Source of the DNA: a virus
Virus record (IMG/VR): IMGVR_UViG_3300043395_003089
Coordinates: 25,168-89,167 of that record
Strand: one strand, 5' to 3'
DNA length: 64,000 bases
In this document: in pieces, positions 1 to 64,000 of the stretch
How the letters are laid out: each line of letters begins with the position of its first letter
Position numbering within the stretch: the first letter of the stretch is position 1
The notes under the pieces: generated by a model
Database searches by the model: none
Seen by the model: only the letters and a program-made list of their open reading frames with translations
Told to the model about the DNA's origin: nothing
Position numbers and translations under genes: made by a program

Positions 1-1035
1 ATCAACGCTTGGCGTGGCGCCGTCGCGGGCGTCGTGCGCCAGTTGATGTGCGACGAGCGCAAGGCGAAGGTCATGACGCTCACGATCTCGTTCCGTTGCA
101 GCAAGGCCGTGATCGACGCTGCGCGAGCGCTCGTGCCCGAAGTCCGGGCGTTGCCCGACGCGCTCGAAGGCTCGGTCACGACTGTCGGCCTGCGCGACGT
201 GCCACGCATGATCATCGCGCGGCCGAGCGACGAGATCCACACGTTCGTGTTGTCGCGCAACAACGCCGCGCTACTCGACACGGCGCTCTTGCTCTGGCGC
301 GAGGGCGTGCGCTTTCAGCTCAATGCAGGTCAGGAGATGCTCGCGCCGCTGTTCGAGTTGCTCGACAAGTTGGATCTGCGTACGCCCGATCTGTTTCGCA
401 AGTCGCTCAAGAAATGGCACGCCGAGGCGCTGGAGAAAGCCGAGACCGCGGGCTCGATCGAGCAGATCGAACGCGTCAACGAGCAACACTCGATGCTGCA
501 CTCGGCGGTGAGCTACGTCGCGCCGACGGGGCTTCGCAAGCTCCTCAACACGATCTTGGAAGTTGGCAAGACCGGTGTGCTGCTCTCGACCGTGCACAAG
601 GTCAAGGGCCTCGAAGCCGATCGCGTGTTCTTGCTCAAGCAGACGTTCAATCGTCACAAGGCTGTGCCAGTGTGGCAGCGCGTTGGTGGTGACGAGCACG
701 GCGACGAGCGGATCGATTACATCAAGGTCGGCGTGTTCAAAGCCGGTGACGACAGCGACGAGGCGAACATCGAATACGTCGCGATCACGCGCGCGAAGGA
801 GCACTTGATCTGGGTCAACATGCCCGAGCGCGAGCACGAGGAGCTGCCCGCCGAGCCGCTGATCCCACAGATGCTCGCGTCGCTGACCGATGCGCAGCTC
901 GCCGAGGAATTCGAGAAAGCGGAGGGCGAGTTGATGCGCTACTCCTCGATGGGCGAGCAAGACAAGGCCGATCATTGGGCGAAGTACGCCAAGCTGATCG
1001 CAGCCGAACAATCCAAGCAGGAACGCGCACGATGA
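1..1035 (+). CDS. SF1 (UvrD/Rep-like) DNA helicase, C-terminal part (5' truncated by window)
   Basis: Open frame from base 1 (INAWRGA, motif III-like); motifs SFRC, STVHKVKGLE (Va) and YVAITRAK (VI). Confidence 0.9.
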   Translation: MNAWRGAVAGVVRQLMCDERKAKVMTLTISFRCSKAVIDAARALVPEVRALPDALEGSVTTVGLRDVPRMIIARPSDEIHTFVLSRNNAALLDTALLLWREGVRFQLNAGQEMLAPLFELLDKLDLRTPDLFRKSLKKWHAEALEKAETAGSIEQIERVNEQHSMLHSAVSYVAPTGLRKLLNTILEVGKTGVLLSTVHKVKGLEADRVFLLKQTFNRHKAVPVWQRVGGDEHGDERIDYIKVGVFKAGDDSDEANIEYVAITRAKEHLIWVNMPEREHEELPAEPLIPQMLASLTDAQLAEEFEKAEGELMRYSSMGEQDKADHWAKYAKLIAAEQSKQERAR

Positions 1036-1307
1036 GCAATCGCTACAAAGTCTGGCCGGCGCTTCCCGATGGCTCTCGCGACAGCGAACGCATCTTGCTG
1101 CGCACGGGCCTATCGAAAGACGCCCCCGACTTCGGCGAGAACGACATCGAAGACTTTTTCGGCTCGCTCGTCGAGCTGGCGCAGCTCGCGCGCGAGACGC
1201 GCGGCTACGTCGGGCGCGTGTACATCAGGCAGTTTTTCCCGGGCGAGATCACCACCAAGAGCTGGATCGTCGAGGCCGACGATACCGTTATCGAGGGCTG
1301 GCACTGA
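1032..1307 (+). CDS. hypothetical protein
   Basis: ATGA overlap with helicase stop; natural composition (MSNRYKVW...). Confidence 0.65.
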   Translation: MSNRYKVWPALPDGSRDSERILLRTGLSKDAPDFGENDIEDFFGSLVELAQLARETRGYVGRVYIRQFFPGEITTKSWIVEADDTVIEGWH

Positions 1308-1338
1308 CTGTCAGACCAGTGAGGTAGCGTAGGTCTCG

Positions 1339-2006
1339 ATGAAGACCAGCTATCAGATCGCACCGCGAGCGGCGTCAACCTGTTCGACAATGATCGCGGC
1401 GTGACCTGTATCGATCTGACGACGTTGCCGATCATCAATCGCAAGATGGTCAAGAGCGTCGCGCTGAAAGACGCCGCGTCGATCGCGTGGAAGCTTCAGT
1501 ACGCGCGGGCCTATCAGAAGGTCTACAAGGACTACGTCAAGAACAAGTTCCCCGGCCTGACCGAGCACAACGGGTTCTCGCCGCCTCGAACGCAGGCCGA
1601 GGCCGTGAGAAGCTCGCGGGCTACATCATGGGCAAGGAGCTCGAATTCAAGATCAAGGGCTACTCGTCTGCCGCCAGTCTCGAAGGTCATCGAGAAAGTG
1701 AAAGCCAAGGGCAAGCTCAACGGGCCCGAGACGCTCATGGCCGAGGCGATCTTTGAAGTCGAGTCGTTCCTGAGCGCCAACCCGGCGAAGCTGCACCATG
1801 ACTGGCTCGTCGGCAAAGAGAAGATGAACGGCGCGACCGTGCGCGGCCTAGCCTATCAGCTCTCGCAGATCGTGTTCTCGATCATCGTCGGTCAGACGTG
1901 GTTCAGCGATTGCCCGACGCCCGACGACAACACGGTCACGCACAAGACGCAGCACGGCGACGTCGTGATCGCGGCCGAGCTGCGCGAGATCGAGATCAAG
2001 CTGTAG
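1339..2006 (+). pseudogene. frameshifted phage protein fragment
   Basis: Promoter motif leads to ATG 1339, which is out of frame with ORF 1401-2006; within the ORF a Ser/Arg-rich stretch (~1605-1668) reads more naturally in another frame (EKLAGYIMGKELEFKIKGYSS). Confidence 0.5.
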
Positions 2007-2029
2007 CTGGCAGACCAGCGAGCTAAGGT
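2004..2029 (+). promoter_or_regulatory. class I motif exemplar TAGCTGGCAGACCAGCGAGC-TAAGGT (14 copies in window)
   Basis: Recurs at 1308, 6094(-), 6118, 10298(-), 15136(-), 24788, 30560(-), 38982(-), 40562, 44740, 45412, 56739(-), 59744. Confidence 0.8.
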
Positions 2030-2038
2030 CGTTGCGCG

Positions 2039-2842
2039 ATGGCAAAGACCTGGTGTTCTGTTTGCGGCGAGCGGCAGTTTCACGTTCCTGACAACGAGCT
2101 GCCAACGTGCGCGAATGGTCACGGCGGCGCTCCCGGCCTCGATCAAAGTGAAGCGCAAGCGCTGGGCTACGACACGTCCAAGCGCTTGCGCCGGATCATT
2201 CGAGTGCCGCGCGCCGAGGTGCACAAGCGACCGACGATCGCGAAGCGCTCGCAGGACGAACGCGATCTGTCCGATGCAACGTGCACGCCGAAGTGGCTCG
2301 CGGATTTTCTCTACAAGGCCCGAGGCAATCGGCCGTTCGATCTCGACCCGTGCAGCAACGAACGCTCGCACATCATCGCGCATTGGTCATTCTCGCTAGA
2401 GAAGAAGCTCGACGGGCTCAAGCTTCCGTGGCGCGGTGAAGTCTTCAAGAACAACCCGTTCTCGGCGCCGATGCTGTGGCAAGAGAAAGCCGTCTACGAG
2501 CTGACGCTCGGTCGTTGCACCGAGCTCGTCGAGCTGTGCAAGATGGATCCGAGCACCGAGTGGTGGGGCGTTATCGCGCAGCCGATCGTTGCCGGTGGCG
2601 CGGATTGGAGCCATCGCGAGATCGTCTACACGCCGGACTTGTGGCTGTTCCGCGATCGCATCCAATACGACGAGCACCCGCTGTTGATCGAGAAACGCCG
2701 CTGCGAGATCGCCGAGGGCAAGCGCAAGGGCAACAAGAGCGGCAAGAGCTCGAACAACTTCTGCTCGGCGCTGATCCATCATCGGTTCGACAAGCCGCGC
2801 TTGCCGCTCGAAGAATTCGCCGACCTGTGGATCAGGCCGTAG
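2039..2842 (+). CDS. phage Dam-like DNA N6-adenine methyltransferase (divergent) with N-terminal Cys knuckle
   Basis: TPKWL...FDLDPCS...FKNNPFS...DPSTEWW...RIQY pattern of phage Dam family; NPPY appears as NNPF. Confidence 0.7.
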   Translation: MAKTWCSVCGERQFHVPDNELPTCANGHGGAPGLDQSEAQALGYDTSKRLRRIIRVPRAEVHKRPTIAKRSQDERDLSDATCTPKWLADFLYKARGNRPFDLDPCSNERSHIIAHWSFSLEKKLDGLKLPWRGEVFKNNPFSAPMLWQEKAVYELTLGRCTELVELCKMDPSTEWWGVIAQPIVAGGADWSHREIVYTPDLWLFRDRIQYDEHPLLIEKRRCEIAEGKRKGNKSGKSSNNFCSALIHHRFDKPRLPLEEFADLWIRP

Positions 2843-3044
2843 CTATCAGCCTGGCGCACCACCACTTGACGTCGGATTTCTCTTGTGGGAGCTTTGGGGC
2901 ATGGCGAAAAAGCACTGCAAGTTTGGCAAGGTCTCTCGTGGTCGTCGCAAGGGCCAGTGCCGAAAGTCGCGCAAGACGCGACGCAAGCGCTAGTCGATCG
3001 CTTTCTCGAAGCGGGCTATGATGTCCGCTAGTGGAGGCTGATCA

Positions 3045-3377
3045 ATGTACGCGCTGAGATCCTACGAACAGACCGCGGTGTATGACCCCACGAATCCCGA
3101 TCAACGGATTCGTGAAGGCTACGCCAGCGACCCGGGGCGCTGGACTTCCTACTACTGGAACCCAGTGGACACGGGTGCGCAGTTGCGCGGCTCGGGTCTC
3201 GGGATCTCGTGGTCGTCGCTCGGCTCGACGGCGCAGATCGGCGTGATCGCGGTTGTCGGCGCGCTCGCCGGCTACTTCACGTGGAAGCAGTGGGGCGACA
3301 AGCTCCGTCCGACCATGAAAAAGATCCCGATCATCGGCTCGCAATTCGCCGGCTACAAGCGGCGGGGGCGGCGCTGA
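3045..3377 (+). CDS. single-pass membrane virion protein
   Basis: GGAGG SD; LRGSGLG motif, then TM (IGVIAVVGALAGYFTW), basic C-terminus. Confidence 0.7.
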   Translation: MYALRSYEQTAVYDPTNPDQRIREGYASDPGRWTSYYWNPVDTGAQLRGSGLGISWSSLGSTAQIGVIAVVGALAGYFTWKQWGDKLRPTMKKIPIIGSQFAGYKRRGRR

Positions 3378-3380
3378 CCG

Positions 3381-3686
3381 ATGGCTCGCGTATCTGGTCG
3401 AACGATTCGAGCCATCCCATCGTTCAAGGCATTTTGCGCGTCCGTACACTCGACCAAGGCAGCGCGAACGCGCTGCGTCCGTCAATTGATGGACAGCGCC
3501 GAGACCAAGGCAGAGATGCGAGGCCTAGGGGCTCCGGGCTGCGTCGAGACGGTGAAGACGATCACCAAGCGTGACGGTAAAAAGGTCACGTTCCGTACGC
3601 GCGTTGGTGATGATTGCCCCAAAAGGATGCGGCCATCCACGCAGCATCTTCGGCCGTGGCAGTACAAATCGCAGGGTCGGCGCTGA
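3381..3686 (+). CDS. small basic Cys-containing protein (putative DNA-condensing core protein)
   Basis: Very K/R-rich; MRGLGAP motif. Confidence 0.65.
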   Translation: MARVSGRTIRAIPSFKAFCASVHSTKAARTRCVRQLMDSAETKAEMRGLGAPGCVETVKTITKRDGKKVTFRTRVGDDCPKRMRPSTQHLRPWQYKSQGRR

Positions 3687-3689
3687 CCG

Positions 3690-3938
3690 ATGGCTCGCAC
3701 CGTCACCAGCGAGAACGCGCGGATCAACCGGCGCTGCGAAACAGCGCTGAAGGCCTTGAGCCCGCGCGAGTGCGACGCCCGAGCGGCGCTGCGCGCGAGC
3801 AACGCATGCGCCCACGTTCAATGGGGCACGCGGCTCGACAAGCACGCCAAGCGCGTGCTCAAGCGGCACGGGACATCATGCCCGGCGTTGCGCTTCGATG
3901 GATTCCACGGAACCCGCCGACGTCGGCGCCGTCGGTGA
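3690..3938 (+). CDS. small basic protein with poly-Arg tail
   Basis: Ends FDGFHGTRRRRRRR; 4 Cys. Confidence 0.65.
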   Translation: MARTVTSENARINRRCETALKALSPRECDARAALRASNACAHVQWGTRLDKHAKRVLKRHGTSCPALRFDGFHGTRRRRRRR

Positions 3939-3950
3939 TAGGCTAGGGCC

Positions 3951-4193
3951 ATGCCCGCGTTGATGTCATTGGAAGGCCCCCGGGTCACGCACCTGGACGA
4001 GATCCGCAATCAGCTCTACGCCGCAACACCGCGGAGCTGGTGGCGAGCACAGGCCTCGCTCAAGGGCTTCACCGAGCCGTTCATCGCGCACCCGGTGTGG
4101 CTGCTTCTTGGCATCTTCGGCGGCATGTGGCTCGCGGGCAGCAAGACGGGGCAGACGTTGATCGCGAAGGCGAAGTACAAGCCCGGGTCTTAG
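3951..4193 (+). CDS. small membrane protein
   Basis: Preceded by GTGATAGGCT motif; TM VWLLLGIFGGMWLAG. Confidence 0.65.
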   Translation: MPALMSLEGPRVTHLDEIRNQLYAATPRSWWRAQASLKGFTEPFIAHPVWLLLGIFGGMWLAGSKTGQTLIAKAKYKPGS

Positions 4194-4338
4194 TCGTTGC
4201 CGTTCGAGCTCGCGTCTCGCTTGCACGATGGCGCGGATGAGCAGCGCGGCGCGATCTGGTTGGTTGGGCATGCTCGGGTTCTAGTCGGGAGCCGATCGGG
4301 AGGGCAAGCGGGAGCGATCTCGGTGTAGGCTAGACCGC

Positions 4339-4656
4339 ATGGCCAAGCGGATCGACGATAGCCACCAGCCGTACAAGCGCACGCGCAAGCTCGGGCCCGG
4401 CCCCGATCGGAGCCCGCCCAAGCTTCAGGCGCGCGACTGGGAGTGTCATCGCGGGAAGCGGCCCTACGAGCAGATCTGCGTGTGGGTCGGCGAGGGCAAG
4501 CGCTCGAACACCACGAACCGGATGAATCGCGCGAAGAAAAAGCGCTACAACAAGCGCTATCGCGCGTGGGCGAAGACGCATCGCGCGGCGCTGCGCAACA
4601 AGGGCCGGATCGGCACGTATCGTTGCCACAAGACCAAGCAGACGAGGTGCAAATGA
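4339..4656 (+). CDS. small basic Cys-containing protein
   Basis: K/R-rich; TGTAGGCT 7 nt upstream. Confidence 0.65.
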   Translation: MAKRIDDSHQPYKRTRKLGPGPDRSPPKLQARDWECHRGKRPYEQICVWVGEGKRSNTTNRMNRAKKKRYNKRYRAWAKTHRAALRNKGRIGTYRCHKTKQTRCK

Positions 4657-4783
4657 GCGTATCGGGCAACAGCCGAGTCGTGCCGATCCGAGAGCGCGAG
4701 ATCTTGGTGCTGCCGATCATAGACGCGACGCCGCCCGAGATGTATCGCCGGCTCGAAACTGACTTGCGGAAGGCGCTCAAGCG

Positions 4784-4954
4784 ATGAGCAAGCATCGCGT
4801 TGGACGCCCCAAGCGCACGAAGGCCGCGCGAGCTTGCCTCGCGCAGCGGATCCGCAAGCACTGTCGCAAAAAGAATTGCGAGCGGATCGAGCCCCGACGG
4901 CAAGCGATCGCGATCGCGTTCAGCCAGTGCCGGCGGCTTGGCTTCAAGGTCTGA
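4784..4954 (+). CDS. 56-aa basic protein (not in ORF track)
   Basis: MSKHRVGRPKRTK...QAIAIAFSQCRRLGFKV; ATGA-coupled to small ORF 4653-4787. Confidence 0.55.
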   Translation: MSKHRVGRPKRTKAARACLAQRIRKHCRKKNCERIEPRRQAIAIAFSQCRRLGFKV

Positions 4955-5119
4955 CTAAAACGTAGCCTTAGCAGCCTCGTCCAGATGGCAAGCATCCTTG
5001 CGTGTCTTGAGCTGCTTGAGTGTTTCGGTGTTGAGCGAGAGCTTGGTGTTCTTGATTTTCTTCATCGACGCATTCCTTGGTTGGTTGTTTCATCAAGCCA
5101 CGGCAGGTGCCGTAGGGCA

Positions 5120-5422
5120 TCAAGTAGCGTAACCCAGCTCGTAGAGTAATCGCATGAGGATGTCGCCATGACAGGCAAGCGGCGCGCAGTAGCAAGCAAG
5201 CGGCTTGTCACCGTCGACGAGCTCAGGGAGCGCGGCCATGAGCTGAGGCGAGCTACGAAGCCACGGCTCGTAGGCTTGAATCGCGAGCGCGCGATTGAGA
5301 ACTTTGAAGCGCGCGATCGTTGATGGCAGATGCGAGTACGGGTTACCCCACTTCGACGGTCGGCCGATATAGACGTACTGATCCGGCCGCAGTCGAGTCG
5401 TGTTGAGATTGATCAGCCGCAT
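5120..5422 (-). CDS. DUF4326-like protein
   Basis: YVYIGRPSKWGNPY...LACYCAPLACHGDIL signature. Confidence 0.85.
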   Translation of the reverse strand: MRLINLNTTRLRPDQYVYIGRPSKWGNPYSHLPSTIARFKVLNRALAIQAYEPWLRSSPQLMAALPELVDGDKPLACYCAPLACHGDILMRLLYELGYAT

Positions 5423-5575
5423 CGCGCTTCCGGCCAGCCGAGCAATCGCCGCACGCGGCGTTGACGCTCTTGTGCCTCTTGCTCGACACGCGCGATCTCC
5501 AGGCGGCACCAGACGCAACCGCACGTCGGTGACACAGGATGATGGTCGTGTTTCTTCATGCCGCTCGTGCTCCTA

Positions 5576-6079
5576 TCACAACTCCTCGTCGAATTCTTCC
5601 TCGTCTTCGTCGTCGTGCATGCCGTGGAGCAGTGCCCGCATCTTGATCAACTCGGCTGCGCCCATCTCGCGTGGGTCATCCCAGAATTCGAGGATCGAGT
5701 ACGAGACCACGTCGGGCGTCTTGCCGTTGGTCGACGTCGGGAACAGCGGATCGAGCATCTCGCCCGCGAACTTGGCATTGACAGCCGACTCGCGCTCGCG
5801 CTCGTCGCGGATCTTGCGACGTAAGTCCGTCGTCGCGCGGCGCCTGGCCTCACGCGCGAGCTTGCGGCTCGACCGTGCCTGTCTGTAGTCGTAGACCAGC
5901 GCAGTCAGCCGGTTGTGGATCGGTTCGAGCGCCTTGAAGAATGCATCACGCTGTTGTTCACAGACATCGAGAACAGCTTGAGCGTCCTCGCGAGTCATGC
6001 GATACGCGACCGGCCACATGGTGTCGAGTGCCTCGGCAACGTACGTGTGGCGTCCAACGACGCAGTAGAGCGCGGGCAT
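5576..6079 (-). CDS. hypothetical protein with acidic tail
   Basis: Start placed at MPALYC, just downstream of class I promoter motif. Confidence 0.65.
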   Translation of the reverse strand: MPALYCVVGRHTYVAEALDTMWPVAYRMTREDAQAVLDVCEQQRDAFFKALEPIHNRLTALVYDYRQARSSRKLAREARRRATTDLRRKIRDERERESAVNAKFAGEMLDPLFPTSTNGKTPDVVSYSILEFWDDPREMGAAELIKMRALLHGMHDDEDEEEFDEEL

Positions 6080-6149
6080 CTCGACAGGGAGTCTAGCTCG
6101 CTGCTCTGACAGCAACGTTGGCAGCTCAGCGAGGTAGACTGGCTACGAC

Positions 6150-6407
6150 ATGAAACTACGCGAGCCCGAACCACTGCCGCACTTGCGCGACTGCCGAGCC
6201 GAGCCGTTACCGCTCGCGCGCTCGCATCCGCGCACGATCTTGCCGCGTTGGGGTCGGCGCTTTTTCGCGTTCGTCGACAAGACACTCGCGCGGCGTGACG
6301 CCCCGTTGTCGTTGCTCTGCGCGTTGCTGCTCGGCCTCGTATTCGTCGTGATCCCGACGGTGTTCGCGCTGTGGATCTGGCGTGGAGATTATCGTGTCGA
6401 GACGTAG
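6150..6407 (+). CDS. small membrane protein
   Basis: Class I motif upstream; C-terminal TM. Confidence 0.55.
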   Translation: MKLREPEPLPHLRDCRAEPLPLARSHPRTILPRWGRRFFAFVDKTLARRDAPLSLLCALLLGLVFVVIPTVFALWIWRGDYRVET

Positions 6408-6608
6408 ACGACGATGCGTCGGTTGCGGCGCGCTCTTTCTGATGCCGCGCGACCCGAGTCGCTACAACGATAGCTGCATGCGCTGCATGGGCTACACGGT
6501 GAAGACGCTCTTGCAACTACGCACGCTTCAGAGCCCGGCGCGCTACAACCGACAGTGCGAGGCCTGCACGCCGCGAGGAAGAACACTCAACGAGCGCCAC
6601 GAGCTCGA

Positions 6609-9488
6609 CTAGCGTGGGCGCGCGTAGTCGGCCGTGAGCGTCGCGTGAACATCGCCGGGCCGCGCGTCGTCGTAGAAAGGCACCGGTCGCATGGCGCCCT
6701 TCACGGGCACGTGCTGGCCATCCATCGTCTCGACCCAAGCGGTTCCCTGTTGCTTCCACTTGCGGCGCCACGCCTCGGCCTCGGGCAACGTCAGCGCCCG
6801 CGGGGCGTCGACGATCTTGCGGACGCTAACGATCTTGCCGTCGCGGCGCGTGACGAGGTTGTAGGCGACGCGATAGCCGGTGGTGGAGCCCATGCCGGCA
6901 TTCTTGCGCGCTGCTCTGCCACGAAGGCCGAACAGATGGTGCTTGCTGAGTGTGTGGTGAGCAGCGGCGAAGCGTCGATCCGTCGAAGGCGATTGCTCGA
7001 AGTCTCGAAGGAGCTTGCGTGCATCATCGAGCGACGCCGAACGCGGCAACGTACGGAGCAGCTTCGAGACCTGCCATGCGCCCATTGCGGCGACGCGGCG
7101 AGCTTCTTCCTCGGTATCAGCCGTGCCGAACGGGATCAGCGGCTTGGTCCATTCGCCGTTGCGAATGTGCGGCACGCTCGCGATCTCGTCGCGTTCAAGC
7201 CCCCATGCGAGGAGTAGCTCGGGTTCCCACTGGCCTGGATTTTTTGGATCCTCGTGAACGTCCCACCAGACGTTGTAGACATTGTTGGAGCCGTCCTGTG
7301 GATAGATTCTCACGGCGCCCGAGTCGGCGTGGTCATGATTCATCGTCGTCAGTACCGAGATCGGGATCTCGTTCTGCTCGGCGAAGTCTTCGGCGATGTC
7401 TAGCGCCTCGGGTCCTTCGTTGTTGATCAGCCGACGAAACATGTTGCGCTGGTTCCTGAGATCCTCGTCGTCGAGCTCGAAGTACGTTACGTTCTCGTTC
7501 ATGCGCCCCGCAGCCATCGCCTCTTCGCGGGTCGCGTAGCGCGACGTCTTGATCTTGCGGGCGCCGAGCCCGAACAGCTCGGGCTGCTCCTTCAAGTGAT
7601 CGCGCGCGGAGTCGCGATAGATCGCGTCGACGACACGTTGACGATAGGCTCCCTCGGTCAGATTTTTCCCGCGGTACAGCTTCAACTCGTTGGCGACTTC
7701 CCAAGCCTCGGCGCCGACGATCTGTTCGAGCTCGCGAAGCGACTTGGCTCGACGAGGGTAGCCAGCGCCGATGTGTAGCGGCTTGTTGTCAAGCAATGTA
7801 TTCCACTCGACATCGTAGAGTTGTTTGCCGTCGACGCTCCTCCCCGGGAGACGGGTGATCGTCCAACTCACGCGTGTCGCCGGATCGTCTGGGGCTCCAA
7901 CCGGGCTCAAGTAAAGCGTACGCAGCTCGCCGATCTTGATTCCGTGCTCTAGCGCGTAGTCGGTCGCAGCAACCAACTCGGCCGGCGTCTGCGCGGTCTG
8001 AGTGAGCATCTTGAAAGTCTCGGTCGGAAACTCGTTGCGGTCCTCGCGCTCGCCACGAAGCCCGAACAGCTCCTCGGGCTCGCTGTTGTCGCGATCGAGC
8101 GTATGGAAGATATCGCGTGCTTGCGGCGTGAAGCCTTGCGCACGCAGCTTCTTCGTCTCTTTCGCGAGTGCCCATGCCTGCGCGGTCGCCGCGCGTCGGC
8201 AGTAGTCCATGTTGCCTTGGTAGTGCTCCTCGAACTTGACGTGATCGCTCTCGCGTTCTTCGCCGCCAACGCGCGCTCCATCGATACGAACATCGAAGAC
8301 GGCTTTGCACTCGCCACCGTGGCGCTCGTTCACGCGCTTGACGCGCCACGAGACACGGTCACGCTTGAAGATGTCCTCGTTGTTGTCGAGCCAGAACGTG
8401 CCGCGGTTGTCGGTGCCGCCTTTGGACAGCTCGCTCAGCTTGATCTCGTGTTGAAGCGCGAGATCCTCGGCGGGAACAAGCGCGCCCGGATCGGGGTCAG
8501 CGATCAGCTCCTTGATCTGCTTGCTCACGCGTTGACGTTCGGCCAACGGATCTTCGCCGAGGCCGCGTTTCTGGCGCGCGACGCAACGCTTGAACGCAGC
8601 GGGTGGCATGTTGACGCTACACGTCTCGCCGAGATCGTCGAGCCCCTTTAGCTTGTAGCCTTTCTCTCGAAGTTTTTGCACTTCCCGCAGGCGCTCCTGC
8701 CACTCGTTGTGCGACTCATGCGGATGCCAGGCGTCGACCGGCGTCGAGCGCGTTGGTGGCGGCACTGGCGGCGTATCCTGTCGGCCGAGGCCTGAGATCA
8801 TCGGCAGATCGATCTTGCCTTTCTTCCACCACGAGTAGGCCAGCGCGCCACCGACGGCGCCGAGGATGCCAATCGCGAACGGGAGCCACGTCTTGGGCTG
8901 CGCAGCGTCGAGCACGAGCTTTTGCAAGCCCTGCGCGGTCACGCGCGCGGCGTCGCCGCCGAAGTGCACGCCATCGCGAGCTCGACCGACCATCGCCGTG
9001 ATCGGCCGCGGATCGATGTAGCGGTTCTTGCCGAACACGCTCTGCATCATCTCGATCACGGGCAGCGCCTGTTGGGTCAGCTGATCATTGGCGTACGCGA
9101 ACGGCCCGATCGCCCACACGTCGGCGCCGAGGCCCTTGTAGAAGTCGCGGATCTTCGTCATCGCCTGCTTGTCGACGTCGAGATTGAGCCCGATGTCGTT
9201 GGTGCCAAGCACGACGAAAACCTTGGTCGGCATGAACGCTTGATCGCTGCCGAGCAAGGCCTGGAAGTTCTCGCGGCCGAAGAAATTGTGCGCGCTGCGG
9301 CCCACACGCGCGTTGACACGCACGGCCGAGGCTCCCTGTTCGAGCAGCATGCTCGCGAGCAAGTCGCCGGGCTGGCCGGACGCGCGATTCGAGCCCGTGT
9401 CAACGTCCCAGATCTCGGGCCCGGCGTCGGGGCCGTGATGGCTCAACGAATCGCCAAAAATCAAGATGCGCTGCCCGCGGACGTCCAT
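6609..9488 (-). CDS. SGNH/GDSL hydrolase domain + TM + three tandem repeated domains (putative polyprotein)
   Basis: FGDSL, G, LGTND, DGVH blocks of the SGNH family; TM at ~aa 200-220; internal repeats bounded by LFGL(R)G. Confidence 0.85.
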   Translation of the reverse strand: MDVRGQRILIFGDSLSHHGPDAGPEIWDVDTGSNRASGQPGDLLASMLLEQGASAVRVNARVGRSAHNFFGRENFQALLGSDQAFMPTKVFVVLGTNDIGLNLDVDKQAMTKIRDFYKGLGADVWAIGPFAYANDQLTQQALPVIEMMQSVFGKNRYIDPRPITAMVGRARDGVHFGGDAARVTAQGLQKLVLDAAQPKTWLPFAIGILGAVGGALAYSWWKKGKIDLPMISGLGRQDTPPVPPPTRSTPVDAWHPHESHNEWQERLREVQKLREKGYKLKGLDDLGETCSVNMPPAAFKRCVARQKRGLGEDPLAERQRVSKQIKELIADPDPGALVPAEDLALQHEIKLSELSKGGTDNRGTFWLDNNEDIFKRDRVSWRVKRVNERHGGECKAVFDVRIDGARVGGEERESDHVKFEEHYQGNMDYCRRAATAQAWALAKETKKLRAQGFTPQARDIFHTLDRDNSEPEELFGLRGEREDRNEFPTETFKMLTQTAQTPAELVAATDYALEHGIKIGELRTLYLSPVGAPDDPATRVSWTITRLPGRSVDGKQLYDVEWNTLLDNKPLHIGAGYPRRAKSLRELEQIVGAEAWEVANELKLYRGKNLTEGAYRQRVVDAIYRDSARDHLKEQPELFGLGARKIKTSRYATREEAMAAGRMNENVTYFELDDEDLRNQRNMFRRLINNEGPEALDIAEDFAEQNEIPISVLTTMNHDHADSGAVRIYPQDGSNNVYNVWWDVHEDPKNPGQWEPELLLAWGLERDEIASVPHIRNGEWTKPLIPFGTADTEEEARRVAAMGAWQVSKLLRTLPRSASLDDARKLLRDFEQSPSTDRRFAAAHHTLSKHHLFGLRGRAARKNAGMGSTTGYRVAYNLVTRRDGKIVSVRKIVDAPRALTLPEAEAWRRKWKQQGTAWVETMDGQHVPVKGAMRPVPFYDDARPGDVHATLTADYARPR

Positions 9489-9777
9489 GCCCTACAGGCT
9501 ATCACGAGCGGAAATAGGCGAGCCGGCCGGGGTTTCACCGGCTGAGGGAGGAACGCGCACCGCTACGCGCCACAATGGGGCCCTCAACAGCGATCGGGAC
9601 GCGACATCGCACGATCGAGGCCTAGCCAGCGAGGGAAGTCTCTGGGGTCGGCGTTCAGCTCAGAAGTGGCGGATACGATCGAGTGCGGGGTGCGCGAGAG
9701 TCAGGTCCATTACCTGATGCTTGTCGAGAGCATCGTGCGTGTGGGCACCACGCGGCGGATCGTGTCCGAGGCTGGTT

Positions 9778-10290
9778 CTACGCCGCTCCTTCCTCGGCGT
9801 CAAGTTTCGGTAGTTCGAGCGCGCCTTTCAGGTTGAACTGGAACACGAAGCGCTGGTGTAGTGCCCGCGCCTCGGGCAGCTCGCCGACGAGCCCGACGAT
9901 GTTGTTCGAGCTCTCATCGACGGCGTAGAGCATCGGCCCGTGGCGATGGAACGTCACGATGCGCTCGACGCGTATGGCGTCGAGATCGAGCACCAGCGAC
10001 AGCTCGTGGATCTTGGCCTGTGTGAACGGGCGAATCTCGCCGAGCGTCTCGATCGTGCAGAACGTCGAGTGCTCTGATGGCGGCTTCGGTTCGTAGTAAT
10101 AGCTCGGGCGTGGCGCTCGGTGCGGGCAGACGCCCGACACAGGCGGCACGTGATAGAGCTGATCGTCGATTCCGATGATCCCGGCGTTGCCCTTGTAGAG
10201 CTGAGTCAGGCGCTGCGTGCCGAGGAAGAAATCCAGCGGCACGGCCGGCGCTTCGTCGGCGTCGTCGGGCTCGTCGGTGTCGTGCACCAA
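9778..10290 (-). CDS. hypothetical protein
   Basis: Class I motif immediately upstream; natural composition. Confidence 0.65.
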   Translation of the reverse strand: MVHDTDEPDDADEAPAVPLDFFLGTQRLTQLYKGNAGIIGIDDQLYHVPPVSGVCPHRAPRPSYYYEPKPPSEHSTFCTIETLGEIRPFTQAKIHELSLVLDLDAIRVERIVTFHRHGPMLYAVDESSNNIVGLVGELPEARALHQRFVFQFNLKGALELPKLDAEEGAA

Positions 10291-10296
10291 GAGAGC

Positions 10297-10818
10297 CTAG
10301 CTCGCTGCTCTGCCAGTCCTAGCTACGTCGAAAGCAACCGTAATGCGCGGAGTCTCGTGCGGGTGTTTCTCGACGGAATGCCCGAGCCGCGATGGGAAGA
10401 GAACGAGTAGATCGGTTACTGGCTCGACACGCTCGACGCAAACCTCGTATCTCGACGGGCACCACTCGAAGATCGTTGCGGCACTTCGAGGGCCCCCTGG
10501 TTCCAGGTAAACGATTCCTGACCATGCATAGCGCGCGTTGTGCGTGTGCGCTCGATGATGTGAGCCCAGACGATTCACGACGGCCCAGCCAACGAGCGAG
10601 GCTGGATCAGCTTCGAGCTCAGGTATCGAGGCAAGCAAGGCGCAGAGCCGCGCGTGCAGCCACGTCGTCTTGAGCCACGTAGGCGACGAGCGCCAACCGC
10701 CTCGGTTGTGTGAGGCGTGAGATTCCGTCGACGCGGCGAGCTGCAAGATGTCGGCGCAGAGCGCTTGGCGTTCGAGCTCGCCGAGGCCGAGCGACAAGCG
10801 CTTGATCGGCGACGTCAC
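10297..10818 (-). CDS. 2OG-Fe(II) oxygenase (TIGR02466-like)
   Basis: SHNRGGWRS, HxH (HTH), WSGIVY, FPSRLGHSV, RITVAFD. Confidence 0.85.
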   Translation of the reverse strand: MTSPIKRLSLGLGELERQALCADILQLAASTESHASHNRGGWRSSPTWLKTTWLHARLCALLASIPELEADPASLVGWAVVNRLGSHHRAHTHNARYAWSGIVYLEPGGPRSAATIFEWCPSRYEVCVERVEPVTDLLVLFPSRLGHSVEKHPHETPRITVAFDVARTGRAAS

Positions 10819-11216
10819 TCGGTCGGGTTGTACGTGTCGCACTTGCCGGGGCCCGCGTTGGTGTGCGGAACCCAGAACAGCACGTTCGGTGCCGCAGCGC
10901 CTTCATCGCTGTTCGACAGCACGACATGCACCGTGTTGGTGTCGGTGTCGAGGTAGGGCTCGCCGACGATCGTGATGCTCGCCCATTCGCTCATCGGTGG
11001 TAGCGGGATCACCATGCAACGCGACGCGGGCGTCGTGCCATCGGATGGTGGCGTCGATTGCGCGACACCGAGCGGCGGATCGACGGGGTCCGATGGACCA
11101 CCAGACGTGTTGTAGGCCTGATTGGCGACCTGCAACAGCGTATCCACGTTGGTGTCACCGCCAGGGAGGGAGAGTCGAGCTCGACGCCAATGGAGATTGC
11201 CAGCTTGTGCGCTCAT
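10815..11216 (-). CDS. hypothetical, possibly structural
   Basis: GTGCTAGCGT motif 6 nt upstream; beta-rich. Confidence 0.6.
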   Translation of the reverse strand: MSAQAGNLHWRRARLSLPGGDTNVDTLLQVANQAYNTSGGPSDPVDPPLGVAQSTPPSDGTTPASRCMVIPLPPMSEWASITIVGEPYLDTDTNTVHVVLSNSDEGAAAPNVLFWVPHTNAGPGKCDTYNPTE

Positions 11217-11249
11217 GGCACGACGCTAGCACGGCGCCGGAAGTACGCG

Positions 11250-11774
11250 CTAGCGGCGAACGAGCAACGCGGCGATGATCGCGACGACCGAGAGCCCGCC
11301 GATCACGAGGGCCCAGCGCGGGATCCGCGTCGCGTAGACCTGACTGGCAGGCACGGTCGCGACGATCTGTGTCCCCGGATTCGGGCTGACATCGACGGGA
11401 ATCCCCGGTTGCGGCGGGTTGATGCCCGGCACGCTTGGCGCGTTCGGCGGCGCCGGCAACGCGGGCGCTGGGCCACATGCAGGCGTGCCGGTCTTGGCCT
11501 GGAACGCGAGGAGCTGATCGTAGCTGCACGTGCGGCCGTAGCCATCCATCACGACGCACTGCGAACGTCCGTCGATGCAGCCTTGCGACATGCAGACGCC
11601 GTTGTTCGAGACATAGCCATAGCCGCAGCCGCCACCAACCGTCAGCCCGCCGCCGGTCGTGGCGTTCGGTGGCATCGTCGACGTTGGAGGCCTCGCTGCG
11701 CCCCCGCGCGAGACGGTCATCGGGTACGAGGCCGGCATGTACTGCGCGGGGCCGTTGAGGTTCAGCTGCAACAT
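11250..11774 (-). CDS. Cys/Pro-rich protein with C-terminal membrane anchor
   Basis: GTGATAGGCT upstream; 6 Cys; TM + RR terminus. Confidence 0.75.
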   Translation of the reverse strand: MLQLNLNGPAQYMPASYPMTVSRGGAARPPTSTMPPNATTGGGLTVGGGCGYGYVSNNGVCMSQGCIDGRSQCVVMDGYGRTCSYDQLLAFQAKTGTPACGPAPALPAPPNAPSVPGINPPQPGIPVDVSPNPGTQIVATVPASQVYATRIPRWALVIGGLSVVAIIAALLVRR

Positions 11775-11786
11775 GCTGTCAGCCTA

Positions 11787-12149
11787 TCACGGCACGCGCT
11801 TGTGCTCACCCTCGTGGTTGAGCTTGAGCCCGCAACGATGTCGGGTCTTGCACTCGCCGCAGTAGACGTGTTCGCGGCACTGATCGAGCATCCGGCCGTA
11901 TTCGTCGATCGGCATCAGGTTGTGCCCGAGATGCTTGCGAAACCACGCCGGGTCGATTGACCCGTAGCACCCGCTGTAGCCCAAGCGGAAGTTGAGTTGA
12001 TCGCCAAGCTCGGTGGATAGCTCGGCGAGCGCTGCGATTGCGTCAGCATGCTTGATCAAGAGCAACATGCGATCGTCTTGGTGATTCGCGTCGTCGAAGT
12101 GGTGGATCTCATCGCAATCGACGCACTTGATGTTCCAGTCCGTGCTCAT
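11787..12149 (-). CDS. hypothetical Zn-binding protein
   Basis: CVDC, CGEC, C...H...H; ATGA coupling. Confidence 0.6.
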   Translation of the reverse strand: MSTDWNIKCVDCDEIHHFDDANHQDDRMLLLIKHADAIAALAELSTELGDQLNFRLGYSGCYGSIDPAWFRKHLGHNLMPIDEYGRMLDQCREHVYCGECKTRHRCGLKLNHEGEHKRVP

Positions 12150-12355
12150 CGCTTGCTCCAGATCTTGTGCACGCGAAGCGTCTCGCGCAGCACGGTCGGA
12201 TGTGCACCTTCCGTGATCGCAGCGTCGGCGTGTTGTGCTGCGCGTTCCTGCGCCCACGCTTCGATGCACGCGTCGCATTGGCCCTGATCGAATGTCATCC
12301 AAGGCTCGCGCTCGTAAGGTTTCGAGCACACGACGCAGGTTCGCGTCTCTTTCAC
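12146..12355 (-). CDS. small CxxC protein
   Basis: CVVC...CDAC; GTGA coupling. Confidence 0.5.
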   Translation of the reverse strand: MKETRTCVVCSKPYEREPWMTFDQGQCDACIEAWAQERAAQHADAAITEGAHPTVLRETLRVHKIWSKR

Positions 12356-12645
12356 GGCGCGACCTTGCGACGACGCACGAGGCTCGCGCCGTCGTAGATC
12401 AAACACGCCTTGTCGAGCGCCTTCGATGCCGGGCACTCCGCGTGGATCTTGCAATCGCAGTGGGCGACCCACGCCGACGCTTGACGCTCATCTTCGGGCC
12501 ACTCGGCGTCTTCCTTCGAGATCCCGAAGAACGCGAGGCCTGGTTTTCCGTCGTCGGCCTTCCACCGGCCGTTCGGAAAGAGCTTGCGGACGTCGATCGC
12601 GCCGCTTGGTGGTCGACACAGCGGGTGTTTTTTGAGCATCGGCAT
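12352..12645 (-). CDS. hypothetical protein
   Basis: ORF within coupled leftward run. Confidence 0.5.
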   Translation of the reverse strand: MPMLKKHPLCRPPSGAIDVRKLFPNGRWKADDGKPGLAFFGISKEDAEWPEDERQASAWVAHCDCKIHAECPASKALDKACLIYDGASLVRRRKVAP

Positions 12646-12870
12646 CCTTCATGAATTTATAGGCGGCAGCCAATCGATCGCTGAACGCCTGAAGATTTTC
12701 TAGTGATTGCTCGACGAGCAGCTCGCGAGCGTAGTAGTTGCCGTCGTCGACTTCGAGCTGTACGTGATCACGTCGTAGACAGAGCCTGTCGCGCTGACGA
12801 TGCGTGTGCAGCGAGATCTCGACGGTCCAGTGTCCGACGATGAACGTCGGCCGCGAGTAGCCCTCGCGCT

Positions 12871-13449
12871 TCATGGATTTTGCACCGACATCGCCTTTTT
12901 CCAGGTCTCGATCGCGCGAGCGTAAACCGCGATCTGCTCGCGCATCTCGATTCGCCCAGTCCAGTGACCGGCGCTGCGTTGCACCATTCGCTCGTAGGCA
13001 TCGAGCGCCGGCAATGCGGCGAACGCGGCTAAGAAGTCTTCGAGCGCCTTGATGTATGGCGTTACATGCGGCGCTTTCTCGACGAGCATCGCGACAGCTT
13101 CCGCGTCTCGCCCGAGACGGATCATGTCTGCGGCGATGCCACGCCACTCGTCGTCGGCGACGAGCGTCGGGTGCGTGACTTTGTAGACTTCCTGAAGCGC
13201 GATGATCAACTCGGGCAACGAATTGGTTTCGAGGATAATCGTGCGAGCTGTTTCGACGGTGCGCGATGGGATACTTAGCTGCGCGATCTTGACGCCGAAC
13301 TTGATGTGAAAGCCATCGCGCGCAATCGCGCGAGCCTCGGTGTGCTGCGGGTCCTCGCAGCGTTCACACGGCAAGTGCGCGCGAAATTCCTCGGCGGTAC
13401 GAAACGCGTGCATTGACTCGATTACCCTTCGTGTTCGTCCGTCGCTCAC
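12871..13449 (-). CDS. hypothetical protein
   Basis: GTGA overlap with recombinase stop. Confidence 0.6.
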   Translation of the reverse strand: MSDGRTRRVIESMHAFRTAEEFRAHLPCERCEDPQHTEARAIARDGFHIKFGVKIAQLSIPSRTVETARTIILETNSLPELIIALQEVYKVTHPTLVADDEWRGIAADMIRLGRDAEAVAMLVEKAPHVTPYIKALEDFLAAFAALPALDAYERMVQRSAGHWTGRIEMREQIAVYARAIETWKKAMSVQNP

Positions 13450-14399
13450 TTGATCACCAGCTCGCGCAGCCACTGCGGTGTCGAGTTGCGAACTTTCTCG
13501 GCGATCGCCTTCATGTCGATGTAGCCGCCCATCGCGCCGAGGCCGGGCAACGTGTGACCGGTCATCGCGGCGATCTCGTGCGGCGCGAGCCCGGCGTCTG
13601 CGCGCCACGTCACGAACGTGTGACGAAACTGGTGGGGATGGATGTGGCCGATCTTCGCCTCAGCCGTGCGCTTGTTGAGCACCCGGTTGACGTGATCGGG
13701 GTAGAACGGCGTGCGCTCGATCGCGTATGCCGCACCGAACGGCCCGATCTGGCGTTGCACACCGCAGAACACGGGGCCCGAGCCGCGACTTCGCCCCGAG
13801 AGCCACGCGAGCCACGGGCGCAGCGCCGCGATCGCGGTGTCCGAGAGCGGCACGGCGACGTCATCGAGCCCGGTGCCTTTCATCCGCACCCACGCGTGCG
13901 GGTAGTTGCCCTTGCTCAAGGCGATATCGAGATGCGTACGCTCGACCGTCATCGAGCAGATCGACATCTTCCGCATGCCGGTTTCGAGCATGACGATCAC
14001 CATCGCGTGATCGCGCAGCGCGAGCGGATCGCTGACGGCCGCGCGTGCGAGCGACTGCACAAGCTTGGTGACGGTCTCTTGCTGTAGCGCGTGCTTGGGG
14101 CGAGCCTTGCGGCCCTTGGCTTTCTGCACGTACGCGAAGTCGAGCTCGGGCTTGTTCTGGTAGTGAGCGCGCCACTTCGAGGCGTACGCGACGCTCGCCA
14201 TCAACCGATTCGCGCTCTGCGGGCGCAGCTCGCGCTCGTCGAGCAAGTGATCGTAGAACGCTTGAGCGCGCTCGCGCGTCCAGCCGCTCGGCGCCTCGCC
14301 TGCGAACGCGATCCACTGATCGATGTCGCGCAGGTAGCGCTTCCTCGACGATGGCGCGAGGTTGCGGCTTTTCTTGATGACGTCGTGTAGTTCGCTCAT
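13446..14399 (-). CDS. tyrosine recombinase/integrase (XerC/D-like)
   Basis: N-terminal SAM-like region; TGMR, K, HPHQFRH, TGH, C-terminal Y catalytic set. Confidence 0.92.
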   Translation of the reverse strand: MSELHDVIKKSRNLAPSSRKRYLRDIDQWIAFAGEAPSGWTRERAQAFYDHLLDERELRPQSANRLMASVAYASKWRAHYQNKPELDFAYVQKAKGRKARPKHALQQETVTKLVQSLARAAVSDPLALRDHAMVIVMLETGMRKMSICSMTVERTHLDIALSKGNYPHAWVRMKGTGLDDVAVPLSDTAIAALRPWLAWLSGRSRGSGPVFCGVQRQIGPFGAAYAIERTPFYPDHVNRVLNKRTAEAKIGHIHPHQFRHTFVTWRADAGLAPHEIAAMTGHTLPGLGAMGGYIDMKAIAEKVRNSTPQWLRELVIK

Positions 14400-14402
14400 G
14401 GA

Positions 14403-14591
14403 TTACTCGTCGACGTCGAAGCGTGTTTCTTCGATATCGTGTAGCTGCATACGCCAGCCCTTGCCACGAACGAAGTGCAATGAGGCTTTGGGCAGGCCCA
14501 TCGATTCGCGCCACGCGTGCGCCTCGGCGCCAGTCTTGAACCAGCGCACCGGATGAAGTCGCATCGAGCAGCTCATTTGGGCGGCTTCCAT
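14403..14591 (-). CDS. hypothetical protein
   Basis: Short ORF in operon. Confidence 0.45.
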   Translation of the reverse strand: MEAAQMSCSMRLHPVRWFKTGAEAHAWRESMGLPKASLHFVRGKGWRMQLHDIEETRFDVDE

Positions 14592-14890
14592 TCTGGGCGC
14601 GGTTTGACGATGAGCGTGTTGCTCGCGTGCGTCTCGACGTCGAGCATGCAGTCGATCCCACGCACGTGCAGCCCGATCGAATGCTCTGGTCGCACGTACG
14701 CCTCGATCTCGATCACGTTGCCGTTAGGCAGGGTGAAGCGCAGCGGCCCACCGGATGTCGCGTACGCGGGCGCGGGGTCGCCACGACGCACGTGATGCGT
14801 GAACGCGATCGGAATCGGTGGCGGCGGTGGCGCGATCGATGATGCGCCGGTTGTCCATAGCTTGGGCTTGCGGCCCGGAATCCGCGGCAT
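14573..14890 (-). CDS. hypothetical protein
   Basis: Abuts upstream stop. Confidence 0.5.
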   Translation of the reverse strand: MPRIPGRKPKLWTTGASSIAPPPPPIPIAFTHHVRRGDPAPAYATSGGPLRFTLPNGNVIEIEAYVRPEHSIGLHVRGIDCMLDVETHASNTLIVKPRPEWKPPK

Positions 14891-15124
14891 CTAGTTGAGC
14901 CTCGTGCGCTCGGCGTGCTCGGCTTCGGTGAGGCCGTACGCGACTCGCTCGGCGAGGTTACGCCACTTGTCGCGCTGCTCTATCCAGTATCGAATGTCGT
15001 CGGCGTGGAGCTTCGCGAGCTGCTTGTTCCGTCGACGCAACGAGATCGCGCACACGAACGCGAAGCCGGCGAGCGTGCCGCTACACACCGACACGACCCA
15101 ACAAAGGTAGCTGTGCTCGAACAT
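14891..15124 (-). CDS. small membrane protein
   Basis: Start MFEHSY follows class I motif; N-terminal TM. Confidence 0.55.
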   Translation of the reverse strand: MFEHSYLCWVVSVCSGTLAGFAFVCAISLRRRNKQLAKLHADDIRYWIEQRDKWRNLAERVAYGLTEAEHAERTRLN

Positions 15125-15135
15125 ACGGATCCTTT

Positions 15136-15720
15136 CTAGCGCGCTGCCCTGCCAGCTCTCGCGCGAAGTCGCAGCCGAATCGCTTGGAACGTTGCCTTGA
15201 AAGCGCACGTGGGGCACGGTGCGGTCTTGTTCGCTCGCGGGTGTTCGCACGTGTAGGGCCTCGTCGCGGCGTTCACCGCATCGCGAAGCAACTTGTAGGC
15301 GTTGACGTTGGCGATGCAGCTCGCGCAGGTCTTGTTGCCGAGCTTGGGCCAGCCGTGGCCGCACTTCACGCAACGCCCGAGCGCGACCCAGCGTCGCGCG
15401 CGACGCTTGCGCGAGCTAGCCATCGTCGCGATGCAGCTCGGGCATCGCATCCGACCACGCGCCCGCTTGTTGCCACACGAGCAGAGCCCGGATGCGATGT
15501 AGCCGGCGGCGCGTTCGTTCTTCTTTGCGTTGCAGTGAGCGCAGATCTTCTGTCCGGCTTTCGGATAACGCATCCGGCACACGAGGCAAAGCCCTCGCTT
15601 GACCGCCTTTTTGCGTAGACGCCTCAGTCGAATCGCATTGGGGGTTTGCGATAGCCGAGGTTGTCGGGCTTGCGATCGCGCTCGACGACGCTTCGGTACT
15701 TTGATCTTGCGCTTACCCAT
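15136..15720 (-). CDS. basic multi-CxxC zinc-finger protein
   Basis: Repeated G(L/R)CxxC...CxxC units, very R/K-rich. Confidence 0.7.
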   Translation of the reverse strand: MGKRKIKVPKRRRARSQARQPRLSQTPNAIRLRRLRKKAVKRGLCLVCRMRYPKAGQKICAHCNAKKNERAAGYIASGLCSCGNKRARGRMRCPSCIATMASSRKRRARRWVALGRCVKCGHGWPKLGNKTCASCIANVNAYKLLRDAVNAATRPYTCEHPRANKTAPCPTCAFKATFQAIRLRLRARAGRAAR

Positions 15721-15809
15721 GATTGTGGCCTAAGTAGTTGTTTTCATTGGTTAAATCGGATGCCCTGATATTATGAATATCACGACAACGCCCCACCGTC
15801 GAGCTAGAT

Positions 15810-16619
15810 CTAGAAGTTCGAGCGGCACTGCCCATCGCAGTCGGGATCCTTGCATCCGAGTGAATGCAGGCTCGCAGCGCGCGTTGGCTTAGCCGTTCGC
15901 TTGCGCGCTGGGATGTTTTGCATCGGCGGATCCCGATGGTTCATGCGATCGATTCGCTTCGGTGGTGGGAGTAGCGGAGCCCAATCCAAATCGCGACGGC
16001 CCCACGCGCGAAACGCGAGCACACGCACGAACGGATCCGAGTGAATCCCACCGTGTTGCTGGCCGATGTATCGGCGAGCCTCGACAAGTGGCCCTGGCGA
16101 CTTCCTAAAGGCCTTCGTGAGCTGCTCGAATTCCTTTAGCTCGCTCGGTGGTACGGCCCATCGTTCGAGCTCGTGGACGATCAAGTAGTCGGTCGATTCC
16201 TGCGACGTCATCTCGTACTCGATCTCGTCATGAACCATCCCGACAGAGACCCAACCCGGGCGCGGTTCGAGTGCCTCGATCTCGCGCTCGCGCGGCGTGA
16301 TGTCCGAGTCGAGCAACGTGCCTCGACGATGCAACGCGATATGCATCACGAGATCGTCTTCAGGGTCGAGATCGAACGCAGCGATCTTGGGCTTGGTCAT
16401 CCAACCACATTCGCAGCCGACGAGTACCGCTCGGCCTTGAGCGTCCATTCGCATGCGTGGCTGGTGTAGCGTCGCTACAGGCAGATCTTCCGTGATTGTC
16501 CCCTTGCCATGGCAACGCGGGCATGACGACCATCCGTCAACGATCGAGCCGTAGCCCTTTTGCCCGAGGCAATCCGGGCAGAGCTTACTCGCGCCATTCT
16601 TGAATTCGATCGTCGTCAT
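15810..16619 (-). CDS. mosaic hypothetical protein with DnaJ-type CxxCxGxG knuckle
   Basis: CPDCLGQKG, CPRCHGKG. Confidence 0.6.
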   Translation of the reverse strand: MTTIEFKNGASKLCPDCLGQKGYGSIVDGWSSCPRCHGKGTITEDLPVATLHQPRMRMDAQGRAVLVGCECGWMTKPKIAAFDLDPEDDLVMHIALHRRGTLLDSDITPREREIEALEPRPGWVSVGMVHDEIEYEMTSQESTDYLIVHELERWAVPPSELKEFEQLTKAFRKSPGPLVEARRYIGQQHGGIHSDPFVRVLAFRAWGRRDLDWAPLLPPPKRIDRMNHRDPPMQNIPARKRTAKPTRAASLHSLGCKDPDCDGQCRSNF

Positions 16620-16846
16620 GGCGCCTCGACTCGCTCGCTCGGATCTTCGTCGCCCGGATCGTGGTTCGCGAACGGGAACGCATCCAAGCGTTGCGGGTTG
16701 CTACACGTGCCGCACTTGATCCGGTTGTCGCTGTTCCAAGGCGCAAACCAGCCGACGAAGATCAACCGCCCGCATGCCATGCAGATCTGTTGCAGCCCGT
16801 CGAGATGCGCGCCCGTGAAGACGTCGCGATGCGTGATCTTTGGCAT
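16616..16846 (-). CDS. small zinc-ribbon protein
   Basis: CMACG...CGTC. Confidence 0.5.
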   Translation of the reverse strand: MPKITHRDVFTGAHLDGLQQICMACGRLIFVGWFAPWNSDNRIKCGTCSNPQRLDAFPFANHDPGDEDPSERVEAP

Positions 16847-16878
16847 CTAGATCGTTCCTTCCTGTGCCCGCTTCCCGG

Positions 16879-17661
16879 TCACCGCTTCACCATTCGCAGC
16901 ATGCAGGTCCGTACGCTCGTGCCCGATGGCTTGAACGCGTCGTCAGGTAGGTTCTCGATGCTGTTCTCGTCGTCGTTCGCGCGTAGCGCCCACTCGCGAA
17001 ACTCGCGATGGCGCCTGTCCCGACGAAACTGCACGCCAGCGGGCAACACGCTCACGAGCACGCCACCAGGCACGAGCATCGAGAACGCGTGGCGCACGTG
17101 ATCGAGGTGATCGCCGAGCCCGACTTTGCAGAACGGCGGGTTCATGACGACGCGATCGAACGGCTCATCCGGCACGTATTCGAGGAAGTCGTCTTCGGTT
17201 TTCTGTGACAGCACGGTCAGTGTCAGCATGCGTCGCGACAGGTCCATCAACCCGAGCTTGCGTTGTCGATCGCGCTCGATCGCGACCACGCCGCACTCGA
17301 TTTCGAGTAGCACGCGCACGATCGCGCCGTCGCCCGCGCTCGGTTCGAGCACGATGTGCCCCGGGCGCACGTCGGCAGCCTCGACGAGCTGACGCGCGAT
17401 CGGGTCGGGTGTCCTGAAGAAGCCTAGCTCTTGATGCGTCGTGACTTCGCCGGTCGTGAGCGCGAGCTCGATGCGTTCGCGCGCGTCGCACGAGAACGAA
17501 TGCGCCTTGAGCTTGCGTTGCCACTTGCCGCCGAGCGCTTCGAGGACTTGGTTTGTCTTCGTGTAGAGCGCGCGATCGAGCTGTTGCGCGATCACGACGT
17601 TGCCCGAGGCGTCGTATTCGACGGCCGAGAGCACGCTTAGAACTTCGTCGCTGATCTTCAT
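16879..17661 (-). CDS. SAM-dependent DNA amino-methyltransferase
   Basis: FFRTP, VLEPSAGDG (motif I), MNPPF (motif IV), F.PSGT.V.T. Confidence 0.9.
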   Translation of the reverse strand: MKISDEVLSVLSAVEYDASGNVVIAQQLDRALYTKTNQVLEALGGKWQRKLKAHSFSCDARERIELALTTGEVTTHQELGFFRTPDPIARQLVEAADVRPGHIVLEPSAGDGAIVRVLLEIECGVVAIERDRQRKLGLMDLSRRMLTLTVLSQKTEDDFLEYVPDEPFDRVVMNPPFCKVGLGDHLDHVRHAFSMLVPGGVLVSVLPAGVQFRRDRRHREFREWALRANDDENSIENLPDDAFKPSGTSVRTCMLRMVKR

Positions 17662-17860
17662 GGTCAGTCTCCAGCGGCGCCGCTGTTACGGTCACGCGCG
17701 TAGTTGGGTCGATAGTCGATAAACGGTGGCGGGTCGATGGCGTCGAGGATGATGGCGCGACAGCGCTCGTACTCCTCGATGTCGCCGGGCTGGGTCGGGC
17801 GCGAGCCCATGCGGAAGATTCTCCCGAGTGCTAGCGCCACCAGCCCGGAGCGTTCTTGGT

Positions 17861-18343
17861 TCATTGGAAGACTTCCAGCTTGACGGTGAACGTCGTCTCG
17901 CTCGAATTCGTCAGCGTGCCCGAGCCCGAGTAGCGCTCGGTGCGTGTGCCGCACAAGATCGTCAACGCGCCATCGTAGAACGACGCGCTCCCTCGCGAGA
18001 CGCCGCAGACCTGCGATGCCGCCGGTTCGAGCGAGCCCGTGCAGACGTCGCTACCCGAGCACGTCGGCGTGCTCTGCGTGTCGCACTTCGACAGCACGAA
18101 ATCGGCCCCCGGCGCGAGCGCGACGGTCGCGAAGCGATTGATCGTCACGTCGCGCGAATTGTCGGTAGAGACGTGGTGGACTTCGCGCATGAACGGCTGA
18201 CAGTCGAGCGGCATCTCGACGAGCCCCGGAGTCGGCGGCGGCATCACGTGTGGCGCGTCGGTGATCGGGTTGCCGGCGTCGTCGAGCGGCGTTGCGCTCG
18301 AACCACAGCCAAGGACGAATAGGGCGATTGCGATGATCTTCAT
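17861..18343 (-). CDS. lipoprotein
   Basis: MKIIAIALFVLG-C lipobox; Cys-rich mature part. Confidence 0.75.
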   Translation of the reverse strand: MKIIAIALFVLGCGSSATPLDDAGNPITDAPHVMPPPTPGLVEMPLDCQPFMREVHHVSTDNSRDVTINRFATVALAPGADFVLSKCDTQSTPTCSGSDVCTGSLEPAASQVCGVSRGSASFYDGALTILCGTRTERYSGSGTLTNSSETTFTVKLEVFQ

Positions 18344-18570
18344 GGATGCCTCTTGCAAGGAAGTTGGTTGCCGCAGATCCGCTCGTCGGGATCGTTGGTG
18401 TAGTTATCGACGATGTACGCGCAACGGCCGGGTGGATGCGGCAACACCGTGCGCACCATGCCGTTCCCGTCGACGCAGAACATGATCCGCGTGGTCTCGT
18501 CACGCCACGTGGATTGTCCGAGGCCGTCGAGATCGTTCGGCTGCCAATCGATGAATTGCGAGCGAGCCAT
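18340..18570 (-). CDS. hypothetical protein
   Basis: ATGA coupling with lipoprotein. Confidence 0.5.
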   Translation of the reverse strand: MARSQFIDWQPNDLDGLGQSTWRDETTRIMFCVDGNGMVRTVLPHPPGRCAYIVDNYTNDPDERICGNQLPCKRHP

Positions 18571-18732
18571 CAGCTCAAACAGGAATGGGGTATGTCTCTT
18601 TCGCTGGGGTTGTCGTGTCGTCGCTCAAGTCGCGCTCGAAGGATTTGACGCTCGGGGCCGACATACCCCTATGCATCCCCGAGGGTTTGATCCTTCGGGC
18701 GCGGCTTGAACAGCGAGCGCTGTTCGTCAGAT

Positions 18733-19305
18733 CTAGATCGCGTATTTCGACAGCGCGTGCTTGGTCCAGAACGCGATCGCCTCGGGCTTGCGCACGTCGG
18801 GGATCTTGGGGTCGGTCGGCTCTTGCGGCGCGAGCGGGCCCCCGTAGCACGTGTAAAGGATGCACGCGTGTTCCTCGTGTGGCCCGGCGATGACGGTGAT
18901 CTGCCGGGTCGGCCGCATCGGCAGATCGATCAGCCGTGATTCCCAGCCACGCGCGCCGCGCTTGCCGAGCGTGATCGCGCCCGTGAACGTCGGAAGCTGC
19001 ACGAACATGCTCGCGATGCCGCCGCGCTTGAACGCTTCCTCCATGCGCTCGACGTTCGCGAGCATGATCGAGCCCGTCGGCATGAGGTAATCACCGGGCC
19101 CCAGCGGCATCAACTCGGTGCCGTTCAGGATCTCGGGGTCGCCCATCGCCGGGCCCCACAGCCCGCACGGCACGGTGCCTAGCTCGGGCGGTAGTTCGAT
19201 CGTCTCGATGAAGAACGCGCGGCGATCCTCGAAACGCGTGAACAGGAAATCGATCTGTGCCGAGTTGAGGCCGTGATCGAGGTGGGATTCTCGGTGTCGT
19301 TGCAT
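18733..19305 (-). CDS. hypothetical phage protein
   Basis: SHLDHGL...YGGPLAPQEP...FW.KHAL; TGATG coupling. Confidence 0.7.
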   Translation of the reverse strand: MQRHRESHLDHGLNSAQIDFLFTRFEDRRAFFIETIELPPELGTVPCGLWGPAMGDPEILNGTELMPLGPGDYLMPTGSIMLANVERMEEAFKRGGIASMFVQLPTFTGAITLGKRGARGWESRLIDLPMRPTRQITVIAGPHEEHACILYTCYGGPLAPQEPTDPKIPDVRKPEAIAFWTKHALSKYAI

Positions 19306-19517
19306 CACTTGATCCTTTCGATGATTTCGAGCGCAGATTGCAGCGTGCGCACGCGCTGAATGTCTTTGTGAGAAGTCGCGATCCAGCAATCGATCGCGTG
19401 GCCACTCGAATGAACGCGTGCGCCGCGGTACACGCCGGTTACGTCGGCGCTAACACACGAGCACAAGTTTTCGAGCGCGGCGTGCAAGATCTTGGCGAGC
19501 GCCTTGGAGAGCTTCAT
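19305..19517 (-). CDS. hypothetical protein
   Basis: Coupled small ORF. Confidence 0.45.
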   Translation of the reverse strand: MKLSKALAKILHAALENLCSCVSADVTGVYRGARVHSSGHAIDCWIATSHKDIQRVRTLQSALEIIERIK

Positions 19518-19587
19518 ACGCAGCGCTCCAACGGCTCGATCTCGCCCGCGTCTAGGCATCGATAGAGGGCCATGCCGATCGCGGGCT

Positions 19588-20148
19588 TCACGACACGTGC
19601 CTCCACGCGGTGATGTAGAGGTAGCCGTGCGAGCCGTTCGGGTTGGCCACGATCGTGTATTCGCCGTCGGTGAAGCGCACGAGCGCCTCGGGGCCGTCCA
19701 TCTCGGGATGCCGCGAGCCCATCGCGCGGCAGAGCGTCACGAGCATCGGGCGCGCGGTGTCGTCGATCCACTTGCCCATCGTCTGCACGCGAGTCTTGCC
19801 CTCGGCGTCGAGCGCACCGAACGAGGACCAGCCCATGCGATCCCAGAGCAGATCGATCGACGGCTCGTAGGTCGTGCTCGTCAGCTTGCGCCCGCGGCTG
19901 ATCTTGATCTTGCCGGTCGCGGTGTGCACGGGCTTGGTGACGGAACGCCACGAGTAGATCGCGCGAGCGCCCCATGCGAGCGTCACGCCCTCGGGAATCG
20001 CGTGGGTCAGTCCCCACGGCGGTTTGATGAACGTGCGTTCGTGCTCGGGCGCGACCTTGCTGGTTTCGATCGGGCACTTCTCTTGAAGATGCGCGGTGCC
20101 GGTAGTTCCCGGACAATCGTCGCGCCCGCATTCGTAGATCGGTTTCAT
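19588..20148 (-). CDS. hypothetical protein
   Basis: Start after conserved AAGGACATACCCC-ATG leader. Confidence 0.7.
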   Translation of the reverse strand: MKPIYECGRDDCPGTTGTAHLQEKCPIETSKVAPEHERTFIKPPWGLTHAIPEGVTLAWGARAIYSWRSVTKPVHTATGKIKISRGRKLTSTTYEPSIDLLWDRMGWSSFGALDAEGKTRVQTMGKWIDDTARPMLVTLCRAMGSRHPEMDGPEALVRFTDGEYTIVANPNGSHGYLYITAWRHVS

Positions 20149-20228
20149 GGGGGTATGTCCTTGGTTGTGGTTGCGAGCTAGAGCTACTCGGCCGCGCCGC
20201 GAGCTGTCTCGCGGCACCGACGAACGCG

Positions 20229-20486
20229 CTAGGTCAGATACGGCACGCGCCCGGAGCGCGAAGCGAACCAATAGATCAACTGATCGACGGTGAGATTGCC
20301 CGGCACGCGCTCGGGCCATGCGAGCGTCCACACGTCGTCATCGTCGGGGCGCACGGCGAAGGCTTCGAGCCGACGCGGCTTGTAGTAGACATACAGCGCG
20401 AGCGTCGGATCGCGCATCAACAGCGCGTGCGCGGCGCGTGCCGCTCGTGCGGTCTCGTTGTTGTGGAACAGTGCATCGCTCGACAT
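20229..20486 (-). CDS. hypothetical protein
   Basis: GGAGG SD; natural ORF. Confidence 0.6.
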   Translation of the reverse strand: MSSDALFHNNETARAARAAHALLMRDPTLALYVYYKPRRLEAFAVRPDDDDVWTLAWPERVPGNLTVDQLIYWFASRSGRVPYLT

Positions 20487-20488
20487 GG

Positions 20489-20983
20489 CTAGCCCTCCAT
20501 CGCTTGGACAGAGACTCGGTTCTCGATCAGCTCGATCACCGGAGCGATCACGTCGTTCGTGGTCAGCTCGTCAGCCTCGGGCTCGAAAGGCTCGTATAGC
20601 TCACGAGCGAATTCCTGCGCCGCTTCGAGCAACGTGCTCGAATCGAGATCGTCGTGCGCGTCGATCTCGATCTGGTACCGCGTGAAACCCTCGGGGGGCG
20701 CTTCGCCCTTGTCATGCGGCTTCGCGAGCGTTTGCCCCGTCGCGCGCTCGGCGAGCGACACGAGCCCCTCGGCGAGCGATTCGAGGTACTCGCCTTGATC
20801 CCACGAATCGCCGCATGAAGGGCCCCAGTCGGCCGTGACGAACGGGTGATCGTCGTCGGGGCGATGCACGAGCACCACGAGTTGGTGCCCGACGTTGATC
20901 GAGCCCTTGGACTTGAGCATGGCGCCCGTGACGCGCGGCAACGCCGCGATCACCGAGTGCCCGTTGAGTGTCTGAGGAATCAT
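20489..20983 (-). CDS. hypothetical protein
   Basis: Start after AAAGACATACCTC-ATG leader. Confidence 0.7.
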   Translation of the reverse strand: MIPQTLNGHSVIAALPRVTGAMLKSKGSINVGHQLVVLVHRPDDDHPFVTADWGPSCGDSWDQGEYLESLAEGLVSLAERATGQTLAKPHDKGEAPPEGFTRYQIEIDAHDDLDSSTLLEAAQEFARELYEPFEPEADELTTNDVIAPVIELIENRVSVQAMEG

Positions 20984-21142
20984 GAGGTATGTCTTTCGTT
21001 GGTGGTTGCGAGCTAGAGCCTCTAGTGAGCGCACGAGCCATCGCGGCTAGGCTTTCCCGTTCTTTGACCGCACGTTCAAGCGATGGCCGGTTCGCGGATC
21101 CGGCGACGCTTGCCCGCTTGTGATGTTCAACTCGTGCGCTCG

Positions 21143-21454
21143 CTACAGCCTCCAGCGCAGCGACGCGGCGACGCGCACGCGCTCTAAGTTGAACGGGTTC
21201 TCCGCAGCGTGCGGTGTGTCCGCGAACATCGCCGCTTCATCGAACGAGCGCCCGCCGACAAGGGCCGCGAGGCGCACGACTTCGCGTTGAAGTCTCGCGC
21301 GCTCGTCGATCGCGTACTGCGGTTGCTCGGTGTCAGGGATGACGGCGCGCGGGTCGCCCTCGGGGTACGAGAGATCGATCCACCGTTGTTCGTAGACTCG
21401 CAACTGCATCATGGCAGTCTTGAGCGTGGCGAGATGTCGGTTGTAGCGGATCAT
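21143..21454 (-). CDS. hypothetical protein
   Basis: ATGA coupling. Confidence 0.55.
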   Translation of the reverse strand: MIRYNRHLATLKTAMMQLRVYEQRWIDLSYPEGDPRAVIPDTEQPQYAIDERARLQREVVRLAALVGGRSFDEAAMFADTPHAAENPFNLERVRVAASLRWRL

Positions 21455-21630
21455 GATCGAGTGCCCCCTGCGCACCACGCGCGATAGAGGCGCGCGGCGC
21501 GCTTGTTCTTGGTCCAGTCCGGCACGAAGCCACCCCGCGCGATCCACGCCGCGAGATCGCGGCATGCGTCGCGCCGCTCGGTCGCGTCGCTCGCGTCGCC
21601 GATACGGTTAAGGCACGCTTGCGGGTCCAT
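21451..21630 (-). CDS. small phage protein (MDPxA...LxxWxxxGGFxP type)
   Basis: MDPQACLNRI...LAAWIARGGFVPDW. Confidence 0.65.
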   Translation of the reverse strand: MDPQACLNRIGDASDATERRDACRDLAAWIARGGFVPDWTKNKRAARLYRAWCAGGTRS

Positions 21631-21632
21631 CG

Positions 21633-21941
21633 CTACACGCGCCCTTTCCAGGCTTCCGGCTTGTCGCCGCGATCCCACGCGTCGCGGAGCACGCGAGCGC
21701 TCGCGCCCCACAAATCATCGTCGGTCGCCTCGCGCCCGAGCACGAGCACGAGCCACGCGCCGAACGTGGGCCGTTCTTCGATCGCGACGCGATGCGTGTA
21801 GCCCTTGTCGCGGATCATGGCGCGATGGTTGTTCGCGGCGTGCTCGGCTTGCTTCGCCGTCATCCAACGCGAGGTATGCACGGGCGCGGGGGCGCCCTCG
21901 ACGCGAACCGTCACGCGATGCGTAGCGTTGTCGCTCGCCAC
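21633..21941 (-). CDS. hypothetical protein
   Basis: GTG start just after upstream stop. Confidence 0.5.
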   Translation of the reverse strand: MASDNATHRVTVRVEGAPAPVHTSRWMTAKQAEHAANNHRAMIRDKGYTHRVAIEERPTFGAWLVLVLGREATDDDLWGASARVLRDAWDRGDKPEAWKGRV

Positions 21942-21945
21942 GGGC

Positions 21946-23994
21946 CTACTCCAACTCCAACATCGCGCCACGAAGCGCGGTGTCATCGGTGAGCGGTTCG
22001 AGCGCGCGGCGCAGGTCGTTGATCAGCGCTTTCGCGTTGGTGACCGACTCGGCGCCGAGCACGGTCTCATAGCCAGCGACGCGCGCCGCGACCGTGCCGA
22101 TCTCGCGCAAGAGGCGCGCGGCGATCGTGGGACTCACGGTCGCGCGCTTGTACGCCGCTTCGCCCTCGGCATCAATATAGGCTTCGCTCGCGTTGTGCCG
22201 CTTCGCCGCTTTCTCGCGCGCTTTCTCGCGCGCCGCTTCGCGCGCCTTGATGGTCTGCTCGGCGTAGTCATCGGCGATCGCTTGCGCCTCGACGGTGAGA
22301 CCGCGGGTCAGCGACGAGAACAGATCCGGGCCCGTCGTGACGCTGATCGTTTCGTGGTCGCCCCACAAAGGCGAGATCGCCGCGATCAGCGCGCGAACGG
22401 CTGTCGCGTGGCCCGGCGGGACGTACCACACGTGACCGCGCTTGACCGCGCCGTGCCGCGTGCGCAGCACGCGACCGAGCCACGGGGTGAGCACGCGCGA
22501 CGTCAGAGCCACGCTCGCGACGCTCGCGCTGTAGGCGTCGCGGACCATGTCCGCGAGCCGCGGGTTGCCGCGGAACTTGAGCAAGCCGGATTCCGCGTCG
22601 CCCTCGACGAGATCGACGAACAGCTCAGCCGTACCGTAGGCATCGCCCGGCAACGCCGCGCGATCACCGCCGAGGGCGCGACCCACGAGCCACGTAGCCT
22701 TGACGCCCGCGGGCGTCGCGCTCTTGCTGAGGCGCTTAACGTCCCAATCGCGCCCGCGGAGCGTATCGACGGCAAGCCCCGCGTAGTGTTCCGCGCTCGG
22801 CACTCCGGGCGCGTCGCTCTCGCGCTCGATCGCGATCAGCCCGTCGGTGACCTTACCGTGCTCCGTCGAGCCGGCACCCGTCCAAGAGACCTGCAACCAA
22901 CCATCGGCCGCGATAGCGCCCGCGATCAAGTCGCGCTCCGACAGCAAGCGCTGACGCTCGGTCAACGTCGCGCCGCGCGTGGCGTTCGTCGGCACGAACG
23001 CGCGTTGTGCACGGGGCAGGGCGAAGATCCCGATGCTCGCGCCGCTGTCGACGGACGCGCTACCGTTGCCGCGTGTCGTCGGTTCCACGTAGGCCGCTTC
23101 GCGTTGCGCCGTCGCGATATTCGCGCCCTCGGTTGCGATGTTCGCGAGCGCGCTTTCGACGGCCGCGATCTCGCTCGCGAGACCCTGGATCGCCGTGTCG
23201 TCGCGGAGTGCCGCGGGGATCATGCTCGCGGGGATCGCATCGGGCATGAGGGACGAGAGCGGAATCGCGCCCTCGGGCGTGTTGATCACGGGCGCCGTGC
23301 GCTCGTCGCGAACCGTCACGACGGGCGCGCTACCCGCAGCGACACGAGGGCGCGGCGCCATATCGGCGTCGGTCGTATCGCGGACGGTCACGTAGGCCAC
23401 GCCGGGCTCGGAGTGCACGATTCCCGTGACGGTCTTACGCTGCGACTGGCCACCGTTCGCGCGCTGCACGCGCAGCACGGTCCCGACGGTGACAGGATCG
23501 GTCGGGTCGTGGTCGACCCGCGCGCCCCACATATCGGGCGACACGCGGCGCGCTTTCTCGCTACCCGTCGCCGGGCGGAACGAGGCGCCCTGCGCCATGA
23601 GGGGCACCCACGTGGCCGGGCGCACCACGGGAACAGACAGCACGGGTGCGCTCGGGGCGTCCGTCACGACGGGGATCGCCTGTCGTTCGGTGGCCGGCGG
23701 GGGCGCGCTCGCGCTCGGCGCGCTACGCGCCGCTTGGATCGCCTCGAACTTGGCGTTGTACGCCTCGGTAAGCAGCGCCCGATGGGCCTTCGAGAGCGCT
23801 TCCACGCGCTCGCGCTCCGGGCCCCCCTTGCTGTAGGGGCGCACGAGCGCTTGGAGGGCCGCGAGCGCGATCTCCGGGGGGAGCGGCACGATCGCGCCGA
23901 TCGCCACGAGCAGCGTCGCGAGCCACGCGGGCGGGTCGAGATCGAGCATGAACGTTTCGTTGTTGTCGGTCGGGGGGAGCGCGGGAGTGGCCAT
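21946..23994 (-). CDS. large Ala-rich hypothetical protein, first gene of the leftward early-type operon
   Basis: ~680-aa ORF with natural composition; the + strand 766-aa ORF is its shadow. Confidence 0.75.
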   Translation of the reverse strand: MATPALPPTDNNETFMLDLDPPAWLATLLVAIGAIVPLPPEIALAALQALVRPYSKGGPERERVEALSKAHRALLTEAYNAKFEAIQAARSAPSASAPPPATERQAIPVVTDAPSAPVLSVPVVRPATWVPLMAQGASFRPATGSEKARRVSPDMWGARVDHDPTDPVTVGTVLRVQRANGGQSQRKTVTGIVHSEPGVAYVTVRDTTDADMAPRPRVAAGSAPVVTVRDERTAPVINTPEGAIPLSSLMPDAIPASMIPAALRDDTAIQGLASEIAAVESALANIATEGANIATAQREAAYVEPTTRGNGSASVDSGASIGIFALPRAQRAFVPTNATRGATLTERQRLLSERDLIAGAIAADGWLQVSWTGAGSTEHGKVTDGLIAIERESDAPGVPSAEHYAGLAVDTLRGRDWDVKRLSKSATPAGVKATWLVGRALGGDRAALPGDAYGTAELFVDLVEGDAESGLLKFRGNPRLADMVRDAYSASVASVALTSRVLTPWLGRVLRTRHGAVKRGHVWYVPPGHATAVRALIAAISPLWGDHETISVTTGPDLFSSLTRGLTVEAQAIADDYAEQTIKAREAAREKAREKAAKRHNASEAYIDAEGEAAYKRATVSPTIAARLLREIGTVAARVAGYETVLGAESVTNAKALINDLRRALEPLTDDTALRGAMLELE

Positions 23995-24117
23995 GTCGGG
24001 GGTACCTTTCGGGTCCTGCATAGGGGTTTTTGGGGTGGACTCGAACGATATCCATCCGGCGGGCGATTGTCAAACACATTGTTTTCCTCCTTAGATTTCG
24101 CATAGTTACAAGGACGG

Positions 24118-24416
24118 ATCCGAGTCGTCGAATCGGATAATAGCCGCGTTCGAGGCATGGGATCCCGCTCGGATCTGACCGGATCTCGCGCTTTCCAGAC
24201 TCGGATCACGCGGTTGCGCGCTCGGATAGTTCCGCGTGGAACTATCCGAAATCACTCGGATTTATCCGAGTCACGCCCGCGCGCCGGGCGCCACGGATCG
24301 CGCGGGTGGGGGGCTTCGAGCTTCCAGCCAGACGCATTGTTTGACACTCGGATTCGAGCTCGCTAAAGTCGACGCCAGCGTTGACCATTTTCGAGTGGAG
24401 CTCGAATGACTCGGAT
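24118..24416. repeat. array of 8 CTCGGAT heptamers in divergent intergenic region
   Basis: Forward at 24168, 24200, 24221, 24255, 24347, 24410; reverse at 24118, 24264. Confidence 0.75.
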
Positions 24417-24421
24417 CTAAA

Positions 24422-24790
24422 ATGCCTCGGCACTACCAGCGGCAGACGCCATTCGATCACTCGTCAGGGCGCAGCCCGCGCGTGGTCGACTACGTTGGCG
24501 TGCGCCTCGGCGTCGAGCTTCGCCAGCGCGCGATCATGGCAGCCGAGCAGCTCGGGATCCCGCTCTCGGAGTGGGTCCGGCTCGTGGTCGCCAACGCGCT
24601 CGCGAACGGCAACGCCGGCATGAACGGGATCGGCGATCCGACGAACGCCGGCTATCTACATGGCCGCTCGCTCGGCTTCGCGCTCGCGCAACAGCAAGTG
24701 GCCAACGCGGTACGCGCCGCGATCGAGGGCTCGCCGAGCAGCGTCGAGGAAGCGACCGCGCGCGGGATGCTGCCGCCTGCGACCTACTAG
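24422..24790 (+). CDS. ribbon-helix-helix (CopG/Arc-like) regulator
   Basis: YVGVRL...LRQRAIMAAEQLGIPLSEWVRLVV pattern. Confidence 0.7.
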   Translation: MPRHYQRQTPFDHSSGRSPRVVDYVGVRLGVELRQRAIMAAEQLGIPLSEWVRLVVANALANGNAGMNGIGDPTNAGYLHGRSLGFALAQQQVANAVRAAIEGSPSSVEEATARGMLPPATY

Positions 24791-24820
24791 CTGTCAGCCC
24801 AGCGAGCTAGTCTCGTATGC

Positions 24821-25042
24821 ATGATCGCAACCGTGAAGACGCGGCGCTCGCCAAAGCCGTGCATCGTGTTTCGTACTGCCAAGACCGGCTTCGTCACCGT
24901 CGAGACGCAAACGTATTGCGGTGAGACCGTGCCGGCGGCAGACGGCGTCACGCAGCTCCCTGACGAGATCGAGTGCTGCACCGATTGCGAAACTGCCGTC
25001 AAGCAAGCCATCGAGGCTCTGAAGGCAGTCGCTTCGACGTGA
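24821..25042 (+). CDS. small Cys-containing protein
   Basis: Class I motif 7 nt upstream. Confidence 0.6.
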   Translation: MIATVKTRRSPKPCIVFRTAKTGFVTVETQTYCGETVPAADGVTQLPDEIECCTDCETAVKQAIEALKAVAST

Positions 25043-25059
25043 AACTCCGCAGCGAAGCC

Positions 25060-25437
25060 TTAGCGCTCCGGTGTCACGTGCGCGCGGAGCTCGACGATCG
25101 CGAGATCGCCGTTGCCGAGCCCGACGCCAGTGACGCGCAGCGAGCGCGCTGTCGCCGTGTTGAACTTGCCGGCGATCGTCGAGGCTGCCGTCGACTGGAT
25201 GACCGGCGTGATGAGCAACGAGAAAAGCCCCGTGCCCGGCGCCGCTGCCCAGATCGTGTTGTCGGTGATCGCTTCGAGGAGCTGCTTGAGCAAGCTTGGC
25301 CCCGGGCCTGCTGTCGCGGCATCGGTGATGAGCTGCGTTTGCAGCACGTCGCCCACCAACGAGCCCGAGCCATCGTAGGCGTACTCGTATTTGAGGGCGT
25401 TGGGGGTCGCGGACTTGAGGGTCATTGTTGCAGCCAT
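25060..25437 (-). CDS. putative structural protein
   Basis: GTGGTAGGGT 6 nt upstream; A/T/G-rich beta composition. Confidence 0.65.
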   Translation of the reverse strand: MAATMTLKSATPNALKYEYAYDGSGSLVGDVLQTQLITDAATAGPGPSLLKQLLEAITDNTIWAAAPGTGLFSLLITPVIQSTAASTIAGKFNTATARSLRVTGVGLGNGDLAIVELRAHVTPER

Positions 25438-25476
25438 GGCCTGACCCTACCACAATAGGCTGACGCGTTGTCAGCC

Positions 25477-26376
25477 CTACGCGGGCGCAGGGTTCAGCCA
25501 CGTCAGGAGCGTCAACGTATCGCAGCCGACGATGCCATCGGCCGAAAGCCCATAGCAGCTCTGGACGTCTTTGATCCGCGCCTCGGTCGCTGGGCCAAAG
25601 TCTCCGTCGATAGCGAGCTTGCCCGCGCGAGCTTGGATCCATTTGACCATCTCGCCGGTCGCGCCGCGCTTCACGAGATTGATCGTGTTGGTGTCGACGG
25701 CGCCCGGCGAGAATCCGGGCATCCCGAGCGCGTCGCCCGCGTACTGGTAGATCAACCACTGGTTGCCCCACGCCGGGATGTACGTCGGATGCGCCGGCAT
25801 GCCGGTGAAGCGCACGGGCTGACCAACATCCCAGAGCCACGGCTTGGCGAGCCAGAGTGGGCAGTTGATCAACTTGCCGGGCGCGTGGTTCTTGAGAACT
25901 TCATTCCATACGCGTGCACTCGTGTACATGCCGGGCCATGCGCCGTAGTACAGGCGCAACGCGATCGCGGCTTCGAGGATCCACGCGAAGTATTGATCCG
26001 ACGAGAGCACATCGGATTCCTGTTCGACGTCGAAGAACGGCACCATGTTGCGCGCGGGCGAGCCGAGCACCGGAGCTTTCAGCTCGGCGCCAACGTAATC
26101 AATGAAGGCCTTGACCTGTTCTTTCGGGCTCGGAACATTCGGCGCTTTCTTCGTCGGTACGGTGATGAAGATGTAGGCGCTGCGGTTGAGCCCAGCGGCG
26201 AGGATCGTCGCCTTGTCGCGGTCCCAGTAGCTGTCTCGAATCGGCGCCGTGAAGCCACCGAAGATCGCGCGCGGGATGATGAGGCGTGTACCGACGGCCT
26301 TCGCCTGCGTTAGCCCTGCGACGGTTAACGCTTTGATCGTGTCGGTGTTCGCGTAATCGACGCCGAATTGGGTCAT
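25477..26376 (-). CDS. endolysin: GH25 muramidase + peptidoglycan-binding domain
   Basis: FGVDY, FDVE, YTS, LWLA, YQY, VDTN; C-terminal DGDFGPAT...DGIVG. Confidence 0.88.
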   Translation of the reverse strand: MTQFGVDYANTDTIKALTVAGLTQAKAVGTRLIIPRAIFGGFTAPIRDSYWDRDKATILAAGLNRSAYIFITVPTKKAPNVPSPKEQVKAFIDYVGAELKAPVLGSPARNMVPFFDVEQESDVLSSDQYFAWILEAAIALRLYYGAWPGMYTSARVWNEVLKNHAPGKLINCPLWLAKPWLWDVGQPVRFTGMPAHPTYIPAWGNQWLIYQYAGDALGMPGFSPGAVDTNTINLVKRGATGEMVKWIQARAGKLAIDGDFGPATEARIKDVQSCYGLSADGIVGCDTLTLLTWLNPAPA

Positions 26377-26705
26377 GGCTTGATCTCCTCGATATCGAGG
26401 ATCTCGTTGAGCTTGGGGAACGCTGGATCGATCTTGTCGAACGAGTCGAGCACGTGCTGTTGCGGGGGCCCGAGCTTGGAGAGCTGCAACGCGAGGTTCG
26501 TGACAGCCGCTTGCTGTTCGAGCTCGTCTTGCATCGCGCGCACGTAGGCCTCTTGCGCGCGGCGCCGGATCTTGTCGATCTTGGCCTTGGCGTCATCGCT
26601 CGACGTGTCGCCTTGGAGCGCGTGCCAGAGGAAGCGTACGAGCTCCTCGCCACCATCGATGAACAGGCGAAGGATCTGGGGATCGATTTCGGGCCAGCCT
26701 GACAT
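26373..26705 (-). CDS. hypothetical protein coupled to endolysin
   Basis: GTGGTAGGCT motif upstream; ATGA overlap. Confidence 0.65.
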   Translation of the reverse strand: MSGWPEIDPQILRLFIDGGEELVRFLWHALQGDTSSDDAKAKIDKIRRRAQEAYVRAMQDELEQQAAVTNLALQLSKLGPPQQHVLDSFDKIDPAFPKLNEILDIEEIKP

Positions 26706-26730
26706 GCTGTCAGCCTACCACGTAGATACG

Positions 26731-27762
26731 CTAGCTCGCGTAGAGGACGAATTCGATGACGTCGTTCGAGACAAGCGCATTGGACGGCTCGGCGATGAAT
26801 GCCGTCGTCGAACGCGAACCCTTGGGACAATCCCAGCCAACGATCGAAGCGACACCCGCGTTGGTTGGCTGCACAGCGTAGTTGGTGTTCGCGACAGCGG
26901 CCATCGTGACAGTGAGCCGTGTCTCGCCGCCAGTCGCCGTGATCGCGACGACGCGTTGCACGCTCGGGAGGTTCGCGCTCGCCGTGATCGTGTTGCCAGC
27001 AACGCCGAACGAGATGCTGTTGCTGTTCGAGAACACGACTTCGCCGTTGGTTGCACGCGTGGTGCCGCCCGAGATCGACTTGATCGCTGCAAACGTCGCC
27101 GTCAGCGTCTGTGCGTTGAGCCCGAACGAGATGTTGTTCGAGTTGCTGAAGATGACCGCGCCCGTCGTCGCGACTTCGGTTCCGGCGCTGATCGCGACAC
27201 CCGTCGCCGTGCCACCGACGGTCTGCACGCTTGCCGTGATCGTGTTACCGTTCATGCCAAACGTCACGCCGTTGCCGTTGAGGAAGCTGACGGTTGGTCC
27301 GGTTGCCGTCGAGCCCAGCGCGATTACGCTGCGGAACGCGTCACCGGACATCGTCATCTGCGAGCTGCCCGAGAGCCCGAACGAGTAGCCGTTCGAGTTG
27401 CTGAACACGACGGTGCCAGTCGCTGCGGTTTGTGTACCGCCTGCGAGCGCGACGCCCGCGCCCGCGCCCGAACCGCCGCCCGCACCTTGCATGATAAACG
27501 GTAGGGCTGTGATGCCACCGGGCGGCTCGGCGTCTTCGATCGAGTGCCAGAGCTCGACGGCGGCATCGACGGCCGCTTGACCGCTTGGCGTTCGCTCGAT
27601 GGTCAGGTTGGACGCATCGACCGAGACGTTGAATCCGCCACCGTTGAGCCAGACATTGTCCGGCGCCAGTGGCAACGCGTTGCGATTCAGGCTGTGGGCT
27701 TGCGAAGCGGTGACCCCGATCGCAAGGCCGGTGAACCGCAGGACGTTTTTGAGGATTGACAC
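26731..27762 (-). CDS. fibre/spike protein with ~40-aa repeats
   Basis: Repeats ISxGTxxATxGxVxFSNSNxxSFGxxxxTITAS. Confidence 0.8.
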   Translation of the reverse strand: MSILKNVLRFTGLAIGVTASQAHSLNRNALPLAPDNVWLNGGGFNVSVDASNLTIERTPSGQAAVDAAVELWHSIEDAEPPGGITALPFIMQGAGGGSGAGAGVALAGGTQTAATGTVVFSNSNGYSFGLSGSSQMTMSGDAFRSVIALGSTATGPTVSFLNGNGVTFGMNGNTITASVQTVGGTATGVAISAGTEVATTGAVIFSNSNNISFGLNAQTLTATFAAIKSISGGTTRATNGEVVFSNSNSISFGVAGNTITASANLPSVQRVVAITATGGETRLTVTMAAVANTNYAVQPTNAGVASIVGWDCPKGSRSTTAFIAEPSNALVSNDVIEFVLYAS

Positions 27763-27794
27763 GAAACGACGATATCACATCGTCGAAACGCGGC

Positions 27795-28634
27795 CTACGC
27801 AGCCTTGAAGCGCTTGGCGTATTGCTCCATGCAAGCCCGCAGCGCCGTCGAGACCGGGCGCATCTCGACGCCTAGGGCTGACAGCCGCGTGTTTTGCAAG
27901 ATGCAATTCGAGCGACCCTTAGAGATCAGGCCTAGGGACAAGAGCTTGTCGCTGGAGATCCATTCGTTGGTGTGCGTCGGGTCGACGAGCTGCTCGTAGA
28001 GAGCAATCAAGTCGCGGTGCCGCATGGCGCCATCGTTGACGGCATGGAACACGCCTGTCGCCTGTTGCTCGACGATCGCTTGCACCGCGCGCACGAGATC
28101 ATCGATCACTGTCACCGAGTTTTCGACATCGATGATCTTGGGGTAGCCCGCGAGCTTGGTGATCAGGTTGCGGGGCCCTGGGATGCTGTCGATCGGCATG
28201 CGTAGCCGTACGACCGCGACGTTATCGAGATCCGACAACACGATGTCGCTCGCATACTTCGAGCGCGAGTAGAACGCCGACGGGTTCGCGTGATCGGTTT
28301 CGTGCCAGCCCTTGGGGTCCGGCGACTGCCCGTAGAAAATACAGCCCGAGCTAAGGTGCGTCAGATGGATATCAAGCTCGGCACAAGCGTCCGCGAGCAC
28401 GAGCGCGCCGATCGTGTTCGAGCGCATCGTGATCGTCTTGTTCGCTTCGCACCAGTCGACGTTCGGTAGCCCGGTCTTGCCCGCTGCGTTGATGACGGCT
28501 CGCGGCTCGTGGTAGCGCAGCAACGTCGTCATGAAATTGCGATCGCTGATGTCCTGCGAGATCAAGCGAGCGTCGGGAATCACCGACGCTAGCTTGTGGC
28601 CCAGAAACCCGGCGCCGAAGATCAAGACGGTCAT
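27795..28634 (-). CDS. NDP-4-keto-6-deoxysugar epimerase/reductase (RmlD / NRS-ER-like)
   Basis: GAGFLG Rossmann motif, AAGKTGxPNVDWCE, SSGCI, YSRSK, LRMP. Confidence 0.9.
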   Translation of the reverse strand: MTVLIFGAGFLGHKLASVIPDARLISQDISDRNFMTTLLRYHEPRAVINAAGKTGLPNVDWCEANKTITMRSNTIGALVLADACAELDIHLTHLSSGCIFYGQSPDPKGWHETDHANPSAFYSRSKYASDIVLSDLDNVAVVRLRMPIDSIPGPRNLITKLAGYPKIIDVENSVTVIDDLVRAVQAIVEQQATGVFHAVNDGAMRHRDLIALYEQLVDPTHTNEWISSDKLLSLGLISKGRSNCILQNTRLSALGVEMRPVSTALRACMEQYAKRFKAA

Positions 28635-29104
28635 TCGTTGTTGTCCCGCGATTGCCCGTAGCGTGGCGAGATACCAAAGGAGACGCCACTCACTCCTGAA
28701 TAAACGATCGCGCTTGTCACCGTTGCCGCTGGACGCGTCGCTGCCTCGACCGGCTTGTTCGCGAACACGACTTCCGCTGTTGGCGGCGCGAGCGCTTTCG
28801 CCGCGTCTTCCTCGTCACGCTTGCGCCTTGCAATCGCCGCTCGTGCAAGCAACTCGCTCGCGCGTTCGAGCATCTCCTCCGAGCAGTCGCCAAGCTCGGC
28901 ACTCGCGATGATCTTGAGCAGCCGCTCCTCGTCAGCCTTGCGCGCTTTTTCGTAGGCCTGTGCGATCGCCTGTAGGATGGGCTCGACGATGGTTTCTACT
29001 TCGTGGCGTCGGTTGGTAGCCTGCGAGTTATATTCGGTGATGCGGCTCGCTCGAAGCGAGAGCACCATATCGACTACCGAGAAGACATCGAGCTCCAACT
29101 TCAC
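28631..29104 (-). CDS. hypothetical protein
   Basis: GTGA/ATGA coupling at both ends. Confidence 0.55.
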   Translation of the reverse strand: MKLELDVFSVVDMVLSLRASRITEYNSQATNRRHEVETIVEPILQAIAQAYEKARKADEERLLKIIASAELGDCSEEMLERASELLARAAIARRKRDEEDAAKALAPPTAEVVFANKPVEAATRPAATVTSAIVYSGVSGVSFGISPRYGQSRDNNE

Positions 29105-29736
29105 GGCTTGATCGCTTTCATGAACGCATGGAAGTCGATCGCCGTGTTCCAGTAGTTGCGCAGCTCGCGCTGCGCGACCTGCGGATGCTTGGTGTTGAGC
29201 ACCGAATCGACGGTGGTCTGTACGTTGACATCGAAGTCGCACTTGACGTTGTAGTGATCGAGCAACTGGCTCTTGCGCCACGCGGCCGAGAAATATGCGA
29301 ACGTCTCTTCGACGAAGAACCGGCGATGCGTCGGGTCTTGAAATGCGCGGTTGCTACGCCCGGCTGGCACGATCACCGTGAACAAGCCGCCCGGCACGAG
29401 CACGCGCCACGCCTCGTCCATGAAGCGAAACAGTGCATCTTGGCCACCGTGAGCGACAGGCTGACCACGTTCGTCGACATGCACCATCGGGATGTGCTCG
29501 GCGAAGTGACTGCTACGCAGCTCGGCGATCGAGCTGTCCGCAAACGGCCACGGATACGTCATCAGATCGACGACATGTTGCGCGCCCTCCCAGATGTCGA
29601 CGCCCTCGAAGCCTTCGCGTGGGCGTTGACCGCACGCGAGATCGAGCTTGCGCCCGGATGGTGACGCGGCGATCACTGGTGCAGCCGTGTTTGCGGCACG
29701 AGCAAGTGTCTTAGCCAACTTGGATTTCTTTTTCAC
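29101..29736 (-). CDS. class I SAM-dependent methyltransferase
   Basis: LDLACG, VDI, WPFADSS, HFAEH, RVLVPGG, DPTH. Confidence 0.88.
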   Translation of the reverse strand: MKKKSKLAKTLARAANTAAPVIAASPSGRKLDLACGQRPREGFEGVDIWEGAQHVVDLMTYPWPFADSSIAELRSSHFAEHIPMVHVDERGQPVAHGGQDALFRFMDEAWRVLVPGGLFTVIVPAGRSNRAFQDPTHRRFFVEETFAYFSAAWRKSQLLDHYNVKCDFDVNVQTTVDSVLNTKHPQVAQRELRNYWNTAIDFHAFMKAIKP

Positions 29737-29747
29737 GGTGATTTTCC

Positions 29748-30551
29748 TCAGTAGATGATGCCGGTCGCGAGATCGAGATGGCCGACGACCACTCGAAAGT
29801 CGACGGCGAAGCGCTTACCCTTCGAGCGCGCGTTCTTGCAGAAGTAGAGATCTTGCGTGAACGCGATCGGGCTACCGTCGACGACGTCAGCGACGGTGAC
29901 GAACCAAGGCGGTTCGAGCTGACGGAACAACTCCATACGATAGAGCGAGCAGCCCATCGCGATGCCGTTCACCTCCATCACATGGCCCTTGGCCTGCGCC
30001 TCGCGCACATCGCGTGGCCTGAAGTCGAGCACGCCAGTTCGCGCGTACTCCTCGGGGTCGCCGTACGCCATCGGCATGTTGATGTCGCCTTTGGTGTAGT
30101 AGATCCCAGACACGCCGTCATAGGGCCCAGCTTCGATCGTCTGTAGGAGCTTGATGTGCGCGTCGGGCGGCTGGAGGTTGTCGGTTTCCATCGTCATGAT
30201 GTACTTCCACTTCGACAGCTCCGGGTCGGCGAGTACCTGTTGGATCACTCGCGTATATGCAACACCGACTTCATCGCCGGTCGCGAACAGCATCGCGCGC
30301 TTCTGATTCATCGGCGCCATCAGACCCTGCCACGTCTGTTGGACGCGCAGATCGACCATCGTGTCTCGTGCTGGGACGATGATCACCGTCGAGTTGTCTT
30401 TGTAGGTCGAGCCCGGAAGATGCGTGACGCGCTCGAAGCCAAGGCCCTCGAAGGAGCCGATATCGACTTGGCCCTTGGGGGGCAGATGATATCGAACACC
30501 GTGAGGCGTTGACGCGGGCTGAGGCTTTCCAGCCGGCTTCTTTTTCTTCAC
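29748..30551 (-). CDS. GT-A fold (family 2-like) glycosyltransferase
   Basis: IIVP, METDN (DxD-like), GxYY.K, MGCSL, QDLYFC, VGH. Confidence 0.8.
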   Translation of the reverse strand: MKKKKPAGKPQPASTPHGVRYHLPPKGQVDIGSFEGLGFERVTHLPGSTYKDNSTVIIVPARDTMVDLRVQQTWQGLMAPMNQKRAMLFATGDEVGVAYTRVIQQVLADPELSKWKYIMTMETDNLQPPDAHIKLLQTIEAGPYDGVSGIYYTKGDINMPMAYGDPEEYARTGVLDFRPRDVREAQAKGHVMEVNGIAMGCSLYRMELFRQLEPPWFVTVADVVDGSPIAFTQDLYFCKNARSKGKRFAVDFRVVVGHLDLATGIIY

Positions 30552-30581
30552 GCAGCGGACGCTACCACGCTGCTCTGCCAG

Positions 30582-32300
30582 CTACTTCGCGGCCCAACCC
30601 GTGTTCCCGGTGCCCGATTCCTTGATGTACATCGAAGTGCCGGCGCCGCCGTCGAGACGCAGAAACTGGGACCCGATTCGTGCCGTGACGTTGCTCTCTG
30701 GGTCACCGTTGCCGGCGATGATCTGCGGGCCGAACGTGCACGCGTTCGAGGCGATGCGAACGTAGACACCCGCTGGCATCGAGAACGCGGCGACCGAGGC
30801 ATTGATCGCCACACCCGCGACCATCAAGAAATCGGTGAACGCTGCCGCGTTGGGGCCGTCGAAGTTGACGCCGGTCGCGACCGCATCGAACGTGCCGCCC
30901 GTCACTTGAATCGCGCCGATGTTCGCGCCGTTCGACAGCACGTGCACGCCATTCGCCCAGGTGCCAGCGTCTGCGGCGATCAAGCTGTTCGAGACCTGGA
31001 TGTTATCGGCGACGACGGCAACCGCCTCGATCAAGATCGCGTCGGCAACGGAAGCCCCCGCGTCGGCGACGAGCGGAACGTTCGCCTGGATCTGCGTCGT
31101 GTGACAGTCGAGCGCATGCAGAAGCCCGGACGTCGCGCCCGTCGTGTCTTGGATCCAGTGGTTTCGTTGGACCTGGACCTGCGAACAGGTATCGAGCTTG
31201 ACGATGAGGCCATCGGCGCAAGTCGACGCACGCGAGACGATGTTGCCTTGCACCTGCGAGTTGGTGGTGTCCTCGACGGTGATGCAGGCATCGGTGATCG
31301 CGGCGACCGAACACACGATCTGGTTGTGCTGCAATTGCAGCTTGGTCGCGTCAGCGATCGCGACAAAGCCCGAGATGTCGTTGATCGCGATCGACACACG
31401 TTCCAGAATCGCCGTCGAGCCCAGCTTGATGGCACACTTGGTCGCGTTCGTGATCCGGTTGCCGATGATCTTGATGTCGGCGATGTCCTCGCCGACGGTG
31501 TCTTCGATCAAGATCGTATTGTCTTCGGCCGTCGTGTTGATGACGTCCGAATCGATGATCCACACCGTGCTGACGTTGCCGTCGAGCCAGATGTTCGGCC
31601 CACCAGCGTCGCGCATGTCACAGCCGTCGATCCACACGACATCGACTGGATCAGCCGTGCCGCCCATGAACACGTAGGCACCCGCGTTCGCGACGCCACC
31701 CGTGTAGCGGCAGTTGATGAACTTGACGATCGACGCCTCGATCACGTTGATCAGATGGCACTGATTCGCGCCGACGTTCGAGAGCCCAGATTGATCGAAC
31801 GTCAAGAGCTCGAATTCGGTCGAGTTGGAGCCACCGTCGATCCTGAACAGGTTGTAGGCGCCGCCGCCAGCGCTGCCGGATTGCTTGAGCGTCGATCCCT
31901 GCCAGCCCGTGCCGAGGAAGCGCACGTTGTCAATATTGTCGAGCAGAAACGAATACGGGTTCGCGCCGTTCTTGCCGCACAAGTACGTGCCGGGCGGAAA
32001 GTACACCGTCCCGCCGATCACGGCCGCATCGTCGATCGCGAGTTGGATCGCTGCGCGATCGTCGGTCACGCCGTCGCCGGTTGCGCCATAGTCCTTGACG
32101 TTGAAGTAGATGCCGGTCGGAACGAGCGTCCACGCGGTGTCGCCTGCACCGGTCTTGGTGTAGTCGCCAGCTGTCCCAGAGCGCCAATACTTACTGCCGA
32201 CCGCCGCCGCGATGCCCGCGCCAGCTGTCGGATCGACGGTGTCGGAGATGAGATCGACGGTGTTGAGCTTGCCGCGAACGAAGGAAAGTGTTTTGGACAT
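30582..32300 (-). CDS. beta-helix (pectate lyase 3-like) spike/depolymerase
   Basis: FNVKDYGATGDGVTDDRAAIQ, YFPPGTY, parallel beta-helix repeats. Confidence 0.88.
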   Translation of the reverse strand: MSKTLSFVRGKLNTVDLISDTVDPTAGAGIAAAVGSKYWRSGTAGDYTKTGAGDTAWTLVPTGIYFNVKDYGATGDGVTDDRAAIQLAIDDAAVIGGTVYFPPGTYLCGKNGANPYSFLLDNIDNVRFLGTGWQGSTLKQSGSAGGGAYNLFRIDGGSNSTEFELLTFDQSGLSNVGANQCHLINVIEASIVKFINCRYTGGVANAGAYVFMGGTADPVDVVWIDGCDMRDAGGPNIWLDGNVSTVWIIDSDVINTTAEDNTILIEDTVGEDIADIKIIGNRITNATKCAIKLGSTAILERVSIAINDISGFVAIADATKLQLQHNQIVCSVAAITDACITVEDTTNSQVQGNIVSRASTCADGLIVKLDTCSQVQVQRNHWIQDTTGATSGLLHALDCHTTQIQANVPLVADAGASVADAILIEAVAVVADNIQVSNSLIAADAGTWANGVHVLSNGANIGAIQVTGGTFDAVATGVNFDGPNAAAFTDFLMVAGVAINASVAAFSMPAGVYVRIASNACTFGPQIIAGNGDPESNVTARIGSQFLRLDGGAGTSMYIKESGTGNTGWAAK

Positions 32301-32310
32301 CGCTTAGCTC

Positions 32311-34095
32311 CTACTTGGCATCCCAACCCGTGTTGCCGCCGCTGTCGCCTTCCTTGACGTAGAGCGTGGTGCCAGCGCCGCCGCCGGTCGAGCGAAGGCC
32401 GTACGAGCCGATCGCAGCATCGACGACGCCCGCGGGGTCGACCTGGAGTTGATAGATCGTTGGCCCAAGATCGGTGCCGGTGCCGTCGATCGGAATCGAC
32501 GTCAGCGGCGCGTTCAAGACCACTGCGCCGACGTTGGCATCCGCGAACACGTTGCGGCCGAACACCGATGCATCGGTGACCTGCGAGAGTCGCGCACCGC
32601 GTTGCGTGTGCCGAATGAAGTTGTCGGTGCAGCTCACCGGGCCACAGTCGAAACCGGTCGCACCAACAATAATCGCGTTCTCGAACCGTGCGTCAATACC
32701 GATGCCCATATTGGCCGTGACCGCGAGATCGAAGATGTCACGGTTGTTGGCGATGAATTGCGTCGCTTGGCCATTGTCGGCGGGGAATTCGAGGCGGATT
32801 AGGTTCGCGACGATGAGCCCGCGACGGACATCCTGATATGACACACCTGCGCCGTCGCTCGCGCCCGACAGGTTTTGCACGATGTTGCTATCGGTGACGA
32901 TGCCCTCGACGTCGCCATCGCCACCGAGATTCGCGACGTCGACCATCAATACAGTCGACGTGTTGCCGTCGACGTAGATCTGATTGCAATCGATCACGAG
33001 ATCGTGCGCGAACTTGAAGAAACTGATCGCGAAGGCTTCCGAGGCTGCGGGCGGCGAGATGTTGATGTCGACGATGTTTCCGGTGAATAGGAGCCTGGAA
33101 ATATTGCCGCCCGAGACATTGCCCTCACCAGCTTGCGAGACACCCTGCATTGTCGTGTTGTGCGCGTAGATCGTATCGGAATGCGACTGGTCATCAGAGC
33201 CGTTGCCCGATAGCGTGACCGAGCCCTCGAAGTGGTTGCGTAGGATGCGCATGCTCGTATTCGAGCCGACGCCCGATGGCTCGAAGTCGACCGGGCCCGC
33301 ACCCGTGCAGTAGTTCGCGTCGAGCGTGACGTCGTCGACGGCGCGTTGGAACGAGAAACACGTACGTGACGCAGGCGTGTTGTCCATCTCGAACACGCAG
33401 CGCTTGCAGAGAATGTCGCGTACGCGATTCGTGTTGTTGGCGCCGAGGAAGCGCACGGCGTCGCCACGCGTGTGGCCGAAGTAGCAATCGAGGATGAATG
33501 ATTGCCCGGTCTCGACGATCACCGAGGCGACCGTGTTCTCGAAGTGAATCAGGTGTTGCTGCTCGTTCTCGTTGGTGAGCGCCGAGCGCATCATCAGGCT
33601 CTTGAAGCCAATGCGCTTGCAGCCCGCGGTCATGTTGAACAAGCGACGATCTGTCGAAGTGCCGTTACCTGACATCACGAGCGCGCTCGAACGCCCGCAG
33701 CCCATGAACAAGACGCCCGAGCTCGCGGAGCCCGACATCGTAAAGATGGTGATTCCTGCAACGACGAAACACGCGTACGTGCCCGGCGGGAAGAACACGA
33801 CACCGCCACCAGCGGCGATCGCTGCATTGATCGCGAGTTGAATCGCTGCACGATCGTCGGTGACTCCGTCACCGGTCGCCCCGAACGTCTTGACGTTGAA
33901 GTACGGCGCACGTAGAAGCTCTTGCGTCCACGAGGTATCCGTCGAGCCCATCTTGAGCCACGGAATACCGATCGTCTGCTCGTATTGGCTGCCGACGGGA
34001 GCGGCGACGCCAGCACCAGCGATCGGGGATGCCACACCCGACACGAGATCGAGCGCGTTGAGCCGCGCCCGAATCATGGAGAGTGCCTTGCTCAT
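32311..34095 (-). CDS. beta-helix spike/depolymerase, paralog of 30582-32300
   Basis: FNVKTFGATGDGVTDDRAAIQ; same N- and C-terminal modules. Confidence 0.88.
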   Translation of the reverse strand: MSKALSMIRARLNALDLVSGVASPIAGAGVAAPVGSQYEQTIGIPWLKMGSTDTSWTQELLRAPYFNVKTFGATGDGVTDDRAAIQLAINAAIAAGGGVVFFPPGTYACFVVAGITIFTMSGSASSGVLFMGCGRSSALVMSGNGTSTDRRLFNMTAGCKRIGFKSLMMRSALTNENEQQHLIHFENTVASVIVETGQSFILDCYFGHTRGDAVRFLGANNTNRVRDILCKRCVFEMDNTPASRTCFSFQRAVDDVTLDANYCTGAGPVDFEPSGVGSNTSMRILRNHFEGSVTLSGNGSDDQSHSDTIYAHNTTMQGVSQAGEGNVSGGNISRLLFTGNIVDINISPPAASEAFAISFFKFAHDLVIDCNQIYVDGNTSTVLMVDVANLGGDGDVEGIVTDSNIVQNLSGASDGAGVSYQDVRRGLIVANLIRLEFPADNGQATQFIANNRDIFDLAVTANMGIGIDARFENAIIVGATGFDCGPVSCTDNFIRHTQRGARLSQVTDASVFGRNVFADANVGAVVLNAPLTSIPIDGTGTDLGPTIYQLQVDPAGVVDAAIGSYGLRSTGGGAGTTLYVKEGDSGGNTGWDAK

Positions 34096-35387
34096 ACGCT
34101 TTGCCCGAGCTGAATGATCGGTAAGCTGCCAGCGGCGATTGCAGTGCCGCGGATATCGCTGAACGCGACCGAGCTCGGAAGCGCGGCGGTTTGCACGCTG
34201 AGGAAGCCACGACCAAGATACTCTTGATTGGTCGCGTTGTTTGCCGCACCGAGGAAGCCCGACAACGCCGAGGCTTGCGTCGCGTCAACTAGAAGCTGAC
34301 GGAATGACGCGTTCTGACTCGAAAACGTCGAGGCCGCGAGCACGCCGAACCAGTAGTCGTTTTTGGGCAACGTCGATGACCAAGCACCCGACGTGAGACG
34401 GATACCGTTGTTGATCGACGAGTTGACGGTGCCGCTATGGTTGACCGTGCCCGAGATCGACGACGACATCAGGAGCGAAAGCGTGCTGACGTTCTTGGTG
34501 TAAACGCCGAGCTGATAGCTCCACGAGATCGTGCCGGTCGAGTCGGTCGCGCCCGAGAAGTGCACGAGCGCGTTGAACTGGCTGAACACGACGTTTGGCG
34601 CCGTGAGCGGCTGGATGTGCAGCGAGCTTTGTTGAAGGTTCTGTAGGCCTGCGCTTTGAATCGAGAGCGGATAGAATTGCGAGTGGCTGAACGTGTCGCC
34701 GCCGGCTGCGACCGACGCCGTGATCACGTTCGAGCCGGCCATGCCGAATGTCACGCCGTTGCTGTTGGCGAAGCTCACGGTGCCCGTCGAGACGCTCTGC
34801 GTACCCGCGGAAAGCGCGAACGGCGTTTCAGCCGCGACGCTCGCCGTGATCGTATTGCCGTTGACGCCGAACGACACGCCGGAGCCGTTCGCGAACGAGA
34901 CGCCCTGTCCGGTCGCGTTCGTCGTGCCGCCCGAGATCGACTTGATCGCCGCGACTGACGCCGAGGCCGTCATCGTCGCCGAGCCCGCCATGCCGAACGA
35001 GACGTTGCCGGCGTTCGAGAACACGACGGTGCCCGTCGAGACGCTCTGCGTGCCGCCCGAGATCGCGAACGGGGTCTCGGCTGCGACGCTCGCCGTGATC
35101 GTCGAGGCGTTCAGCCCAAACGAGACGCCGTTCGAGTTGCTGAAAACAGCCGTACCCGTGGCCATCGATTGCGTACCCGCGGACAGGCCGATGCCGGCCT
35201 CGGGCACCACGCTCGCCGTGATCGTGTTGCCGTTGATCCCGAACGACACGTTGTTCGAGTTGGCGAAGCTGACGCCCGGTCCGGTGGCGTTGGTCGTGCC
35301 TCCCGAGATCGCGGTGATGCCGCCAGCGCCGCCGCTAGCACCACCAGCGCCCGCGTTTGGGGTAAAGCCATCACAACAGCCGCTCAT
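34092..35387 (-). CDS. fibre/spike protein with ~40-aa repeats
   Basis: Five ISGGT...VSFANSNxVSFG...TITASV repeats, as in 26731-27762. Confidence 0.8.
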   Translation of the reverse strand: MSGCCDGFTPNAGAGGASGGAGGITAISGGTTNATGPGVSFANSNNVSFGINGNTITASVVPEAGIGLSAGTQSMATGTAVFSNSNGVSFGLNASTITASVAAETPFAISGGTQSVSTGTVVFSNAGNVSFGMAGSATMTASASVAAIKSISGGTTNATGQGVSFANGSGVSFGVNGNTITASVAAETPFALSAGTQSVSTGTVSFANSNGVTFGMAGSNVITASVAAGGDTFSHSQFYPLSIQSAGLQNLQQSSLHIQPLTAPNVVFSQFNALVHFSGATDSTGTISWSYQLGVYTKNVSTLSLLMSSSISGTVNHSGTVNSSINNGIRLTSGAWSSTLPKNDYWFGVLAASTFSSQNASFRQLLVDATQASALSGFLGAANNATNQEYLGRGFLSVQTAALPSSVAFSDIRGTAIAAGSLPIIQLGQSV

Positions 35388-35390
35388 GAT

Positions 35391-35915
35391 TCACCCCAGA
35401 TATTCGCGTGCGCGAATCGGCCGCGCACGAACCGTGACGGTCTCGCCGCCGGGGATAGCGATGTCGCCAGCAACGCCGCCGACACTGATGAAGTCGTATA
35501 GCGATAGATCGCTGACCATCTCGGTGTAGCCAACGAGCTCGCCGCTTCCAACGTTCAAGACGATCGGAATCTGTGGCGCAACACCACCCCGCGCCATCCC
35601 GAGCGCACCAAGCAACGTTCGTTGCAAGTTGCCTGCGGCGTCGACGATCGCGCCGTAGAGGCCGATCTGTTCCGCGAACGTGCCGTTACCGATCACGAGG
35701 GCGGCACTCGCCGTGAATTCGAGCGCGAAACACGTGTACGGCGATTCGGTCGCGCGACGAAGCGTCTTCCAGACTTCGCAGCTCACGTAACCGCCGTTGG
35801 CGCCGCCGAGAGACAGGACGGGCGCGTTGGTGAGTACGTTCACGACGAGCGACGATTCGTCCCTCCCGACCGAAGGGACGTTGCGCAGAAGCGGAAAGCG
35901 GATCGTCTTGCTCAT
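35391..35915 (-). CDS. putative structural protein
   Basis: Beta-rich ORF in spike operon. Confidence 0.65.
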   Translation of the reverse strand: MSKTIRFPLLRNVPSVGRDESSLVVNVLTNAPVLSLGGANGGYVSCEVWKTLRRATESPYTCFALEFTASAALVIGNGTFAEQIGLYGAIVDAAGNLQRTLLGALGMARGGVAPQIPIVLNVGSGELVGYTEMVSDLSLYDFISVGGVAGDIAIPGGETVTVRARPIRAREYLG

Positions 35916-35918
35916 CGC

Positions 35919-36476
35919 TTAGCGGCCCTTCTTTGCCGGCTTGCGGAACTTGGTGAACGCGATCAGGAGCGCGATGCCGCCGCCGATGCCGATGCCGGCT
36001 TGCTGCCACTGTGGGAGCTGAGTGAACCAGAGCCGCGTCTTCATCCACGTGCCGGCGCCAGGTGGCGCTTGGACGTTGAACGCGCCGCGGTCGGGCAACG
36101 TGCCACCGCTTGGGGGCCGCACGAGGCTGACCGTCGCCGCTGGTTGAAGGTCGACGCCGTCTGCTACTTTCGTCAGGAACGTGTTGAGCCCGACGTTGGC
36201 TTGCATGACCTTAGTGTGATCGAGCGCGCCGCTGTCGGTGATCAGCGACGTCAATAGGCTGCGCGCGGTCTCTTTGTCGTTCTGATCGACGCAGAGCTCG
36301 ACGCCACCATCGCCGTCGACGCAGCCATCGGTGCCGCCCACCCAACCGAGCGCCCGAAAGACGCCGTTGGACGTCTTGTCGCCCATGCCGCCATCGATCG
36401 CGAGCTGCGAGAAGCCGGCCTCGCTGGCGTATCGATTCAGCGTCGCTTGCAGCTTGGCCAGATTCTCGCTTGCCAT
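35919..36476 (-). CDS. membrane-anchored protein with peptidoglycan-binding-like N-terminus
   Basis: LQATLN...LAIDGGMGDKT; C-terminal TM + basic tail. Confidence 0.7.
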   Translation of the reverse strand: MASENLAKLQATLNRYASEAGFSQLAIDGGMGDKTSNGVFRALGWVGGTDGCVDGDGGVELCVDQNDKETARSLLTSLITDSGALDHTKVMQANVGLNTFLTKVADGVDLQPAATVSLVRPPSGGTLPDRGAFNVQAPPGAGTWMKTRLWFTQLPQWQQAGIGIGGGIALLIAFTKFRKPAKKGR

Positions 36477-36518
36477 GTTGCTTTGACCCTACCACAACAG
36501 CCGGGCTATCTTGCTTGT

Positions 36519-37370
36519 ATGTCAGCCCTACGCGGTAGCTCTACGGCCTGCTACCCGTATTTTCATGGTCAGTACGCGCCGCTCGCCGCCGGGCCGCAGA
36601 CGTACATTCGATCGGGATGCAGCGTCGGCAGTAACGGCAACGTCAACTGCGACCCCGAAGACATGCGCGCGAACGCCGAGCTGCAACTGGCACAACTCGG
36701 CTTCCCTCGCGAGCTGTCACTAGAGACCTACACGCTCGCGCGCTACATGCAGGGCGAGGTTGGTAGCGGCACCGTCGAGGAACGCGTCGCCGTCGGTGAA
36801 GCCGCCGTCAATCGCGCGAAGCGTGAACGCACGACGGTCAACGGGCTGTTGCTGTTTCGCCAGCCACAAGGCCACCCGAACCGCGGATGGTACGGGCCGA
36901 TCCATGGCGTCGGGACTGGCGTCTCGACGGCGCCGTACGGCCGATGGGCGACGACAAGCGCCGACCCGACACTCCTGACGTTGCTGCTCGCCGAGCTGGT
37001 GATGTCGGGCAAGAGCTACGATTTCTCGCGCGGCGCCGACGATCAAGATGGGCCCGAGGCCTGGATCGGCCAGGGCCAGGCGTCGCTCGATGGCTACGTG
37101 CGGCGGCTCGCGAGCTCGAACAAGTTCTGGGTCGGGCCGTTGCCCGGCGTCGACCACTGGCACACGTTCCTACAATTCACCGCGGGGCCGTTCGACGACA
37201 AGCAAGCGCTCTTGCAACGAGGTCTCGAAGCACTCAGCCTGCCGGCGCAGCGCCCGCAATGGCCGGCGGATCTGCCGCTCTGTAGCAAGCCCGCGGGCGG
37301 GGCGTTGCTATGGACCGTCGGCGTACTCGCGACGATCTTCGGTGGGTGGTGGGCTGCAAATCGAGCCTAG
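36519..37370 (+). CDS. SleB/Hydrolase_2-like cell-wall hydrolase with C-terminal TM
   Basis: YTLARYMQGE...ERVAVGEAAVNR resembles the SleB catalytic-Glu helix; TM at end. Confidence 0.7.
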   Translation: MSALRGSSTACYPYFHGQYAPLAAGPQTYIRSGCSVGSNGNVNCDPEDMRANAELQLAQLGFPRELSLETYTLARYMQGEVGSGTVEERVAVGEAAVNRAKRERTTVNGLLLFRQPQGHPNRGWYGPIHGVGTGVSTAPYGRWATTSADPTLLTLLLAELVMSGKSYDFSRGADDQDGPEAWIGQGQASLDGYVRRLASSNKFWVGPLPGVDHWHTFLQFTAGPFDDKQALLQRGLEALSLPAQRPQWPADLPLCSKPAGGALLWTVGVLATIFGGWWAANRA

Positions 37371-37409
37371 TTCGCACGCACTGGAAACGGTGATAGGCTG
37401 ACAGCTCAG

Positions 37410-37547
37410 ATGAGCAACACGCCCAACAAGTCGTGCTGCACGCGGCCGATCGTCAGGCCGGCAGTGCCGCCTGCCCGTCCCGCGATTCGACCGGTCGCCC
37501 CCAAACCACGCCCGATCCGCCCCCTCGGCACTCGGCCTGTGCGCTAG
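37410..37547 (+). CDS. 45-aa Pro/Arg-rich peptide (not in ORF track)
   Basis: GTGATAGGCT upstream; MSNTPNKSCCTRPIVRPAVPPARPAIRPVAPKPRPIRPLGTRPVR. Confidence 0.5.
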   Translation: MSNTPNKSCCTRPIVRPAVPPARPAIRPVAPKPRPIRPLGTRPVR

Positions 37548-37560
37548 TATCGGAGTCACT

Positions 37561-37821
37561 ATGGCAAAGGCATGCACCACTCGTCGCGTCGTCATTCGCA
37601 AGAAGCACGGCCGCAAGCTCAAGAGCCCGATCACGTTCACGGCACACAAGGGGACCGGATGCCCGAAGCCGCGCCGCTCGACGGGCCACCTGAAGGAGTA
37701 CAAGCAGATCTTCAGGATCGAGGCGAAGGCTTGCGCGAAGCGCCAGGGCAAGAACTGGAACCGCAAGACCTACGCGCACTGTATCGGCCAAGGCATGAAG
37801 ACCGCCTTCAAGAACCGCTAG
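37561..37821 (+). CDS. small basic Cys-containing protein
   Basis: K/R-rich, 4 Cys; GGAG SD. Confidence 0.7.
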   Translation: MAKACTTRRVVIRKKHGRKLKSPITFTAHKGTGCPKPRRSTGHLKEYKQIFRIEAKACAKRQGKNWNRKTYAHCIGQGMKTAFKNR

Positions 37822-37917
37822 AGCTGCGCTGGCTGTTCGTGATCTTCGGGCCGACGTTGCTCGTCATCGTCGGCGTAGCGGTAGCGCTGGTGGCGTGGCT
37901 CGGTTAGCGAGCCGCGC

Positions 37918-38160
37918 TCACTTCGAGGCCGATGCGTTCGCTACGAGCGCGTCTTTGACGACGACGACGAGCGAGTCTTCCTCGTGTAGCTCGACATGAG
38001 GGACGCCACCGGTTCCGGTGATGTCGTCGAGCTCGGCGTTGATCTCATCGGCGAGCGCGCGGTTGCGCTTGTACGCATCGCAGGCTCGCTTGCCGGCCGC
38101 TTGCATCCGATGCGTTGCGACGACGCCCGACTCCCGTTTGGTGCCGTTCGTGGGGGGCAT
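37918..38160 (-). CDS. hypothetical protein
   Basis: TACAGT 6 nt upstream. Confidence 0.55.
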   Translation of the reverse strand: MPPTNGTKRESGVVATHRMQAAGKRACDAYKRNRALADEINAELDDITGTGGVPHVELHEEDSLVVVVKDALVANASASK

Positions 38161-38204
38161 GGCTCTACTGTAAGCGATCCACGGGCCAAAAAGCGAAGGA
38201 CGCT

Positions 38205-38582
38205 CTAACGGCGAGGCATCAGGAAGCGCTCGTAGACCTTGTTGAGCACCTCGGTGTTCGATTGTGCGGTCTTGGTCGCCTCGTCGGCCATGCGATCAAC
38301 CACATCGGAAAATTCTTTCCTGATCATGTCTTCGCGCTCTTGCGCCGACTCGCGCAAAGCTTGCAGCTGCCTCGCGTACTCGACGAGCGCAGCGACGTGC
38401 TTGGCCTCGTACTCGGCGCGTAGCGACTGCTCCTTAGCGGCCCACGCGACACGATCGGCTGTGATCTTGTCGTCCTTCGCCTCGGAGCGCTTGTAGAGCG
38501 CGAGGATCACGTAAGCGAACACGAACACGAAGACGCCGAGGAGCCCGTATTGCAACGCGGTGCTTTTGGCGATCTCTTCCAC
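38205..38582 (-). CDS. N-terminal TM + coiled-coil protein (holin/spanin-like possible)
   Basis: QYGLLGVFVFVFAYVILALY then helical region. Confidence 0.6.
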   Translation of the reverse strand: MEEIAKSTALQYGLLGVFVFVFAYVILALYKRSEAKDDKITADRVAWAAKEQSLRAEYEAKHVAALVEYARQLQALRESAQEREDMIRKEFSDVVDRMADEATKTAQSNTEVLNKVYERFLMPRR

Positions 38583-38620
38583 AGCCCGAGATTACCATCA
38601 GGGGGTGACAGCCCGCGATG

Positions 38621-38974
38621 TTAGCGATTGGCCAGATGCGCCGACGCCAGGATCTCGTGGATTTGCTGGTCGTCTAGAGCGCCTTCGAGCTTCACCGGGC
38701 GCCGGTTGCGCGTCAGGAGTAGCGTCGTCGGTACGGCTTGGATCTCGTACTGATCGGCGAGCCCGACCACGCTCGGATCTTCGCTCGATGCATCGAGCAT
38801 GAGCACCGGGATCATGCGTGGCGGTACTTGGCCGCTCTCGAACCAGTACATCGGCACGCCGTGGCTGATCCACGCGTCGACCTGTCGCGCGAAGCGTGGC
38901 TTGTAGTCCTCGCATGCCTCGCAGCCCGGCATCGCGAAGACGATGATCATGCTCTTGACGTGGTCGAGGCTCAC
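38621..38974 (-). CDS. thioredoxin-family protein
   Basis: FAMPGCEACEDYKP, LADQYEIQAVPT (cis-Pro), EG. Confidence 0.88.
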   Translation of the reverse strand: MSLDHVKSMIIVFAMPGCEACEDYKPRFARQVDAWISHGVPMYWFESGQVPPRMIPVLMLDASSEDPSVVGLADQYEIQAVPTTLLLTRNRRPVKLEGALDDQQIHEILASAHLANR

Positions 38975-39108
38975 GACGACAGCCTAGCGCGCTGGTCTGC
39001 CACCGGGGCGCAGCACCCGAGTCATCTGGATGCCCACCCCGTAGATGTGCATCTGCCAGACGACGCCTGTACCCATCATCGTCGTCGGCATCGCGGTGTT
39101 GTTTCGTC

Positions 39109-39843
39109 TCACGACTCGCCTTGCTTGCGCCATGGCGCGAACGTCTCGCGCTCACGCAGCTTGAGCGGATCGTACTTCGGCGGCAGGATCGTCTTCGTCG
39201 CCACGTAGTAGCCACCGAACGCGACCACGAACCACGGCAGGTAGCCGAGGAACTTGAAGAACGAGCCGAGTAGATCGGGGATCTTCAGGACCGTTTGACC
39301 GACTTGCTTGACGACGTTTCCGACAGCCTTCGCGAAGCTGATCAGCGCCTCAGCCGCGCCCCCGAGAGCCTGTAGCGCACCGAGCAACGCTCCGGGCCGC
39401 GAGCACTCGACGAACGACGTCGCTAGCTTCGCGACGCGTGCCGACTTGAGCACGTTGACGATGAAGCGCTTGAGCCCCTGCGCCTCGATGATGTCAATGC
39501 CCTTACGCTCGGCTTCGAGTTGCGCCTCGATGAAGCGTCTGGGGTCGTAGAGCTCGTCGTTGATGTCCTCGTGAGCCTTGAACAGAATCTCGTGGTGTGA
39601 TGGTAGCTGAAGCTGCTTGGACGCTGCGCTGATCGCCTGTTGCGAGGCGACACGCAGATCTGTCACGAGCAAGTTGATCTGCTTGAGCTGCTCGACGGTG
39701 TAGAACCCCGTCGTCTTCCAATTGTCGATCACGTCATCGATGTTGGCGTCCCACGGACGCATCGAGACCGTGATGAATTCGCGGCACGTGTCTTCGAGCG
39801 AGAAACCCGAGATCGTCTTCACCAGATCATCGTAGAGGCTCAT
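39109..39843 (-). CDS. helical protein with C-terminal TM
   Basis: Start MSLYDD coupled to upstream gene; TM near end. Confidence 0.7.
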   Translation of the reverse strand: MSLYDDLVKTISGFSLEDTCREFITVSMRPWDANIDDVIDNWKTTGFYTVEQLKQINLLVTDLRVASQQAISAASKQLQLPSHHEILFKAHEDINDELYDPRRFIEAQLEAERKGIDIIEAQGLKRFIVNVLKSARVAKLATSFVECSRPGALLGALQALGGAAEALISFAKAVGNVVKQVGQTVLKIPDLLGSFFKFLGYLPWFVVAFGGYYVATKTILPPKYDPLKLRERETFAPWRKQGES

Positions 39844-40166
39844 AGACACGTCCCGTTGCGGCGCAGCTCGTTGAGCGCCGCCGAAAACTCGGGCAGCGTC
39901 GAGAGCCCAGTGGGGAACACCAGCTCGCACTTCATGCGCGCGGCTTCCTCGACGGTGATTCGCGGGCCGTCACCCGGATTCGGTTGGCCCTCGATCAAGA
40001 TCGCTTCGAGGAAACGCCGCGTCGGAATCTCGCCCGCGATCACCTTGGCGCGTAGCTCGTCGAGTCGCCGCTGGGCCTGATCCTTCAGCCACCAGCGGTA
40101 GAGCAGAAACGCCCCGACGAGCCCGCCGCCGATTCCGATTGCGTATTTCGCCTTTTTCGAGGCCAT
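39840..40166 (-). CDS. N-terminal TM protein
   Basis: GTGGTAGCGT 6 nt upstream; TM aa 8-25. Confidence 0.65.
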   Translation of the reverse strand: MASKKAKYAIGIGGGLVGAFLLYRWWLKDQAQRRLDELRAKVIAGEIPTRRFLEAILIEGQPNPGDGPRITVEEAARMKCELVFPTGLSTLPEFSAALNELRRNGTCL

Positions 40167-40190
40167 ACGCACACGCTACCACGAAGCCCG

Positions 40191-40550
40191 CTACGGCTTG
40201 GTGTCGATCGGTAGCGCCTCGGAGATCGCGAGCGAGACTTGCGCCCCGACACTGAGGCTGATCGCGTAGAGCCGCTGATCGGGTGCGAGCATGATGGTGA
40301 CCGAGCGCCCGGCTTGAAGCTGGAACGTCTCGCCGCCGGGCTCGTTGCTCTGTAGCGTCGCCGAATCGAGCGCGAGATACACCTCGGCTGCGAACGAGAC
40401 GTTGTCGATGACCACGCGTAACGGCTTTTTGCTCGCCGCGGTGAGCACCGTCGGAGCCGTTTTCTTGGTCTCGGCGGATAGCGTATCGCCAGCCGTACGA
40501 GTCAGCTGAAGCATACCGACGGAGATCGTGCTGAGGCGTGAATCCATCAT
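40191..40550 (-). CDS. small beta-rich structural protein
   Basis: Alternating hydrophobic strands. Confidence 0.6.
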   Translation of the reverse strand: MMDSRLSTISVGMLQLTRTAGDTLSAETKKTAPTVLTAASKKPLRVVIDNVSFAAEVYLALDSATLQSNEPGGETFQLQAGRSVTIMLAPDQRLYAISLSVGAQVSLAISEALPIDTKP

Positions 40551-40595
40551 GGCGGGCCTTCCTGGCAGAGCAGCGAGCTAGGGTGACGCGATGCC

Positions 40596-41093
40596 TTACC
40601 GGTTCTCGCTCGGCGGCGCGACCACACAGACGAAGCCCTGGAAGTCGATCGCGACTTTCAGTTGGTCGAGGTTCGAGATGACCGGAAACGTCAACGCGTC
40701 GAGCGTGATCTGGATCTGCTCGGCGCGGATGAGATACATCGGCTCGGCGAATTCCCACGTCCGCTCCGAGGAGCCCTTGCAGAGTAGCCCGAGCAGCGTT
40801 GGGTTCTTGGTCATGAGCTGCTCGCGGCCGAGATCGACGATCTTCGCGCGCACGAGCCCGAGGAGGAGCTCCTGGTCGGGTTGCGTGGGAAGGAGCACGC
40901 CCTCGCTGTCGAGCGCGTAGACACGAGGAATCATGCGATGGATCTCGAACGGCTTGTCCTGGCCGTTCTGGAACGTCGCGTCCGGGAATTGCTGCCCGGT
41001 TTCCGCCGACTCGATCAGAAACTCGCCCGAGATGGTGTAGGGCCAACGACTTTGGATGATCCGGTTGGCCCACGTAGCAGGAAGACGACCCAT
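40596..41093 (-). CDS. putative minor capsid (jelly-roll-like) protein
   Basis: Strong SD (AGGAGA); all-beta pattern; ends VAIDFQG. Confidence 0.55.
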   Translation of the reverse strand: MGRLPATWANRIIQSRWPYTISGEFLIESAETGQQFPDATFQNGQDKPFEIHRMIPRVYALDSEGVLLPTQPDQELLLGLVRAKIVDLGREQLMTKNPTLLGLLCKGSSERTWEFAEPMYLIRAEQIQITLDALTFPVISNLDQLKVAIDFQGFVCVVAPPSENR

Positions 41094-41209
41094 TTTGTTT
41101 CTCCTGATCGTCGTTTGAACTTGATGACGATCGCTTAGAGCCTATCGCAAATCAGGCACCTACACAAAGAGGCTGACATGCATGTACGTACGTACTACCA
41201 GGGGCTGAC

Positions 41210-41551
41210 ATGATGACGATTTCCGTCGAGAGCGTCTCGTTTTCCTGTCCGACGATCGCGCCCAAGCACTACATCGTGAAGGGGCCGTCAGGCTGGACTG
41301 AGACATTCGATCGCAAGACGCTCGACGACGAGCTCGCGCGGTTCATCAGCCCAGCCGAGCCGCGAGCGCTGGCCGATGTTTTCGTGACCCAACGGGCCGT
41401 TGCCGACAAGCCCGATCCGGTCAACTGGCACACGATCGTGGGCTTCCTGGGACGCGTCCTCGGGCACTCGCCGCGCGCTGTCCCGGCGACGGTGGGCATC
41501 GCGTTCTGGGCTCACGTCGAGCTGTTCAAGCGCGAGCAAGCGAGCAACTGA
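41210..41551 (+). CDS. hypothetical protein
   Basis: ORF inserted opposite to capsid operon. Confidence 0.55.
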   Translation: MMTISVESVSFSCPTIAPKHYIVKGPSGWTETFDRKTLDDELARFISPAEPRALADVFVTQRAVADKPDPVNWHTIVGFLGRVLGHSPRAVPATVGIAFWAHVELFKREQASN

Positions 41552-41553
41552 CG

Positions 41554-41787
41554 ATGATGACTAACCGCGAAGTCACGATCCTCTACACCAATCACCGCGG
41601 CGAGAAAGCCGATCGCCGGATCACACCGTTACACATCTGGTGGGGCTTCACGAAGCATCACCCGCAACCGCAGTGGCTCTTGCACGCGTACTGTCACGAA
41701 AAGCAGGCGCCGCGCGACTTCGCGCTACGCGACATCCACGAGTGGAGGCCCGAAACGACAACAGCCACCCCGAAGGATGGCCGTTGA
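41554..41787 (+). CDS. stand-alone WYL-like domain protein
   Basis: ILYTNHRGE..RRITP...WLLHAYCHEKQAPRDFAL.DI. Confidence 0.75.
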   Translation: MMTNREVTILYTNHRGEKADRRITPLHIWWGFTKHHPQPQWLLHAYCHEKQAPRDFALRDIHEWRPETTTATPKDGR

Positions 41788-41834
41788 CGTCTAGCTTTCC
41801 GTGAAGCCTAGAACGGCGCGCGTGCGCCGCCCGA

Positions 41835-42539
41835 TTAGACCACGTTGCGGCGGATCAGGCCGTACAGGTACGACTTGACATCCGCGAACGTCAGCGCCGT
41901 CGAGTTGTCCGACGCCGGCTGGTTGATCACCAGCGGGGCCTCGGGCGAGAACGACAGCTTGTACGCGAGGTTCTCGCGCAGCCAGATCGGCAGGACGAGC
42001 GCGTTGCGATCGCGCGGCGACGGGACGCCGTTCTGCGCGAGCTCGAACGAGCTGTTGGTCGAGAACACGTTGTAACCGTGTCCCTGCGGGTAGTCCTGCA
42101 TCACGCCATACGTGTACTTCTTGTCGTTGTACGTGAATTCGAGGTACGTCACGCGATCGACCGAGAACAGCGTCTGGAGCTGCGGCGGGTTCGAGAGCGC
42201 GCCCGAACCGTCGGCGAGCACGACCGCGCCGGCCGTGGTCGCGCGCATCACGCGGACCATCATGATGCCGATGCCGTAGATGTACATCTCCCACGACATC
42301 GGGAGACCGGTGTCACCCGAGCGGGGGACGTTGGTGTCGACGCGGGTCGCCGCGCGCGTACCACCGGGGATCGGCTGCGAGCGGCCCGAGACGAACGCCT
42401 CGACGGGCGACGTCTGGCCGTTCACGAGCTGAACGGTCGAATAGAGCTTGTCATCGATCCAGTCCTCGATCGAAACGGTCTGACCGTTCGGGAGGGTGAT
42501 CGTCGTGGTTCCTGGTGCAACGCCAACAGTGCCGGCCAT
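41835..42539 (-). CDS. putative major capsid protein (single jelly-roll-like, 234 aa)
   Basis: Strong SD AGGAGA; beta-rich, no TM; YSTV...F...DTN...GLP...IYGI...LPIWL...LYG pattern; fold assignment is inference. Confidence 0.6.
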   Translation of the reverse strand: MAGTVGVAPGTTTITLPNGQTVSIEDWIDDKLYSTVQLVNGQTSPVEAFVSGRSQPIPGGTRAATRVDTNVPRSGDTGLPMSWEMYIYGIGIMMVRVMRATTAGAVVLADGSGALSNPPQLQTLFSVDRVTYLEFTYNDKKYTYGVMQDYPQGHGYNVFSTNSSFELAQNGVPSPRDRNALVLPIWLRENLAYKLSFSPEAPLVINQPASDNSTALTFADVKSYLYGLIRRNVV

Positions 42540-42717
42540 GTCAATTCTCCTGCGAGTGTCACCGGCAAAACGGCCGGCACGTTGACGCCCGATGAGGGGT
42601 CGTCCCCTCGACGAGCACGGCACCAACACGGTGCCTTCGACGCCCTATGCCCCCGACGGGGCTTCCGTTCGGGGGCGACGTCGAGCGAGCTCGACGCTGG
42701 TGGGTGAGGCGAGTCGC

Positions 42718-43359
42718 TTAGCCGCGACCACCACCGAGCAGCGTTGCGCCGTACGCTGCGCTGAGGCCGTGCACCGCCGGGCCACCGATGCCGCGCAGGT
42801 GCGAGGCCTGCGGGCTCATCGGGCCGAGCAACGAGACGGGCGGCATGCTCGCGCCGGGCGAAGCGAGCTGGTTGCCGGCGACGCCCGGGATCGTGCCCGC
42901 GGGCGCCGTGCGCTCGGCGATCATCGGCACGCCGAGGCCGTTCAGGTCACGAGCCATCGGGATGCCGAGGCCGTTGAGCGCGTTGATCTGCGGGATGCCG
43001 AGACCGGCCGTGCCGCCCGCGGCGGGAACGACGGCCGCAGCTGGCGCCGTGATCGTGCCGAACAGGAGCCGTTCGAGCAGCGCGATACCCGAGGCGAACG
43101 CCGCACCGAGCGCTGCGCCGAGCGCCGCGTGACGCGTCGACTTCATCGCGTACATCACGCCCGCGGTTGCGAGACCGGCACCGAGGCCGATGCCCTCGGC
43201 GTACTTGACGCCCGAGCCGCTACCGCTGTGACGAGCGAGCATCGTCGAGGCGCCGGAGACGCCGCCACCAATGAGCGTGCCCCACAGCGGCGACAGGCCG
43301 GGATTCTGCCCGTAGGCGTTGAGGCCGAGCAGATCGACTTTTCCGAGGGAGCGCGACAT
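42718..43359 (-). CDS. Gly/Ala-rich membrane protein with tandem LNGLG motifs
   Basis: 2-3 hydrophobic helices; AGLGIP-LNGLGIP-LNGLGVP. Confidence 0.75.
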   Translation of the reverse strand: MSRSLGKVDLLGLNAYGQNPGLSPLWGTLIGGGVSGASTMLARHSGSGSGVKYAEGIGLGAGLATAGVMYAMKSTRHAALGAALGAAFASGIALLERLLFGTITAPAAAVVPAAGGTAGLGIPQINALNGLGIPMARDLNGLGVPMIAERTAPAGTIPGVAGNQLASPGASMPPVSLLGPMSPQASHLRGIGGPAVHGLSAAYGATLLGGGRG

Positions 43360-43395
43360 TGATGGATGACCTTTCTGGGAGTGAGGGACGAGGAA

Positions 43396-43575
43396 CTACT
43401 TGCGGCGAGGCGAGCATTCGCCCGGTTGGAAAATCCAGCCCGAGCGCGTGCGCTTGCCCTTGCCGACGAAACAGAGCTTCGCGGACTTCTTCGTCCGCGG
43501 GTTGTAGACGCACTTGCACTGACCCTCGGTAGGAGCACCGAGGCCAGGACCCGAGAGCGTCATGATCTTTGCCAT
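43396..43575 (-). CDS. 59-aa basic Cys-containing protein (not in ORF track)
   Basis: MAKIMTLSGPGLGAPTEGQCKCVYNPRTKKSAKLCFVGKGKRTRSGWIFQPGECSPRRK. Confidence 0.65.
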   Translation of the reverse strand: MAKIMTLSGPGLGAPTEGQCKCVYNPRTKKSAKLCFVGKGKRTRSGWIFQPGECSPRRK

Positions 43576-43596
43576 TGGATTTCCGCGAGAGGCTGA

Positions 43597-44052
43597 CTAG
43601 CCGGCGCGGTAGTAGGTGAAGTATCGGCGTGACGCGAGCGCGCGACCGGCCTGCGCGATCGGGCCGCGCACCTGCAACGCGTTCGAGTGCTGCGTCAGAT
43701 GGCGAAGCATCTGCATCTGCGCCTGCATCTGCGGCGCGACCTGCGAGGCTGTCACGGTCTCGGGGCCGGGCGAGCTCGACGCTGCGATGATCGCCGCCTT
43801 CTCGACGGCCTTCTCGACCTTGCGCATCGCGAAGCGAGCCTTGACGTTGGCCCACCATGTAGCGATCGGACCCGGAGCGCCCAAGCCCGCGAGCTGCGTC
43901 GCGAGCGGTCCGCCCGTGGTGAAGGCCTGCGCGACTGCCTGGACGTCGGCCTGTGGGTTGTACCCCACGAACGGCCGGATGATGCTGGAACGCATGACGC
44001 CGTCGGGGCGCATGACGTGTGCTTCGCCGCCGTGCCTGAAAATCGTCGCCAT
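43597..44052 (-). CDS. putative virion protein
   Basis: QLAGLGAP motif; TAGTTT 6 nt upstream. Confidence 0.7.
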   Translation of the reverse strand: MATIFRHGGEAHVMRPDGVMRSSIIRPFVGYNPQADVQAVAQAFTTGGPLATQLAGLGAPGPIATWWANVKARFAMRKVEKAVEKAAIIAASSSPGPETVTASQVAPQMQAQMQMLRHLTQHSNALQVRGPIAQAGRALASRRYFTYYRAG

Positions 44053-44205
44053 GCGGACAAACTACGCGAGGCGATCGCTATTCCGCAATGATCGTAGTAC
44101 GATAGGCTGACAGCGAGGAATCAAAGTCCATTCGATGATAGCTATGTGGTGGATCTCGGCGCGCTGGGGGCGGCGCGCAGGTGACCCACCAAGACCGCGA
44201 CCAAC

Positions 44206-44742
44206 GTGCTGATCGTCTCGCCTTCCACCGCAAACGCCATCACCCCACACGCGAGCGAGCGCGCGTTCGTGATGTTCGTGCAGGTCAATCCACCTGGTGG
44301 CGTTGGGCCGATCCTGATCGAAGGTACGAAAGGCGCCGCGCTCGGGCGACGACTAGGCCAGCTCGCGCGCGACAACGCTTTCGACGCACGTTTGATCGGG
44401 CTCTACGAGACGACGCAGCCCGAGCAGACGGCTTATCAGATCCGTTCGCAGCACGATGACGACCGCGTGCATGACGACTGGTTCGAGCCGACGACGGCGC
44501 TGCTCGCGTTCATTCAACAAGCCGCGCAGCAACCGTTGCAGGAGTTGCTCGCGCAGACGCATCCGGGCGCGATGGAGGCGACGCCCGTCGATATCGATGC
44601 GATCGCGAGCTTGCTCGGCGTATCCGTCAAGACGATTCGTCGCATGGTCGACAAGAACCAGATCCCATACCTACGCGCGGGTCGCGTGCTGCGCTTCGTG
44701 CCCGCCGATGTGATCGCGTCGCTGCAACACGGCCGTCGATAG
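44206..44742 (+). CDS. degenerate GIY-YIG/T5orf172-like domain fused to excisionase-type HTH
   Basis: RRLGQL...HDDWF; C-terminal IASLLGVSVKTIRRMV...IP..R.GR.LRF. Confidence 0.7.
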   Translation: MLIVSPSTANAITPHASERAFVMFVQVNPPGGVGPILIEGTKGAALGRRLGQLARDNAFDARLIGLYETTQPEQTAYQIRSQHDDDRVHDDWFEPTTALLAFIQQAAQQPLQELLAQTHPGAMEATPVDIDAIASLLGVSVKTIRRMVDKNQIPYLRAGRVLRFVPADVIASLQHGRR

Positions 44743-44776
44743 CTGGCAGACCAGCGCGCTAGGCTTGGTCTTGCCG

Positions 44777-45172
44777 ATGGAAATTCTCATGCCCAAGAAA
44801 ACGAAGTCGAAGCCCGTCGCCAAACGTGCCGGCAAGCTCAAGATCAAGACGCCTACCAGGCACGCGAAGCAACTCGGCGTGCGCGGCGTCAAGCGGCTGC
44901 TGATCGACACGATCGAAGGCATCGTGACCAACGTGCCACCCAAGGATCAACTCGAAGTCGCCGAGCACGTCTGCGACATCGGGATCGATCTGCTCGGGCT
45001 CGTGACCGGCGTCGACGCCGAGAACGCCGTCGTGGTGTTCCCCGATGACGGTGTCGCGCGACTGTTGTCGCTGATCCATGAACGCGAAGCGGCGACGCAG
45101 GTCCCGAGTGAGCAGATCATCGAGCGGCTGATCCAACAGCTCAACGATGAAGCTGCGGCGATGGCGAACTAG
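44777..45172 (+). CDS. hypothetical protein
   Basis: Follows class I motif. Confidence 0.65.
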   Translation: MEILMPKKTKSKPVAKRAGKLKIKTPTRHAKQLGVRGVKRLLIDTIEGIVTNVPPKDQLEVAEHVCDIGIDLLGLVTGVDAENAVVVFPDDGVARLLSLIHEREAATQVPSEQIIERLIQQLNDEAAAMAN

Positions 45173-45443
45173 TCATGCGTTCGATGCCAATGATCGTGGT
45201 CGGCGCGGTGCTCGCGCTGATCTTCGGCTGGATCACCGGCTCGTACTGGCTCGCGATGGCGCTCTACTACGTGTTCGCGCTCGGGCTCTTGCTCGGGCGC
45301 CGCTCGCTGCGCGCCGAGATCAAACCATGAAGCGCTTTCCTTCGATTGCGATGTTCCTCGCGTTCGCGTTGCCCTCGATGTTGATCGGCGCCGAGCGCGA
45401 GGCCAAGGCCGTAGCTGGCAGAGCAGCGAGCTAACGTCGTCGC

Positions 45444-46202
45444 ATGTCGATGACGCCTGAAGAATACAGAGTCGCCGCCCTTCGCACCGAGCACACGCCG
45501 AGGTTCATCAACCACGCGTGCCGCAACATCGAGGCGATCGATACGAACGCCGAGCAATATGATCGCGCTCGCAAGCATGATCAACGCCTGTCGCGCATGA
45601 TGCACGCCGTGCTCGGCATGATCACCGAGCTTGGCGAGCTATGCGATCCGCTCAAGAAACATCTGATCTATGGCGCGACGCTCGATACCAAGAATCTCGC
45701 CGAGGAGATCGGTGATCAGGCGTGGTACTCCAATTTGTTCATCGACGCTCTCGAAGTGAGGCTCGCGAGCATCTGGGAACGCAACATCGCCAAGCTACGC
45801 GCGCGATTCCCCGACAAGTTCACCGAGGAGAAAGCGCTCAACCGAGATCTCGACGCCGAGAAACGCGCGCTCGAAGGCAACGATCACCAGCAAGAGATTC
45901 GTGACCGCGCCGACTGGACGAACCTCGACGGCGACAAGACAAACAACACGCCGCGCGAGGAGTATCTGCCACTGCCGGCGGGTCGCGCGCTCGAAGCGAT
46001 CCGCGAGAGACTCGATCAGGACTTCGCGCCTACTAGCAAGTATCCAGATGCAATCGTCGCGGCCGTCGACAATCTCCTCAAAGGCTACGCCGATCGTGGG
46101 CGTATGCTCGACGAGCAAACCAAGGTCTCAACGGAGGCGCTCAAAGAGCTCAACGGGCTGCGTGCGAAGATCAAAAACTTCGCGCTCTCGAACGGCGCTT
46201 GA
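45444..46202 (+). CDS. MazG-like NTP pyrophosphohydrolase
   Basis: HAVLGMITELGELCD..KK...EEIGDQAWY...NIAKLRARFP. Confidence 0.88.
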   Translation: MSMTPEEYRVAALRTEHTPRFINHACRNIEAIDTNAEQYDRARKHDQRLSRMMHAVLGMITELGELCDPLKKHLIYGATLDTKNLAEEIGDQAWYSNLFIDALEVRLASIWERNIAKLRARFPDKFTEEKALNRDLDAEKRALEGNDHQQEIRDRADWTNLDGDKTNNTPREEYLPLPAGRALEAIRERLDQDFAPTSKYPDAIVAAVDNLLKGYADRGRMLDEQTKVSTEALKELNGLRAKIKNFALSNGA

Positions 46203-46203
46203 G

Positions 46204-46548
46204 CTACTTGCGTGAGAGCCAGAGCCCGGCGATCGCGGCGACACCCGCGAGCACAGCGCCACCGACGGTCAATCGTGTTGCCCAGACATCGCTGATTCCG
46301 AGCCCGCGAAACCCGAACCGGCGATTCGTACAGCACCACTCGTGGCCGCTGTCGCAGAAGCAGTCACGCACGCGAGCCGCACCGAGCCCAGCTTCAGGCG
46401 GCGGCGCGTAGTAGGGCCCGACAGGCTGCGGCGTCATTTGATCCATCCCGGGAGGAAAGGCCACGTGACGGTTGTATTTCGGATTCTGCGCCCACCCTTG
46501 GTTGTATTGCCAGGCAGGCACCATGCCGAGAGACTTGGCGAGAATCAT
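46204..46548 (-). CDS. membrane-anchored virion protein
   Basis: AGLGA and FRGLG motifs, CFCD...CC, C-terminal TM. Confidence 0.7.
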
Positions 46549-47192
46549 GTCAGTTCTTTCTTGAAGTTCAGTTGAGCAAACTCGCCGTGGTATTTCACGG
46601 CGGCTTCATCATACGCCCTAGCCGCCGCTTCCGCTGTAGCGAAGGAGCCTAACGAGATTCGCCGACCATCTGCCCTAATCGCCGCCCGCCAGCTATTGGG
46701 GCCGGTTTGATCCACGCCTCGAAATCCAACCCAGTGCTGACGGTTTTGCATGTTCTGCGCACGCGACGCGAACCGTAGGTTCGCTCGACGATTATCGAGC
46801 GTGTCTCGATTGCGATGATCGATCATCAAGCCATCTGGTGGTGCGCCAATGATCAAGTGGTGCAAGAACACCCAAGACTTCCGCCTGTGCTTGACGCCTG
46901 CGTAGCGCTCGCTATGCAACTGCCAAGACAATATTGAGACGTGCTCGAAGATGTCTTCATCTACGAGCGAAAACACATAGCCGCTCGTCGAGCGTATCGC
47001 CAACCAACGGGCACCTTCAGGCGCTTGCTGCGCGAGTGCTTTGAGCTGCTCAACAGCTCGACGCTCTACAAGAACCGTGTTGGTTCGTTGCTGAATGCGA
47101 CAGCGTTTCGAGCACGTCTTCGCCGGCTCGGCGCTACGCGTGCTGAATTCAGCTCCACAACAGGCGCAGCTTATCAGCACGAACAACGTCAC
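46545..47192 (-). CDS. HNH homing endonuclease with AP2 domain
   Basis: LHHLI...[17 protein letters not shown]; WRAAI...[17 protein letters not shown]. Confidence 0.9.
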
Positions 47193-47204
47193 GCTTTGAC
47201 AGTA

Positions 47205-47894
47205 TCATGCTGGCAAATCGACGGCCTTGAAGTCGACGCCCTTCACGTAGACGCCCTCTTTATCGAACGACCTGTTCCCGGGCAACGTAGTGTCCAGCGG
47301 CACAAATCTGCCGTTGATCATCCCGCCACAGAACACGTGACTCCAATCAGGATCCTTGCGCTGACGGACAACGCGTAGACGCGGCTCGATGCCGTTGAGC
47401 GCGAGCAGCGTCGCACCAAGGATTGCATGATCATCGCAGTCACCGCCGGAAAACTCCCAGGTGCGTTTGGCGCTCTGGTAGAGATCGATGCCCTCGACCT
47501 TGCCGTCGGGATGGCGGATCGGGCCGATGTCGCCCGTGTAGCGCACGCGATTCTTGATCGCGTGATAGATCGCCTCGGCTTCGCAGCGCTGATCGCGCTC
47601 GGGGCACTTGTTCGTGATCTGGAGCGCGAGCTTTCTCATCTCTGCGTTCTGGACTGACTTATGGACAAGGTCTTGGATCGTCGCGATGCGCTGCTCGATC
47701 GGCATCTGGTTCGACGCGCGCAGGATCGTCTTCATGCGGCCATCGGAGTAGGTGCCGACGACCGGCGCTTGCTTGAAGCGACCGAGGCCCATGAGCACGC
47801 GGTTCTGTCGCGTCGCCCAGATCCCGAGCGCCAAGATGCCTAGACCGGCGAGCCCAGAGGCGATGATAACTTTCTTGCGCTGCGTGAGCTTCAC
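47205..47894 (-). CDS. membrane-anchored transglutaminase-like cysteine protease
   Basis: N-terminal TM; GDCDD (Cys), WSHVF (His), PLDTT (Asp) triad. Confidence 0.85.
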   Translation of the reverse strand: MKLTQRKKVIIASGLAGLGILALGIWATRQNRVLMGLGRFKQAPVVGTYSDGRMKTILRASNQMPIEQRIATIQDLVHKSVQNAEMRKLALQITNKCPERDQRCEAEAIYHAIKNRVRYTGDIGPIRHPDGKVEGIDLYQSAKRTWEFSGGDCDDHAILGATLLALNGIEPRLRVVRQRKDPDWSHVFCGGMINGRFVPLDTTLPGNRSFDKEGVYVKGVDFKAVDLPA

Positions 47895-47928
47895 GCTCCA
47901 ACGCTACCACAGATGATTTGTTTCTAGC

Positions 47929-47938
47929 GTGATAGGCT
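47929..47938 (+). promoter_or_regulatory. class II motif exemplar GTGATAGGCT (extended -10, TGnTAnnnT)
   Basis: Same motif 6-10 nt before starts at 3951, 9488, 11774, 25437, 26705, 36476, 37410, 40166, 47894, 49254, 51444, 51971, 52188. Confidence 0.8.
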
Positions 47939-47945
47939 GACTGCC

Positions 47946-49226
47946 ATGCTGCTCGCGCGCGATGGCTTCGGAGGGCTCGGTGCTTTCGGGGCCAACTACG
48001 TCCCCAAGCCGTCGCATACACCGTATACGCCGCAACCAAGCGCGGGGGTGCCGTACACACCGCAGCCGTCGACTACCACGAAGCGGTACACGTACGCGGA
48101 GCTGCAAACGAAATACGCCGAGTTTTTGCAGGCGCAAACCGAGCAGCAACGCATCGAAGAATTCGGGCTCGCGTCGATGATCCCGACTTGCCCACCAACG
48201 GCGATGTCGAGCGCGACGGCTTGCTACAACGGCGCCGCGCCGAACCTCCTGACGCCCGGTACGTTCATCGCCTATGGTGTGCCGTTCAACGTCAGCGAAT
48301 TCAAGCCTGGCGACGGACGGAGCTTCAGCAAGACGGTCGTTGCGAATCCGATCCAGCGTGAAGTGATCGAGCGCGCGATTCGTACGCGCTCGGCGCAGGT
48401 CGTCAGCAAGTACATGAGCCAGCTGGCGATCTCCGGCTACCCGGATCCGGCGAATTTGTCGATCACGCAGCTCGCGAAGCTGGCCCCGGATTTCGCGACC
48501 AACATCCGCGGGCTCAAATACAACCCGATCCTCCCGAACGACGACGAGCTCAACAACACAGGCGGCTATCGCAAGTGGATCGCGCGCGGTGGGTTTCCTC
48601 TTAGCTCGGGCGTCGCGTACGGCACGATCTCGCTCGACGAGGCGTACTCGCCGGTCGTCTGCCAATCGATCTTGTGCCGTTGCCCGGTCGCGTCGACGCG
48701 GCCGATCGCATGTGTGCGCGCGTATATCACCAAGGACGGCGCGATCTCGCAACACCCGAGCTCCGATTTGGCGTCGTTCTGGGTGTTCCTCAAGATCGAG
48801 AACGACAACCAGATCACCGTCTCGCTCGATTACGTCGAGAAAACGAAGTTGCAGAAGTTCGGCAACGCGATGGCGAGTCTGCTCAACGCAATCGCCAAGA
48901 CGCTCTGTGTCGCAGCGCCCGCAGCGAAAGACCAAATGAACAAGTTGGCGTTGCCCAAATGCGTCGACAAGGCTAACAAGCCTTGCAAGCAAGGCGCTAC
49001 GGGATGCACGTGCGTGACGCCACCAGACAGCACGGCGATGGCCGTCGGTACGACCAACCTCGTGATGCAGAAGTGGTGCGAGGGTTGGGCTGCTGCGAAC
49101 GCTGCGCCGATCGATTACCCGATCGATAACATCATGCCACCCGTTCAGCCCAAGCCGTTTCCATGGGCTTGGCTCGTCGGTGGGCTCGCGGTATTCGGTG
49201 GCCTCGTGTACGCTTCGCGTAGATAG
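47946..49226 (+). CDS. Cys-rich virion protein with C-terminal TM
   Basis: GTGATAGGCT upstream; FGGLGAFG at N-terminus; TM + RR end. Confidence 0.75.
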   Translation: MLLARDGFGGLGAFGANYVPKPSHTPYTPQPSAGVPYTPQPSTTTKRYTYAELQTKYAEFLQAQTEQQRIEEFGLASMIPTCPPTAMSSATACYNGAAPNLLTPGTFIAYGVPFNVSEFKPGDGRSFSKTVVANPIQREVIERAIRTRSAQVVSKYMSQLAISGYPDPANLSITQLAKLAPDFATNIRGLKYNPILPNDDELNNTGGYRKWIARGGFPLSSGVAYGTISLDEAYSPVVCQSILCRCPVASTRPIACVRAYITKDGAISQHPSSDLASFWVFLKIENDNQITVSLDYVEKTKLQKFGNAMASLLNAIAKTLCVAAPAAKDQMNKLALPKCVDKANKPCKQGATGCTCVTPPDSTAMAVGTTNLVMQKWCEGWAAANAAPIDYPIDNIMPPVQPKPFPWAWLVGGLAVFGGLVYASRR

Positions 49227-49253
49227 CGATCTTCTGTGATAGGCTGACTGGCG

Positions 49254-49745
49254 ATGCTGCTCTCCACGCCAACAGCCCTTCCCGTCGAGCTCATGGGGCC
49301 GATGCTCCAAGGGCCCGCCGAGGTAAAGTCGCTCCAACAGGCGCTCAAGAATTTGAGCGTCGCGACGCAGCGACCGGACATCGATCCGGGGCCCATCGAT
49401 GGCAACGTCAACCCGCAAACGGTGCAGGCCGTCATCGCCGGGCAAACGCTGCTCTCGGCCGAGCTGCCCTCGTGGGCGTTCGTCGCGTTGCAGGCGGCGC
49501 TCGCCGCGGGCGCGATGACGAGCAAGGCCAAGGAAGCTGTTGCCGCAGCGGCTGTTCCGCTCACCGTCGCCGCGAACACGGCCGCGGTGAAGTTCAAGAC
49601 GGCCAATCCCACGATGATGCCGAGCAGCGTCGTCGGTTTCTTCGCACCAGGCTGGTACAAGACGCCACTCGGGATCGCGTTGATCCTCGGCGCGGCGTTC
49701 GTCGGCTGGAAGCTGTTCTTCACTCCCCCCACCAAGGCGGCATGA
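49254..49745 (+). CDS. membrane-anchored protein with peptidoglycan-binding-like domain
   Basis: VKSLQQAL...DPGPIDG...T; WYKTPLG anchor. Confidence 0.7.
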   Translation: MLLSTPTALPVELMGPMLQGPAEVKSLQQALKNLSVATQRPDIDPGPIDGNVNPQTVQAVIAGQTLLSAELPSWAFVALQAALAAGAMTSKAKEAVAAAAVPLTVAANTAAVKFKTANPTMMPSSVVGFFAPGWYKTPLGIALILGAAFVGWKLFFTPPTKAA

Positions 49746-49748
49746 GCC

Positions 49749-50045
49749 ATGTTTCAACTTCGAGGACTCTCGGCAGATGATCAGTGGTCGGAAGCGGCCT
49801 CTGGCGAAGTGGTCGACATGAACGCCGAGGCCGGCGGCGCCAAGATCGTCGAGTCGATCAAGAATTTCTTCACCAGCGCGCCGACCGTCGCCGCGGTGAT
49901 GACGCAACCGACGCCGACGACGCAGACGACGACCATGTTCGCGATCCCGCGCCCCTGGTACAAGACGCCGATCGGTATCCTCGCGATCATCGGTGGCGGC
50001 TTCGTCGGCTGGAAGTACGTACTCCCCAAGCTCCGTAAGAAATAA
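49749..50045 (+). CDS. small membrane-anchored virion protein
   Basis: MFQLRGL; WYKTPIG anchor. Confidence 0.7.
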   Translation: MFQLRGLSADDQWSEAASGEVVDMNAEAGGAKIVESIKNFFTSAPTVAAVMTQPTPTTQTTTMFAIPRPWYKTPIGILAIIGGGFVGWKYVLPKLRKK

Positions 50046-50054
50046 GGAGTCGTC

Positions 50055-50480
50055 ATGTTGCAGCTACGCGGCAGTGGGCTCGGTGAAGATTGGTCGACGA
50101 TGACGCCCGACGAGGCACCGACCGGCGAGGATCGCCCTGCGGCTGCGGTCTACTGCGGAAAGAAGTACGGCACGACGAGCCCATACTTCCAACCGTGCGT
50201 TGACTTCTACGCCGGCCCGCACATCGGCGAGTACGTTCCATCGAGTGCGTCACCTGGTACCAAGATCACCAAGTTGCCGCCGATCTTCGGTGGTGGTTCT
50301 CCGTCGACGTTCTTGAACCCGAGCTCGACGGCGACCAACAAGATCGGCTCGGGTGGCGTGCTTCCGCTGCCGTCGATCCCCGTGGTCTTTCCGGCCGGTG
50401 TGCCGTGGTACAAGACGCCGCTCGGCATCGGCGCGCTCGTACTCGGCGGGATCTTCGCGTATCGTCGACTCAAGCGCTAA
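50055..50480 (+). CDS. small membrane-anchored virion protein
   Basis: MLQLRGSGLG; WYKTPLG anchor; AGGAG SD. Confidence 0.72.
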   Translation: MLQLRGSGLGEDWSTMTPDEAPTGEDRPAAAVYCGKKYGTTSPYFQPCVDFYAGPHIGEYVPSSASPGTKITKLPPIFGGGSPSTFLNPSSTATNKIGSGGVLPLPSIPVVFPAGVPWYKTPLGIGALVLGGIFAYRRLKR

Positions 50481-50489
50481 GGAGCTTCG

Positions 50490-50804
50490 ATGTCGACCGC
50501 GGCTGACGCAGCACAAGGGTTCTTGAACGTTGTTGCAGACCCGTGCTTGCCGCAGGTCGGGCAGCTCCTGTTTCGCCTGCACGAGCTCGAAGCGACGCCC
50601 GACGATCCGACGCAGCCACCAAAGCCGGTGCAAGCCTCGCTCGGCATCGGGCTCTGCAAGGTCGTCACGCCGCTCAAGGCCGTCGTGTTCCTGCGCGAGA
50701 ACCCGGTGATCGGCGTCGCTGCGATCGCCGGTTTCTTCGGGATCTTCGTTGGCATCGGTTATCGCCTCGGGCATCGCTCGGGCCGTAGGAGCCTCAAGCC
50801 ATGA
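50490..50804 (+). CDS. small membrane protein
   Basis: AAGGAG SD; C-terminal TM. Confidence 0.68.
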   Translation: MSTAADAAQGFLNVVADPCLPQVGQLLFRLHELEATPDDPTQPPKPVQASLGIGLCKVVTPLKAVVFLRENPVIGVAAIAGFFGIFVGIGYRLGHRSGRRSLKP

Positions 50805-51058
50805 GTGCCGCGATTGTCAGGTTCACCAACAGCGTCGGCGTCGCGCCGGGCACGACGACGATGCAGCTCGGTCAGATCGGCGGCACCCGGCGCTGGGATA
50901 TGTACCAGGACATGATCGCGCTCAACGACGCGTCGATCCCGCCGCCGCCGCTTCAAGACCGGCCAATCCGTTGGGATATCGTCGCCATCATCGGCGGCGG
51001 GTCGCTGATTGTCGCGCTCGGCGCGGCGTTCCTCGCGGCTGCATTTGCCCGGCGATGA
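50801..51058 (+). CDS. small membrane protein
   Basis: ATGA coupling; C-terminal TM + RR. Confidence 0.68.
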   Translation: MSAAIVRFTNSVGVAPGTTTMQLGQIGGTRRWDMYQDMIALNDASIPPPPLQDRPIRWDIVAIIGGGSLIVALGAAFLAAAFARR

Positions 51059-51405
51059 AATTCGAACGGACATCCAATGGTGTCTCGTTCGCCTGTCCTG
51101 GCTGCGGCGATCGACATTACATCCCCGTCGAGGGAGATAGCGCCAAGTGGGTGTGGAACGGCTCACTCGACATGCCAACGCTTACGCCATCGATCGACGT
51201 CAAGAGCGGTCACTACGGCTCAACGTGGAAACAAGGTGACTCCTGTTGGTGTACGTACAATGCCGCGCATCCCGAGCGGCCAAGTAGCTTCACGTGCTAT
51301 CGCTGCCACTCGATCATTACCGACGGTAAAATCTCGTTCTGCACCGACAGTACCCATGCACTCGCCGGACAAGTCGTAGACCTGCCCGAGATCCCTGCGA
51401 GGTAG
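51055..51405 (+). CDS. DUF6527-like Cys/His protein
   Basis: CPGCG..H...W.WNGS...PTLTPSI...CHS.ITDG.I.FC.DSTH.LAG. Confidence 0.8.
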   Translation: MKFERTSNGVSFACPGCGDRHYIPVEGDSAKWVWNGSLDMPTLTPSIDVKSGHYGSTWKQGDSCWCTYNAAHPERPSSFTCYRCHSIITDGKISFCTDSTHALAGQVVDLPEIPAR

Positions 51406-51443
51406 GCTGTTCGCCCGACGATAGCTGTGATAGCCTCGCTGTC

Positions 51444-51668
51444 ATGGCAAAGCGCTGGACTCCTACCGCGAAGACTCTCGACAACGTGATCAAGCGCGTC
51501 AAAGTCGGTGACGCGATTTCGAATCCTGTGTGCGCCGCACGAACCGGCACTCACGCGAAGCGTTCGGCTGCGTATCAGCTCGCGGATCGCATCGATGCCA
51601 AGCTCGATGCGAAAGGGCTTCGCATCGACAACACGGCGCTCTGCATCGGCTACGTCGAGCGCAAGTAG
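51444..51668 (+). CDS. small basic protein
   Basis: GTGATAGCCT 7 nt upstream. Confidence 0.65.
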   Translation: MAKRWTPTAKTLDNVIKRVKVGDAISNPVCAARTGTHAKRSAAYQLADRIDAKLDAKGLRIDNTALCIGYVERK

Positions 51669-51952
51669 GTTGTGATAGCCTAGCGGCATGCTTCGCAGCG
51701 TGTTCGCACCCTACGGCAAGATCCCGGGCTCGCGTCGCGCCGGGCACGACGACGATGCAACTCGGTCAGATCGGCGGCACCCGGCGCTGGGATCTGTACC
51801 AGGACATGATCTCGCTCAACGACGCGTCGATCCCACCGCCGCCGCTTCAAGACCGGCCGATCCGTTGGGATATCGTCGCCATCATCGGTGGCGGGTCGCT
51901 GATCGTCGCGCTCGGCGCGGCCTTCCTCGCGGCTGCATTCGCCCGACGATAG
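51662..51952 (+). pseudogene. chimeric duplicate: 5' end of 52188 gene joined out of frame to a 3' copy of the 50801 gene
   Basis: 51662-51732 = 52162-52232; 51732-51950 nearly identical to 50838-51056. Confidence 0.85.
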
Positions 51953-51970
51953 CTGTGATAGCCTAGCGGC

Positions 51971-52168
51971 ATGGCGACGTTTCGCACGTATTACAACACT
52001 GGCTCCGTGCGCAAAGGAACCGACCGCGCGCAGACGACATTTCATCGCTCGAAGCGTGCAGCGATGAAGGAAGCTTGTAGGCTATCAAAGTTCACCAAGG
52101 GCTACGTGACCGTCGATCGAAACGGGATCGAAGTTGGCTCGTGCTTCAGGGGTAAGCCGGTCAAGTAG
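51971..52168 (+). CDS. small basic protein
   Basis: GTGATAGCCT 6 nt upstream; K/R-rich, 2 Cys. Confidence 0.65.
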   Translation: MATFRTYYNTGSVRKGTDRAQTTFHRSKRAAMKEACRLSKFTKGYVTVDRNGIEVGSCFRGKPVK

Positions 52169-52187
52169 GTTGTGATAGCCTAGCGGC

Positions 52188-52802
52188 ATGCTTCGCAGCG
52201 TGTTCGCACCCTACGGCAAGATCCCGGGCTCGTGGCCCACCGGCATCACACAGAGCCGTGGGCCCCGCGGCGAGTATTTGCAGCCGTACGATCCGCAGTA
52301 CAACACGCGTGATCAGGCCGGCTACTACCACGACACGCCGCTCGGCAGGCCGTCGCTGTTCCAGCGCTGGCGCCGTCGCCGCACGCTCAAGAAAGCGCTC
52401 GGCGCGATCCCGACCGATTTCGAGATGGCGTCGCTGTACAACTACACGCCGGTCGCAAGCGGCTGGATCTCGACCGAGCAAGGCTACCTGACGCCGCCGT
52501 GGCTACCACCGAACGGCTACAACCAGGGCGGCTACCCGGTGCCCGTGCAGCCCAACGACGGCGGCGGCAAGCCCGAGAGCTCGATGGCGCTGCGGTTCTA
52601 CACGCCCGAGCGCGCCCGCGATCCCAACTGGAACACGACGACGCTCGGCGACGGTGCGCCGGCCAGCGTCGAGGATGTCGTCGCGCAGATGAACGCGCAC
52701 AACGATCGCGTGTTCGCGCTCGCACTGGTGTCGACGACGGCGGTTGCCGTCTCGGCGATCATCACGGTGTTCCGCACGCTGCGGCTCATCCGCAAGGACT
52801 AA
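52188..52802 (+). CDS. membrane-anchored virion protein
   Basis: GTGATAGCCT upstream; C-terminal TM. Confidence 0.72.
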   Translation: MLRSVFAPYGKIPGSWPTGITQSRGPRGEYLQPYDPQYNTRDQAGYYHDTPLGRPSLFQRWRRRRTLKKALGAIPTDFEMASLYNYTPVASGWISTEQGYLTPPWLPPNGYNQGGYPVPVQPNDGGGKPESSMALRFYTPERARDPNWNTTTLGDGAPASVEDVVAQMNAHNDRVFALALVSTTAVAVSAIITVFRTLRLIRKD

Positions 52803-52940
52803 ACGCCATGATGCCGCCGTACCCCCGATTACTCGGGTGGCTAGCGGCGCTCGCTACCGTCGCCGGGAATGGCGCTGCCGCTCGTGCCTACTTCGAGCAG
52901 CTCGTCTCGTGGTGCTTTTTCTCTGACCGTACTGTCGATC

Positions 52941-53159
52941 TCACCGACGACTGAATACGAGCGCCCTTGCGTGAAAGCCTCGCGAGGCGGCTTCGCGAAC
53001 AGCTCCGGGATACATCTCGGTGTGCTTACGTTTGCCGCAAACCAGGCACTTCTGAAGCATCTGCGGAGGGCTACTTTTGATCACCTTCATCTTGATGTGC
53101 CCAGTTGCGTCTAGTTTCAGCTTGGCAACAGCTTCGAGCACTTCGCGTTGCGTTCTCAT
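52941..53159 (-). CDS. small CxxC protein
   Basis: ATGA coupling; CLVCG. Confidence 0.5.
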   Translation of the reverse strand: MRTQREVLEAVAKLKLDATGHIKMKVIKSSPPQMLQKCLVCGKRKHTEMYPGAVREAASRGFHARALVFSRR

Positions 53160-53839
53160 CGCGAGTAGAGCGCGAACGGGCGCGACTTGTGGCCGGTGCG
53201 AACGCGTGGATCACAGAAGATCTTGCCGCCGGTTGTGCGCACGACGCGGCACGCGTACTTGTCTTCGGGCAGGCCGTGCGCAAACTGAAACAGCTCAGAG
53301 CTGTAGGTGCGCCGCATGCTCATCGCGAAACACGCCGTCGCGCACGCATCGATCGGGAACAGGTGCCGCGACGTCAGATCGGCGAGATCCTCGCCGCGCG
53401 TGAACGTCAGCGGTTCGAGCTGATCGATGTTGAGCGAGCCCTCGCGCTTGCGGTAGACCATGTACTCGTCGTGCTCCGAGGCCTGTAGCCGGCGACGGAT
53501 GACCGGCGCACAGACGATCGCGGCGTCCGCACGATCGGCATCGGAGATCATACGCAAGAGCTGTTGCCCGGCGTCTTCGGTCTGATCGATCGGCTCGACC
53601 CACGTATCGGCATCGATCATGAGCAGCCAGTCAGCGTTGTGGCGCCTCGCGGCGACCACGAGATCGTTACGCGCCTTCGAGATCGGGTTGACGTCGATCG
53701 TCTCGAACATCACGAGCTCGAACCGCTCGGGCGAGCCGGACAGTGTAGCTCCCATCTCCATCCACATGCGAGCATGGTGCGCCGTCAAGCTATCGCCGTA
53801 GGCGGGTAAGCCGATCGCCAATTTCAGCCTGTTGCTCAT
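53156..53839 (-). CDS. GT-A fold glycosyltransferase-like protein
   Basis: IGLPAY, ARN, LMIDAD (DxD), EDKYAC, GH. Confidence 0.8.
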   Translation of the reverse strand: MSNRLKLAIGLPAYGDSLTAHHARMWMEMGATLSGSPERFELVMFETIDVNPISKARNDLVVAARRHNADWLLMIDADTWVEPIDQTEDAGQQLLRMISDADRADAAIVCAPVIRRRLQASEHDEYMVYRKREGSLNIDQLEPLTFTRGEDLADLTSRHLFPIDACATACFAMSMRRTYSSELFQFAHGLPEDKYACRVVRTTGGKIFCDPRVRTGHKSRPFALYSR

Positions 53840-53868
53840 ATTCCTGTCCCCTTGGTATTGTTCATCTC

Positions 53869-54159
53869 ATGCTCGGTACAGCGCTTGGAAGCCCCTCGAC
53901 AGCGATCGCCGGTCCCAAACTGCCAACGTACAAGACCGCGGCGCGCGTGCTCGAAGGCTCCAAGGGCTCCGGGCTCGCGCTCGTCGGCTGGACGATGGCA
54001 CGTACGATCCTGATCGCGCCGGCCATGCAAATCGTCGGCGTCGAATGGAAGAAAGCATGGCTCGGGGCGTTGCTGGCATCGGGCATCATGTCGCTGTTCG
54101 TGCTGATTCGGCTTTTCGACGCGCGGAAGACGAACCTCGCTGGCTTGCGACGGCGCTAG
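53869..54159 (+). CDS. small membrane protein
   Basis: Two hydrophobic segments; ends LAGLRRR. Confidence 0.65.
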   Translation: MLGTALGSPSTAIAGPKLPTYKTAARVLEGSKGSGLALVGWTMARTILIAPAMQIVGVEWKKAWLGALLASGIMSLFVLIRLFDARKTNLAGLRRR

Positions 54160-54504
54160 AACGCTTTCGCTTTGGTTTGGTTAGTTCGTACGGTTTACTT
54201 GCCTGAGTCAGCGCTTCTTGAGCACGAATAGTCATTCGGCGCTCGAAGTGTTCTGCGGCTTCTTGCTCGGACATCTTGATGTCGATCATGTCGTCGGTGT
54301 CACCCACAAGGACAACGCCACGATTCCCTGCGCGGGTGACATCCGACTTGGCTTGCCCGATCGTCGTGCGAAACCGAATACGGTCGGTAGCTCGTGGGGC
54401 TTTGGCATGCGGACAGCCGCCCCATTCAACACGGCTAGAACGACATGGAGACGCGTGCGTGCACGCTAGAATCGTTCGTCCAGGCACTATCGACGCGTAG
54501 AACT

Positions 54505-54714
54505 TCATCTCACCGCGAAGCCCGGCGCACGGATCTCCGATTCCTCGGCGAACAGCACGCAGTGGTCGGCCTTCACGATGTTACTGCCCCGAGGCAGGAT
54601 CTCGAACTTGATCGCGCGTCCATCAGCGTCACGCTCGATGATCTTGAACGGCACAGCGCGCAGCGTGCGCCCACCAGGAAGTTGGATGACGGACGGAACA
54701 GATTTCAGTGCCAT
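54505..54714 (-). CDS. hypothetical protein
   Basis: Start MALKSVPS. Confidence 0.5.
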   Translation of the reverse strand: MALKSVPSVIQLPGGRTLRAVPFKIIERDADGRAIKFEILPRGSNIVKADHCVLFAEESEIRAPGFAVR

Positions 54715-55946
54715 GGATTGGGTGCTTTCGGTTTGTAGGTGTGGACGAGCGCGGCCCCATTTTCGGGGCCCTTCCAGTACGCCTCGACGTAGATCTCTTT
54801 GCGCAGAGAGTGATTCGATCCGTACGCTTGCTGCTTGAAGTGGCCGCGCACGATGTGGCGATGCTTGAGCCGAAACGTGATCTCGTGGCTGCCCTGTCGC
54901 GCGGCGCGCACCAGCTCGGGGTGTAGCTTGATCGTACGGCCGACCGTCCAGCGCTTGGGTTGTTGCTCGGTTGTCTTCGCTTTGCGTTCCTTGCGCTGAA
55001 CCTCGACGGGTTCGAGCGCGGTCTTCACCGCGTTGATGTACGCCAGCGTCGAGAACACGAGCATCTGGATCGTGTGCACGACGTGTAGATCTTCGGGATG
55101 CTCGATGTCTTCGTTGGCCGCATCGATCTTGTCCCACGTTAGGCCATCGCGCTTGACCACGAAGTTGAAGCCGATCGTGCCTGTCGTCGCATGGATGCAA
55201 AGCCGCGAGCCCGGAAACGGCGTGAGCAGCTTCTCCATGCTGTTGTTGATGAACGCGGGCGTGTTCTTGGCGTCTTTAGTTGCGCGATCAAGGATCTCTC
55301 TCGCTTCGTCACGTGGCAGCTTGCCAAGCTCCTTGTTGACATTCTTCGCAGCGGTCAGCATCGAAGCCTCGCGCTCGGTGATCTCGTTGACGTGGATCTT
55401 GGTGTAGCTACGCCCCTCGCCATCGCGCGCGAAACCGTCCGGGATCAGGATCAAGATGCCGCCGAATGGTAGCCGCGTACGCGCGATGTCGATCTCGCGC
55501 GAGTCGGTGAGTAGCATCGCCGCGACGAAATCGGGCGACAAGTCGAACACGTTGTAGCCATCACGACCCCACGCGACGAGGAAGCGGCCGAGGATCTCTT
55601 GCGTGGTCTGGATCTTCGCGAGGCCCTCGTCGGTAGGCTCGTTGATGTAGTCCTCGACGACTCGCATGCTCTTATCGACTTCGCCGAACGAATAGGCAGC
55701 ACGCCCGATGTTGTCGGTCAGCTTCTCTAGCGAGGCGTCAATCTCGGCGACAGCGGCATGATGGGGTAGCTTCGCCGTGAGCGAGGCTGCGCGCTTGAAT
55801 GCGAGCTCGCCATCCAGACGATCGTCTTCGTGCTTCTGACGAATGCGCATGTACTCGGGCACACGCAGGAACGGATCGTCCTTGTCGGGGTTCTCGCGAA
55901 GCCAATCGCTCGCAGCCTGCATGAGTTGCTTGGTGTAGCTACTCAC
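54705..55946 (-). CDS. conserved phage hypothetical protein
   Basis: C-terminal HIVRGHFK.Q.YG...RK.I....YWKG motif common in phage proteins. Confidence 0.75.
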   Translation of the reverse strand: MSSYTKQLMQAASDWLRENPDKDDPFLRVPEYMRIRQKHEDDRLDGELAFKRAASLTAKLPHHAAVAEIDASLEKLTDNIGRAAYSFGEVDKSMRVVEDYINEPTDEGLAKIQTTQEILGRFLVAWGRDGYNVFDLSPDFVAAMLLTDSREIDIARTRLPFGGILILIPDGFARDGEGRSYTKIHVNEITEREASMLTAAKNVNKELGKLPRDEAREILDRATKDAKNTPAFINNSMEKLLTPFPGSRLCIHATTGTIGFNFVVKRDGLTWDKIDAANEDIEHPEDLHVVHTIQMLVFSTLAYINAVKTALEPVEVQRKERKAKTTEQQPKRWTVGRTIKLHPELVRAARQGSHEITFRLKHRHIVRGHFKQQAYGSNHSLRKEIYVEAYWKGPENGAALVHTYKPKAPNPWH

Positions 55947-56205
55947 GACGAGACTCCCGCCAATGCTGCACGGCGAAGATCAATGGCACCGCCGGCCAGA
56001 TCAAGCTAAGCGCGATGCTGATCCCGAGCGTCGCCGCGAACCACGACCACGCAAACGCGAGGTGCCGATCACGGGTGATCGTTGCCCCGAAGATCGGGAA
56101 CCACACGAGCGCGACGACGAGTAGATAATGCAGCGGCCCGATGCCGAGCAGTGCGAGCGCTGAGACTCCGCACGCGAGTAGCGTTTCGATGATGAAGCGC
56201 AACAT
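55939..56205 (-). CDS. membrane protein
   Basis: Three hydrophobic segments. Confidence 0.55.
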   Translation of the reverse strand: MLRFIIETLLACGVSALALLGIGPLHYLLVVALVWFPIFGATITRDRHLAFAWSWFAATLGISIALSLIWPAVPLIFAVQHWRESRRE

Positions 56206-56729
56206 CAGAACGGGCCCTCGGGCACTTCCTCGTCGACGAAGCCGCTATCCCCACAGCGCGAGCAAGCGCTCGCCAACGTTTTACCAGTGCATGTTGGACA
56301 GCGCACTCTATTACCCGTTCGTCTCACGACTGGTTCGAGTGGCGGCGTGGGTGGTGTCGGCTCGGCGTCGGCGCGAAACAGAACCAAGAGATCGATGATG
56401 GGGTCGATCTCGCTGGGGGGCCGCTTGAGAGCCGCTGCGCCCTGCGAGCGACGCACGCGATTGACTGTACCGAGACGCTTCACGTGCTGACCTAATTGAG
56501 TCAGAGACCTTGATTCGATGTCCTTCAGCGTACTCTTCGTCCAGAACCTAAGCTGGCTCCACACGAATACGCTCGCGAGACGGAGATCATGTCTCGCGAT
56601 CAATTGCTCCTCGTCGTGGCATCGAACCAAGACCCACTCCGACTCGTGCTCGTCGATACCAGGTAGCTCGACCGTCGCGTCTTTGAGGCAACGATCGCAG
56701 ATGATGCGCGGTAGGGCTGGCTCGGCCAT
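56205..56729 (-). CDS. zinc-finger hypothetical protein
   Basis: CDRC, CPTC.G, CSRCG; follows class I motif. Confidence 0.6.
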   Translation of the reverse strand: MAEPALPRIICDRCLKDATVELPGIDEHESEWVLVRCHDEEQLIARHDLRLASVFVWSQLRFWTKSTLKDIESRSLTQLGQHVKRLGTVNRVRRSQGAAALKRPPSEIDPIIDLLVLFRADAEPTPPTPPLEPVVRRTGNRVRCPTCTGKTLASACSRCGDSGFVDEEVPEGPF

Positions 56730-56761
56730 CGAGCGCTAACCCTACCGCGCTGGTCTGCCAG

Positions 56762-58927
56762 CTACGCGCGACGCGGCTGAGAGCCGTTGGGCTTTTTGGC
56801 GACCGGAAGCGGGATCACTGCGGGCGGCGTGGCGGCTTCGTCGGCGTTGTCGTCGCCGTCGCCGCTGGCCTCGCTGGTGTCGTCGGCGTCGTCATCGGCG
56901 TCGTCGTCGTCGTTGTCGACGCCTTGGCTCTGATCCATCTCGCCACCACCGTCATCGTCCGGGTCCTGTCCCGAGGCGATGCGCGCTTGACGGATGATCA
57001 TCTGTGTCAGCTCGTCGCGGTATTGCTGCGTGACGATCGGATCGGGCACGAGCACGTCGACGAAATCGGCGAAGCGATCTTGGAACAACAGGTTCATCAA
57101 GATCGGGATCTCGATCTGACGCTGCACGACCATCCCGACGGCTTGGATCACGACGCCCGCTGCGTACTCGGGCGACCACCCGAACGGGTTGCCGTTCTTG
57201 TCGAGCTTGCCCTCACGGATCGACTCGATGAACTTGTTCGCTTGCGTACGTAGCTCCTGCACTTGCGGCAGGATCGGACCGAACCACTCCTGGTCGGTCT
57301 TGCCGAGGCGCCGATCGTTCGACACGGGTGCTGTCTCGGCTGCGGCCTCGGGCTTCGCCTTTTTCTTGGCCTGTGGCTTGGCCTGCGGTTGCGGCTTGGG
57401 CTGTTCCGGCTGCGGCTGCGGCTGCGGATTGCCGAGCCCCGCGCTCTGCATGTTCGGTTGCGCCGGCTGCGCTTGCTGTTGCTGCTGTTGCGCCGCGACG
57501 ACAGTTTGTGCGTATGCGCGAGCCTGCGCCTCGGCAACTGCGACTTGGCTGTGCGCCGCGAGCTGCGCTTCCATCTGCTTGCCGCCGAGGTAGCGCTCGG
57601 CGAGCGAGCCGACGCGATCGATGCCACTGCCGACGAGCTCGACGACGCCATTCGAGCCCGGCTGCATCTGCAACAGGTTCTCGGTGACCTTCTGTTGGGT
57701 CTCGATCACCTTGCCGAAGAAATTCGTGACGCGCTCGGTGGCGTGATCGACGGCGCCAGACGACTCCTTGGCCATCGCCATGATGTCGCGTGGATTCATC
57801 ATGTACGCTTGGAGCGACTGCATCTGCGCTGTCTGGTTGCGTGACAGCTCCTTCGCCAGCTCCATCTGCTCGCGCTGGCTGTTCTGCATCATCATGAGCA
57901 TCTGATCGGGCGCCTTGTTGGCGTTCATCGCCGCGATCGTCTGCTCGAACTGGCGCTGCATCATCTCGGCCTGACGCTTGGCCTCGTCGGCTTGTCGCCG
58001 CATCTCCTCGCGGAGCATCGTGTCGCGACGCTCGGCCTCGCGCTCTTGGCGCTCGCGATCGGCCTTCGCGTTGGCCTCGGCGATCTGGAGGCGCATCGCT
58101 TCGAGCTCGGGCGACGGGCCGCGCGGCGCCGTCGCAGCCTCTTTGATCGTCGACGCGAGCCCGGCGACCATGTTGCGCAGCTCGTTGAGCTGTGCGGCCT
58201 GCGCGTTGATGCGCGCGTCGTTTGCTTGGCGCTCGCGTTCGAGCGCGGCAGCGTGTTGCTGCGCGATCGCCTCGCGCTGCATCTTCTCTTTCTCTTCACG
58301 CTCGCGACGCAGCTCGGCCTCGCGTTCGCGATCACGCGTCTCGCGCTCGCGGCGCTCGACTTCGGCCTTGTAGGCTTCCCACTGATAGGTTCCCGGCATC
58401 GGCGGGTTGGGCAGCGGCGGCGATTGAAAGTACGGCTGCTGCTGGAAGTACGGTTGCTGCGGATAGGCCTGCCCTTGCGGGAGGCCATGTGGGAAGACGG
58501 GAGGCGCCATGCGGTATTGACCTTGCTGTGGTTGGGGTGGAGCGATGATCGTGGGGGGTGGAGGCGGCGGCTGTACAGCCGCGGCAGCCGCGGCGTCGAT
58601 CATGGTGGGAGGCAGCTTCTCCGGGTACGTCTTCACGTCCCAGAACGGCGACCACGTCATCGTCTGCGGCGTCGGCGACGAGTCGGTGATCGAGATCTCG
58701 TAGAGCCCGCCACCGGTCCACTCGTTGACGAGCCACTGTTCGAGGCCTCGAACGTCTTCGACGGCCCATCCGGTGCCGCTCGGGGCGCCGTCGTCGCCCT
58801 CGGGTAGCGGAATCGGGGTGCGTTGGTTCCCGCGGATCTTTTCGACGCGGACATTGAAGGGGGCGGTCATCGCCGCGAGCTTGGCTTCGTCGTAGCGCTT
58901 GGGCTTGTTGTCCAGTGGTCGTGCCAT
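56762..58927 (-). CDS. large Pro/Gln-rich coiled-coil protein with acidic tail
   Basis: 721-aa ORF; E/R/Q heptad region; D-rich C-terminus. Confidence 0.8.
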   Translation of the reverse strand: MARPLDNKPKRYDEAKLAAMTAPFNVRVEKIRGNQRTPIPLPEGDDGAPSGTGWAVEDVRGLEQWLVNEWTGGGLYEISITDSSPTPQTMTWSPFWDVKTYPEKLPPTMIDAAAAAAVQPPPPPPTIIAPPQPQQGQYRMAPPVFPHGLPQGQAYPQQPYFQQQPYFQSPPLPNPPMPGTYQWEAYKAEVERRERETRDREREAELRREREEKEKMQREAIAQQHAAALERERQANDARINAQAAQLNELRNMVAGLASTIKEAATAPRGPSPELEAMRLQIAEANAKADRERQEREAERRDTMLREEMRRQADEAKRQAEMMQRQFEQTIAAMNANKAPDQMLMMMQNSQREQMELAKELSRNQTAQMQSLQAYMMNPRDIMAMAKESSGAVDHATERVTNFFGKVIETQQKVTENLLQMQPGSNGVVELVGSGIDRVGSLAERYLGGKQMEAQLAAHSQVAVAEAQARAYAQTVVAAQQQQQQAQPAQPNMQSAGLGNPQPQPQPEQPKPQPQAKPQAKKKAKPEAAAETAPVSNDRRLGKTDQEWFGPILPQVQELRTQANKFIESIREGKLDKNGNPFGWSPEYAAGVVIQAVGMVVQRQIEIPILMNLLFQDRFADFVDVLVPDPIVTQQYRDELTQMIIRQARIASGQDPDDDGGGEMDQSQGVDNDDDDADDDADDTSEASGDGDDNADEAATPPAVIPLPVAKKPNGSQPRRA

Positions 58928-59000
58928 CGCAAGGCAGTATGTCGATTTGCTTATTCGTCGTCAAATTGACCGTAAAACAAATCACGAGTACATAGGACGC

Positions 59001-59528
59001 ATGGCTGACAGCGGCGGAAACAAGCCCAAGATCTTCGTTCCCCAAGACCGCATCTTCGAGCGCACGCAAGGGTGCTGGAACTGCGTTCACAAGTCCGATC
59101 CCAAGGAGTGGTGGAATGAACAGCGCCAGAAGGATCTCAAGCGAGCGCTCGACGTCTCGCTCGCGTCGAAGCTCGGTGAAAACCACCCGAAGTGCATGAA
59201 CATCAAGGCAATGGTCGACAAGATCGACCACTTGATCGCCGCCAAGGCGCTCGTGCGCTGTGGGTCGGGCTTGGTGCGCCCCGGGCGTACCGCTGATGGG
59301 AAGCCAGTTGGGGACCTGATCGCACCGAACTACTTGTGCAATCGCTGGTCGGGCGCGCAGGGCGCCTCGATCGCTCGCGCCGGCCAAGCCCCGGATCCGC
59401 TGCCCGAGGAGCTCGCCGACAAGATCGGCAACGCGCTGCCCGACCCCGAGCACGTCGCGAAACAGGTCAAGGACTATGAGGCCGCGACGGGTCTGGTGGC
59501 CGTCGCGAACGACGAGGAGTCGAACTAG
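59001..59528 (+). CDS. hypothetical protein
   Basis: AGGA SD; CWNC. Confidence 0.7.
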   Translation: MADSGGNKPKIFVPQDRIFERTQGCWNCVHKSDPKEWWNEQRQKDLKRALDVSLASKLGENHPKCMNIKAMVDKIDHLIAAKALVRCGSGLVRPGRTADGKPVGDLIAPNYLCNRWSGAQGASIARAGQAPDPLPEELADKIGNALPDPEHVAKQVKDYEAATGLVAVANDEESN

Positions 59529-59746
59529 TGGCGGGCGCGCACAAGATCAACGTCGAGCTCGAAGTCGCCGATATCGAGCTGCTCGTCTCGGCGCTGCGGC
59601 TCGCCGGCTCAACGAGAACCCTCGGGCGCAGGCTCGGCGAGGCGATCGTGCCCAAGCTCATGCCGCAGCTCGCGCCGCCGACGCCAAAGGCCGACGAACG
59701 CGAGAAACTGTTGCTCGACAAGCTGCTCAACATCCTCGGGCACTAG
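59528..59746 (+). CDS. hypothetical protein
   Basis: TAGTG coupling. Confidence 0.55.
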   Translation: MAGAHKINVELEVADIELLVSALRLAGSTRTLGRRLGEAIVPKLMPQLAPPTPKADEREKLLLDKLLNILGH

Positions 59747-59776
59747 CTGGCAGAGCAGCGCGCTAGGATGCGCGCC

Positions 59777-60244
59777 ATGCGACCAACATCCAAGCCGTGC
59801 TGCAAATGCAAGCGCGTGCTTCCGTTGGAAGCCTTTTACGTATACGCCAGAGGACGTCTAGGACGCGCGTCTAGATGCAAGAGTTGCCAAAAGGCGTACT
59901 ACGCGAAGCGATGGAAACGGCATCGCAAACGTCTCGCTCCGAAATTGGTTGCGTGGAAGAAAGCGAATCCGACAAAGGTTCGTGCGATCTGGCTTCGTCG
60001 TTATGGGCTAGATGCAGCCGCGTATGATGCGCTACTCGTCGCTCAGGATGGGCGCTGCGCGCTCTGCTCCGGGGCTTTCGACTCGACGAGCAAGCTCGAC
60101 AAACCCTGCATCGATCATGATCATGCTAGTGGCGTCGTACGTGGAGTTGTGCATGGCCGCTGCAATTTGATTTTGGGAATGGCCCAAGAGCGCCCATCGA
60201 TTCTCGACGACGCCGCGGCATATTTACGGAGGCACGGCAAGTGA
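59777..60244 (+). CDS. recombination endonuclease VII-like (His-Me) nuclease
   Basis: YGL...Y..L..Q.G.CALC...IDHDH.SG.VRG..H..CN..LG. Confidence 0.88.
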   Translation: MRPTSKPCCKCKRVLPLEAFYVYARGRLGRASRCKSCQKAYYAKRWKRHRKRLAPKLVAWKKANPTKVRAIWLRRYGLDAAAYDALLVAQDGRCALCSGAFDSTSKLDKPCIDHDHASGVVRGVVHGRCNLILGMAQERPSILDDAAAYLRRHGK

Positions 60245-60597
60245 TCACGACACTCCTGGTTTTTGGTTTGCTCTCAACGGCGCTGTTCTATCTAGGCAGT
60301 AGAGCACTCATCACACGCTGGTTGTGGTCACGCTACCCGTTACCACTGGCGCGCTGGGCCGATTGTCCGTCCTGCTCTGGTTTTTGGTACGGCGTGTTCT
60401 TGTCGCTCGTCATAGGCGATCTGTTCTCGCCGCTCCTAGAACTAGGAGTACAAGCACCGGTAGCTGCACAAGTTGGACTTGAAGCTTTTCTCGTCGGCCT
60501 GACGATGCTCGTCTTGACGCCGCTCGGTGCTGGTCTCATGCAACACGCTCTCAACGTCGTCGGCTCGGCCGTCGACACAGACTCCAACGAAGGATAG
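60241..60597 (+). CDS. DUF1360-like membrane protein
   Basis: CPSCSGFW between TM segments. Confidence 0.6.
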   Translation: MITTLLVFGLLSTALFYLGSRALITRWLWSRYPLPLARWADCPSCSGFWYGVFLSLVIGDLFSPLLELGVQAPVAAQVGLEAFLVGLTMLVLTPLGAGLMQHALNVVGSAVDTDSNEG

Positions 60598-60600
60598 GAA

Positions 60601-60981
60601 ATGCCCGCCAAGATCGAGATGTCGCTCGACGAGTACAAGGCCGTCGAGAACGAGCGCGATACCGCGCTCAAGGAAGTAGCGCGGCTACGCGCCGAGTTGA
60701 TCGACGCCAAGCTCAACGTCGTCGTCGAGGGTAGCGATACCAACGTGCGCAAGCTGGTCACGCTCACGCGAGCGCTACTCGACGTCACGCGGTTCGCCGT
60801 CGGGCAGTTGCCGCCCGAGACGCACAAGGGCTGGCCGTTCGCGGCGCTCAAGACGGCAAGCGATCTGTTGCCGGTGCTACCCGATCACACCGTCGACGAC
60901 ATCTCGATCGCGAACGAGTTTCGCTCGTTCGTGAAAGAGGGCGAGCGCGTCGAGCGCGTTCGCGAGGAGAAGACATTGTGA
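60601..60981 (+). CDS. hypothetical protein
   Basis: Natural ORF in operon. Confidence 0.65.
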   Translation: MPAKIEMSLDEYKAVENERDTALKEVARLRAELIDAKLNVVVEGSDTNVRKLVTLTRALLDVTRFAVGQLPPETHKGWPFAALKTASDLLPVLPDHTVDDISIANEFRSFVKEGERVERVREEKTL

Positions 60982-61205
60982 ATGTACCTATCGAGCTTGC
61001 CAGCAAGCTGATCGGCCCTGTCGCGGTGATCCGCACGGCTTTGGACCTGCATGACGATGGTGTTGTACTCGGCGAGCAAAGCATCGCCGAGATCAGGCGG
61101 CTCCTCGACATGATCCAAACGATGAGGAAGCCATATCCCGGCGTCGAGCTGCCGCAGTCGATCAACGCGACCATCGAGCGCGCTACCAAGTTGGTGGCGT
61201 CGTGA
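60978..61205 (+). CDS. hypothetical protein
   Basis: GTGA coupling. Confidence 0.55.
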   Translation: MNVPIELASKLIGPVAVIRTALDLHDDGVVLGEQSIAEIRRLLDMIQTMRKPYPGVELPQSINATIERATKLVAS

Positions 61206-61528
61206 AGTGGACCCCGTTGCTTGCCTACTTCGTCGAGCGCAAGCGGCCCGTGCAGATCGGCCTGTTGACGGTTCCTGATGGCGCCCCACGCGGCATCGTC
61301 GAGGAGTTTCCCGTCGAGGGTTTCTTCGCGATCGAAGCAACGATGCACGCGACGAGCAACGCGACCGGCGAAGTCGTTGCGAAGGGCGCCACCAAGCTGA
61401 TCTTCCACGTCGATGACGTTGGCTGGTTGATGCCGATCCCACCGGAGTTACTCTCGGTCGCCGAGCAAGCTACGCAGGGCTCGGCGTTGACACCAGAAGA
61501 ACGCAAGGCGCTCGGCCTCGACGAGTGA
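61202..61528 (+). CDS. hypothetical protein
   Basis: GTGA coupling. Confidence 0.6.
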   Translation: MKWTPLLAYFVERKRPVQIGLLTVPDGAPRGIVEEFPVEGFFAIEATMHATSNATGEVVAKGATKLIFHVDDVGWLMPIPPELLSVAEQATQGSALTPEERKALGLDE

Positions 61529-61608
61529 CGAGTTTGATCGGCGCCGCATGATCGAGTAAAACTAGGATCACGATCGCCGCTGTAATCGACGCCAGCGACG
61601 CCGATCCA

Positions 61609-61642
61609 GGCGCCCGATACGAGCCCCCTTGTATCGGGCGCC
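61609..61642 (+). terminator. strong hairpin after 59001-61528 operon
   Basis: GGCGCCCGATACGAG-cccc-CTTGTATCGGGCGCC; no clear U-tract. Confidence 0.5.
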
Positions 61643-61687
61643 CCTCGACATTTCCAATCGCGCCGGGTTTGTTCTAAGCTCGGTCGG

Positions 61688-61981
61688 GTGAACGTCCCCA
61701 ACGTCGCCCCCAACATGCCTCACGTGCTGCCCGGCATGCCGAACGCAGCCCCCAACGCGCCCGTTGCGATGCCGTCGCAGCAAGCCGGCCAAGTGCAGCT
61801 CGGCTGCATGGGCTGCGGTCAGAAGGGCCTCGGCTCATACTGGGAGCGTGTGCCGTTGTGGGCCAAGATCGCTGTGCCGATCGGTGTGATCACCGCGGTC
61901 ATCGTGATCGCCGTCGCCGTCACGAATCGGCGCCGCGTACTGCCCTACGAGGCCTTCGCCGAGGAAGAGATCGACTACTAG
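61688..61981 (+). CDS. membrane-anchored virion protein
   Basis: QLGCMGCGQKGLGS then TM + RRR. Confidence 0.65.
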   Translation: MNVPNVAPNMPHVLPGMPNAAPNAPVAMPSQQAGQVQLGCMGCGQKGLGSYWERVPLWAKIAVPIGVITAVIVIAVAVTNRRRVLPYEAFAEEEIDY

Positions 61982-62817
61982 CCCTCGGCCGGGTCATCGG
62001 TCGCCCATCCGGGCGGCACGTCGTCTGGGTCGAGCTTGAAGGCCTTTCGAGGCGGCGCCGCGGGTTGCTCCGGGGCCGTGTGCACAGCTGGCGGTGGCGG
62101 CTTGGCGAGCACTTCCTCGCGCTTCGGGAGCCGCTTGCTGAATGTCGGCTCGATGGTGCACGAGCCCGGCCCGAAAATCACGTCGTAGGTACCCGAGATC
62201 ACTGCATGACGCTTGATCTCCGCGATCAGCTCCTCGTCGGTCTTGTCAGCGGCACCCCACTGGACCGTATCCTTGCGCCAGCGCTCCATTTCTGCGGCGA
62301 GCTCGCCATACGCGAGGTTATTCGCTCGGTGGTACATGTATCGTCTGTGCGCGGCTTCCTCGGGGCTCTGATACGTTCCGATGACGATCGTTTTCCCGGA
62401 GATATCGCGTCCCATTGCCCGGAACCCCTGCCCGTTGGCGTAAACACCTTCGTAACCACTCTTAAGCTTTGGGTTCTTGTGGAGCACGTCTAGATCGATC
62501 GCGGAGGTTGCCGTGCTCGGGATCGCGCCGAAGTTTCCACCCTTGAGCGTGGCGATGGCCTTAGCGAACGCGCGGTCAGGTAGCCAGTCGGCGTCGCCGC
62601 CCACAAGCAGGTCGTCGACGTGTCGCATGAGCATCGCGAGCCCGATTTGGGATGCTTGATCATCCGAGTTGATTCGGATGAGTGAACCGAAAGTCCTGGC
62701 CGCTTGCTGCCCCACAGCATTCAGTAGGGCCCAAAGCTCTGGGGACAGGGTTATCTTTGCGTGGTATCTACCGTGTTCGTCACGGAATGTCGCCGGTCGC
62801 CTCGCCATGGGGTACAT
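61978..62817 (-). CDS. putative DNA-binding protein with AP2-like domain
   Basis: SGYEGVY...FRA...IGTY.SPEEAA. Confidence 0.65.
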   Translation of the reverse strand: MYPMARRPATFRDEHGRYHAKITLSPELWALLNAVGQQAARTFGSLIRINSDDQASQIGLAMLMRHVDDLLVGGDADWLPDRAFAKAIATLKGGNFGAIPSTATSAIDLDVLHKNPKLKSGYEGVYANGQGFRAMGRDISGKTIVIGTYQSPEEAAHRRYMYHRANNLAYGELAAEMERWRKDTVQWGAADKTDEELIAEIKRHAVISGTYDVIFGPGSCTIEPTFSKRLPKREEVLAKPPPPAVHTAPEQPAAPPRKAFKLDPDDVPPGWATDDPAEG

Positions 62818-62978
62818 TTAGCCCATAATTCGGACGTCTCGCAACCGAGCTAGAGAGGGATCGGTATGGGATCCGTCACAGTCACGTCTGAGCCGAACTG
62901 GATTCTGGCGTTCGTTCGAGCTCGGATCCGTGATCCTTGAAGCGTAACTATTCGATCTTGTTCTTGACCTAAAAAGCG

Positions 62979-63113
62979 TTTTATGCTCCCATCGTTTTTT
63001 CGATCTCTACTAATTCGTTAGAGACGACCAAAATAATATTAGAAATAAGAGAGAATTATTTTGATCGTTCTAAACGAATTGGCGCGTTCCGAAAAAACGA
63101 TGGGAGCATAAAA
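62979..63113. repeat. AT-rich 135-bp imperfect palindrome with perfect 24-bp outer arms
   Basis: TTTTATGCTCCCATCGTTTTTTCG (62979-63002) / CGAAAAAACGATGGGAGCATAAAA (63090-63113). Confidence 0.9.
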
Positions 63114-63125
63114 AGGATTTTGTGT

Positions 63126-63782
63126 ATGGGTAGAAAGCGCAACGAAGAAATCCCGCAACATCCAACAGTTGGCCGCGAAGTCGTCGTCTTCACGAAGTAC
63201 GGCGCCGATCGCTACGGCGTCACCGTGACGTGCCCGCAGTGCCAAGCTGTGAGGGTCAAGGCCCTGACGGAGATTCGCGCGGCGGTCGCACGCGGCGGCT
63301 TTACGGGGCGCTGCCTGTTCTGTGCCGATCCCAAGCCTAGGGGCCATCTCGGGCTGGGGCGCTTTCGGCTCCCCGATGGTTTCATCGCGATCGATGAACG
63401 CGGGATCGTCGATGGCGCCGAGCTCGCGCTCCATCGGCGGATCCGCGGCTGGCCGGCGACCGGCCCAGCATGGATCGTTGAGCAGCATTGGCTCATGGCC
63501 AAGTTGCTCGGGCGCCCGCTGCACAAATACGAGCGCGTCGTGCATCGCAACGGCCGGCGCGACGACAACCGGCTCGAAAACTTGGAGCTGGTGATCGTCT
63601 ACCCGGACGGCAGAACGCGCCCGGTGTTGGAGGCCCTCACCAGCGCTCGAAGCCTGATCGAGCGCTACGAGGCCGAGGAGCAGCTCCTACGTGAAGCTCA
63701 AGAGTCGCGGCCCCAAGAGGCCGACTTGAGCGGTCCGTCGACGGCGGCGAGCACCTCATCGAATGTGAGCCCGGCCGAGTAG
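63126..63782 (+). CDS. HNH endonuclease
   Basis: EQHWLM...LGRPL..YE.VVHRNG.RDDNRLENLEL. Confidence 0.8.
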   Translation: MGRKRNEEIPQHPTVGREVVVFTKYGADRYGVTVTCPQCQAVRVKALTEIRAAVARGGFTGRCLFCADPKPRGHLGLGRFRLPDGFIAIDERGIVDGAELALHRRIRGWPATGPAWIVEQHWLMAKLLGRPLHKYERVVHRNGRRDDNRLENLELVIVYPDGRTRPVLEALTSARSLIERYEAEEQLLREAQESRPQEADLSGPSTAASTSSNVSPAE

Positions 63783-64000
63783 TCGGTGTCGTCGTGCCGA
63801 CCGGCGAGAACGCCGTAGTTCTGGTGGTCGCTGAATGCGTTGGGCCCGAAACGAAACCCGTGGCCACCCTGGAATTGCTGGGGCCCATGCCCCGAGATCG
63901 TGCGCGAGCGCATCACGCGCCGCCCGTTGCAGAGCAACACGTATTCGTTCGGCTTGGCACCGTCGGTGTAGCCCTGGCCGTACGGCTGCGCGTAGACCGT
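63698..64000 (-). CDS. hypothetical protein (5' end outside window)
   Basis: Frame open from 64000 to stop at 63698. Confidence 0.5.
   Translation of the reverse strand, partial: TVYAQPYGQGYTDGAKPNEYVLLCNGRRVMRSRTISGHGPQQFQGGHGFRFGPNAFSDHQNYGVLAGRHDDTDYSAGLTFDEVLAAVDGPLKSASWGRDS

Follow-up and report, generated by a model that had tools for sequence, protein, structure and literature searches.

The window analysed here is a 64,000-nucleotide stretch of the 89-kb genome of an uncultured virus whose host is presumably bacterial. It encodes a cysteine enzyme of predicted transglutaminase-like fold, a capsid-protein candidate and a series of further proteins that carry the short motif L-x-G-L-G or variants of it (Table 1). 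The first-pass annotation had read this motif as an adenovirus-type cleavage site used in virion maturation, and all occurrences that it cited were found in the named genes when the translations were checked.

Table 1. Features of the window (aa, amino acids; TM, transmembrane)
Position	Strand	Feature	Basis
3045..3686	+	Two small basic proteins, 3045-3377 (QLRGSGLG) and 3381-3686 (EMRGLG)	Translation
6609..9488	-	959-aa protein; SGNH hydrolase head, then ISGLG, KRGLG, LFGLRG, LFGLG, LFGLRG	Pfam GDSL, below cut-off
41835..42539	-	Capsid-protein candidate, 234 aa; most conserved late gene; no motif	Identity, AF2 fold
42718..43359	-	Gly-rich membrane protein, 213 aa; LNGLG (twice), AGLG, LRGIG	Orthologue alignments
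43396..43575	-	Cys-rich basic protein, 59 aa; N-terminal MTLSGPGLGA	Orthologue alignment
43597..44052	-	151-aa protein; QLAGLG at aa 52-58 (window 43879-43893)	Orthologue alignment
46204..46548	-	Small Cys-rich protein; EAGLG, and FRGLG directly before C-terminal TM helix and basic tail	Translation
46545..47192	-	HNH/AP2 homing endonuclease gene, directly adjoining the enzyme gene	Pfam HNH_3, 4.2e-9; phrog_99, 5.6e-35
47205..47894	-	Transglutaminase-fold Cys-His-Asp enzyme, 229 aa	Pfam, homologues, fold model
47781..47795	-	LMGLG, aa 34-38 of the enzyme linker, then Arg	Homologue comparison
47946..49226	+	426-aa protein; N-terminal MLLARDGFGGLG (FGGLG), C-terminal TM helix and basic tail	Sequence; orthologue comparison
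49749..50480	+	Two paralogous small proteins, 49749-50045 and 50055-50480	Translation
52188..52802	+	204-aa protein; N-terminal domain and C-terminal TM domain	Family listing
53869..54159	+	96-aa TM protein ending NLAGLRRR	Orthologue comparison
61688..61981	+	97-aa protein; QKGLGSYW directly before TM helix	Translation

The enzyme begins with a Gly/Ala-rich TM helix (aa 7-28), in which Ser is also frequent; a basic stretch and then a disordered linker lead on to the catalytic domain (aa ~42-229). It matches Pfam PF01841 with 24.1 bits (cut-off 23), and C153, H186 and D201 are invariant in more than 433 homologues. [quoted passage not shown] Of 12 further viral records carrying the capsid candidate, 11 also encode the enzyme, as do all 7 records with a completeness rating of at least 90%. 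The enzyme is conserved in relatives like core late genes (47-56% identity, compared with 47-58% for 42718-43359 and 51-63% for 40596-41093), though less than the capsid candidate (68-79%), and in some relatives its gene carries inteins, whose insertion is usual for essential genes. Judged by sequence and predicted fold, 47205-47894 is a genuine transglutaminase-fold Cys-His-Asp enzyme and a core gene of the virus clade, TM-anchored and unlike adenain in fold as the first-pass annotation had proposed. LMGLG does follow the TM helix, in a segment (aa 31-38) with pLDDT below 50. Across the 107 homologues compared, G-L-G-R is kept in a linker of variable length, the site reading [LMFIV]-G-[RHKQ] in 84 of them; in deeper clades the enzyme either is soluble and lacks the motif linker or has a linker with TLG-R only.

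Nearby, the capsid candidate (68-88% identity in close relatives) has a beta-rich AF2 model (pLDDT 54) whose top fold matches are jelly-roll capsid proteins (SPV1, Z 7.0; P23-77 VP17, 6.3; HCIV-1, 6.2), a weak match. The homing endonuclease stands outside the motif/enzyme system, and a GH25 lysozyme with a peptidoglycan-binding domain is encoded at 25477-26376. Pfam searches gave no canonical prohead protease, terminase or portal family, either in the window or in a complete 85-kb relative, for which 25 families were listed.

Three tandem 11-residue units, (R)ALNGLG(I/V)P, occupy aa 119-145 of the 42718-43359 protein (window 42925-43005); among 120 homologues, 69 have three units and 112 contain L.GLG, with the 11-residue spacing found in 161 cases. 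Orthologues of 43396-43575 conserve N-terminal MTLSG and a later LG[AD] around a variable insert, and 8 of 10 orthologues of 43597-44052 carry L-x-GLG or GLRG ahead of one. The 46204-46548 ORF, absent from the gene call used for family searches, was assigned by sequence features and position to the small-protein family that adjoins the enzyme gene in relatives, where L.GLG occurs in 5 of 6 genomes. One orthologue of 47946-49226 begins MLFHRGLG. The proteins 49749-50045 and 50055-50480 begin MFQLRGL and MLQLRGSGLG, respectively, and both end in WYKTP(L/I)GI, a TM helix and a basic tail; 3045 and 50055 are likewise paralogous, and orthologues of 3045-3377 have ELKGLG and NVRGLG. In relatives, the 52188 family carries the motif at the boundary of its N-terminal and C-terminal TM domains (SLRGLG-E, QLRGLA-E, SLSGLG-Q); the copy in the present genome has TTLGD only. 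This boundary is a gene boundary in one relative, G001, which has two genes in place of one, the second beginning MLTLGLG. Orthologues of 53869-54159 conserve [LM]AGL followed by the basic tail, and in another genome, G005, this protein is fused to the 52188 family. The 6609-9488 protein scores just under the Pfam GDSL cut-offs (PF13472, 25.0 bits versus 32.9; PF00657, 22.7 versus 23.6), and the three orthologues found lack a counterpart of its motif-bearing middle.

Within-protein shuffles of the genome's proteins gave 51 [MLI]xGxG sites observed versus 25.6 expected (z 5.4; 26.4 and z 5.2 in a repeat run) and 11 versus 2.7 for [MLIF]xGLG, the excess of GLG being restricted to the late module (window 37000-64000; 13 versus 4.0, z 4.6). 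Pooled over five related genomes, L.GLG reached 44 versus 6.8 expected, the first among all 400 X.GYG patterns; seven related genomes held 55 sites versus 10-11 expected from 8- to 20-residue block shuffles, and 21 independent protein clusters contained the motif versus 6.3 expected. Enrichment of the second adenovirus form, (M/L/I)xGG↓x, was inconsistent in the same shuffle tests. The enriched element is L-x-G-L-G, narrower than the broad adenovirus pattern.

Composition might in principle produce a meaningless motif, Gly and Leu being common in GC-rich genomes and membrane proteins. GLG turns up often in every frame of GC-rich DNA, the antisense frame of genes included. Judged from their contexts, about 7 of the 44 five-genome sites fall inside TM helices (a hydropathy filter dropped 4 of the 55 seven-genome sites), and the motif was picked after the sequence had been read. 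When all four-letter patterns were scanned without bias and homologues were collapsed, L.GLG ranked 13th rather than first (P 5.6e-6), which is strong, yet other outliers stand beside it. However, permuted and neighbouring motifs were not enriched, and no excess was seen in a distant clade of the same virus group or in the unrelated high-GC phages Mx8, phiC31 and L5 (observed/expected: GLG, 23/24.8; [MLI]xGxG, 44/42.7; [MLIF]xGLG, 4/4.3), whose gene calls chose starts without the RBS and start-codon bonuses applied to the viral genomes. Together with the block shuffles, these controls largely refute an origin by chance, which we consider very improbable. The codons beneath the motif vary synonymously, and selection therefore acts at the protein level; that the motif is real and non-random we hold with high confidence.

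L.GLG is concentrated around the enzyme gene, with 41 sites versus 4.1 expected within 15 kb and 14 versus 5.2 elsewhere. The sites occupy disordered linkers, the extreme N- or C-termini of proteins and the flanks of TM helices, and orthologue alignments show their position to be constant inside otherwise variable linkers, which also speaks against chance. Eight of 69 conserved families keep the motif in at least two genomes (permuted control motifs, 0-4), all of them in the late or small-basic modules. The excess over composition, the retention in homologues (including the enzyme linker) and the bias to late, membrane and basic proteins support the first-pass annotation in part; presumably these proteins are located in the particle. 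The excess is limited to a subclade with enzymes at least 47% identical, where it is seen at 9 of 10 loci. In an intermediate clade, whose enzyme is TM-anchored, there are 0-1 motif sites per 20 kb, and in a distant clade, whose enzyme is soluble, the motif count does not exceed expectation. The enzyme regularly accompanies the capsid candidate and, anchored or anchorless, also reaches clades without the excess. We conclude that L-x-G-L-G, a short linear motif specific to this lineage, is under selection at the protein level and is present in many unrelated late-module proteins of this virus and its close relatives.

As our best explanation, offered tentatively, the enzyme may be a site-specific endoprotease, and by analogy a protease site is a plausible reading of L-x-G-L-G. 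A narrow cleft would take Gly on either side of the cut, tagged proteins would be trimmed at or just past G-L-G during particle assembly, and, by cutting itself, the enzyme would free its catalytic domain of the membrane anchor. Such processing is suggested by the enrichment of the motif, its clustering near the enzyme gene and its retention in orthologues, by the invariant triad and the confident model, whose matches in the transglutaminase-like superfamily include the proteases LapG and CPR-C4, by the motif lying exactly at the 52188-family domain boundary and in the enzyme's own linker, and by the occurrence of the enzyme in 11 of 12 capsid-candidate records. The inteins, the LapG and adenovirus protease precedents and the lack of Pfam matches to a canonical prohead protease, terminase or portal also count for it. 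Against it count the confinement of the excess to one subclade of a more widespread enzyme and the possibility that some small motif-bearing ORFs of relatives are miscalled. Moreover, isopeptidase, cross-linking and amidase activities are also known from transglutaminase-fold enzymes. Cutting the tandem repeats of the 42718-43359 family would give 11-mers; and since the motif persists at the start of the split 52188-family gene and several motif leaders are just 7-10 residues long, removal would have no obvious purpose.

The tandem LNGLGIP repeats and the split-gene retention fit about equally well a tag for docking or assembly that would be bound and not cut. By slotting into a pocket on a scaffold, such as the capsid lattice, L-x-G-L-G would then hold membrane and internal proteins, the enzyme among them, at the particle. 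The three regular repeats would suit multivalent binding to a symmetric capsomer, and motifs at extreme termini and next to TM helices would likewise suit a tag. That only the subclade's enzyme has the motif linker fits recruitment of the enzyme by a tag system, its specificity unchanged. However, five residues with one free position are short for a specific docking peptide, and the capsid candidate model reaches a pLDDT of only 54; we regard a tag as a real but doubtful possibility.

It is unlikely, in our estimation, that enzyme and motif are unrelated. In that case the enzyme would serve entry or lysis as an isopeptidase or endopeptidase of the cell wall, its N-terminal helix being of the signal-anchor-release type, or would be a true transglutaminase that cross-links proteins of the particle. 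The motif would be a structural turn or linker element that shared ancestry or recombination had distributed among small, fast-evolving membrane proteins. The fold matches to the phage-encoded PeiP and PeiW and to factor XIII and TG2/3, the Gly/Ala/Ser-rich helix, the deeper clades with enzyme but no motif excess, and the paralogy of several carriers would agree with this. Yet the virus already has a GH25 lysozyme, the enzyme is conserved like core late genes whereas lysins would be expected to be exchanged more freely, the motif is kept in the enzyme's linker and offers no Gln or Lys for cross-linking, and 21 unrelated clusters with varied codons argue against simple shared ancestry.

Encapsulin cargo-loading peptides are short Gly/Leu-rich terminal tags on unrelated proteins, which they direct into a protein shell of HK97 fold, being bound rather than cleaved and needing no enzyme. 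They resemble L-x-G-L-G read as a docking tag. PeiW and PeiP, pseudomurein endoisopeptidases of archaeal viruses, are likewise virus-encoded transglutaminase-fold Cys enzymes, but they are lysis enzymes of different domain architecture that act on cell-wall isopeptide bonds, and we know of no tie between them and a proteome-wide peptide motif. LapG, a cysteine protease of the BTLCP group, cleaves at di-alanine, and DvhG is its proposed membrane-bound form (PMC10990149). Both belong to the fold superfamily of the viral enzyme and are site-specific endoproteases whose target, a small-residue pair, lies in a linker at the outer face of the inner membrane. Unlike the viral enzyme, they are cellular, control adhesin release and have one substrate with an Ala-Ala motif, whereas the present virus has many putative substrates in its late module and an enzyme that matched no BTLCP Pfam family.

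The adenovirus protease (adenain, MEROPS C5) recognizes (M/I/L)XGX↓G and (M/I/L)XGG↓X in precursors. It cuts pVI, for instance, at IVGL↓G (PMC4246237). In both viruses, one viral cysteine enzyme goes together with a short motif, centred on Gly, that several proteins share, in adenovirus core, membrane-lytic and capsid-associated ones, and L-x-G-L-G fits (M/I/L)XGX↓G. The present system differs in its Cys-His-Asp transglutaminase-like enzyme, with another fold and triad order, in its membrane anchor, its presumably bacterial host and its unenriched XGG↓X form, and cleavage is putative here. If true, Gly-directed processing in this virus would represent an adenovirus-like maturation logic built on a different fold.

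All instances of the glycine-centered (M/L/I)xGx-G motif quoted by the first-pass annotation, which had read this short tag of predicted virion proteins as a candidate adenovirus-type cleavage site, were found in their genes. The tag was also enriched over shuffled sequences: [MLI]xGxG occurred 51 times in this genome, against 25.6 to 26.4 expected from within-protein shuffles, [MLIF]xGLG occurred 11 times (2.7 expected), and GLG occurred 13 times in the late module (4.0 expected), with the reversed or neighboring patterns GxGx[MLI], [VAF]xGxG, GAG, and LGL at expectation. L-x-G-L-G (L.GLG) was found 44 times in five pooled genomes (6.8 expected), by far the first of 400 X.GYG patterns, and was spread over 21 unrelated protein clusters (6.3 expected). 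Seven close genomes held 55 sites against 10 to 11 expected when residues were shuffled only inside blocks of 8 to 20 residues. As a caution, when every four-letter pattern was scanned without bias and homologues were collapsed, L.GLG ranked only 13th (P 5.6e-6). The adenovirus-type code was matched in its (M/L/I)xGx-G part, L.GLG being enriched 5- to 6-fold, and not in its (M/L/I)xGG|x part: [MLI].GG. was not consistently above expectation across five genomes, and L.GG was seen 13 times in this genome against 14.2 expected.

A chance origin of the motif appears very unlikely. An explanation by composition is contradicted both by the local block shuffles and by the unrelated tailed phages Mx8, phiC31, and L5, all three of high GC content, none of which showed an excess when run through our own gene caller, where starts were chosen without ribosome binding site and start-codon bonuses. 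A DNA-level repeat or promoter as the source of the peptide motif was rejected as well, since the synonymous codons beneath it vary and the excess is limited to the coding frame. We also discarded an apparent occurrence in the DNA polymerase as an artefact of inteins that had joined the enzyme and polymerase clusters. In all seven close genomes the codon-aligned antisense frame of genes held GLG roughly as often as the coding frame did (31 versus 24 in this genome), so that miscalled antisense open reading frames in GC-rich DNA would falsely add GLG-rich "proteins." Overall, we are highly confident that the motif is real.

The relatives used for comparison were reached through the enzyme (19 viral loci) and through the capsid candidate (28 loci), and ten of their genomes were fetched, nine in full and one almost in full. 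Of the L.GLG sites, 41 lay no more than 15 kb from the enzyme gene (4.1 expected) and 14 elsewhere (5.2 expected). The motif was also conserved in homologues: of 69 families that are conserved in three or more of the close genomes, 8 kept L.GLG in at least two genomes, and permuted or neighboring control motifs were kept in only 0 to 4. All eight belong to the late or small-basic modules, and their members are presumed to reside in the virion.

Coordinates of the features discussed, in the window unless another genome is named
Feature	Coordinates	Strand	Remark
Late module	37000-64000		
Enzyme	47205-47894	-	motif-keeping family; 229 aa
Tandem-repeat protein	42718-43359		motif-keeping family
Variable-insert protein	43597-44052		motif-keeping family
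Small FRGLG protein	46204-46548		motif-keeping family of small proteins adjoining the enzyme gene in relatives; assigned by resemblance and position
VGVAPGTTT protein, two copies	50801-51058 / 51755-51952		motif-keeping family (50801); copies 96% identical
Two-domain protein	52188-52802		motif-keeping family (52188/53869)
Separate protein, fused to the two-domain protein in G005	53869-54159		same family
Family 3045	3045		motif-keeping family
Eighth family			motif-keeping family; about 325 aa
Capsid candidate	41835-42539	-	234 aa
HNH/AP2 homing endonuclease	46545-47192	-	between the genes of the enzyme and the small FRGLG protein
Thioredoxin-like CxxC protein	38621-38974	-	
Three proteins with a shared C-terminal end	49302-50480		
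Two-domain protein in G001	61333-62016		two genes
Two-domain protein in G005	64847-65632		one fused gene
Transglutaminase-like gene with insert, G015	85995-87482		
Rejected terminase candidate	6220-8832		genome coordinates

Within these families the motif takes recurrent positions. The tandem-repeat family carries 11-residue units, (R)ALNGLG(I/V)P, with three units in 69 of 120 homologues and the 11-residue spacing in 161 cases, and the variable-insert family keeps QL-x-GLG or GLRG ahead of its insert. In the two-domain family an N-terminal domain and a C-terminal transmembrane domain flank the motif; one relative (G001) has this family split, the second gene beginning MLTLGLG, and the genes 52188-52802 and 53869-54159, separate in this virus, form a single gene in another (G005). 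These fissions and fusions fall at linker and motif positions. Eleven of the 55 L.GLG sites lie within the first 15 residues, as in MLQLRGSGLG, MLFLRGLG, and MITMNGLG. The motif could instead be a docking or assembly tag that is not cleaved, a reading we consider only slightly less likely than cleavage; both the repeated units and the fact that the split gene still carries the tag count toward it, and together they bring it close to the protease model.

The enzyme is a member of the transglutaminase-like superfamily (PF01841). Its Pfam match spans residues 89 to 201 (24.1 bits against a cutoff of 23; E 4.6e-5), its more than 433 homologues include many carrying PF01841, and the Cys-His-Asp triad named in the first-pass annotation was invariant, in that order, as C153, H186, and D201 in 30 homologues. 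The AlphaFold2 model (mean pLDDT, 84.5) has a papain-like transglutaminase core and matched the putative proteases 3kd4 (Z 13.7; rmsd 3.1 A over 141 aligned residues) and 3isr (Z 11.5; Foldseek E 1.2e-5), followed by TglA (Z 10.8), factor XIII (Z 10.5), PeiP (Z 10.3), PeiW (Z 9.4), LapG (Z 9.3), and CPR-C4 (Z 9.1). Since these proteins are mixed in function, a protease, isopeptidase, or cross-linker would each be compatible with the fold. By sequence, only PF01841 matched the enzyme at E <= 0.01, and membership in the BTLCP/LapG family was not found; likewise, no Peptidase_C5 (adenain) match was present among 91 window proteins.

The transmembrane helix of the enzyme is followed by a basic stretch and then by a variable-length linker with a conserved x-G-L-G-R element, and 84 of 107 homologues carry [LMFIV]-G-[RHKQ] there. 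Residues 31 to 38 are disordered (pLDDT < 50) in the otherwise confident model. A signal-anchor-release lysin would have a weakly hydrophobic N-terminal helix; the helix here is Gly/Ala rich, and the fold resembles that of the isopeptidases PeiP and PeiW. That the enzyme is a lysin or cross-linker unrelated to a structural motif is, in our estimate, unlikely. The enzyme has two further invariant cysteines, C97 and C104, and a thioredoxin-like CxxC protein is conserved in all five genomes compared, a hint of disulfide chemistry in the compartment in which these proteins function.

The enzyme gene belongs to the core of this virus clade. It was present in 11 of 12 further records with the capsid candidate, including all seven rated at least 90% complete, which left no basis for a phyletic contrast between enzyme-present and enzyme-absent viruses. 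Scanning viral sequences with the single enzyme sequence gave no relatives; an alignment query found them. In the clade whose enzymes are at least 47% identical, membrane anchored, and equipped with a G-L-G-R linker, 9 of 10 loci hold 3 to 11 L.GLG sites per 20 kb against about 0.4 expected, locus L016 being the exception (1 site; 0.46 expected). An intermediate clade has an anchored enzyme with a T-L-G-R linker and 0 to 1 sites per locus, and a distant clade has a soluble enzyme without anchor and L.GLG at expectation genome-wide. Since the motif excess is confined to the closest clade and the enzyme is more widespread, the enzyme predates the excess. Cleavage would therefore require a drift in specificity, and docking would imply that a newer tagging system had taken up the enzyme.

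In some distant relatives (L085 to L090 in G015, and also genomes G012 and G013) an intein-like insert sits exactly at the catalytic GGDC|DD of the transglutaminase-like gene, and inteins are also present in the DNA polymerase, SNF2 helicase, and primase-like genes of this record. The homing endonuclease gene next to the enzyme gene is absent from that position in relatives. In cellular genomes, the enzyme matched nothing but short contigs (L106 to L108 and P0107) from metagenome bins that represent four discordant phyla (Actinomycetes, Polyangiales, Blastocatellia, and Tepidisphaeraceae), probably viral contigs that were mis-binned; a host assignment from them was therefore rejected.

The source, an IMG/VR virus record, is 89,167 bp long, and the window, bases 25168 to 89167, has a GC content of 61 to 68% (average, about 63%). 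Gene calling with a codon-bias model gave 97 genes for the window and 134 for the whole record. Pfam and PHROGs matches comprised replication and DNA-modification genes, an integrase, two pectate-lyase-type spikes, a GH25 lysozyme, and the transglutaminase-like protein; a terminase, a portal, an HK97-type capsid protein, and a prohead protease were all missing from them. No Pfam family of the S49/S78/U35-type prohead proteases of Caudoviricetes, which lie beside portal and HK97-fold capsid genes, matched any of 91 window proteins at E <= 0.001 (23 families matched), although divergent forms may have escaped. The Pfam picture among the families listed was the same in a complete 85-kb relative with terminal repeats (G004), where a prohead protease was absent among 25 listed of the 36 families matched by 103 proteins. 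A DNA search of a phage database gave no match. One terminase candidate was rejected: its PHROG terminase matches span only its intein, and the intein-free orthologue looks primase/AAA-like.

The capsid candidate, the late gene with the highest conservation, had no sequence match in Pfam, PHROG, or PDB and no Foldseek match at E <= 0.001. Its model is beta rich and of low confidence, and the best structural matches were jelly-roll capsid proteins of membrane-containing viruses (Z 6 to 7, within the background range). These matches and the many small proteins anchored at their C termini would be compatible with a tailless, membrane-containing particle. The nonapeptide VGVAPGTTT in the N terminus of the capsid candidate recurs in a small protein that is anchored at its C terminus and whose gene is duplicated; VGV, GVA, and VAP were conserved in three families, as few other tripeptides were. 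Three adjacent proteins share one WYKTP(L/I)GI-transmembrane-basic C-terminal end on unrelated N-terminal parts, and several other late proteins also end in a transmembrane helix and an Arg/Lys tail, like sorting signals.

Our leading reading, a tentative one and less likely than not, is that the enzyme cleaves the motif; other chemistry, such as sortase-like transpeptidation, takes what likelihood the alternatives leave. Particles would then be matured by Gly-directed proteolysis at L-x-G-L-G, and the maturation enzyme would be a membrane-tethered transglutaminase-fold protease. It is conceivable, if doubtful, that a clade of 77- to 138-kb uncultured bacterial viruses, which lacks recognizable hallmark genes of tailed phages and whose jelly-roll capsid candidate is weak, matures its particles in this way, convergently with adenovirus, poxvirus, and African swine fever virus (ASFV) and as the first bacterial virus of this kind to do so. 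If the tag is a cleavage code, such maturation would have arisen independently on a different protease fold, and the particle proteome of an uncultured clade with hundreds of environmental relatives would become readily predictable; if it is a docking signal, it would be a particle-sorting code of a new kind. In both cases, the motif links otherwise unannotatable proteins functionally.

Maturation proteases with a proteome-wide Gly-centered site code occur in adenoviruses and large eukaryotic DNA viruses, poxvirus and ASFV having Gly-specific enzymes like adenovirus; we know of none in bacterial viruses that contain a membrane or lack a tail. Searches of the literature for a phage maturation protease of the transglutaminase-like kind gave nothing relevant. 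The transglutaminase-like protease LapG cleaves its adhesin at a di-alanine, and DvhG has been proposed as a membrane-bound version of it (PMC10990149); the resemblance of our enzyme to LapG is structural only. Adenovirus protease cleaves pVI at IVGL|G (PMC4246237). Like the substrates of adenain (MEROPS C5), several proteins here, presumably of the virion, carry a recurrent (M/I/L)XGX-G, although (M/I/L)XGG-X is not consistently enriched, and, as the first-pass annotation had anticipated, the enzymes differ in fold: adenain has a His-Glu/Asp-Cys triad, whereas the enzyme of this virus has a transglutaminase fold.

Follow-up and report, generated by a model that had tools for sequence, protein, structure and literature searches.

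A membrane-anchored esterase with shuffled modules and conserved Leu-x-Gly linkers, a candidate polyprotein from a large, uncultivated virus of bacteria

RNA viruses, adenoviruses and ASFV routinely make polyproteins that are cut at a conserved code; in ASFV, pp220 and pp62 are cut at Gly-Gly-X. To our knowledge such polyproteins are nearly unknown in bacterial viruses, and we know of no shared cleavage code described for polyvalent phage proteins, whose processing has been predicted. In phage T4, capsid-targeting sequences of the internal proteins are removed by gp21, and inner-body proteins of phiKZ are cut by gp175. Polyubiquitin consists of head-to-tail copies of a domain with a Leu/Gly tail, the last copy carrying zero or few extra residues, and is cut by papain-like cysteine proteases (deubiquitinases). 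LapG (Peptidase_C93), a transglutaminase-like cysteine proteinase, frees the adhesin LapA from its anchor; this periplasmic enzyme depends on calcium and cleaves at a di-alanine site.

In adenovirus, adenain (AVP) cuts precursors at (M/I/L)XGX|G and (M/I/L)XGG|X, and pVI is cut at IVGL|G (PMC4246237). For the polyvalent proteins that phages and conjugative elements encode, Iyer, Burroughs, Anand, de Souza and Aravind (2017; PMC5512222) proposed processing and delivery together with the DNA.

We analysed a window of 64,000 nucleotides (IMG/VR record IMGVR_UViG_3300043395_003089, positions 25,168 to 89,167) from an uncultivated large bacterial virus. The open reading frame at 6609..9488 on the minus strand encodes, as the preliminary description had it and as the translation confirmed, a protein of 959 aa (P0001), which consists of an SGNH esterase, a TM helix, a C mini-module, the repeats R1, R2 and R3, and a Y module. 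The gene lies outside the structural block, and its neighbours are accessory genes (2OG oxygenase, integrase, methylases). A PHROGs search assigned P0001 to no family, and neither P0001 nor its 721-aa neighbour had a tblastn match among 50,697 phage records. Scanning viral contigs with the single protein gave no matches, whereas an alignment-based scan succeeded.

The esterase domain (SGNH/GDSL, aa 1-195; 8904..9488, minus strand; pLDDT 94-98) was identified by Pfam, conservation and fold. The Pfam GDSL match was weak in P0001 itself, but 20/20 relatives scanned matched the family (best 1.8e-10). Block I (G12-D13-S14, with the Ser nucleophile) was invariant in 20 sequences, as were G41 of block II, G95-T96-N97-D98 of block III (oxyanion hole) and D172, G173 and H175 of block V (Asp-x-x-His), so that Ser14, Asn97, Asp172 and His175 are the predicted catalytic residues. 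The model adopted the three-layer alpha/beta/alpha SGNH fold (Z 17.3, rmsd 3.1, 178 aligned to 2o14) and resembled the peptidoglycan O-acetylesterase 4k3u (Z 16.1); Foldseek matched it to GDSL hydrolases (best E 5.9e-6), and fold searches with the whole 959-aa model (PDB, BFVD, VIA wide) returned SGNH matches alone. AF2 predicted a transmembrane helix behind this domain (aa 201-223; 8820..8888, minus strand), followed by the basic patch KKGK. Both the SGNH domain and the TM segment behind it, proposed earlier from the letters, are thereby borne out. The core of P0001 is, judged from its sequence, an active-looking SGNH esterase anchored by one TM helix and its basic tail, and this esterase-anchor core is a conserved gene of the virus group. 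Among 155 relatives, short forms end directly behind the TM helix and long forms add shuffled modules; in the long members, L-x-G lies 3-12 residues behind the basic patch.

Beyond the anchor follows the C mini-module (aa 283-312; 8553..8642, minus strand), which is basic, contains two Cys, is flanked by LKGLD and RGLG, and has 7 homologous copies. Profiles, alignment and AF2 then delimited three repeats on the minus strand, R1 (aa 318-480; 8049..8537) and R3 (aa 679-857; 6918..7454), both with a terminal LFGLRG, and R2 (aa 490-642; 7563..8021) with a terminal LFGLG. The AF2 fold of R1 comprises three helices, four strands and two helices (pLDDT 82-94), while R3 was modelled poorly. The chain closes with the Y module (aa 868-953; 6630..6887, minus strand; pLDDT 79-93), which carries GYRVAY; elsewhere Y forms a protein by itself or follows a different TM anchor.

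Self-BLAST of P0001 gave nothing off the diagonal; the repeats therefore escape single-sequence methods. R profiles that drew on other proteins and excluded P0001 matched, with Z set to 1e6, residues 318-480, 490-642 and 679-857 at iE 1e-17 to 1e-32. The earlier claim of three homologous domains of about 160-210 aa thus gained statistical support, and the signature strings quoted for them share alignment columns. R1, R2 and R3 fall into three old paralogous subtypes and do not go back to a recent tandem duplication. In total, 44 R copies were found in 27 proteins, with [EDH]-L-[FYL]-G terminal in 41 of them; this tail is retained when R is the last domain, P0003 ending in HLFGR and P0025 in ELFG. 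LFGL occurs three times in P0001 (0.018 expected from composition). No R domain standing alone turned up among proteins of 89-286 aa, and an atlas search with R2 gave no usable match.

The motifs at the borders of these parts were located at aa 231, 308, 474, 638 and 852, where they had been reported. ISGLG (aa 231-235; 8784..8798) is the first junction motif, placed directly behind the anchor in a disordered stretch (225-255). The LFGLRG of R1 (aa 474-479; 8052..8069) lies in the linker 467-488, the LFGLG of R2 (aa 638-642; 7563..7577) opens the stretch 636-673, and the LFGLRG of R3 (aa 852-857; 6918..6935) lies within 832-868, all on the minus strand. RGLG is found at aa 308 and AGMG at aa 865. 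In the AF2 model ISGLG and the three LFGL motifs all occupy stretches with pLDDT <50 between folded parts. Since the motifs sit in predicted disordered inter-domain linkers and none is buried inside a fold, the objection that they belong to folded domains fails.

Across dozens of relatives a Leu-x-Gly element links unrelated modules, and the modules R, Y, V, W, H and C vary in order and number. A conserved linear element at module borders, as first suspected, is supported; its family-wide consensus is (E)-L-x-G and not LFGL(R)G. We collected 86 linkers of 3-45 aa, located between annotated modules or behind the TM helix. [LM]xG was present in 70/86 (81%), and [LM]xG or LG in 82/86. Its density was 4.49 per 100 aa in linkers versus 0.28 inside modules (16-fold), while the control patterns P.G, [AV].G and [LM].[AS] gave linker/module ratios of 0.9-1.7. 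Linkers not preceded by R carried the motif in 46/61 cases, and the flanks of the non-R modules Y, V, W and H in 16/34 and 15/30, against a background of 8.3% (p about 3e-9). Behind the H module, LDGLRG or LAGP appears solely where another module comes next. The loose [LM]xG pattern was not enriched by count, either in P0001 (10 versus 8.2) or in the proteome (214 versus 206); it is unusual in position only, not in number. The sharper pattern [LMIF]xG[LIVM]G occurred 20 times genome-wide (6.7 expected, 0/300 shuffles) and is retained in orthologues beside the capsid-candidate gene. A reading of the motif as a DNA-level recombination site was unsupported, as the three LFGL sites have only 12-18 nt in common, in ordinary codons.

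A candidate processing protease, P0022 (229 aa; 47205..47894, minus strand), is encoded in the same window. It has an N-terminal TM segment, the sequence LMGLG-R and a transglutaminase-like core with Cys153, His186 and Asp201. Its match to Transglut_core (24.1 bits, cut-off 23) was shared by 3/3 homologues (best 1.6e-6), one of which also matched Peptidase_C93 (LapG/BTLCP family) weakly (E 0.019). C153, H186 and D201 are invariant, in the catalytic order Cys, His, Asp, and so is the L-G-R behind the protein's own TM. The fold of P0022 is not of the adenain kind. PDB sequence and profile searches with P0022 found no solved relative, and roughly 50 proteins scanned contained no other peptidase family. 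The protease is present in 4/5 related genomes, and no R or Y cargo was found in the five; because the genomes with the protease do not carry this cargo, the protease is not specific to P0001. Located 7 nt before the ATG of P0001 is GTGATAGCCT (9496..9505, minus strand), an extended -10-like promoter motif of the leaderless type. This motif, GTGRTAGSST, precedes both the P0001 and the P0022 genes (16 copies, 0.43 expected), as well as the endolysin and spike genes.

We propose, with moderate confidence, that P0001 is a membrane-anchored modular polyprotein whose linkers serve as processing sites for the virus's own P0022. In the P0001 lineage the anchor would have gained a string of accessory modules, namely a small Cys peptide, the three R paralogues and Y, with short disordered linkers between them that bear the conserved (E)-Leu-x-Gly element. 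The membrane-anchored, transglutaminase-fold cysteine protease P0022 would cut these linkers, presumably after the Gly of the motif, and each module would then leave the membrane as a protein of its own, in the particle or in the infected cell. The P0022 gene has the same leaderless promoter motif, and the same kind of site lies behind its own anchor. A motif at every junction would be needed only if the pieces separate. That P0001 is cleaved, that P0022 does so and that the pieces are packaged into the virion is what we infer from these patterns; for packaging, the one line of support is the promoter motif shared with lysis and spike genes. Counting against the proposal are the position of the P0001 gene among accessory genes outside the structural block, the chance-level number of the loose [LM]xG pattern, the retention of the ELFG tail where R is the last domain, a Pfam score of P0022 barely above the cut-off with no solved relative found by sequence, and the lack of R and Y cargo in related genomes that have the protease.

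The strongest competitor, although rather unlikely, is that P0001 acts uncleaved as a multidomain ('polyvalent') membrane protein and that L-x-G and ELFG are docking motifs, whose partner might be a scaffold, a chaperone or the inside of the capsid, akin to the cargo-loading peptides of encapsulin. An ELFG tail kept where R is the last domain would equally suit docking or recognition of the C-terminus, and the motif is retained at the true C-termini of P0025, P0003 and P0019. Being conserved yet disordered is a property of short docking motifs, one homologue contains an EncFtn-like module, a classic encapsulated cargo, and some polyvalent proteins are packaged or transferred unprocessed (PMC5512222). 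However, the single TM anchor would render a docking motif at each junction redundant, the H modules have the motif behind them only if followed by another module, and the same element lies behind the anchor of P0022 itself. It is improbable that the linkers are cut instead by a host protease, an unrecognised viral protease or self-cleavage, P0022 having another job. The protease assignment of P0022 is borderline, and the larger part of the genome matches no family and could hide a further protease; nevertheless, P0022 belongs to the core genes, its triad is intact and it shares the promoter motif, and the roughly 50 proteins scanned yielded no other peptidase family. Least probable is a motif with no function of its own, ELFG being the structural end of R and Leu-x-Gly a typical flexible Gly-rich linker: compared with module interiors, linkers have 1.9 times the Gly and 1.5 times the Leu, and the proteome tripeptide count is at chance level, but composition predicts only about 3-fold enrichment against the 16-fold found, patterns that keep just the Gly or just the Leu, used as controls, stay flat, most linkers not preceded by R carry the motif too, and the ELFG tail lies beyond the confident fold.

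As to the virus group, the capsid candidate did not match Pfam P2_N, and Foldseek gave no match below E 0.001; in VIA the best Z (7.9) was at noise level, although viral jelly rolls dominate the lists. Terminase_6N and HK97 Phage_capsid, the sole two families tried, were not found in five genomes. Candidate hosts are Actinomycetes or Polyangiales, the groups to which two MAG contigs were binned. In L007 and P0018, a glycine loop that looked kinase-like by eye had no Pfam support. A broader and decidedly tentative reading, taken as a whole, is that these are widespread, undescribed bacterial viruses of 85-220 kb with a jelly-roll shell and no recognisable HK97 capsid or terminase, which would mature by a membrane-anchored transglutaminase-fold Leu-x-Gly protease. 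In this reading there would be many tail-anchored membrane proteins, the esterase would stay in the viral membrane, and the shuffled cargo of the P0001 polyprotein would be freed by cutting within the particle and then passed into the next host.

Compared with the known systems, the P0001 family resembles polyvalent proteins in that unrelated, freely shuffled modules of variable copy number and order share one viral polypeptide. It differs in that the modules hang behind a TM-anchored esterase, and in that processing would occur in trans at a conserved linker motif and not through an embedded metallopeptidase domain. The hallmark polyvalent domains (ParB-like, MuF, methylase, MPTase and others) were not detected in P0001, and the two homologues P0014 and P0016 showed weak ParBc_2 or ParB_N matches (E 0.083 and 0.14). 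As in adenovirus, where several virion precursors are processed, an aliphatic residue and Gly would define the candidate sites, and ISGLG and LFGLG fit the first adenain rule; both LFGLRG sites and most family linkers (LAGP, LYGA, LFGD) break it. P0022 has the transglutaminase/papain-type order Cys-His-Asp and is membrane-anchored, unlike adenain (MEROPS C5, clan CE; His, then Glu or Asp, then Cys). The proposed cut resembles that of LapG, in that a transglutaminase-fold cysteine protease would free a large modular protein by one specific cut beside a retention or anchor module. In T4, phiKZ and ASFV, too, a protease of the virion trims cargo or core proteins at a short consensus sequence, but with other motifs and other protease folds, and they have neither a TM-anchored esterase carrier nor module shuffling. 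With polyubiquitin P0001 shares head-to-tail copies of one domain with a Leu/Gly tail, although the R domain is not a beta-grasp in the AF2 model. The P0001 family thus offers a simple, testable candidate code, (E)-L-x-G in disordered linkers, together with a named candidate enzyme, modules permuted in nature, and R and Y as a pair of conserved cargo domains. If the proposal is true, it would explain the loading and release of accessory proteins in a large virus group that is still uncharacterised, and would give a handle on the particle biology of that group. Should the jelly-roll reading also be true, these viruses would provide a bacterial counterpart of adenovirus and ASFV precursor processing, combined with polyvalent-protein cargo.

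The 959-aa protein P0001 is encoded by an ORF on the minus strand (6609-9488) of the window, a 64-kb stretch at the 3′ end of an IMG/VR virus record of 89,167 bp with 63% G+C, estimated to be 86% complete. Immediately upstream, the leftward gene string to which the ORF belongs includes a 2OG-Fe(II) oxygenase gene (10297-10842, minus strand; E 5e-11), and a tyrosine recombinase gene is found at 13446-14399 (minus strand).

The preliminary description had proposed three homologous domains behind the transmembrane (TM) helix of P0001. Self-BLAST of the protein gave no off-diagonal match; in BLAST searches against homologues, separate parts of P0001 matched one region of a single subject. The three domains were borne out by jackhmmer profiles derived from a P0001-free database (Z set to 1e6), which matched residues 318-480, 490-642, and 679-857 (R1, R2, and R3) at iE values of 1e-17 to 1e-32. 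Alignment of the R copies, 28 at first and 44 later, revealed an N-terminal helix pair (DPDP..M.VAED..LE...KLSEL) followed by a beta sheet, A.A.AWA.AK..K, and the tail (D/N)NSEP.EL[FY]G, and the signature strings noted earlier fell into the same columns. The three copies of P0001 belong to three separate tree clades, each shared with copies from other proteins, and therefore represent old paralogous subtypes that have been shuffled rather than a recent tandem duplication. The last 90 residues of P0001 form an additional module, Y, one of six recurrent modules (R, Y, V, W, H, and C) defined by small profiles. Some proteins consist of Y alone, and in others Y follows a different TM anchor; no stand-alone R protein was detected in the 89-286 aa size range searched. 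Among the homologues, P0007 contains an EncFtn-like ferritin module (E 2.8e-11), and P0014 and P0016 gave weak ParB-like C-terminal matches (E 0.08-0.14). The homologue P0101 is an unrelated TM protein with a Y module and the N-terminus MPSIMTLQGPQIG; a 59-aa protein of the window (43396-43575, minus strand) begins with MAKIMTLSGPGLG and resembles the start of P0101, and judging from these sequences the two may have a common N-terminal leader.

The AlphaFold model of P0001, which drew on 55 aligned sequences, had a mean pLDDT of 70. Folded units were R1 (pLDDT 82-94), R2 (58-80), and Y (79-93), while R3 was poorly modelled, so that its borders are those of the profile alone. Stretches with pLDDT below 50 contained ISGLG (residues 225-255), LKGLD (281-288), LFGLRG (467-488), LFGLG (at the start of 636-673), and LFGLRG together with AGMG (832-868), and six of the ten [LM]xG tripeptides lay in the low-confidence 27% of residues. 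In the model, the motifs that had been taken for cleavage sites at domain boundaries are thus situated outside the folded domains and not buried within them.

The tail [EDH]-L-[FYL]-G was present in 41 of 44 R copies. In the flanks of four modules whose profiles exclude the motif, [LM]xG occurred in 16 of the 34 windows on the upstream side and 15 of the 30 on the downstream side, compared to a background of 8.3% and to 2.3% in module interiors (p about 3e-9; as the sequences in the motif tests are related, p-values overstate independence). Linkers of 3-45 aa (n = 86) contained [LM]xG in 70 cases, and [LM]xG or LG in 82. Its density per 100 aa was 4.49 in linkers vs. 0.28 in module interiors; composition alone predicts about 3-fold enrichment, and the control patterns P.G, [AV].G, and [LM].[AS] gave linker/module ratios of 0.9-1.7. 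Counted by position, the junction reads E (-3), L (-2), variable (-1), and G (0), followed by L, A, P, or D. LDGLRG or LAGP stands behind the H module when another module comes next; a C-terminal H lacks the motif. The count of the loose tripeptide showed no enrichment in P0001 (10 vs. 8.2 expected) or in the proteome (214 vs. 206), and the evidence for the motif is therefore positional. Only the five-residue form [LMIF]xG[LIVM]G was enriched genome-wide (20 vs. 6.7; 0 of 300 shuffles).

Residues 1-195 of P0001 constitute the SGNH esterase domain. The Pfam GDSL profile matched P0001 weakly and all 20 of the 20 relatives scanned (best 1.8e-10), and no substitution occurs in GDS, the block II Gly, GTND, or DGxH across 20 sequences. 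AlphaFold pLDDT was 94-98 across this part, and structure alignment of the model (best Foldseek E 5.9e-6) gave Z values of 17.3 with GDSL hydrolases, 16.1 with a peptidoglycan O-acetylesterase, and 15.0 with a phage deacetylating tail fibre. A hydrophobic helix (201-223) and KKGK follow. An exhaustive search at E up to 0.001 yielded 227 cluster representatives of the family. In its short members (about 200-260 aa), the esterase is followed by a TM helix and the chain ends a few basic residues later; in long members the cargo sits after the TM helix. Five related virus genomes, including two complete ones with terminal repeats, have an esterase gene that is short or linked to other modules, and R and Y cargo was not found in any of them. 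A single TM helix with a basic tail, the layout of the short esterase forms, is also the C-terminus of many window proteins (47946-49226, 49254-49745, 50055-50480, and 3045-3377, plus strand; 46204-46548, minus strand).

The sequence GTGATAGCCT is located 7 nt ahead of the P0001 ATG, with the motif GTGRTAGSST at 9496-9505 (minus strand). This motif occurs 16 times in the window (0.43 expected) at sites spanning 3935-52181, with a start codon 6-10 nt downstream in 16 of 16 copies. Sites at 47901-47910 (minus strand) and 47929-47938 (plus strand) precede the candidate protease gene, which starts at 47894, and its divergent 426-aa neighbor; the motif also precedes the endolysin operon and a gene adjoining the spike genes. 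GTGRTAGSST is probably an extended -10 promoter yielding leaderless mRNAs for lysis, spike, membrane, and protease genes, and we infer that it puts the P0001 gene into one expression class with lysis and particle genes.

The candidate protease (47205-47894, minus strand) contains an N-terminal TM helix, then LMGLG-R and a Transglut_core match of 24.1 bits (cut-off 23). Homologues were detected in four of the five related genomes (46-58% identity). Transglut_core was matched by all three aligned sequences (best 1.6e-6), one of which also touched the LapG family weakly; Cys153, His186, and Asp201 do not vary, nor does the L-G-R that follows the anchor. A sequence search found no solved relative, and an adenain-type enzyme is excluded by the catalytic order. 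In each related genome carrying it, no more than about 7 kb separates the protease gene from the group's most conserved gene.

That gene encodes a 234-aa protein (41835-42539, minus strand; 62-76% identity in five of five relatives) with 460 database relatives, all unnamed. Its model is all-beta with low confidence (pLDDT 58), and the structure matches, at noise level (best Z 7.9), list mostly viral jelly-roll capsid proteins; it is a likely jelly-roll capsid protein. Terminase_6N and HK97 Phage_capsid, the two profiles searched, gave no match in the five genomes, including the two complete ones. Close relatives of the capsid candidate (L020 and L021; 85-86% identity) are found on contigs from MAGs assigned to Actinomycetes and Polyangiales. 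A 49-aa ORF (38984-39133, minus strand) matches residues 61-100 of the capsid candidate with 41% identity (core IYG[IV]GI) and is apparently a partial duplicate. Three small proteins adjoining the capsid candidate (42718-43359, the 59-aa protein at 43396-43575, and 43597-44052, all minus strand) contain LNGLG (twice), LSGPGLG, and LAGLG, and orthologues in two related genomes (L015 and L016) retain [LMF]xGLG amid otherwise variable stretches.

Nearly every junction has a conserved, disordered Gly motif anchored by Leu, and recognition of this site by one partner explains it most simply. The motif is missing where no module comes next and recurs behind the anchor of the candidate protease. Unless the modules separate, there is no need for a motif at each junction; we therefore rank proteolytic processing at the P0001 junctions first and give it about an even chance. 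Ranked second, as a tentative alternative, P0001 would stay uncleaved and the motifs would serve docking; the ELFG tails retained at true C-termini speak for this, the presence of a motif at each junction for separation. Cutting of the linkers by another enzyme comes third and seems unlikely. That the junction motif lacks any function is the least probable reading. Of the concepts described so far, the polyvalent protein (PMC5512222) is the closest; in mechanism, adenovirus precursor processing (PMC4246237) and the LapG-type release of an anchored protein come nearest.

Follow-up and report, generated by a model that had tools for sequence, protein, structure and literature searches.

A putative single jelly-roll capsid module in a probably complete 89-kb viral genome with no recognised tailed-phage or packaging-motor genes

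What kind of particle is built by a virus whose genome carries spikes and many small membrane proteins, and in which no tail or packaging gene can be recognised? The question is raised by the IMG/VR record IMGVR_UViG_3300043395_003089, of which a window of 64,000 nucleotides (positions 25,168 to 89,167 of the record) had been read as encoding, at 39-53 kb, the structural module of an unusually large tailless, membrane-containing virus of PRD1-like or P23-77/SH1-like descent. To our knowledge, tailed phages with HK97 capsids make up nearly all known bacterial viruses whose genomes exceed ~30 kb, and the only viruses in which we know the design of a jelly-roll shell over a membrane are several times smaller; small genomes are regarded as the limit for tailless viruses that contain a membrane. 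The analysis presented here makes it likely that the 39-53 kb block and the spike genes at 30-36 kb jointly encode the particle of a complete, non-tailed, temperate bacterial virus of ~89 kb (Table 1, window coordinates).

Bases 1-370 of the record correspond to bases 88795-89167, in an overlap that extends to both ends, and the end junction is colinear with one unbroken stretch of the related genome G003. Since the record ends overlap, the ~89-kb genome is probably complete; the overlap is inexact (92.8% identity), which counts against completeness. Direct terminal repeats are present in two relatives, G003 and G004. The remainder of the contig outside the window is a replication module, devoid of recognisable terminase, portal or tail genes, and the genome encodes its own replication genes, a tyrosine integrase and an endolysin-type peptidoglycan-binding domain.

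Table 1 Features of the putative particle-building module and its surroundings (positions in the window)
Feature	Position	Strand	Basis or conservation
Two pectate-lyase-type spike proteins (572, 594 aa) and 431-aa repeat fibre protein	30582..35387	-	Pfam, PHROG
307-aa protein with C-terminal anchor, conserved	36447..37370	+	39-56% identity in relatives
117-aa thioredoxin-like protein, CxxC motif	38621..38974	-	10/17 loci and G002-G004
119-aa protein, candidate vertex/minor shell protein	40191..40550	-	Conservation, gene order
165-aa protein, candidate second capsid/vertex protein	40596..41093	-	Conservation, gene order
234-aa single jelly-roll protein, candidate major capsid protein	41835..42539	-	AF2 model, synteny, conservation
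213-aa Gly/Ala-rich membrane protein	42718..43359	-	16/17 loci, same position
59-aa basic, Cys-bearing protein	43396..43575	-	Found in G002, G003, G004; 22% K+R
151-aa conserved protein	43597..44052	-	11/17 loci
229-aa transglutaminase-like (papain-fold) cysteine protease candidate, N-terminal membrane anchor	47205..47894	-	Pfam
Run of small membrane proteins with C-terminal anchors (426, 163, 98, 141, 104, 85 aa)	47946..51058	+	Translations, hydropathy
204-aa C-terminally anchored protein	52188..52802	+	10/17 loci
721-aa coiled-coil, low-complexity core protein	56762..58927	-	Kept in G002, G003, G004

The predicted 234-aa reading frame proved to be real, with an ATG at 42539 and an AGGAG Shine-Dalgarno sequence 7 nt upstream, although the surrounding genes are leaderless. 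The protein has 460 homologues at E ≤ 1e-3 with a near-constant length of 234-238 aa (the best 120 of the 460 share 69-100% identity and measure 234-241 aa), on contigs of up to 221 kb; none of them is named, and none occurs in GenBank phages, Pfam or PHROGs. Synteny was surveyed in 17 related IMG/VR loci, and three relative genomes (G002, G003 and G004) were compared in full. All 17 loci encode the 234-aa protein, with 54-87% identity; no other protein of the capsid block is as well conserved, its neighbours showing 23-67%. Its conservation also exceeds that of the DNA polymerase in the closer relative, G003, and is similar to it in G002.

Fold prediction covered one protein of the genome, the 234-aa protein, and the AF2 model obtained from a deep alignment (pLDDT 88.6) is an eight-strand sandwich forming a single jelly roll, in line with the beta-rich character noted earlier. 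An HK97 fold was rejected, the model being a jelly roll, as was a double jelly roll, given the 234 residues and the one sandwich. When the model was compared with 996 re-aligned chains, the top four matches were shell proteins of internal-membrane viruses: the Portogloboviridae member SPV1 (capsid proteins VP4 and VP10, PDB 6OJ0; Z 8.2, 140 aa aligned, rmsd 3.4), followed by HHIV-2 (Z 7.4), SH1 (Z 6.8) and P23-77 (Z 6.6). Whatever the model, searches of this type typically peak at a Z of 7-8. Unrelated jelly rolls come next, at Z 6. A structure search independent of Foldseek placed SPV1, HHIV-2 and HCIV-1 as the top three and P23-77 VP17 seventh, and over the two comparisons SPV1 scored Z 8.0-8.2, with 138-140 aa aligned and rmsd 3.2-3.4; Foldseek itself gave no match at E ≤ 1e-3, and the sequence has no similarity to SPV1, PRD1-like or P23-77/SH1-like viruses. 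The single jelly-roll fold is thus supported by the model, with modest structural scores, and we infer that the protein forms the shell.

The 165-aa and 119-aa reading frames, also part of the original prediction, are real and keep their order among relatives. The former lies immediately downstream of the 234-aa gene in 14 of the 17 loci, and the latter follows the 165-aa gene in every case in which it was found (10 of the 17 loci and the three full genomes). The 165-aa protein has 299 homologues of ~165 aa, no sequence match in Pfam, PHROGs or the PDB, no detectable relationship to the 234-aa family, and a weak feature-based link, through the Atlas, to domains of the PM2 coat protein (score 0.75); the 119-aa protein matches no Pfam or PHROG family. 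Both are candidates for second shell or vertex components. Directly upstream of the 234-aa gene, the 213-aa gene encodes a product with a hydrophobic segment and no Pfam or PHROG family match. The 151-aa gene, with a TAGTTT box 7 nt ahead of its ATG, probably opens the capsid operon.

The protease candidate is assigned by a match to Pfam Transglut_core (E 4.6e-5, 24.1 bits, cut-off 23) and is retained in all 17 loci with 41-56% identity, while the thioredoxin-like protein matches Pfam Thioredoxin_2 and Thioredoxin, both under the cut-off. The core common to the four genomes (89-221 kb) comprises these two genes, those of the 59, 213, 234, 165 and 119-aa proteins, and the gene of the 721-aa protein, which matches no Pfam or PHROG family and whose role as a scaffold or ruler would be a guess.

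The many single-transmembrane proteins with basic tails that had been pointed out are borne out by a hydropathy scan, which flagged 27 of the 146 called genes; ~10 additional proteins with clear C-terminal anchors are seen in the translations. They are concentrated at 35.9-54.2 kb, mostly with the anchor at the C-terminus followed by K/R, and ~20 small, single-pass, tail-anchored proteins cluster around the 234-aa gene. Three proteins of the run at 47946 carry the motif PWYKTP(L/I)GI ahead of the anchor, and promoter boxes of the late type occur at 47929 and 49236. The 204-aa protein, with a box at 52172, has a transmembrane segment at residues 175-193 and the tail RLIRKD, and the 307-aa protein, with no Pfam or PHROG match, reaches 68% identity in a MAG contig (L022). 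There are 16 copies of the sequence GTGRTAGSNT, for an expectation of 0.54, and they end 6-8 nt (15 copies) or 10 nt (one copy) before the start codon of a membrane, spike or fibre gene. As a candidate promoter the sequence would support co-regulation of these genes. The spike proteins match Pfam Pect-lyase_RHGA_epim (E 2e-16 and 3e-13), and repeats are evident in the translated fibre protein. This gene content suggests the presence of a lipid membrane, a reading against which counts the lack of any lipid-related enzyme in the genome's inventory.

The reported absence of portal, terminase, HK97 capsid and tape measure genes withstood a wider survey, in which every ORF of at least 300 aa was compared with Pfam or PHROGs (most with both) and whole-genome family scans were run on five virus genomes, the record and four relatives, two of which have terminal repeats; control models matched. 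At E ≤ 0.1 there was no match in the five genomes to Terminase_6N, TerL_ATPase, Terminase_6C, Phage_portal, SPP1_portal, Phage_capsid, PhageMin_Tail (the tape measure model), FtsK_SpoIIIE or Pox_A32, and in the scanned ORFs no Pfam or PHROG capsid match and no PHROG tail family other than spike domains. PHROG 'terminase' matches in the upstream region were rejected, as their alignments span inteins only. In genuine reading frames the Walker A motif is limited to Sak4, UvrD and a P-loop protein that an intein splits and whose closest named relatives are DUF5906/VapE-type replicative NTPases, so the scan yielded replication proteins and no packaging ATPase candidate. The search for an FtsK/A32-type ATPase that had been proposed for the rest of the contig, here extended to the relatives, found none. 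As judged from sequence models, the absence of the hallmark genes is supported.

A distant relative is integrated as an att-bounded provirus of 85 kb in a 10.3-Mb Polyangiales contig. Its left end is a tRNA-Phe gene with an adjacent integrase gene, its right end, 85 kb away, an exact repeat of at least 45 nt, and it carries a homologue of the 234-aa protein (hhalign 97%, E 9e-11) with a transglutaminase-like protease ~5 kb from it. Terminase_6N, Phage_portal and Phage_capsid found no match in the whole host genome, and the host FtsK is located outside the provirus.

Among known viruses, SPV1 appears to be the closest analogue, by a Z score that lies inside the range common for any model. SPV1 has a circular genome of ~20 kb, and we know of no recognised packaging ATPase in it; none was found in the 89-kb genome either, where genes for small, strongly basic proteins lie clustered. 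The SPV1 particle has a single jelly-roll shell above an internal membrane and is rich in subcapsomer and membrane proteins; its DNA is kept as a protein-condensed core, and the genome encodes no polymerase (PMC8459092). SPV1 infects an archaeon, whereas the family described here belongs to bacteria and has genomes of 85-221 kb with their own replisome. The SH1/P23-77-type viruses (Sphaerolipoviridae, Simuloviridae and Matshushitaviridae, with SH1, HHIV-2, HCIV-1 and P23-77) have genomes of 16-30 kb, and P23-77 infects the bacterium Thermus. Viruses of this type are described as tailless, with an internal membrane, two adjacent small jelly-roll capsid genes and vertex spikes (PMC12643093, PMC12642351), and with an FtsK/HerA-type packaging ATPase gene beside the capsid genes (PMC8328091). 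In its model the 234-aa protein shares their single jelly roll, their shell proteins taking structural ranks 2-4 with modest scores, and the adjoining 165-aa and 119-aa genes are candidates by position for the second jelly-roll gene, but no FtsK/HerA-type ATPase was found in the 89-kb family. PRD1-like and PM2-like viruses (Tectiviridae, Corticoviridae) also infect bacteria, lack a tail and combine an internal membrane with vertex spikes and numerous small membrane proteins; their capsid protein, however, is a double jelly roll, the A32-type ATPase that marks the PRD1-like lineage was not found in the 89-kb genome, and the genomes of the present family are 6-20 times larger. The earlier interpretation is therefore upheld in part. 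A large tailless membrane virus is supported by the jelly roll, the probably complete ~89-kb genome and the missing hallmarks, while placing it in the PRD1-like or P23-77/SH1-like lineages is unsupported because the hallmark ATPase is missing, and sequence similarity was not found either.

In the particle that we propose, the 234-aa protein would form the outer shell over a lipid layer holding the ~20 tail-anchored proteins, and the neighbouring 165-aa and 119-aa proteins would provide a second shell or vertex component. The pectate-lyase-type spikes would bind host polysaccharide, and virion proteins may be processed by the membrane-anchored protease together with the thioredoxin-like protein. 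Neither a terminase nor an FtsK-type motor would take part in enclosing the DNA, which small basic proteins probably condense, as in SPV1. We infer this motor-less packaging from the gene content, and we know of no precedent for a particle holding 89-221 kb of DNA with no packaging motor, which counts against it. More tentatively, and with slightly less than even confidence, the relatives may form a widespread undescribed temperate lineage of high rank, with genomes of 85-221 kb, at least some myxobacterial hosts, a membrane-lined icosahedral single-jelly-roll shell and no terminase or FtsK-type motor. Such a lineage would lift the genome-size ceiling known for the jelly-roll/membrane architecture about four- to ten-fold, independently of the known jelly-roll virus realms.

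Jelly rolls are found also in phage cement proteins and fibre tips, and such proteins are among the weaker structural matches of the model (KHP40 cement and phage 7-7-1 fibre, both Z 5.7, and lambda gpJ). The virus could then be a very divergent tailed phage whose HK97 capsid, portal and terminase escape the models, the 234-aa protein being a cement or decoration protein or a fibre head, as would agree with spikes that match PHROG tail-spike families and with Atlas clusters of neighbouring proteins auto-labelled Uroviricota. We regard this as quite improbable, since all nine hallmark models are negative in five genomes, two of them with direct terminal repeats, and the four-genome core holds no non-replication protein above 250 aa except the low-complexity 721-aa protein. 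Only 18 proteins of the genome reach 300 aa, seven of them replicative, so that a tail module would not fit in; in addition, cement proteins and fibre tips are usually variable, whereas the 234-aa protein is the best conserved of its block.

The failure to find either kind of packaging motor, the unusual number of membrane proteins and the clustered basic proteins would also suit a non-icosahedral, enveloped or pleomorphic virus, in which the jelly roll is part of an envelope, matrix or nucleocapsid and the DNA is wrapped in membrane. This is unlikely given that the top structural matches are icosahedral shell proteins, that the trio of conserved small proteins keeps a fixed order reminiscent of the sets of major, second and vertex proteins in jelly-roll viruses, and that vertex-type spikes are encoded. 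A non-viral, integrative plasmid-like element, with membrane and jelly-roll proteins serving at the cell surface, could account for the tyrosine integrase, the replication genes and the binning of relatives into MAGs from three different phyla, yet it is highly improbable: the genome encodes spikes and the endolysin-type domain, neither an FtsK-type nor a conjugative coupling ATPase was detected, relatives have terminal repeats, and near-identical DNA recurs in unrelated freshwater and activated-sludge studies.

If the non-tailed reading is correct, an environmentally common family with genomes of 85-221 kb would contradict the small-genome rule for tailless membrane viruses. Such a family would escape virus classifiers that depend on hallmark genes. 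It would also raise the question of how ~100 kb of DNA is enclosed without a motor, which the att-bounded Polyangiales provirus makes accessible to experiment. The family counts hundreds of capsid variants; its members come from freshwater and activated sludge, and one is a myxobacterial provirus.

The 234-aa protein that the original prediction had listed as beta-rich, with a strong Shine-Dalgarno site (window 41835-42539, minus strand), our candidate major capsid protein, proved to be real: AGGAG stands 7 nt upstream of its ATG, and 460 homologues were retrieved. The best 120 of these 460 are 69-100% identical and 234-241 aa long and lie on contigs of up to 179 kb, none of them being named, and a search of 1.8 billion cluster representatives added 126 relatives, down to 25% identity. 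The length is fixed across the family, and no other protein of the block is as conserved: it occurs in all 17 loci at 54-87% identity, whereas its neighbours range from 23% to 67%. Its conservation also exceeds that of the DNA polymerase in the closer relative G003, and in G002 both are similar. The 165-aa and 119-aa ORFs of the same prediction are also present and conserved (Table), and 299 homologues, each about 165 aa long, were counted for the 165-aa protein, whose family showed no relation to the 234-aa family by hhalign. The 234-aa protein has no relative in Pfam, PHROG, the PDB or GenBank phages: 50,697 GenBank phages yielded no match when searched with the block (megablast) or the protein (tblastn), and nothing meaningful came from searching PDB sequences with either the single protein or profiles, nor from PHROGs against each of the 76 sequences in the capsid alignment. 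No description of this virus group turned up in the literature searched.

The AF2 model of the 234-aa protein obtained with a shallow alignment (pLDDT 56.8) was discarded, and a 76-sequence alignment of distant relatives gave one with a pLDDT of 88.6 and a pTM of 0.81. This model is an eight-strand sandwich with one helix, i.e. a single jelly roll, which excludes, for this protein, the HK97 fold that the original prediction had named as refuting it. Foldseek against the PDB and a viral library returned weak jelly-roll matches only (E ≥ 1e-3). In a VIA-align search of 48,161 representative chains, Sulfolobus polyhedral virus 1 (SPV1) ranked first (Z 8.0, rmsd 3.2, 138 residues), followed by HHIV-2 (7.1) and HCIV-1 (7.0), with P23-77 VP17 at 6.0; when Foldseek's top 996 chains were re-aligned, the values were 8.2 for SPV1, 7.4 for HHIV-2, 6.8 for SH1 and 6.6 for P23-77, with unrelated jelly rolls at about 6. 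These Z values are middling by the search tool's own calibration, and what counts is that every top-ranked match is a shell protein from an internal-membrane dsDNA virus.

The original prediction had allowed for tailed-phage genes on other parts of the contig. What lies beyond the window, 25 kb in all, turned out to be a replication module, comprising an SNF2 helicase and a fusion of a UDG domain with a family-A polymerase, both intein-bearing, together with a PD-(D/E)XK nuclease, a Sak4-like protein, a DUF669 protein, a dCMP deaminase and a UvrD helicase; no terminase or packaging NTPase was seen there. The PHROG "terminase" matches on the 879-aa and 869-aa proteins of this region were rejected, because they covered the inteins alone. 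One intein interrupts the Walker A motif of a P-loop protein of about 525 aa, giving the 879-aa form (GVMGAGK/C...HN/TS), another is found in the SNF2 helicase, and the UDG-PolA fusion contains at least one. Intein-free homologues of the P-loop protein, about 525 aa long, are kept across the virus family, where both allele types coexist; their nearest named look-alikes are DUF5906/VapE-type NTPases, and a profile search gave weak matches to RFC P-loops. Since the protein also sits in the replication module, we read it as a replicative NTPase and dropped it as a packaging ATPase. When all six frames were scanned for Walker A motifs, no plausible NTPase appeared beyond this P-loop and other replication proteins, GRDISGKT in a 279-aa protein being rejected because it falls in an AP2-like segment.

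Nine Pfam hallmark models (terminase, portal, HK97 capsid, tape measure, FtsK_SpoIIIE and Pox_A32) found nothing in five genomes at E ≤ 0.1, although control genomes matched; this absence is one of sequence models, the fold having been predicted for the 234-aa protein alone. The record, of whose 89,167 bp the window takes up bases 25168-89167, is classed as linear by IMG/VR, with a CheckV completeness of 86%. However, its ends overlap (bases 1-370 and 88795-89167, the latter window 63628-64000) with 92.8% identity and small indels, and the match reaches both ends, so that the genome is probably circular or terminally redundant and was assembled past its own start from a mixed population. As gene order across the junction is also colinear with a contiguous stretch of G003, hallmark genes elsewhere on the contig cannot rescue a tailed-phage reading. 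The GC content of the window is about 62%, at which spurious frames abound in ORF lists; genes were called by third-position GC and then by a conservation check.

The core common to this genome and three fully fetched relatives (G002, G003 and G004) consists of a replication set and a non-replication set. The latter holds the 59, 213, 234, 165 and 119-aa genes, a thioredoxin-like gene, the transglutaminase-like protease, the 721-aa coiled-coil protein, a 209-aa Cys-rich protein, a 118-aa three-pass membrane protein and a 201-aa protein. No shared non-replication protein other than the 721-aa one exceeds 250 aa, which leaves no candidate for a portal, terminase or HK97 capsid, and the large proteins limited to the three bigger genomes are VWA-domain proteins. 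The low-complexity coiled-coil protein measures 721, 711, 736 and 940 aa in the genomes of 89, 138, 129 and 221 kb, respectively. The longest copy is thus in the largest genome, a weak trend over four genomes that would fit a scaffold or size ruler.

MAG bins from three phyla (Actinomycetes, Polyangiales and Gemmatimonadota; loci L022, L023 and L024) include contigs of the virus family, and we rejected host assignment from these bins, the contigs being short or scaffolded. The Gemmatimonadota "chromosome" contains N gaps and carries viral genes 1.46 Mb apart, which makes such labels unsafe. A profile scan of 301 Polyangiales genomes gave six matches, one of them on a 10.3-Mb contig. On that contig, locus L061 encodes a distant capsid-family homologue at 6998-7696 (hhalign 97%, E 9e-11, 194 columns), with a protease homologue about 5 kb away, both inside a low-GC island (0.65-0.67 versus 0.73). 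Beside this capsid homologue is an ORF of 165 aa, but it showed no match to the 165-aa family, and its equal size was not counted as evidence. At the left end lie tRNA-Phe (640,366-640,439) and an integrase at 640,620, and at the right end, at 725,514, the tRNA 3' end recurs exactly over at least 45 nt; together these delimit a provirus (Table). Terminase_6N, Phage_portal and Phage_capsid had no match in the whole host genome, and the host FtsK lies 8 Mb from the provirus. The bounded provirus indicates that the lifestyle is temperate and that one relative at least has a myxobacterial host, and it provides an independent estimate of genome size.

The many single-pass membrane proteins with basic tails that had been noticed earlier were found as well, concentrated at 35.9-54.2 kb and mostly built of a C-terminal anchor and a K/R tail; in three of them PWYKTP(L/I)GI precedes the anchor. 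There is also a cluster of very basic small proteins (K+R 22-34%, with seven arginines at the end of one), which are candidate DNA-condensing proteins. Several membrane or virion candidates carry ML(Q)LRG-GLG-like N-terminal peptides, and LFGL(R)G punctuates a 959-aa protein; these peptides are possible processing sites for the transglutaminase-like protease, which is conserved and membrane-anchored.

The motif GTGRTAGSNT occurs 16 times in the window against 0.54 expected, and 15 of the 16 copies end 6-8 nt before a start codon that has no Shine-Dalgarno site (10 nt for the copy at 37390). It looks like an extended -10 promoter box of late type for leaderless mRNAs. It heads the gene of the 959-aa protein (matched below threshold by GDSL/SGNH-hydrolase models), the spike operon, the protease and most anchored membrane proteins, which makes these one co-regulated set, presumably late. 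Most genes in the region around the 234-aa gene are leaderless, whereas this gene has a Shine-Dalgarno site; the 151-aa gene seems to be the first of the capsid operon, which uses Shine-Dalgarno sites internally. A second upstream motif, CAGCG(C/A)GCTAGG, often with CTGGCAG before it, precedes seven start codons, mostly of non-structural genes, which suggests two promoter classes. The sequencing runs listed for this DNA include no RNA datasets.

Coordinates of features in the window, the record and related genomes
Feature	Position	Remarks
165-aa ORF	window 40596-41093	downstream of 234-aa gene; kept in 14/17 related IMG/VR loci, same order
119-aa ORF	window 40191-40550	after 165-aa gene; kept in 10/17 related IMG/VR loci, same order
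Very basic small proteins	window 3381-4954, 37561-37821, 43396-43575	
Carriers of ML(Q)LRG-GLG / LFGL(R)G peptides	window 3045-3377, 11250-11774, 47946-49226, 49749-50045, 50055-50480, 6609-9488	
GTGRTAGSNT sites	window 3935, 9496, 11781, 25444, 26712, 30559, 36486, 37390, 40173, 47901, 47929, 49236, 51427, 51672, 51955, 52172	
CAGCG(C/A)GCTAGG sites	window 2014-2038, 9791-9815, 24796-24820, 38975-38994, 44745-44764, 45424-45443, 59743-59767	
49-aa ORF	window 38984-39133 (-)	
VGVAPGTTT	window 42513-42539 (-), 50834-50860 (+)	
Local duplication	window 50838-51056, 51732-51950	95%, 219 bp
Local duplication	window 51662-51732, 52162-52232	100%, 71 bp
Mosaic 92-aa ORF	window 51688-51966	
HNH- and AP2-type homing-endonuclease-like genes	window 46545-47192, 61978-62817, 63120-63782	
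Intein-bearing replication genes	G000 (whole record) 6220-8859, 9519-12128, 17920-22788	upstream of window
Relative G003		137,914 bp; direct terminal repeats
Relative G004		129,359 bp; direct terminal repeats
Relative G002		221,422 bp; rated 100% complete
Polyangiales provirus	G052:C1:640366-725558 (L060-L064)	about 85 kb; att-type repeat boundaries

The simplest account of these results is a tailless virus in which, as we infer, the 234-aa jelly-roll protein would form a shell above a protein-rich membrane. The 165-aa and 119-aa proteins may then be second shell components or vertex parts, the pectate-lyase spikes would be seated at the vertices, and the DNA would be packaged without a motor. 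The large tailless membrane virus of the original prediction is supported in this form, but its membership of a PRD1-like or P23-77/SH1-like lineage is not. A hallmark ATPase characterizes the SH1/P23-77 and PRD1 lineages (PMC8328091); here this ATPase was not found, and the 234-aa protein has one barrel rather than two. The closest analogue is SPV1, whose single jelly-roll VP4 forms hexamers and whose VP10 forms pentamers; it also has an internal membrane, and its DNA core is condensed by protein (PMC8459092). Small, very basic proteins are encoded in the present genome as well (Table).

In addition, a 49-aa ORF is similar to the capsid candidate over the latter's residues ~66-104 (W-x-M-x-I-Y-G-x-G-I) and probably represents what is left of a second capsid paralogue; a full 248-aa paralogue is retained in G004. 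The peptide VGVAPGTTT occurs at the N-terminus of the capsid candidate and near that of an 85-aa anchored membrane protein, and could be a docking arm shared by the two. Both local duplications are recent and yield a mosaic 92-aa ORF, which starts like a 204-aa protein and continues as an out-of-frame copy of the 85-aa membrane-protein gene. Homing-endonuclease-like genes of HNH and AP2 type are scattered through the genome, in addition to the intein endonucleases.
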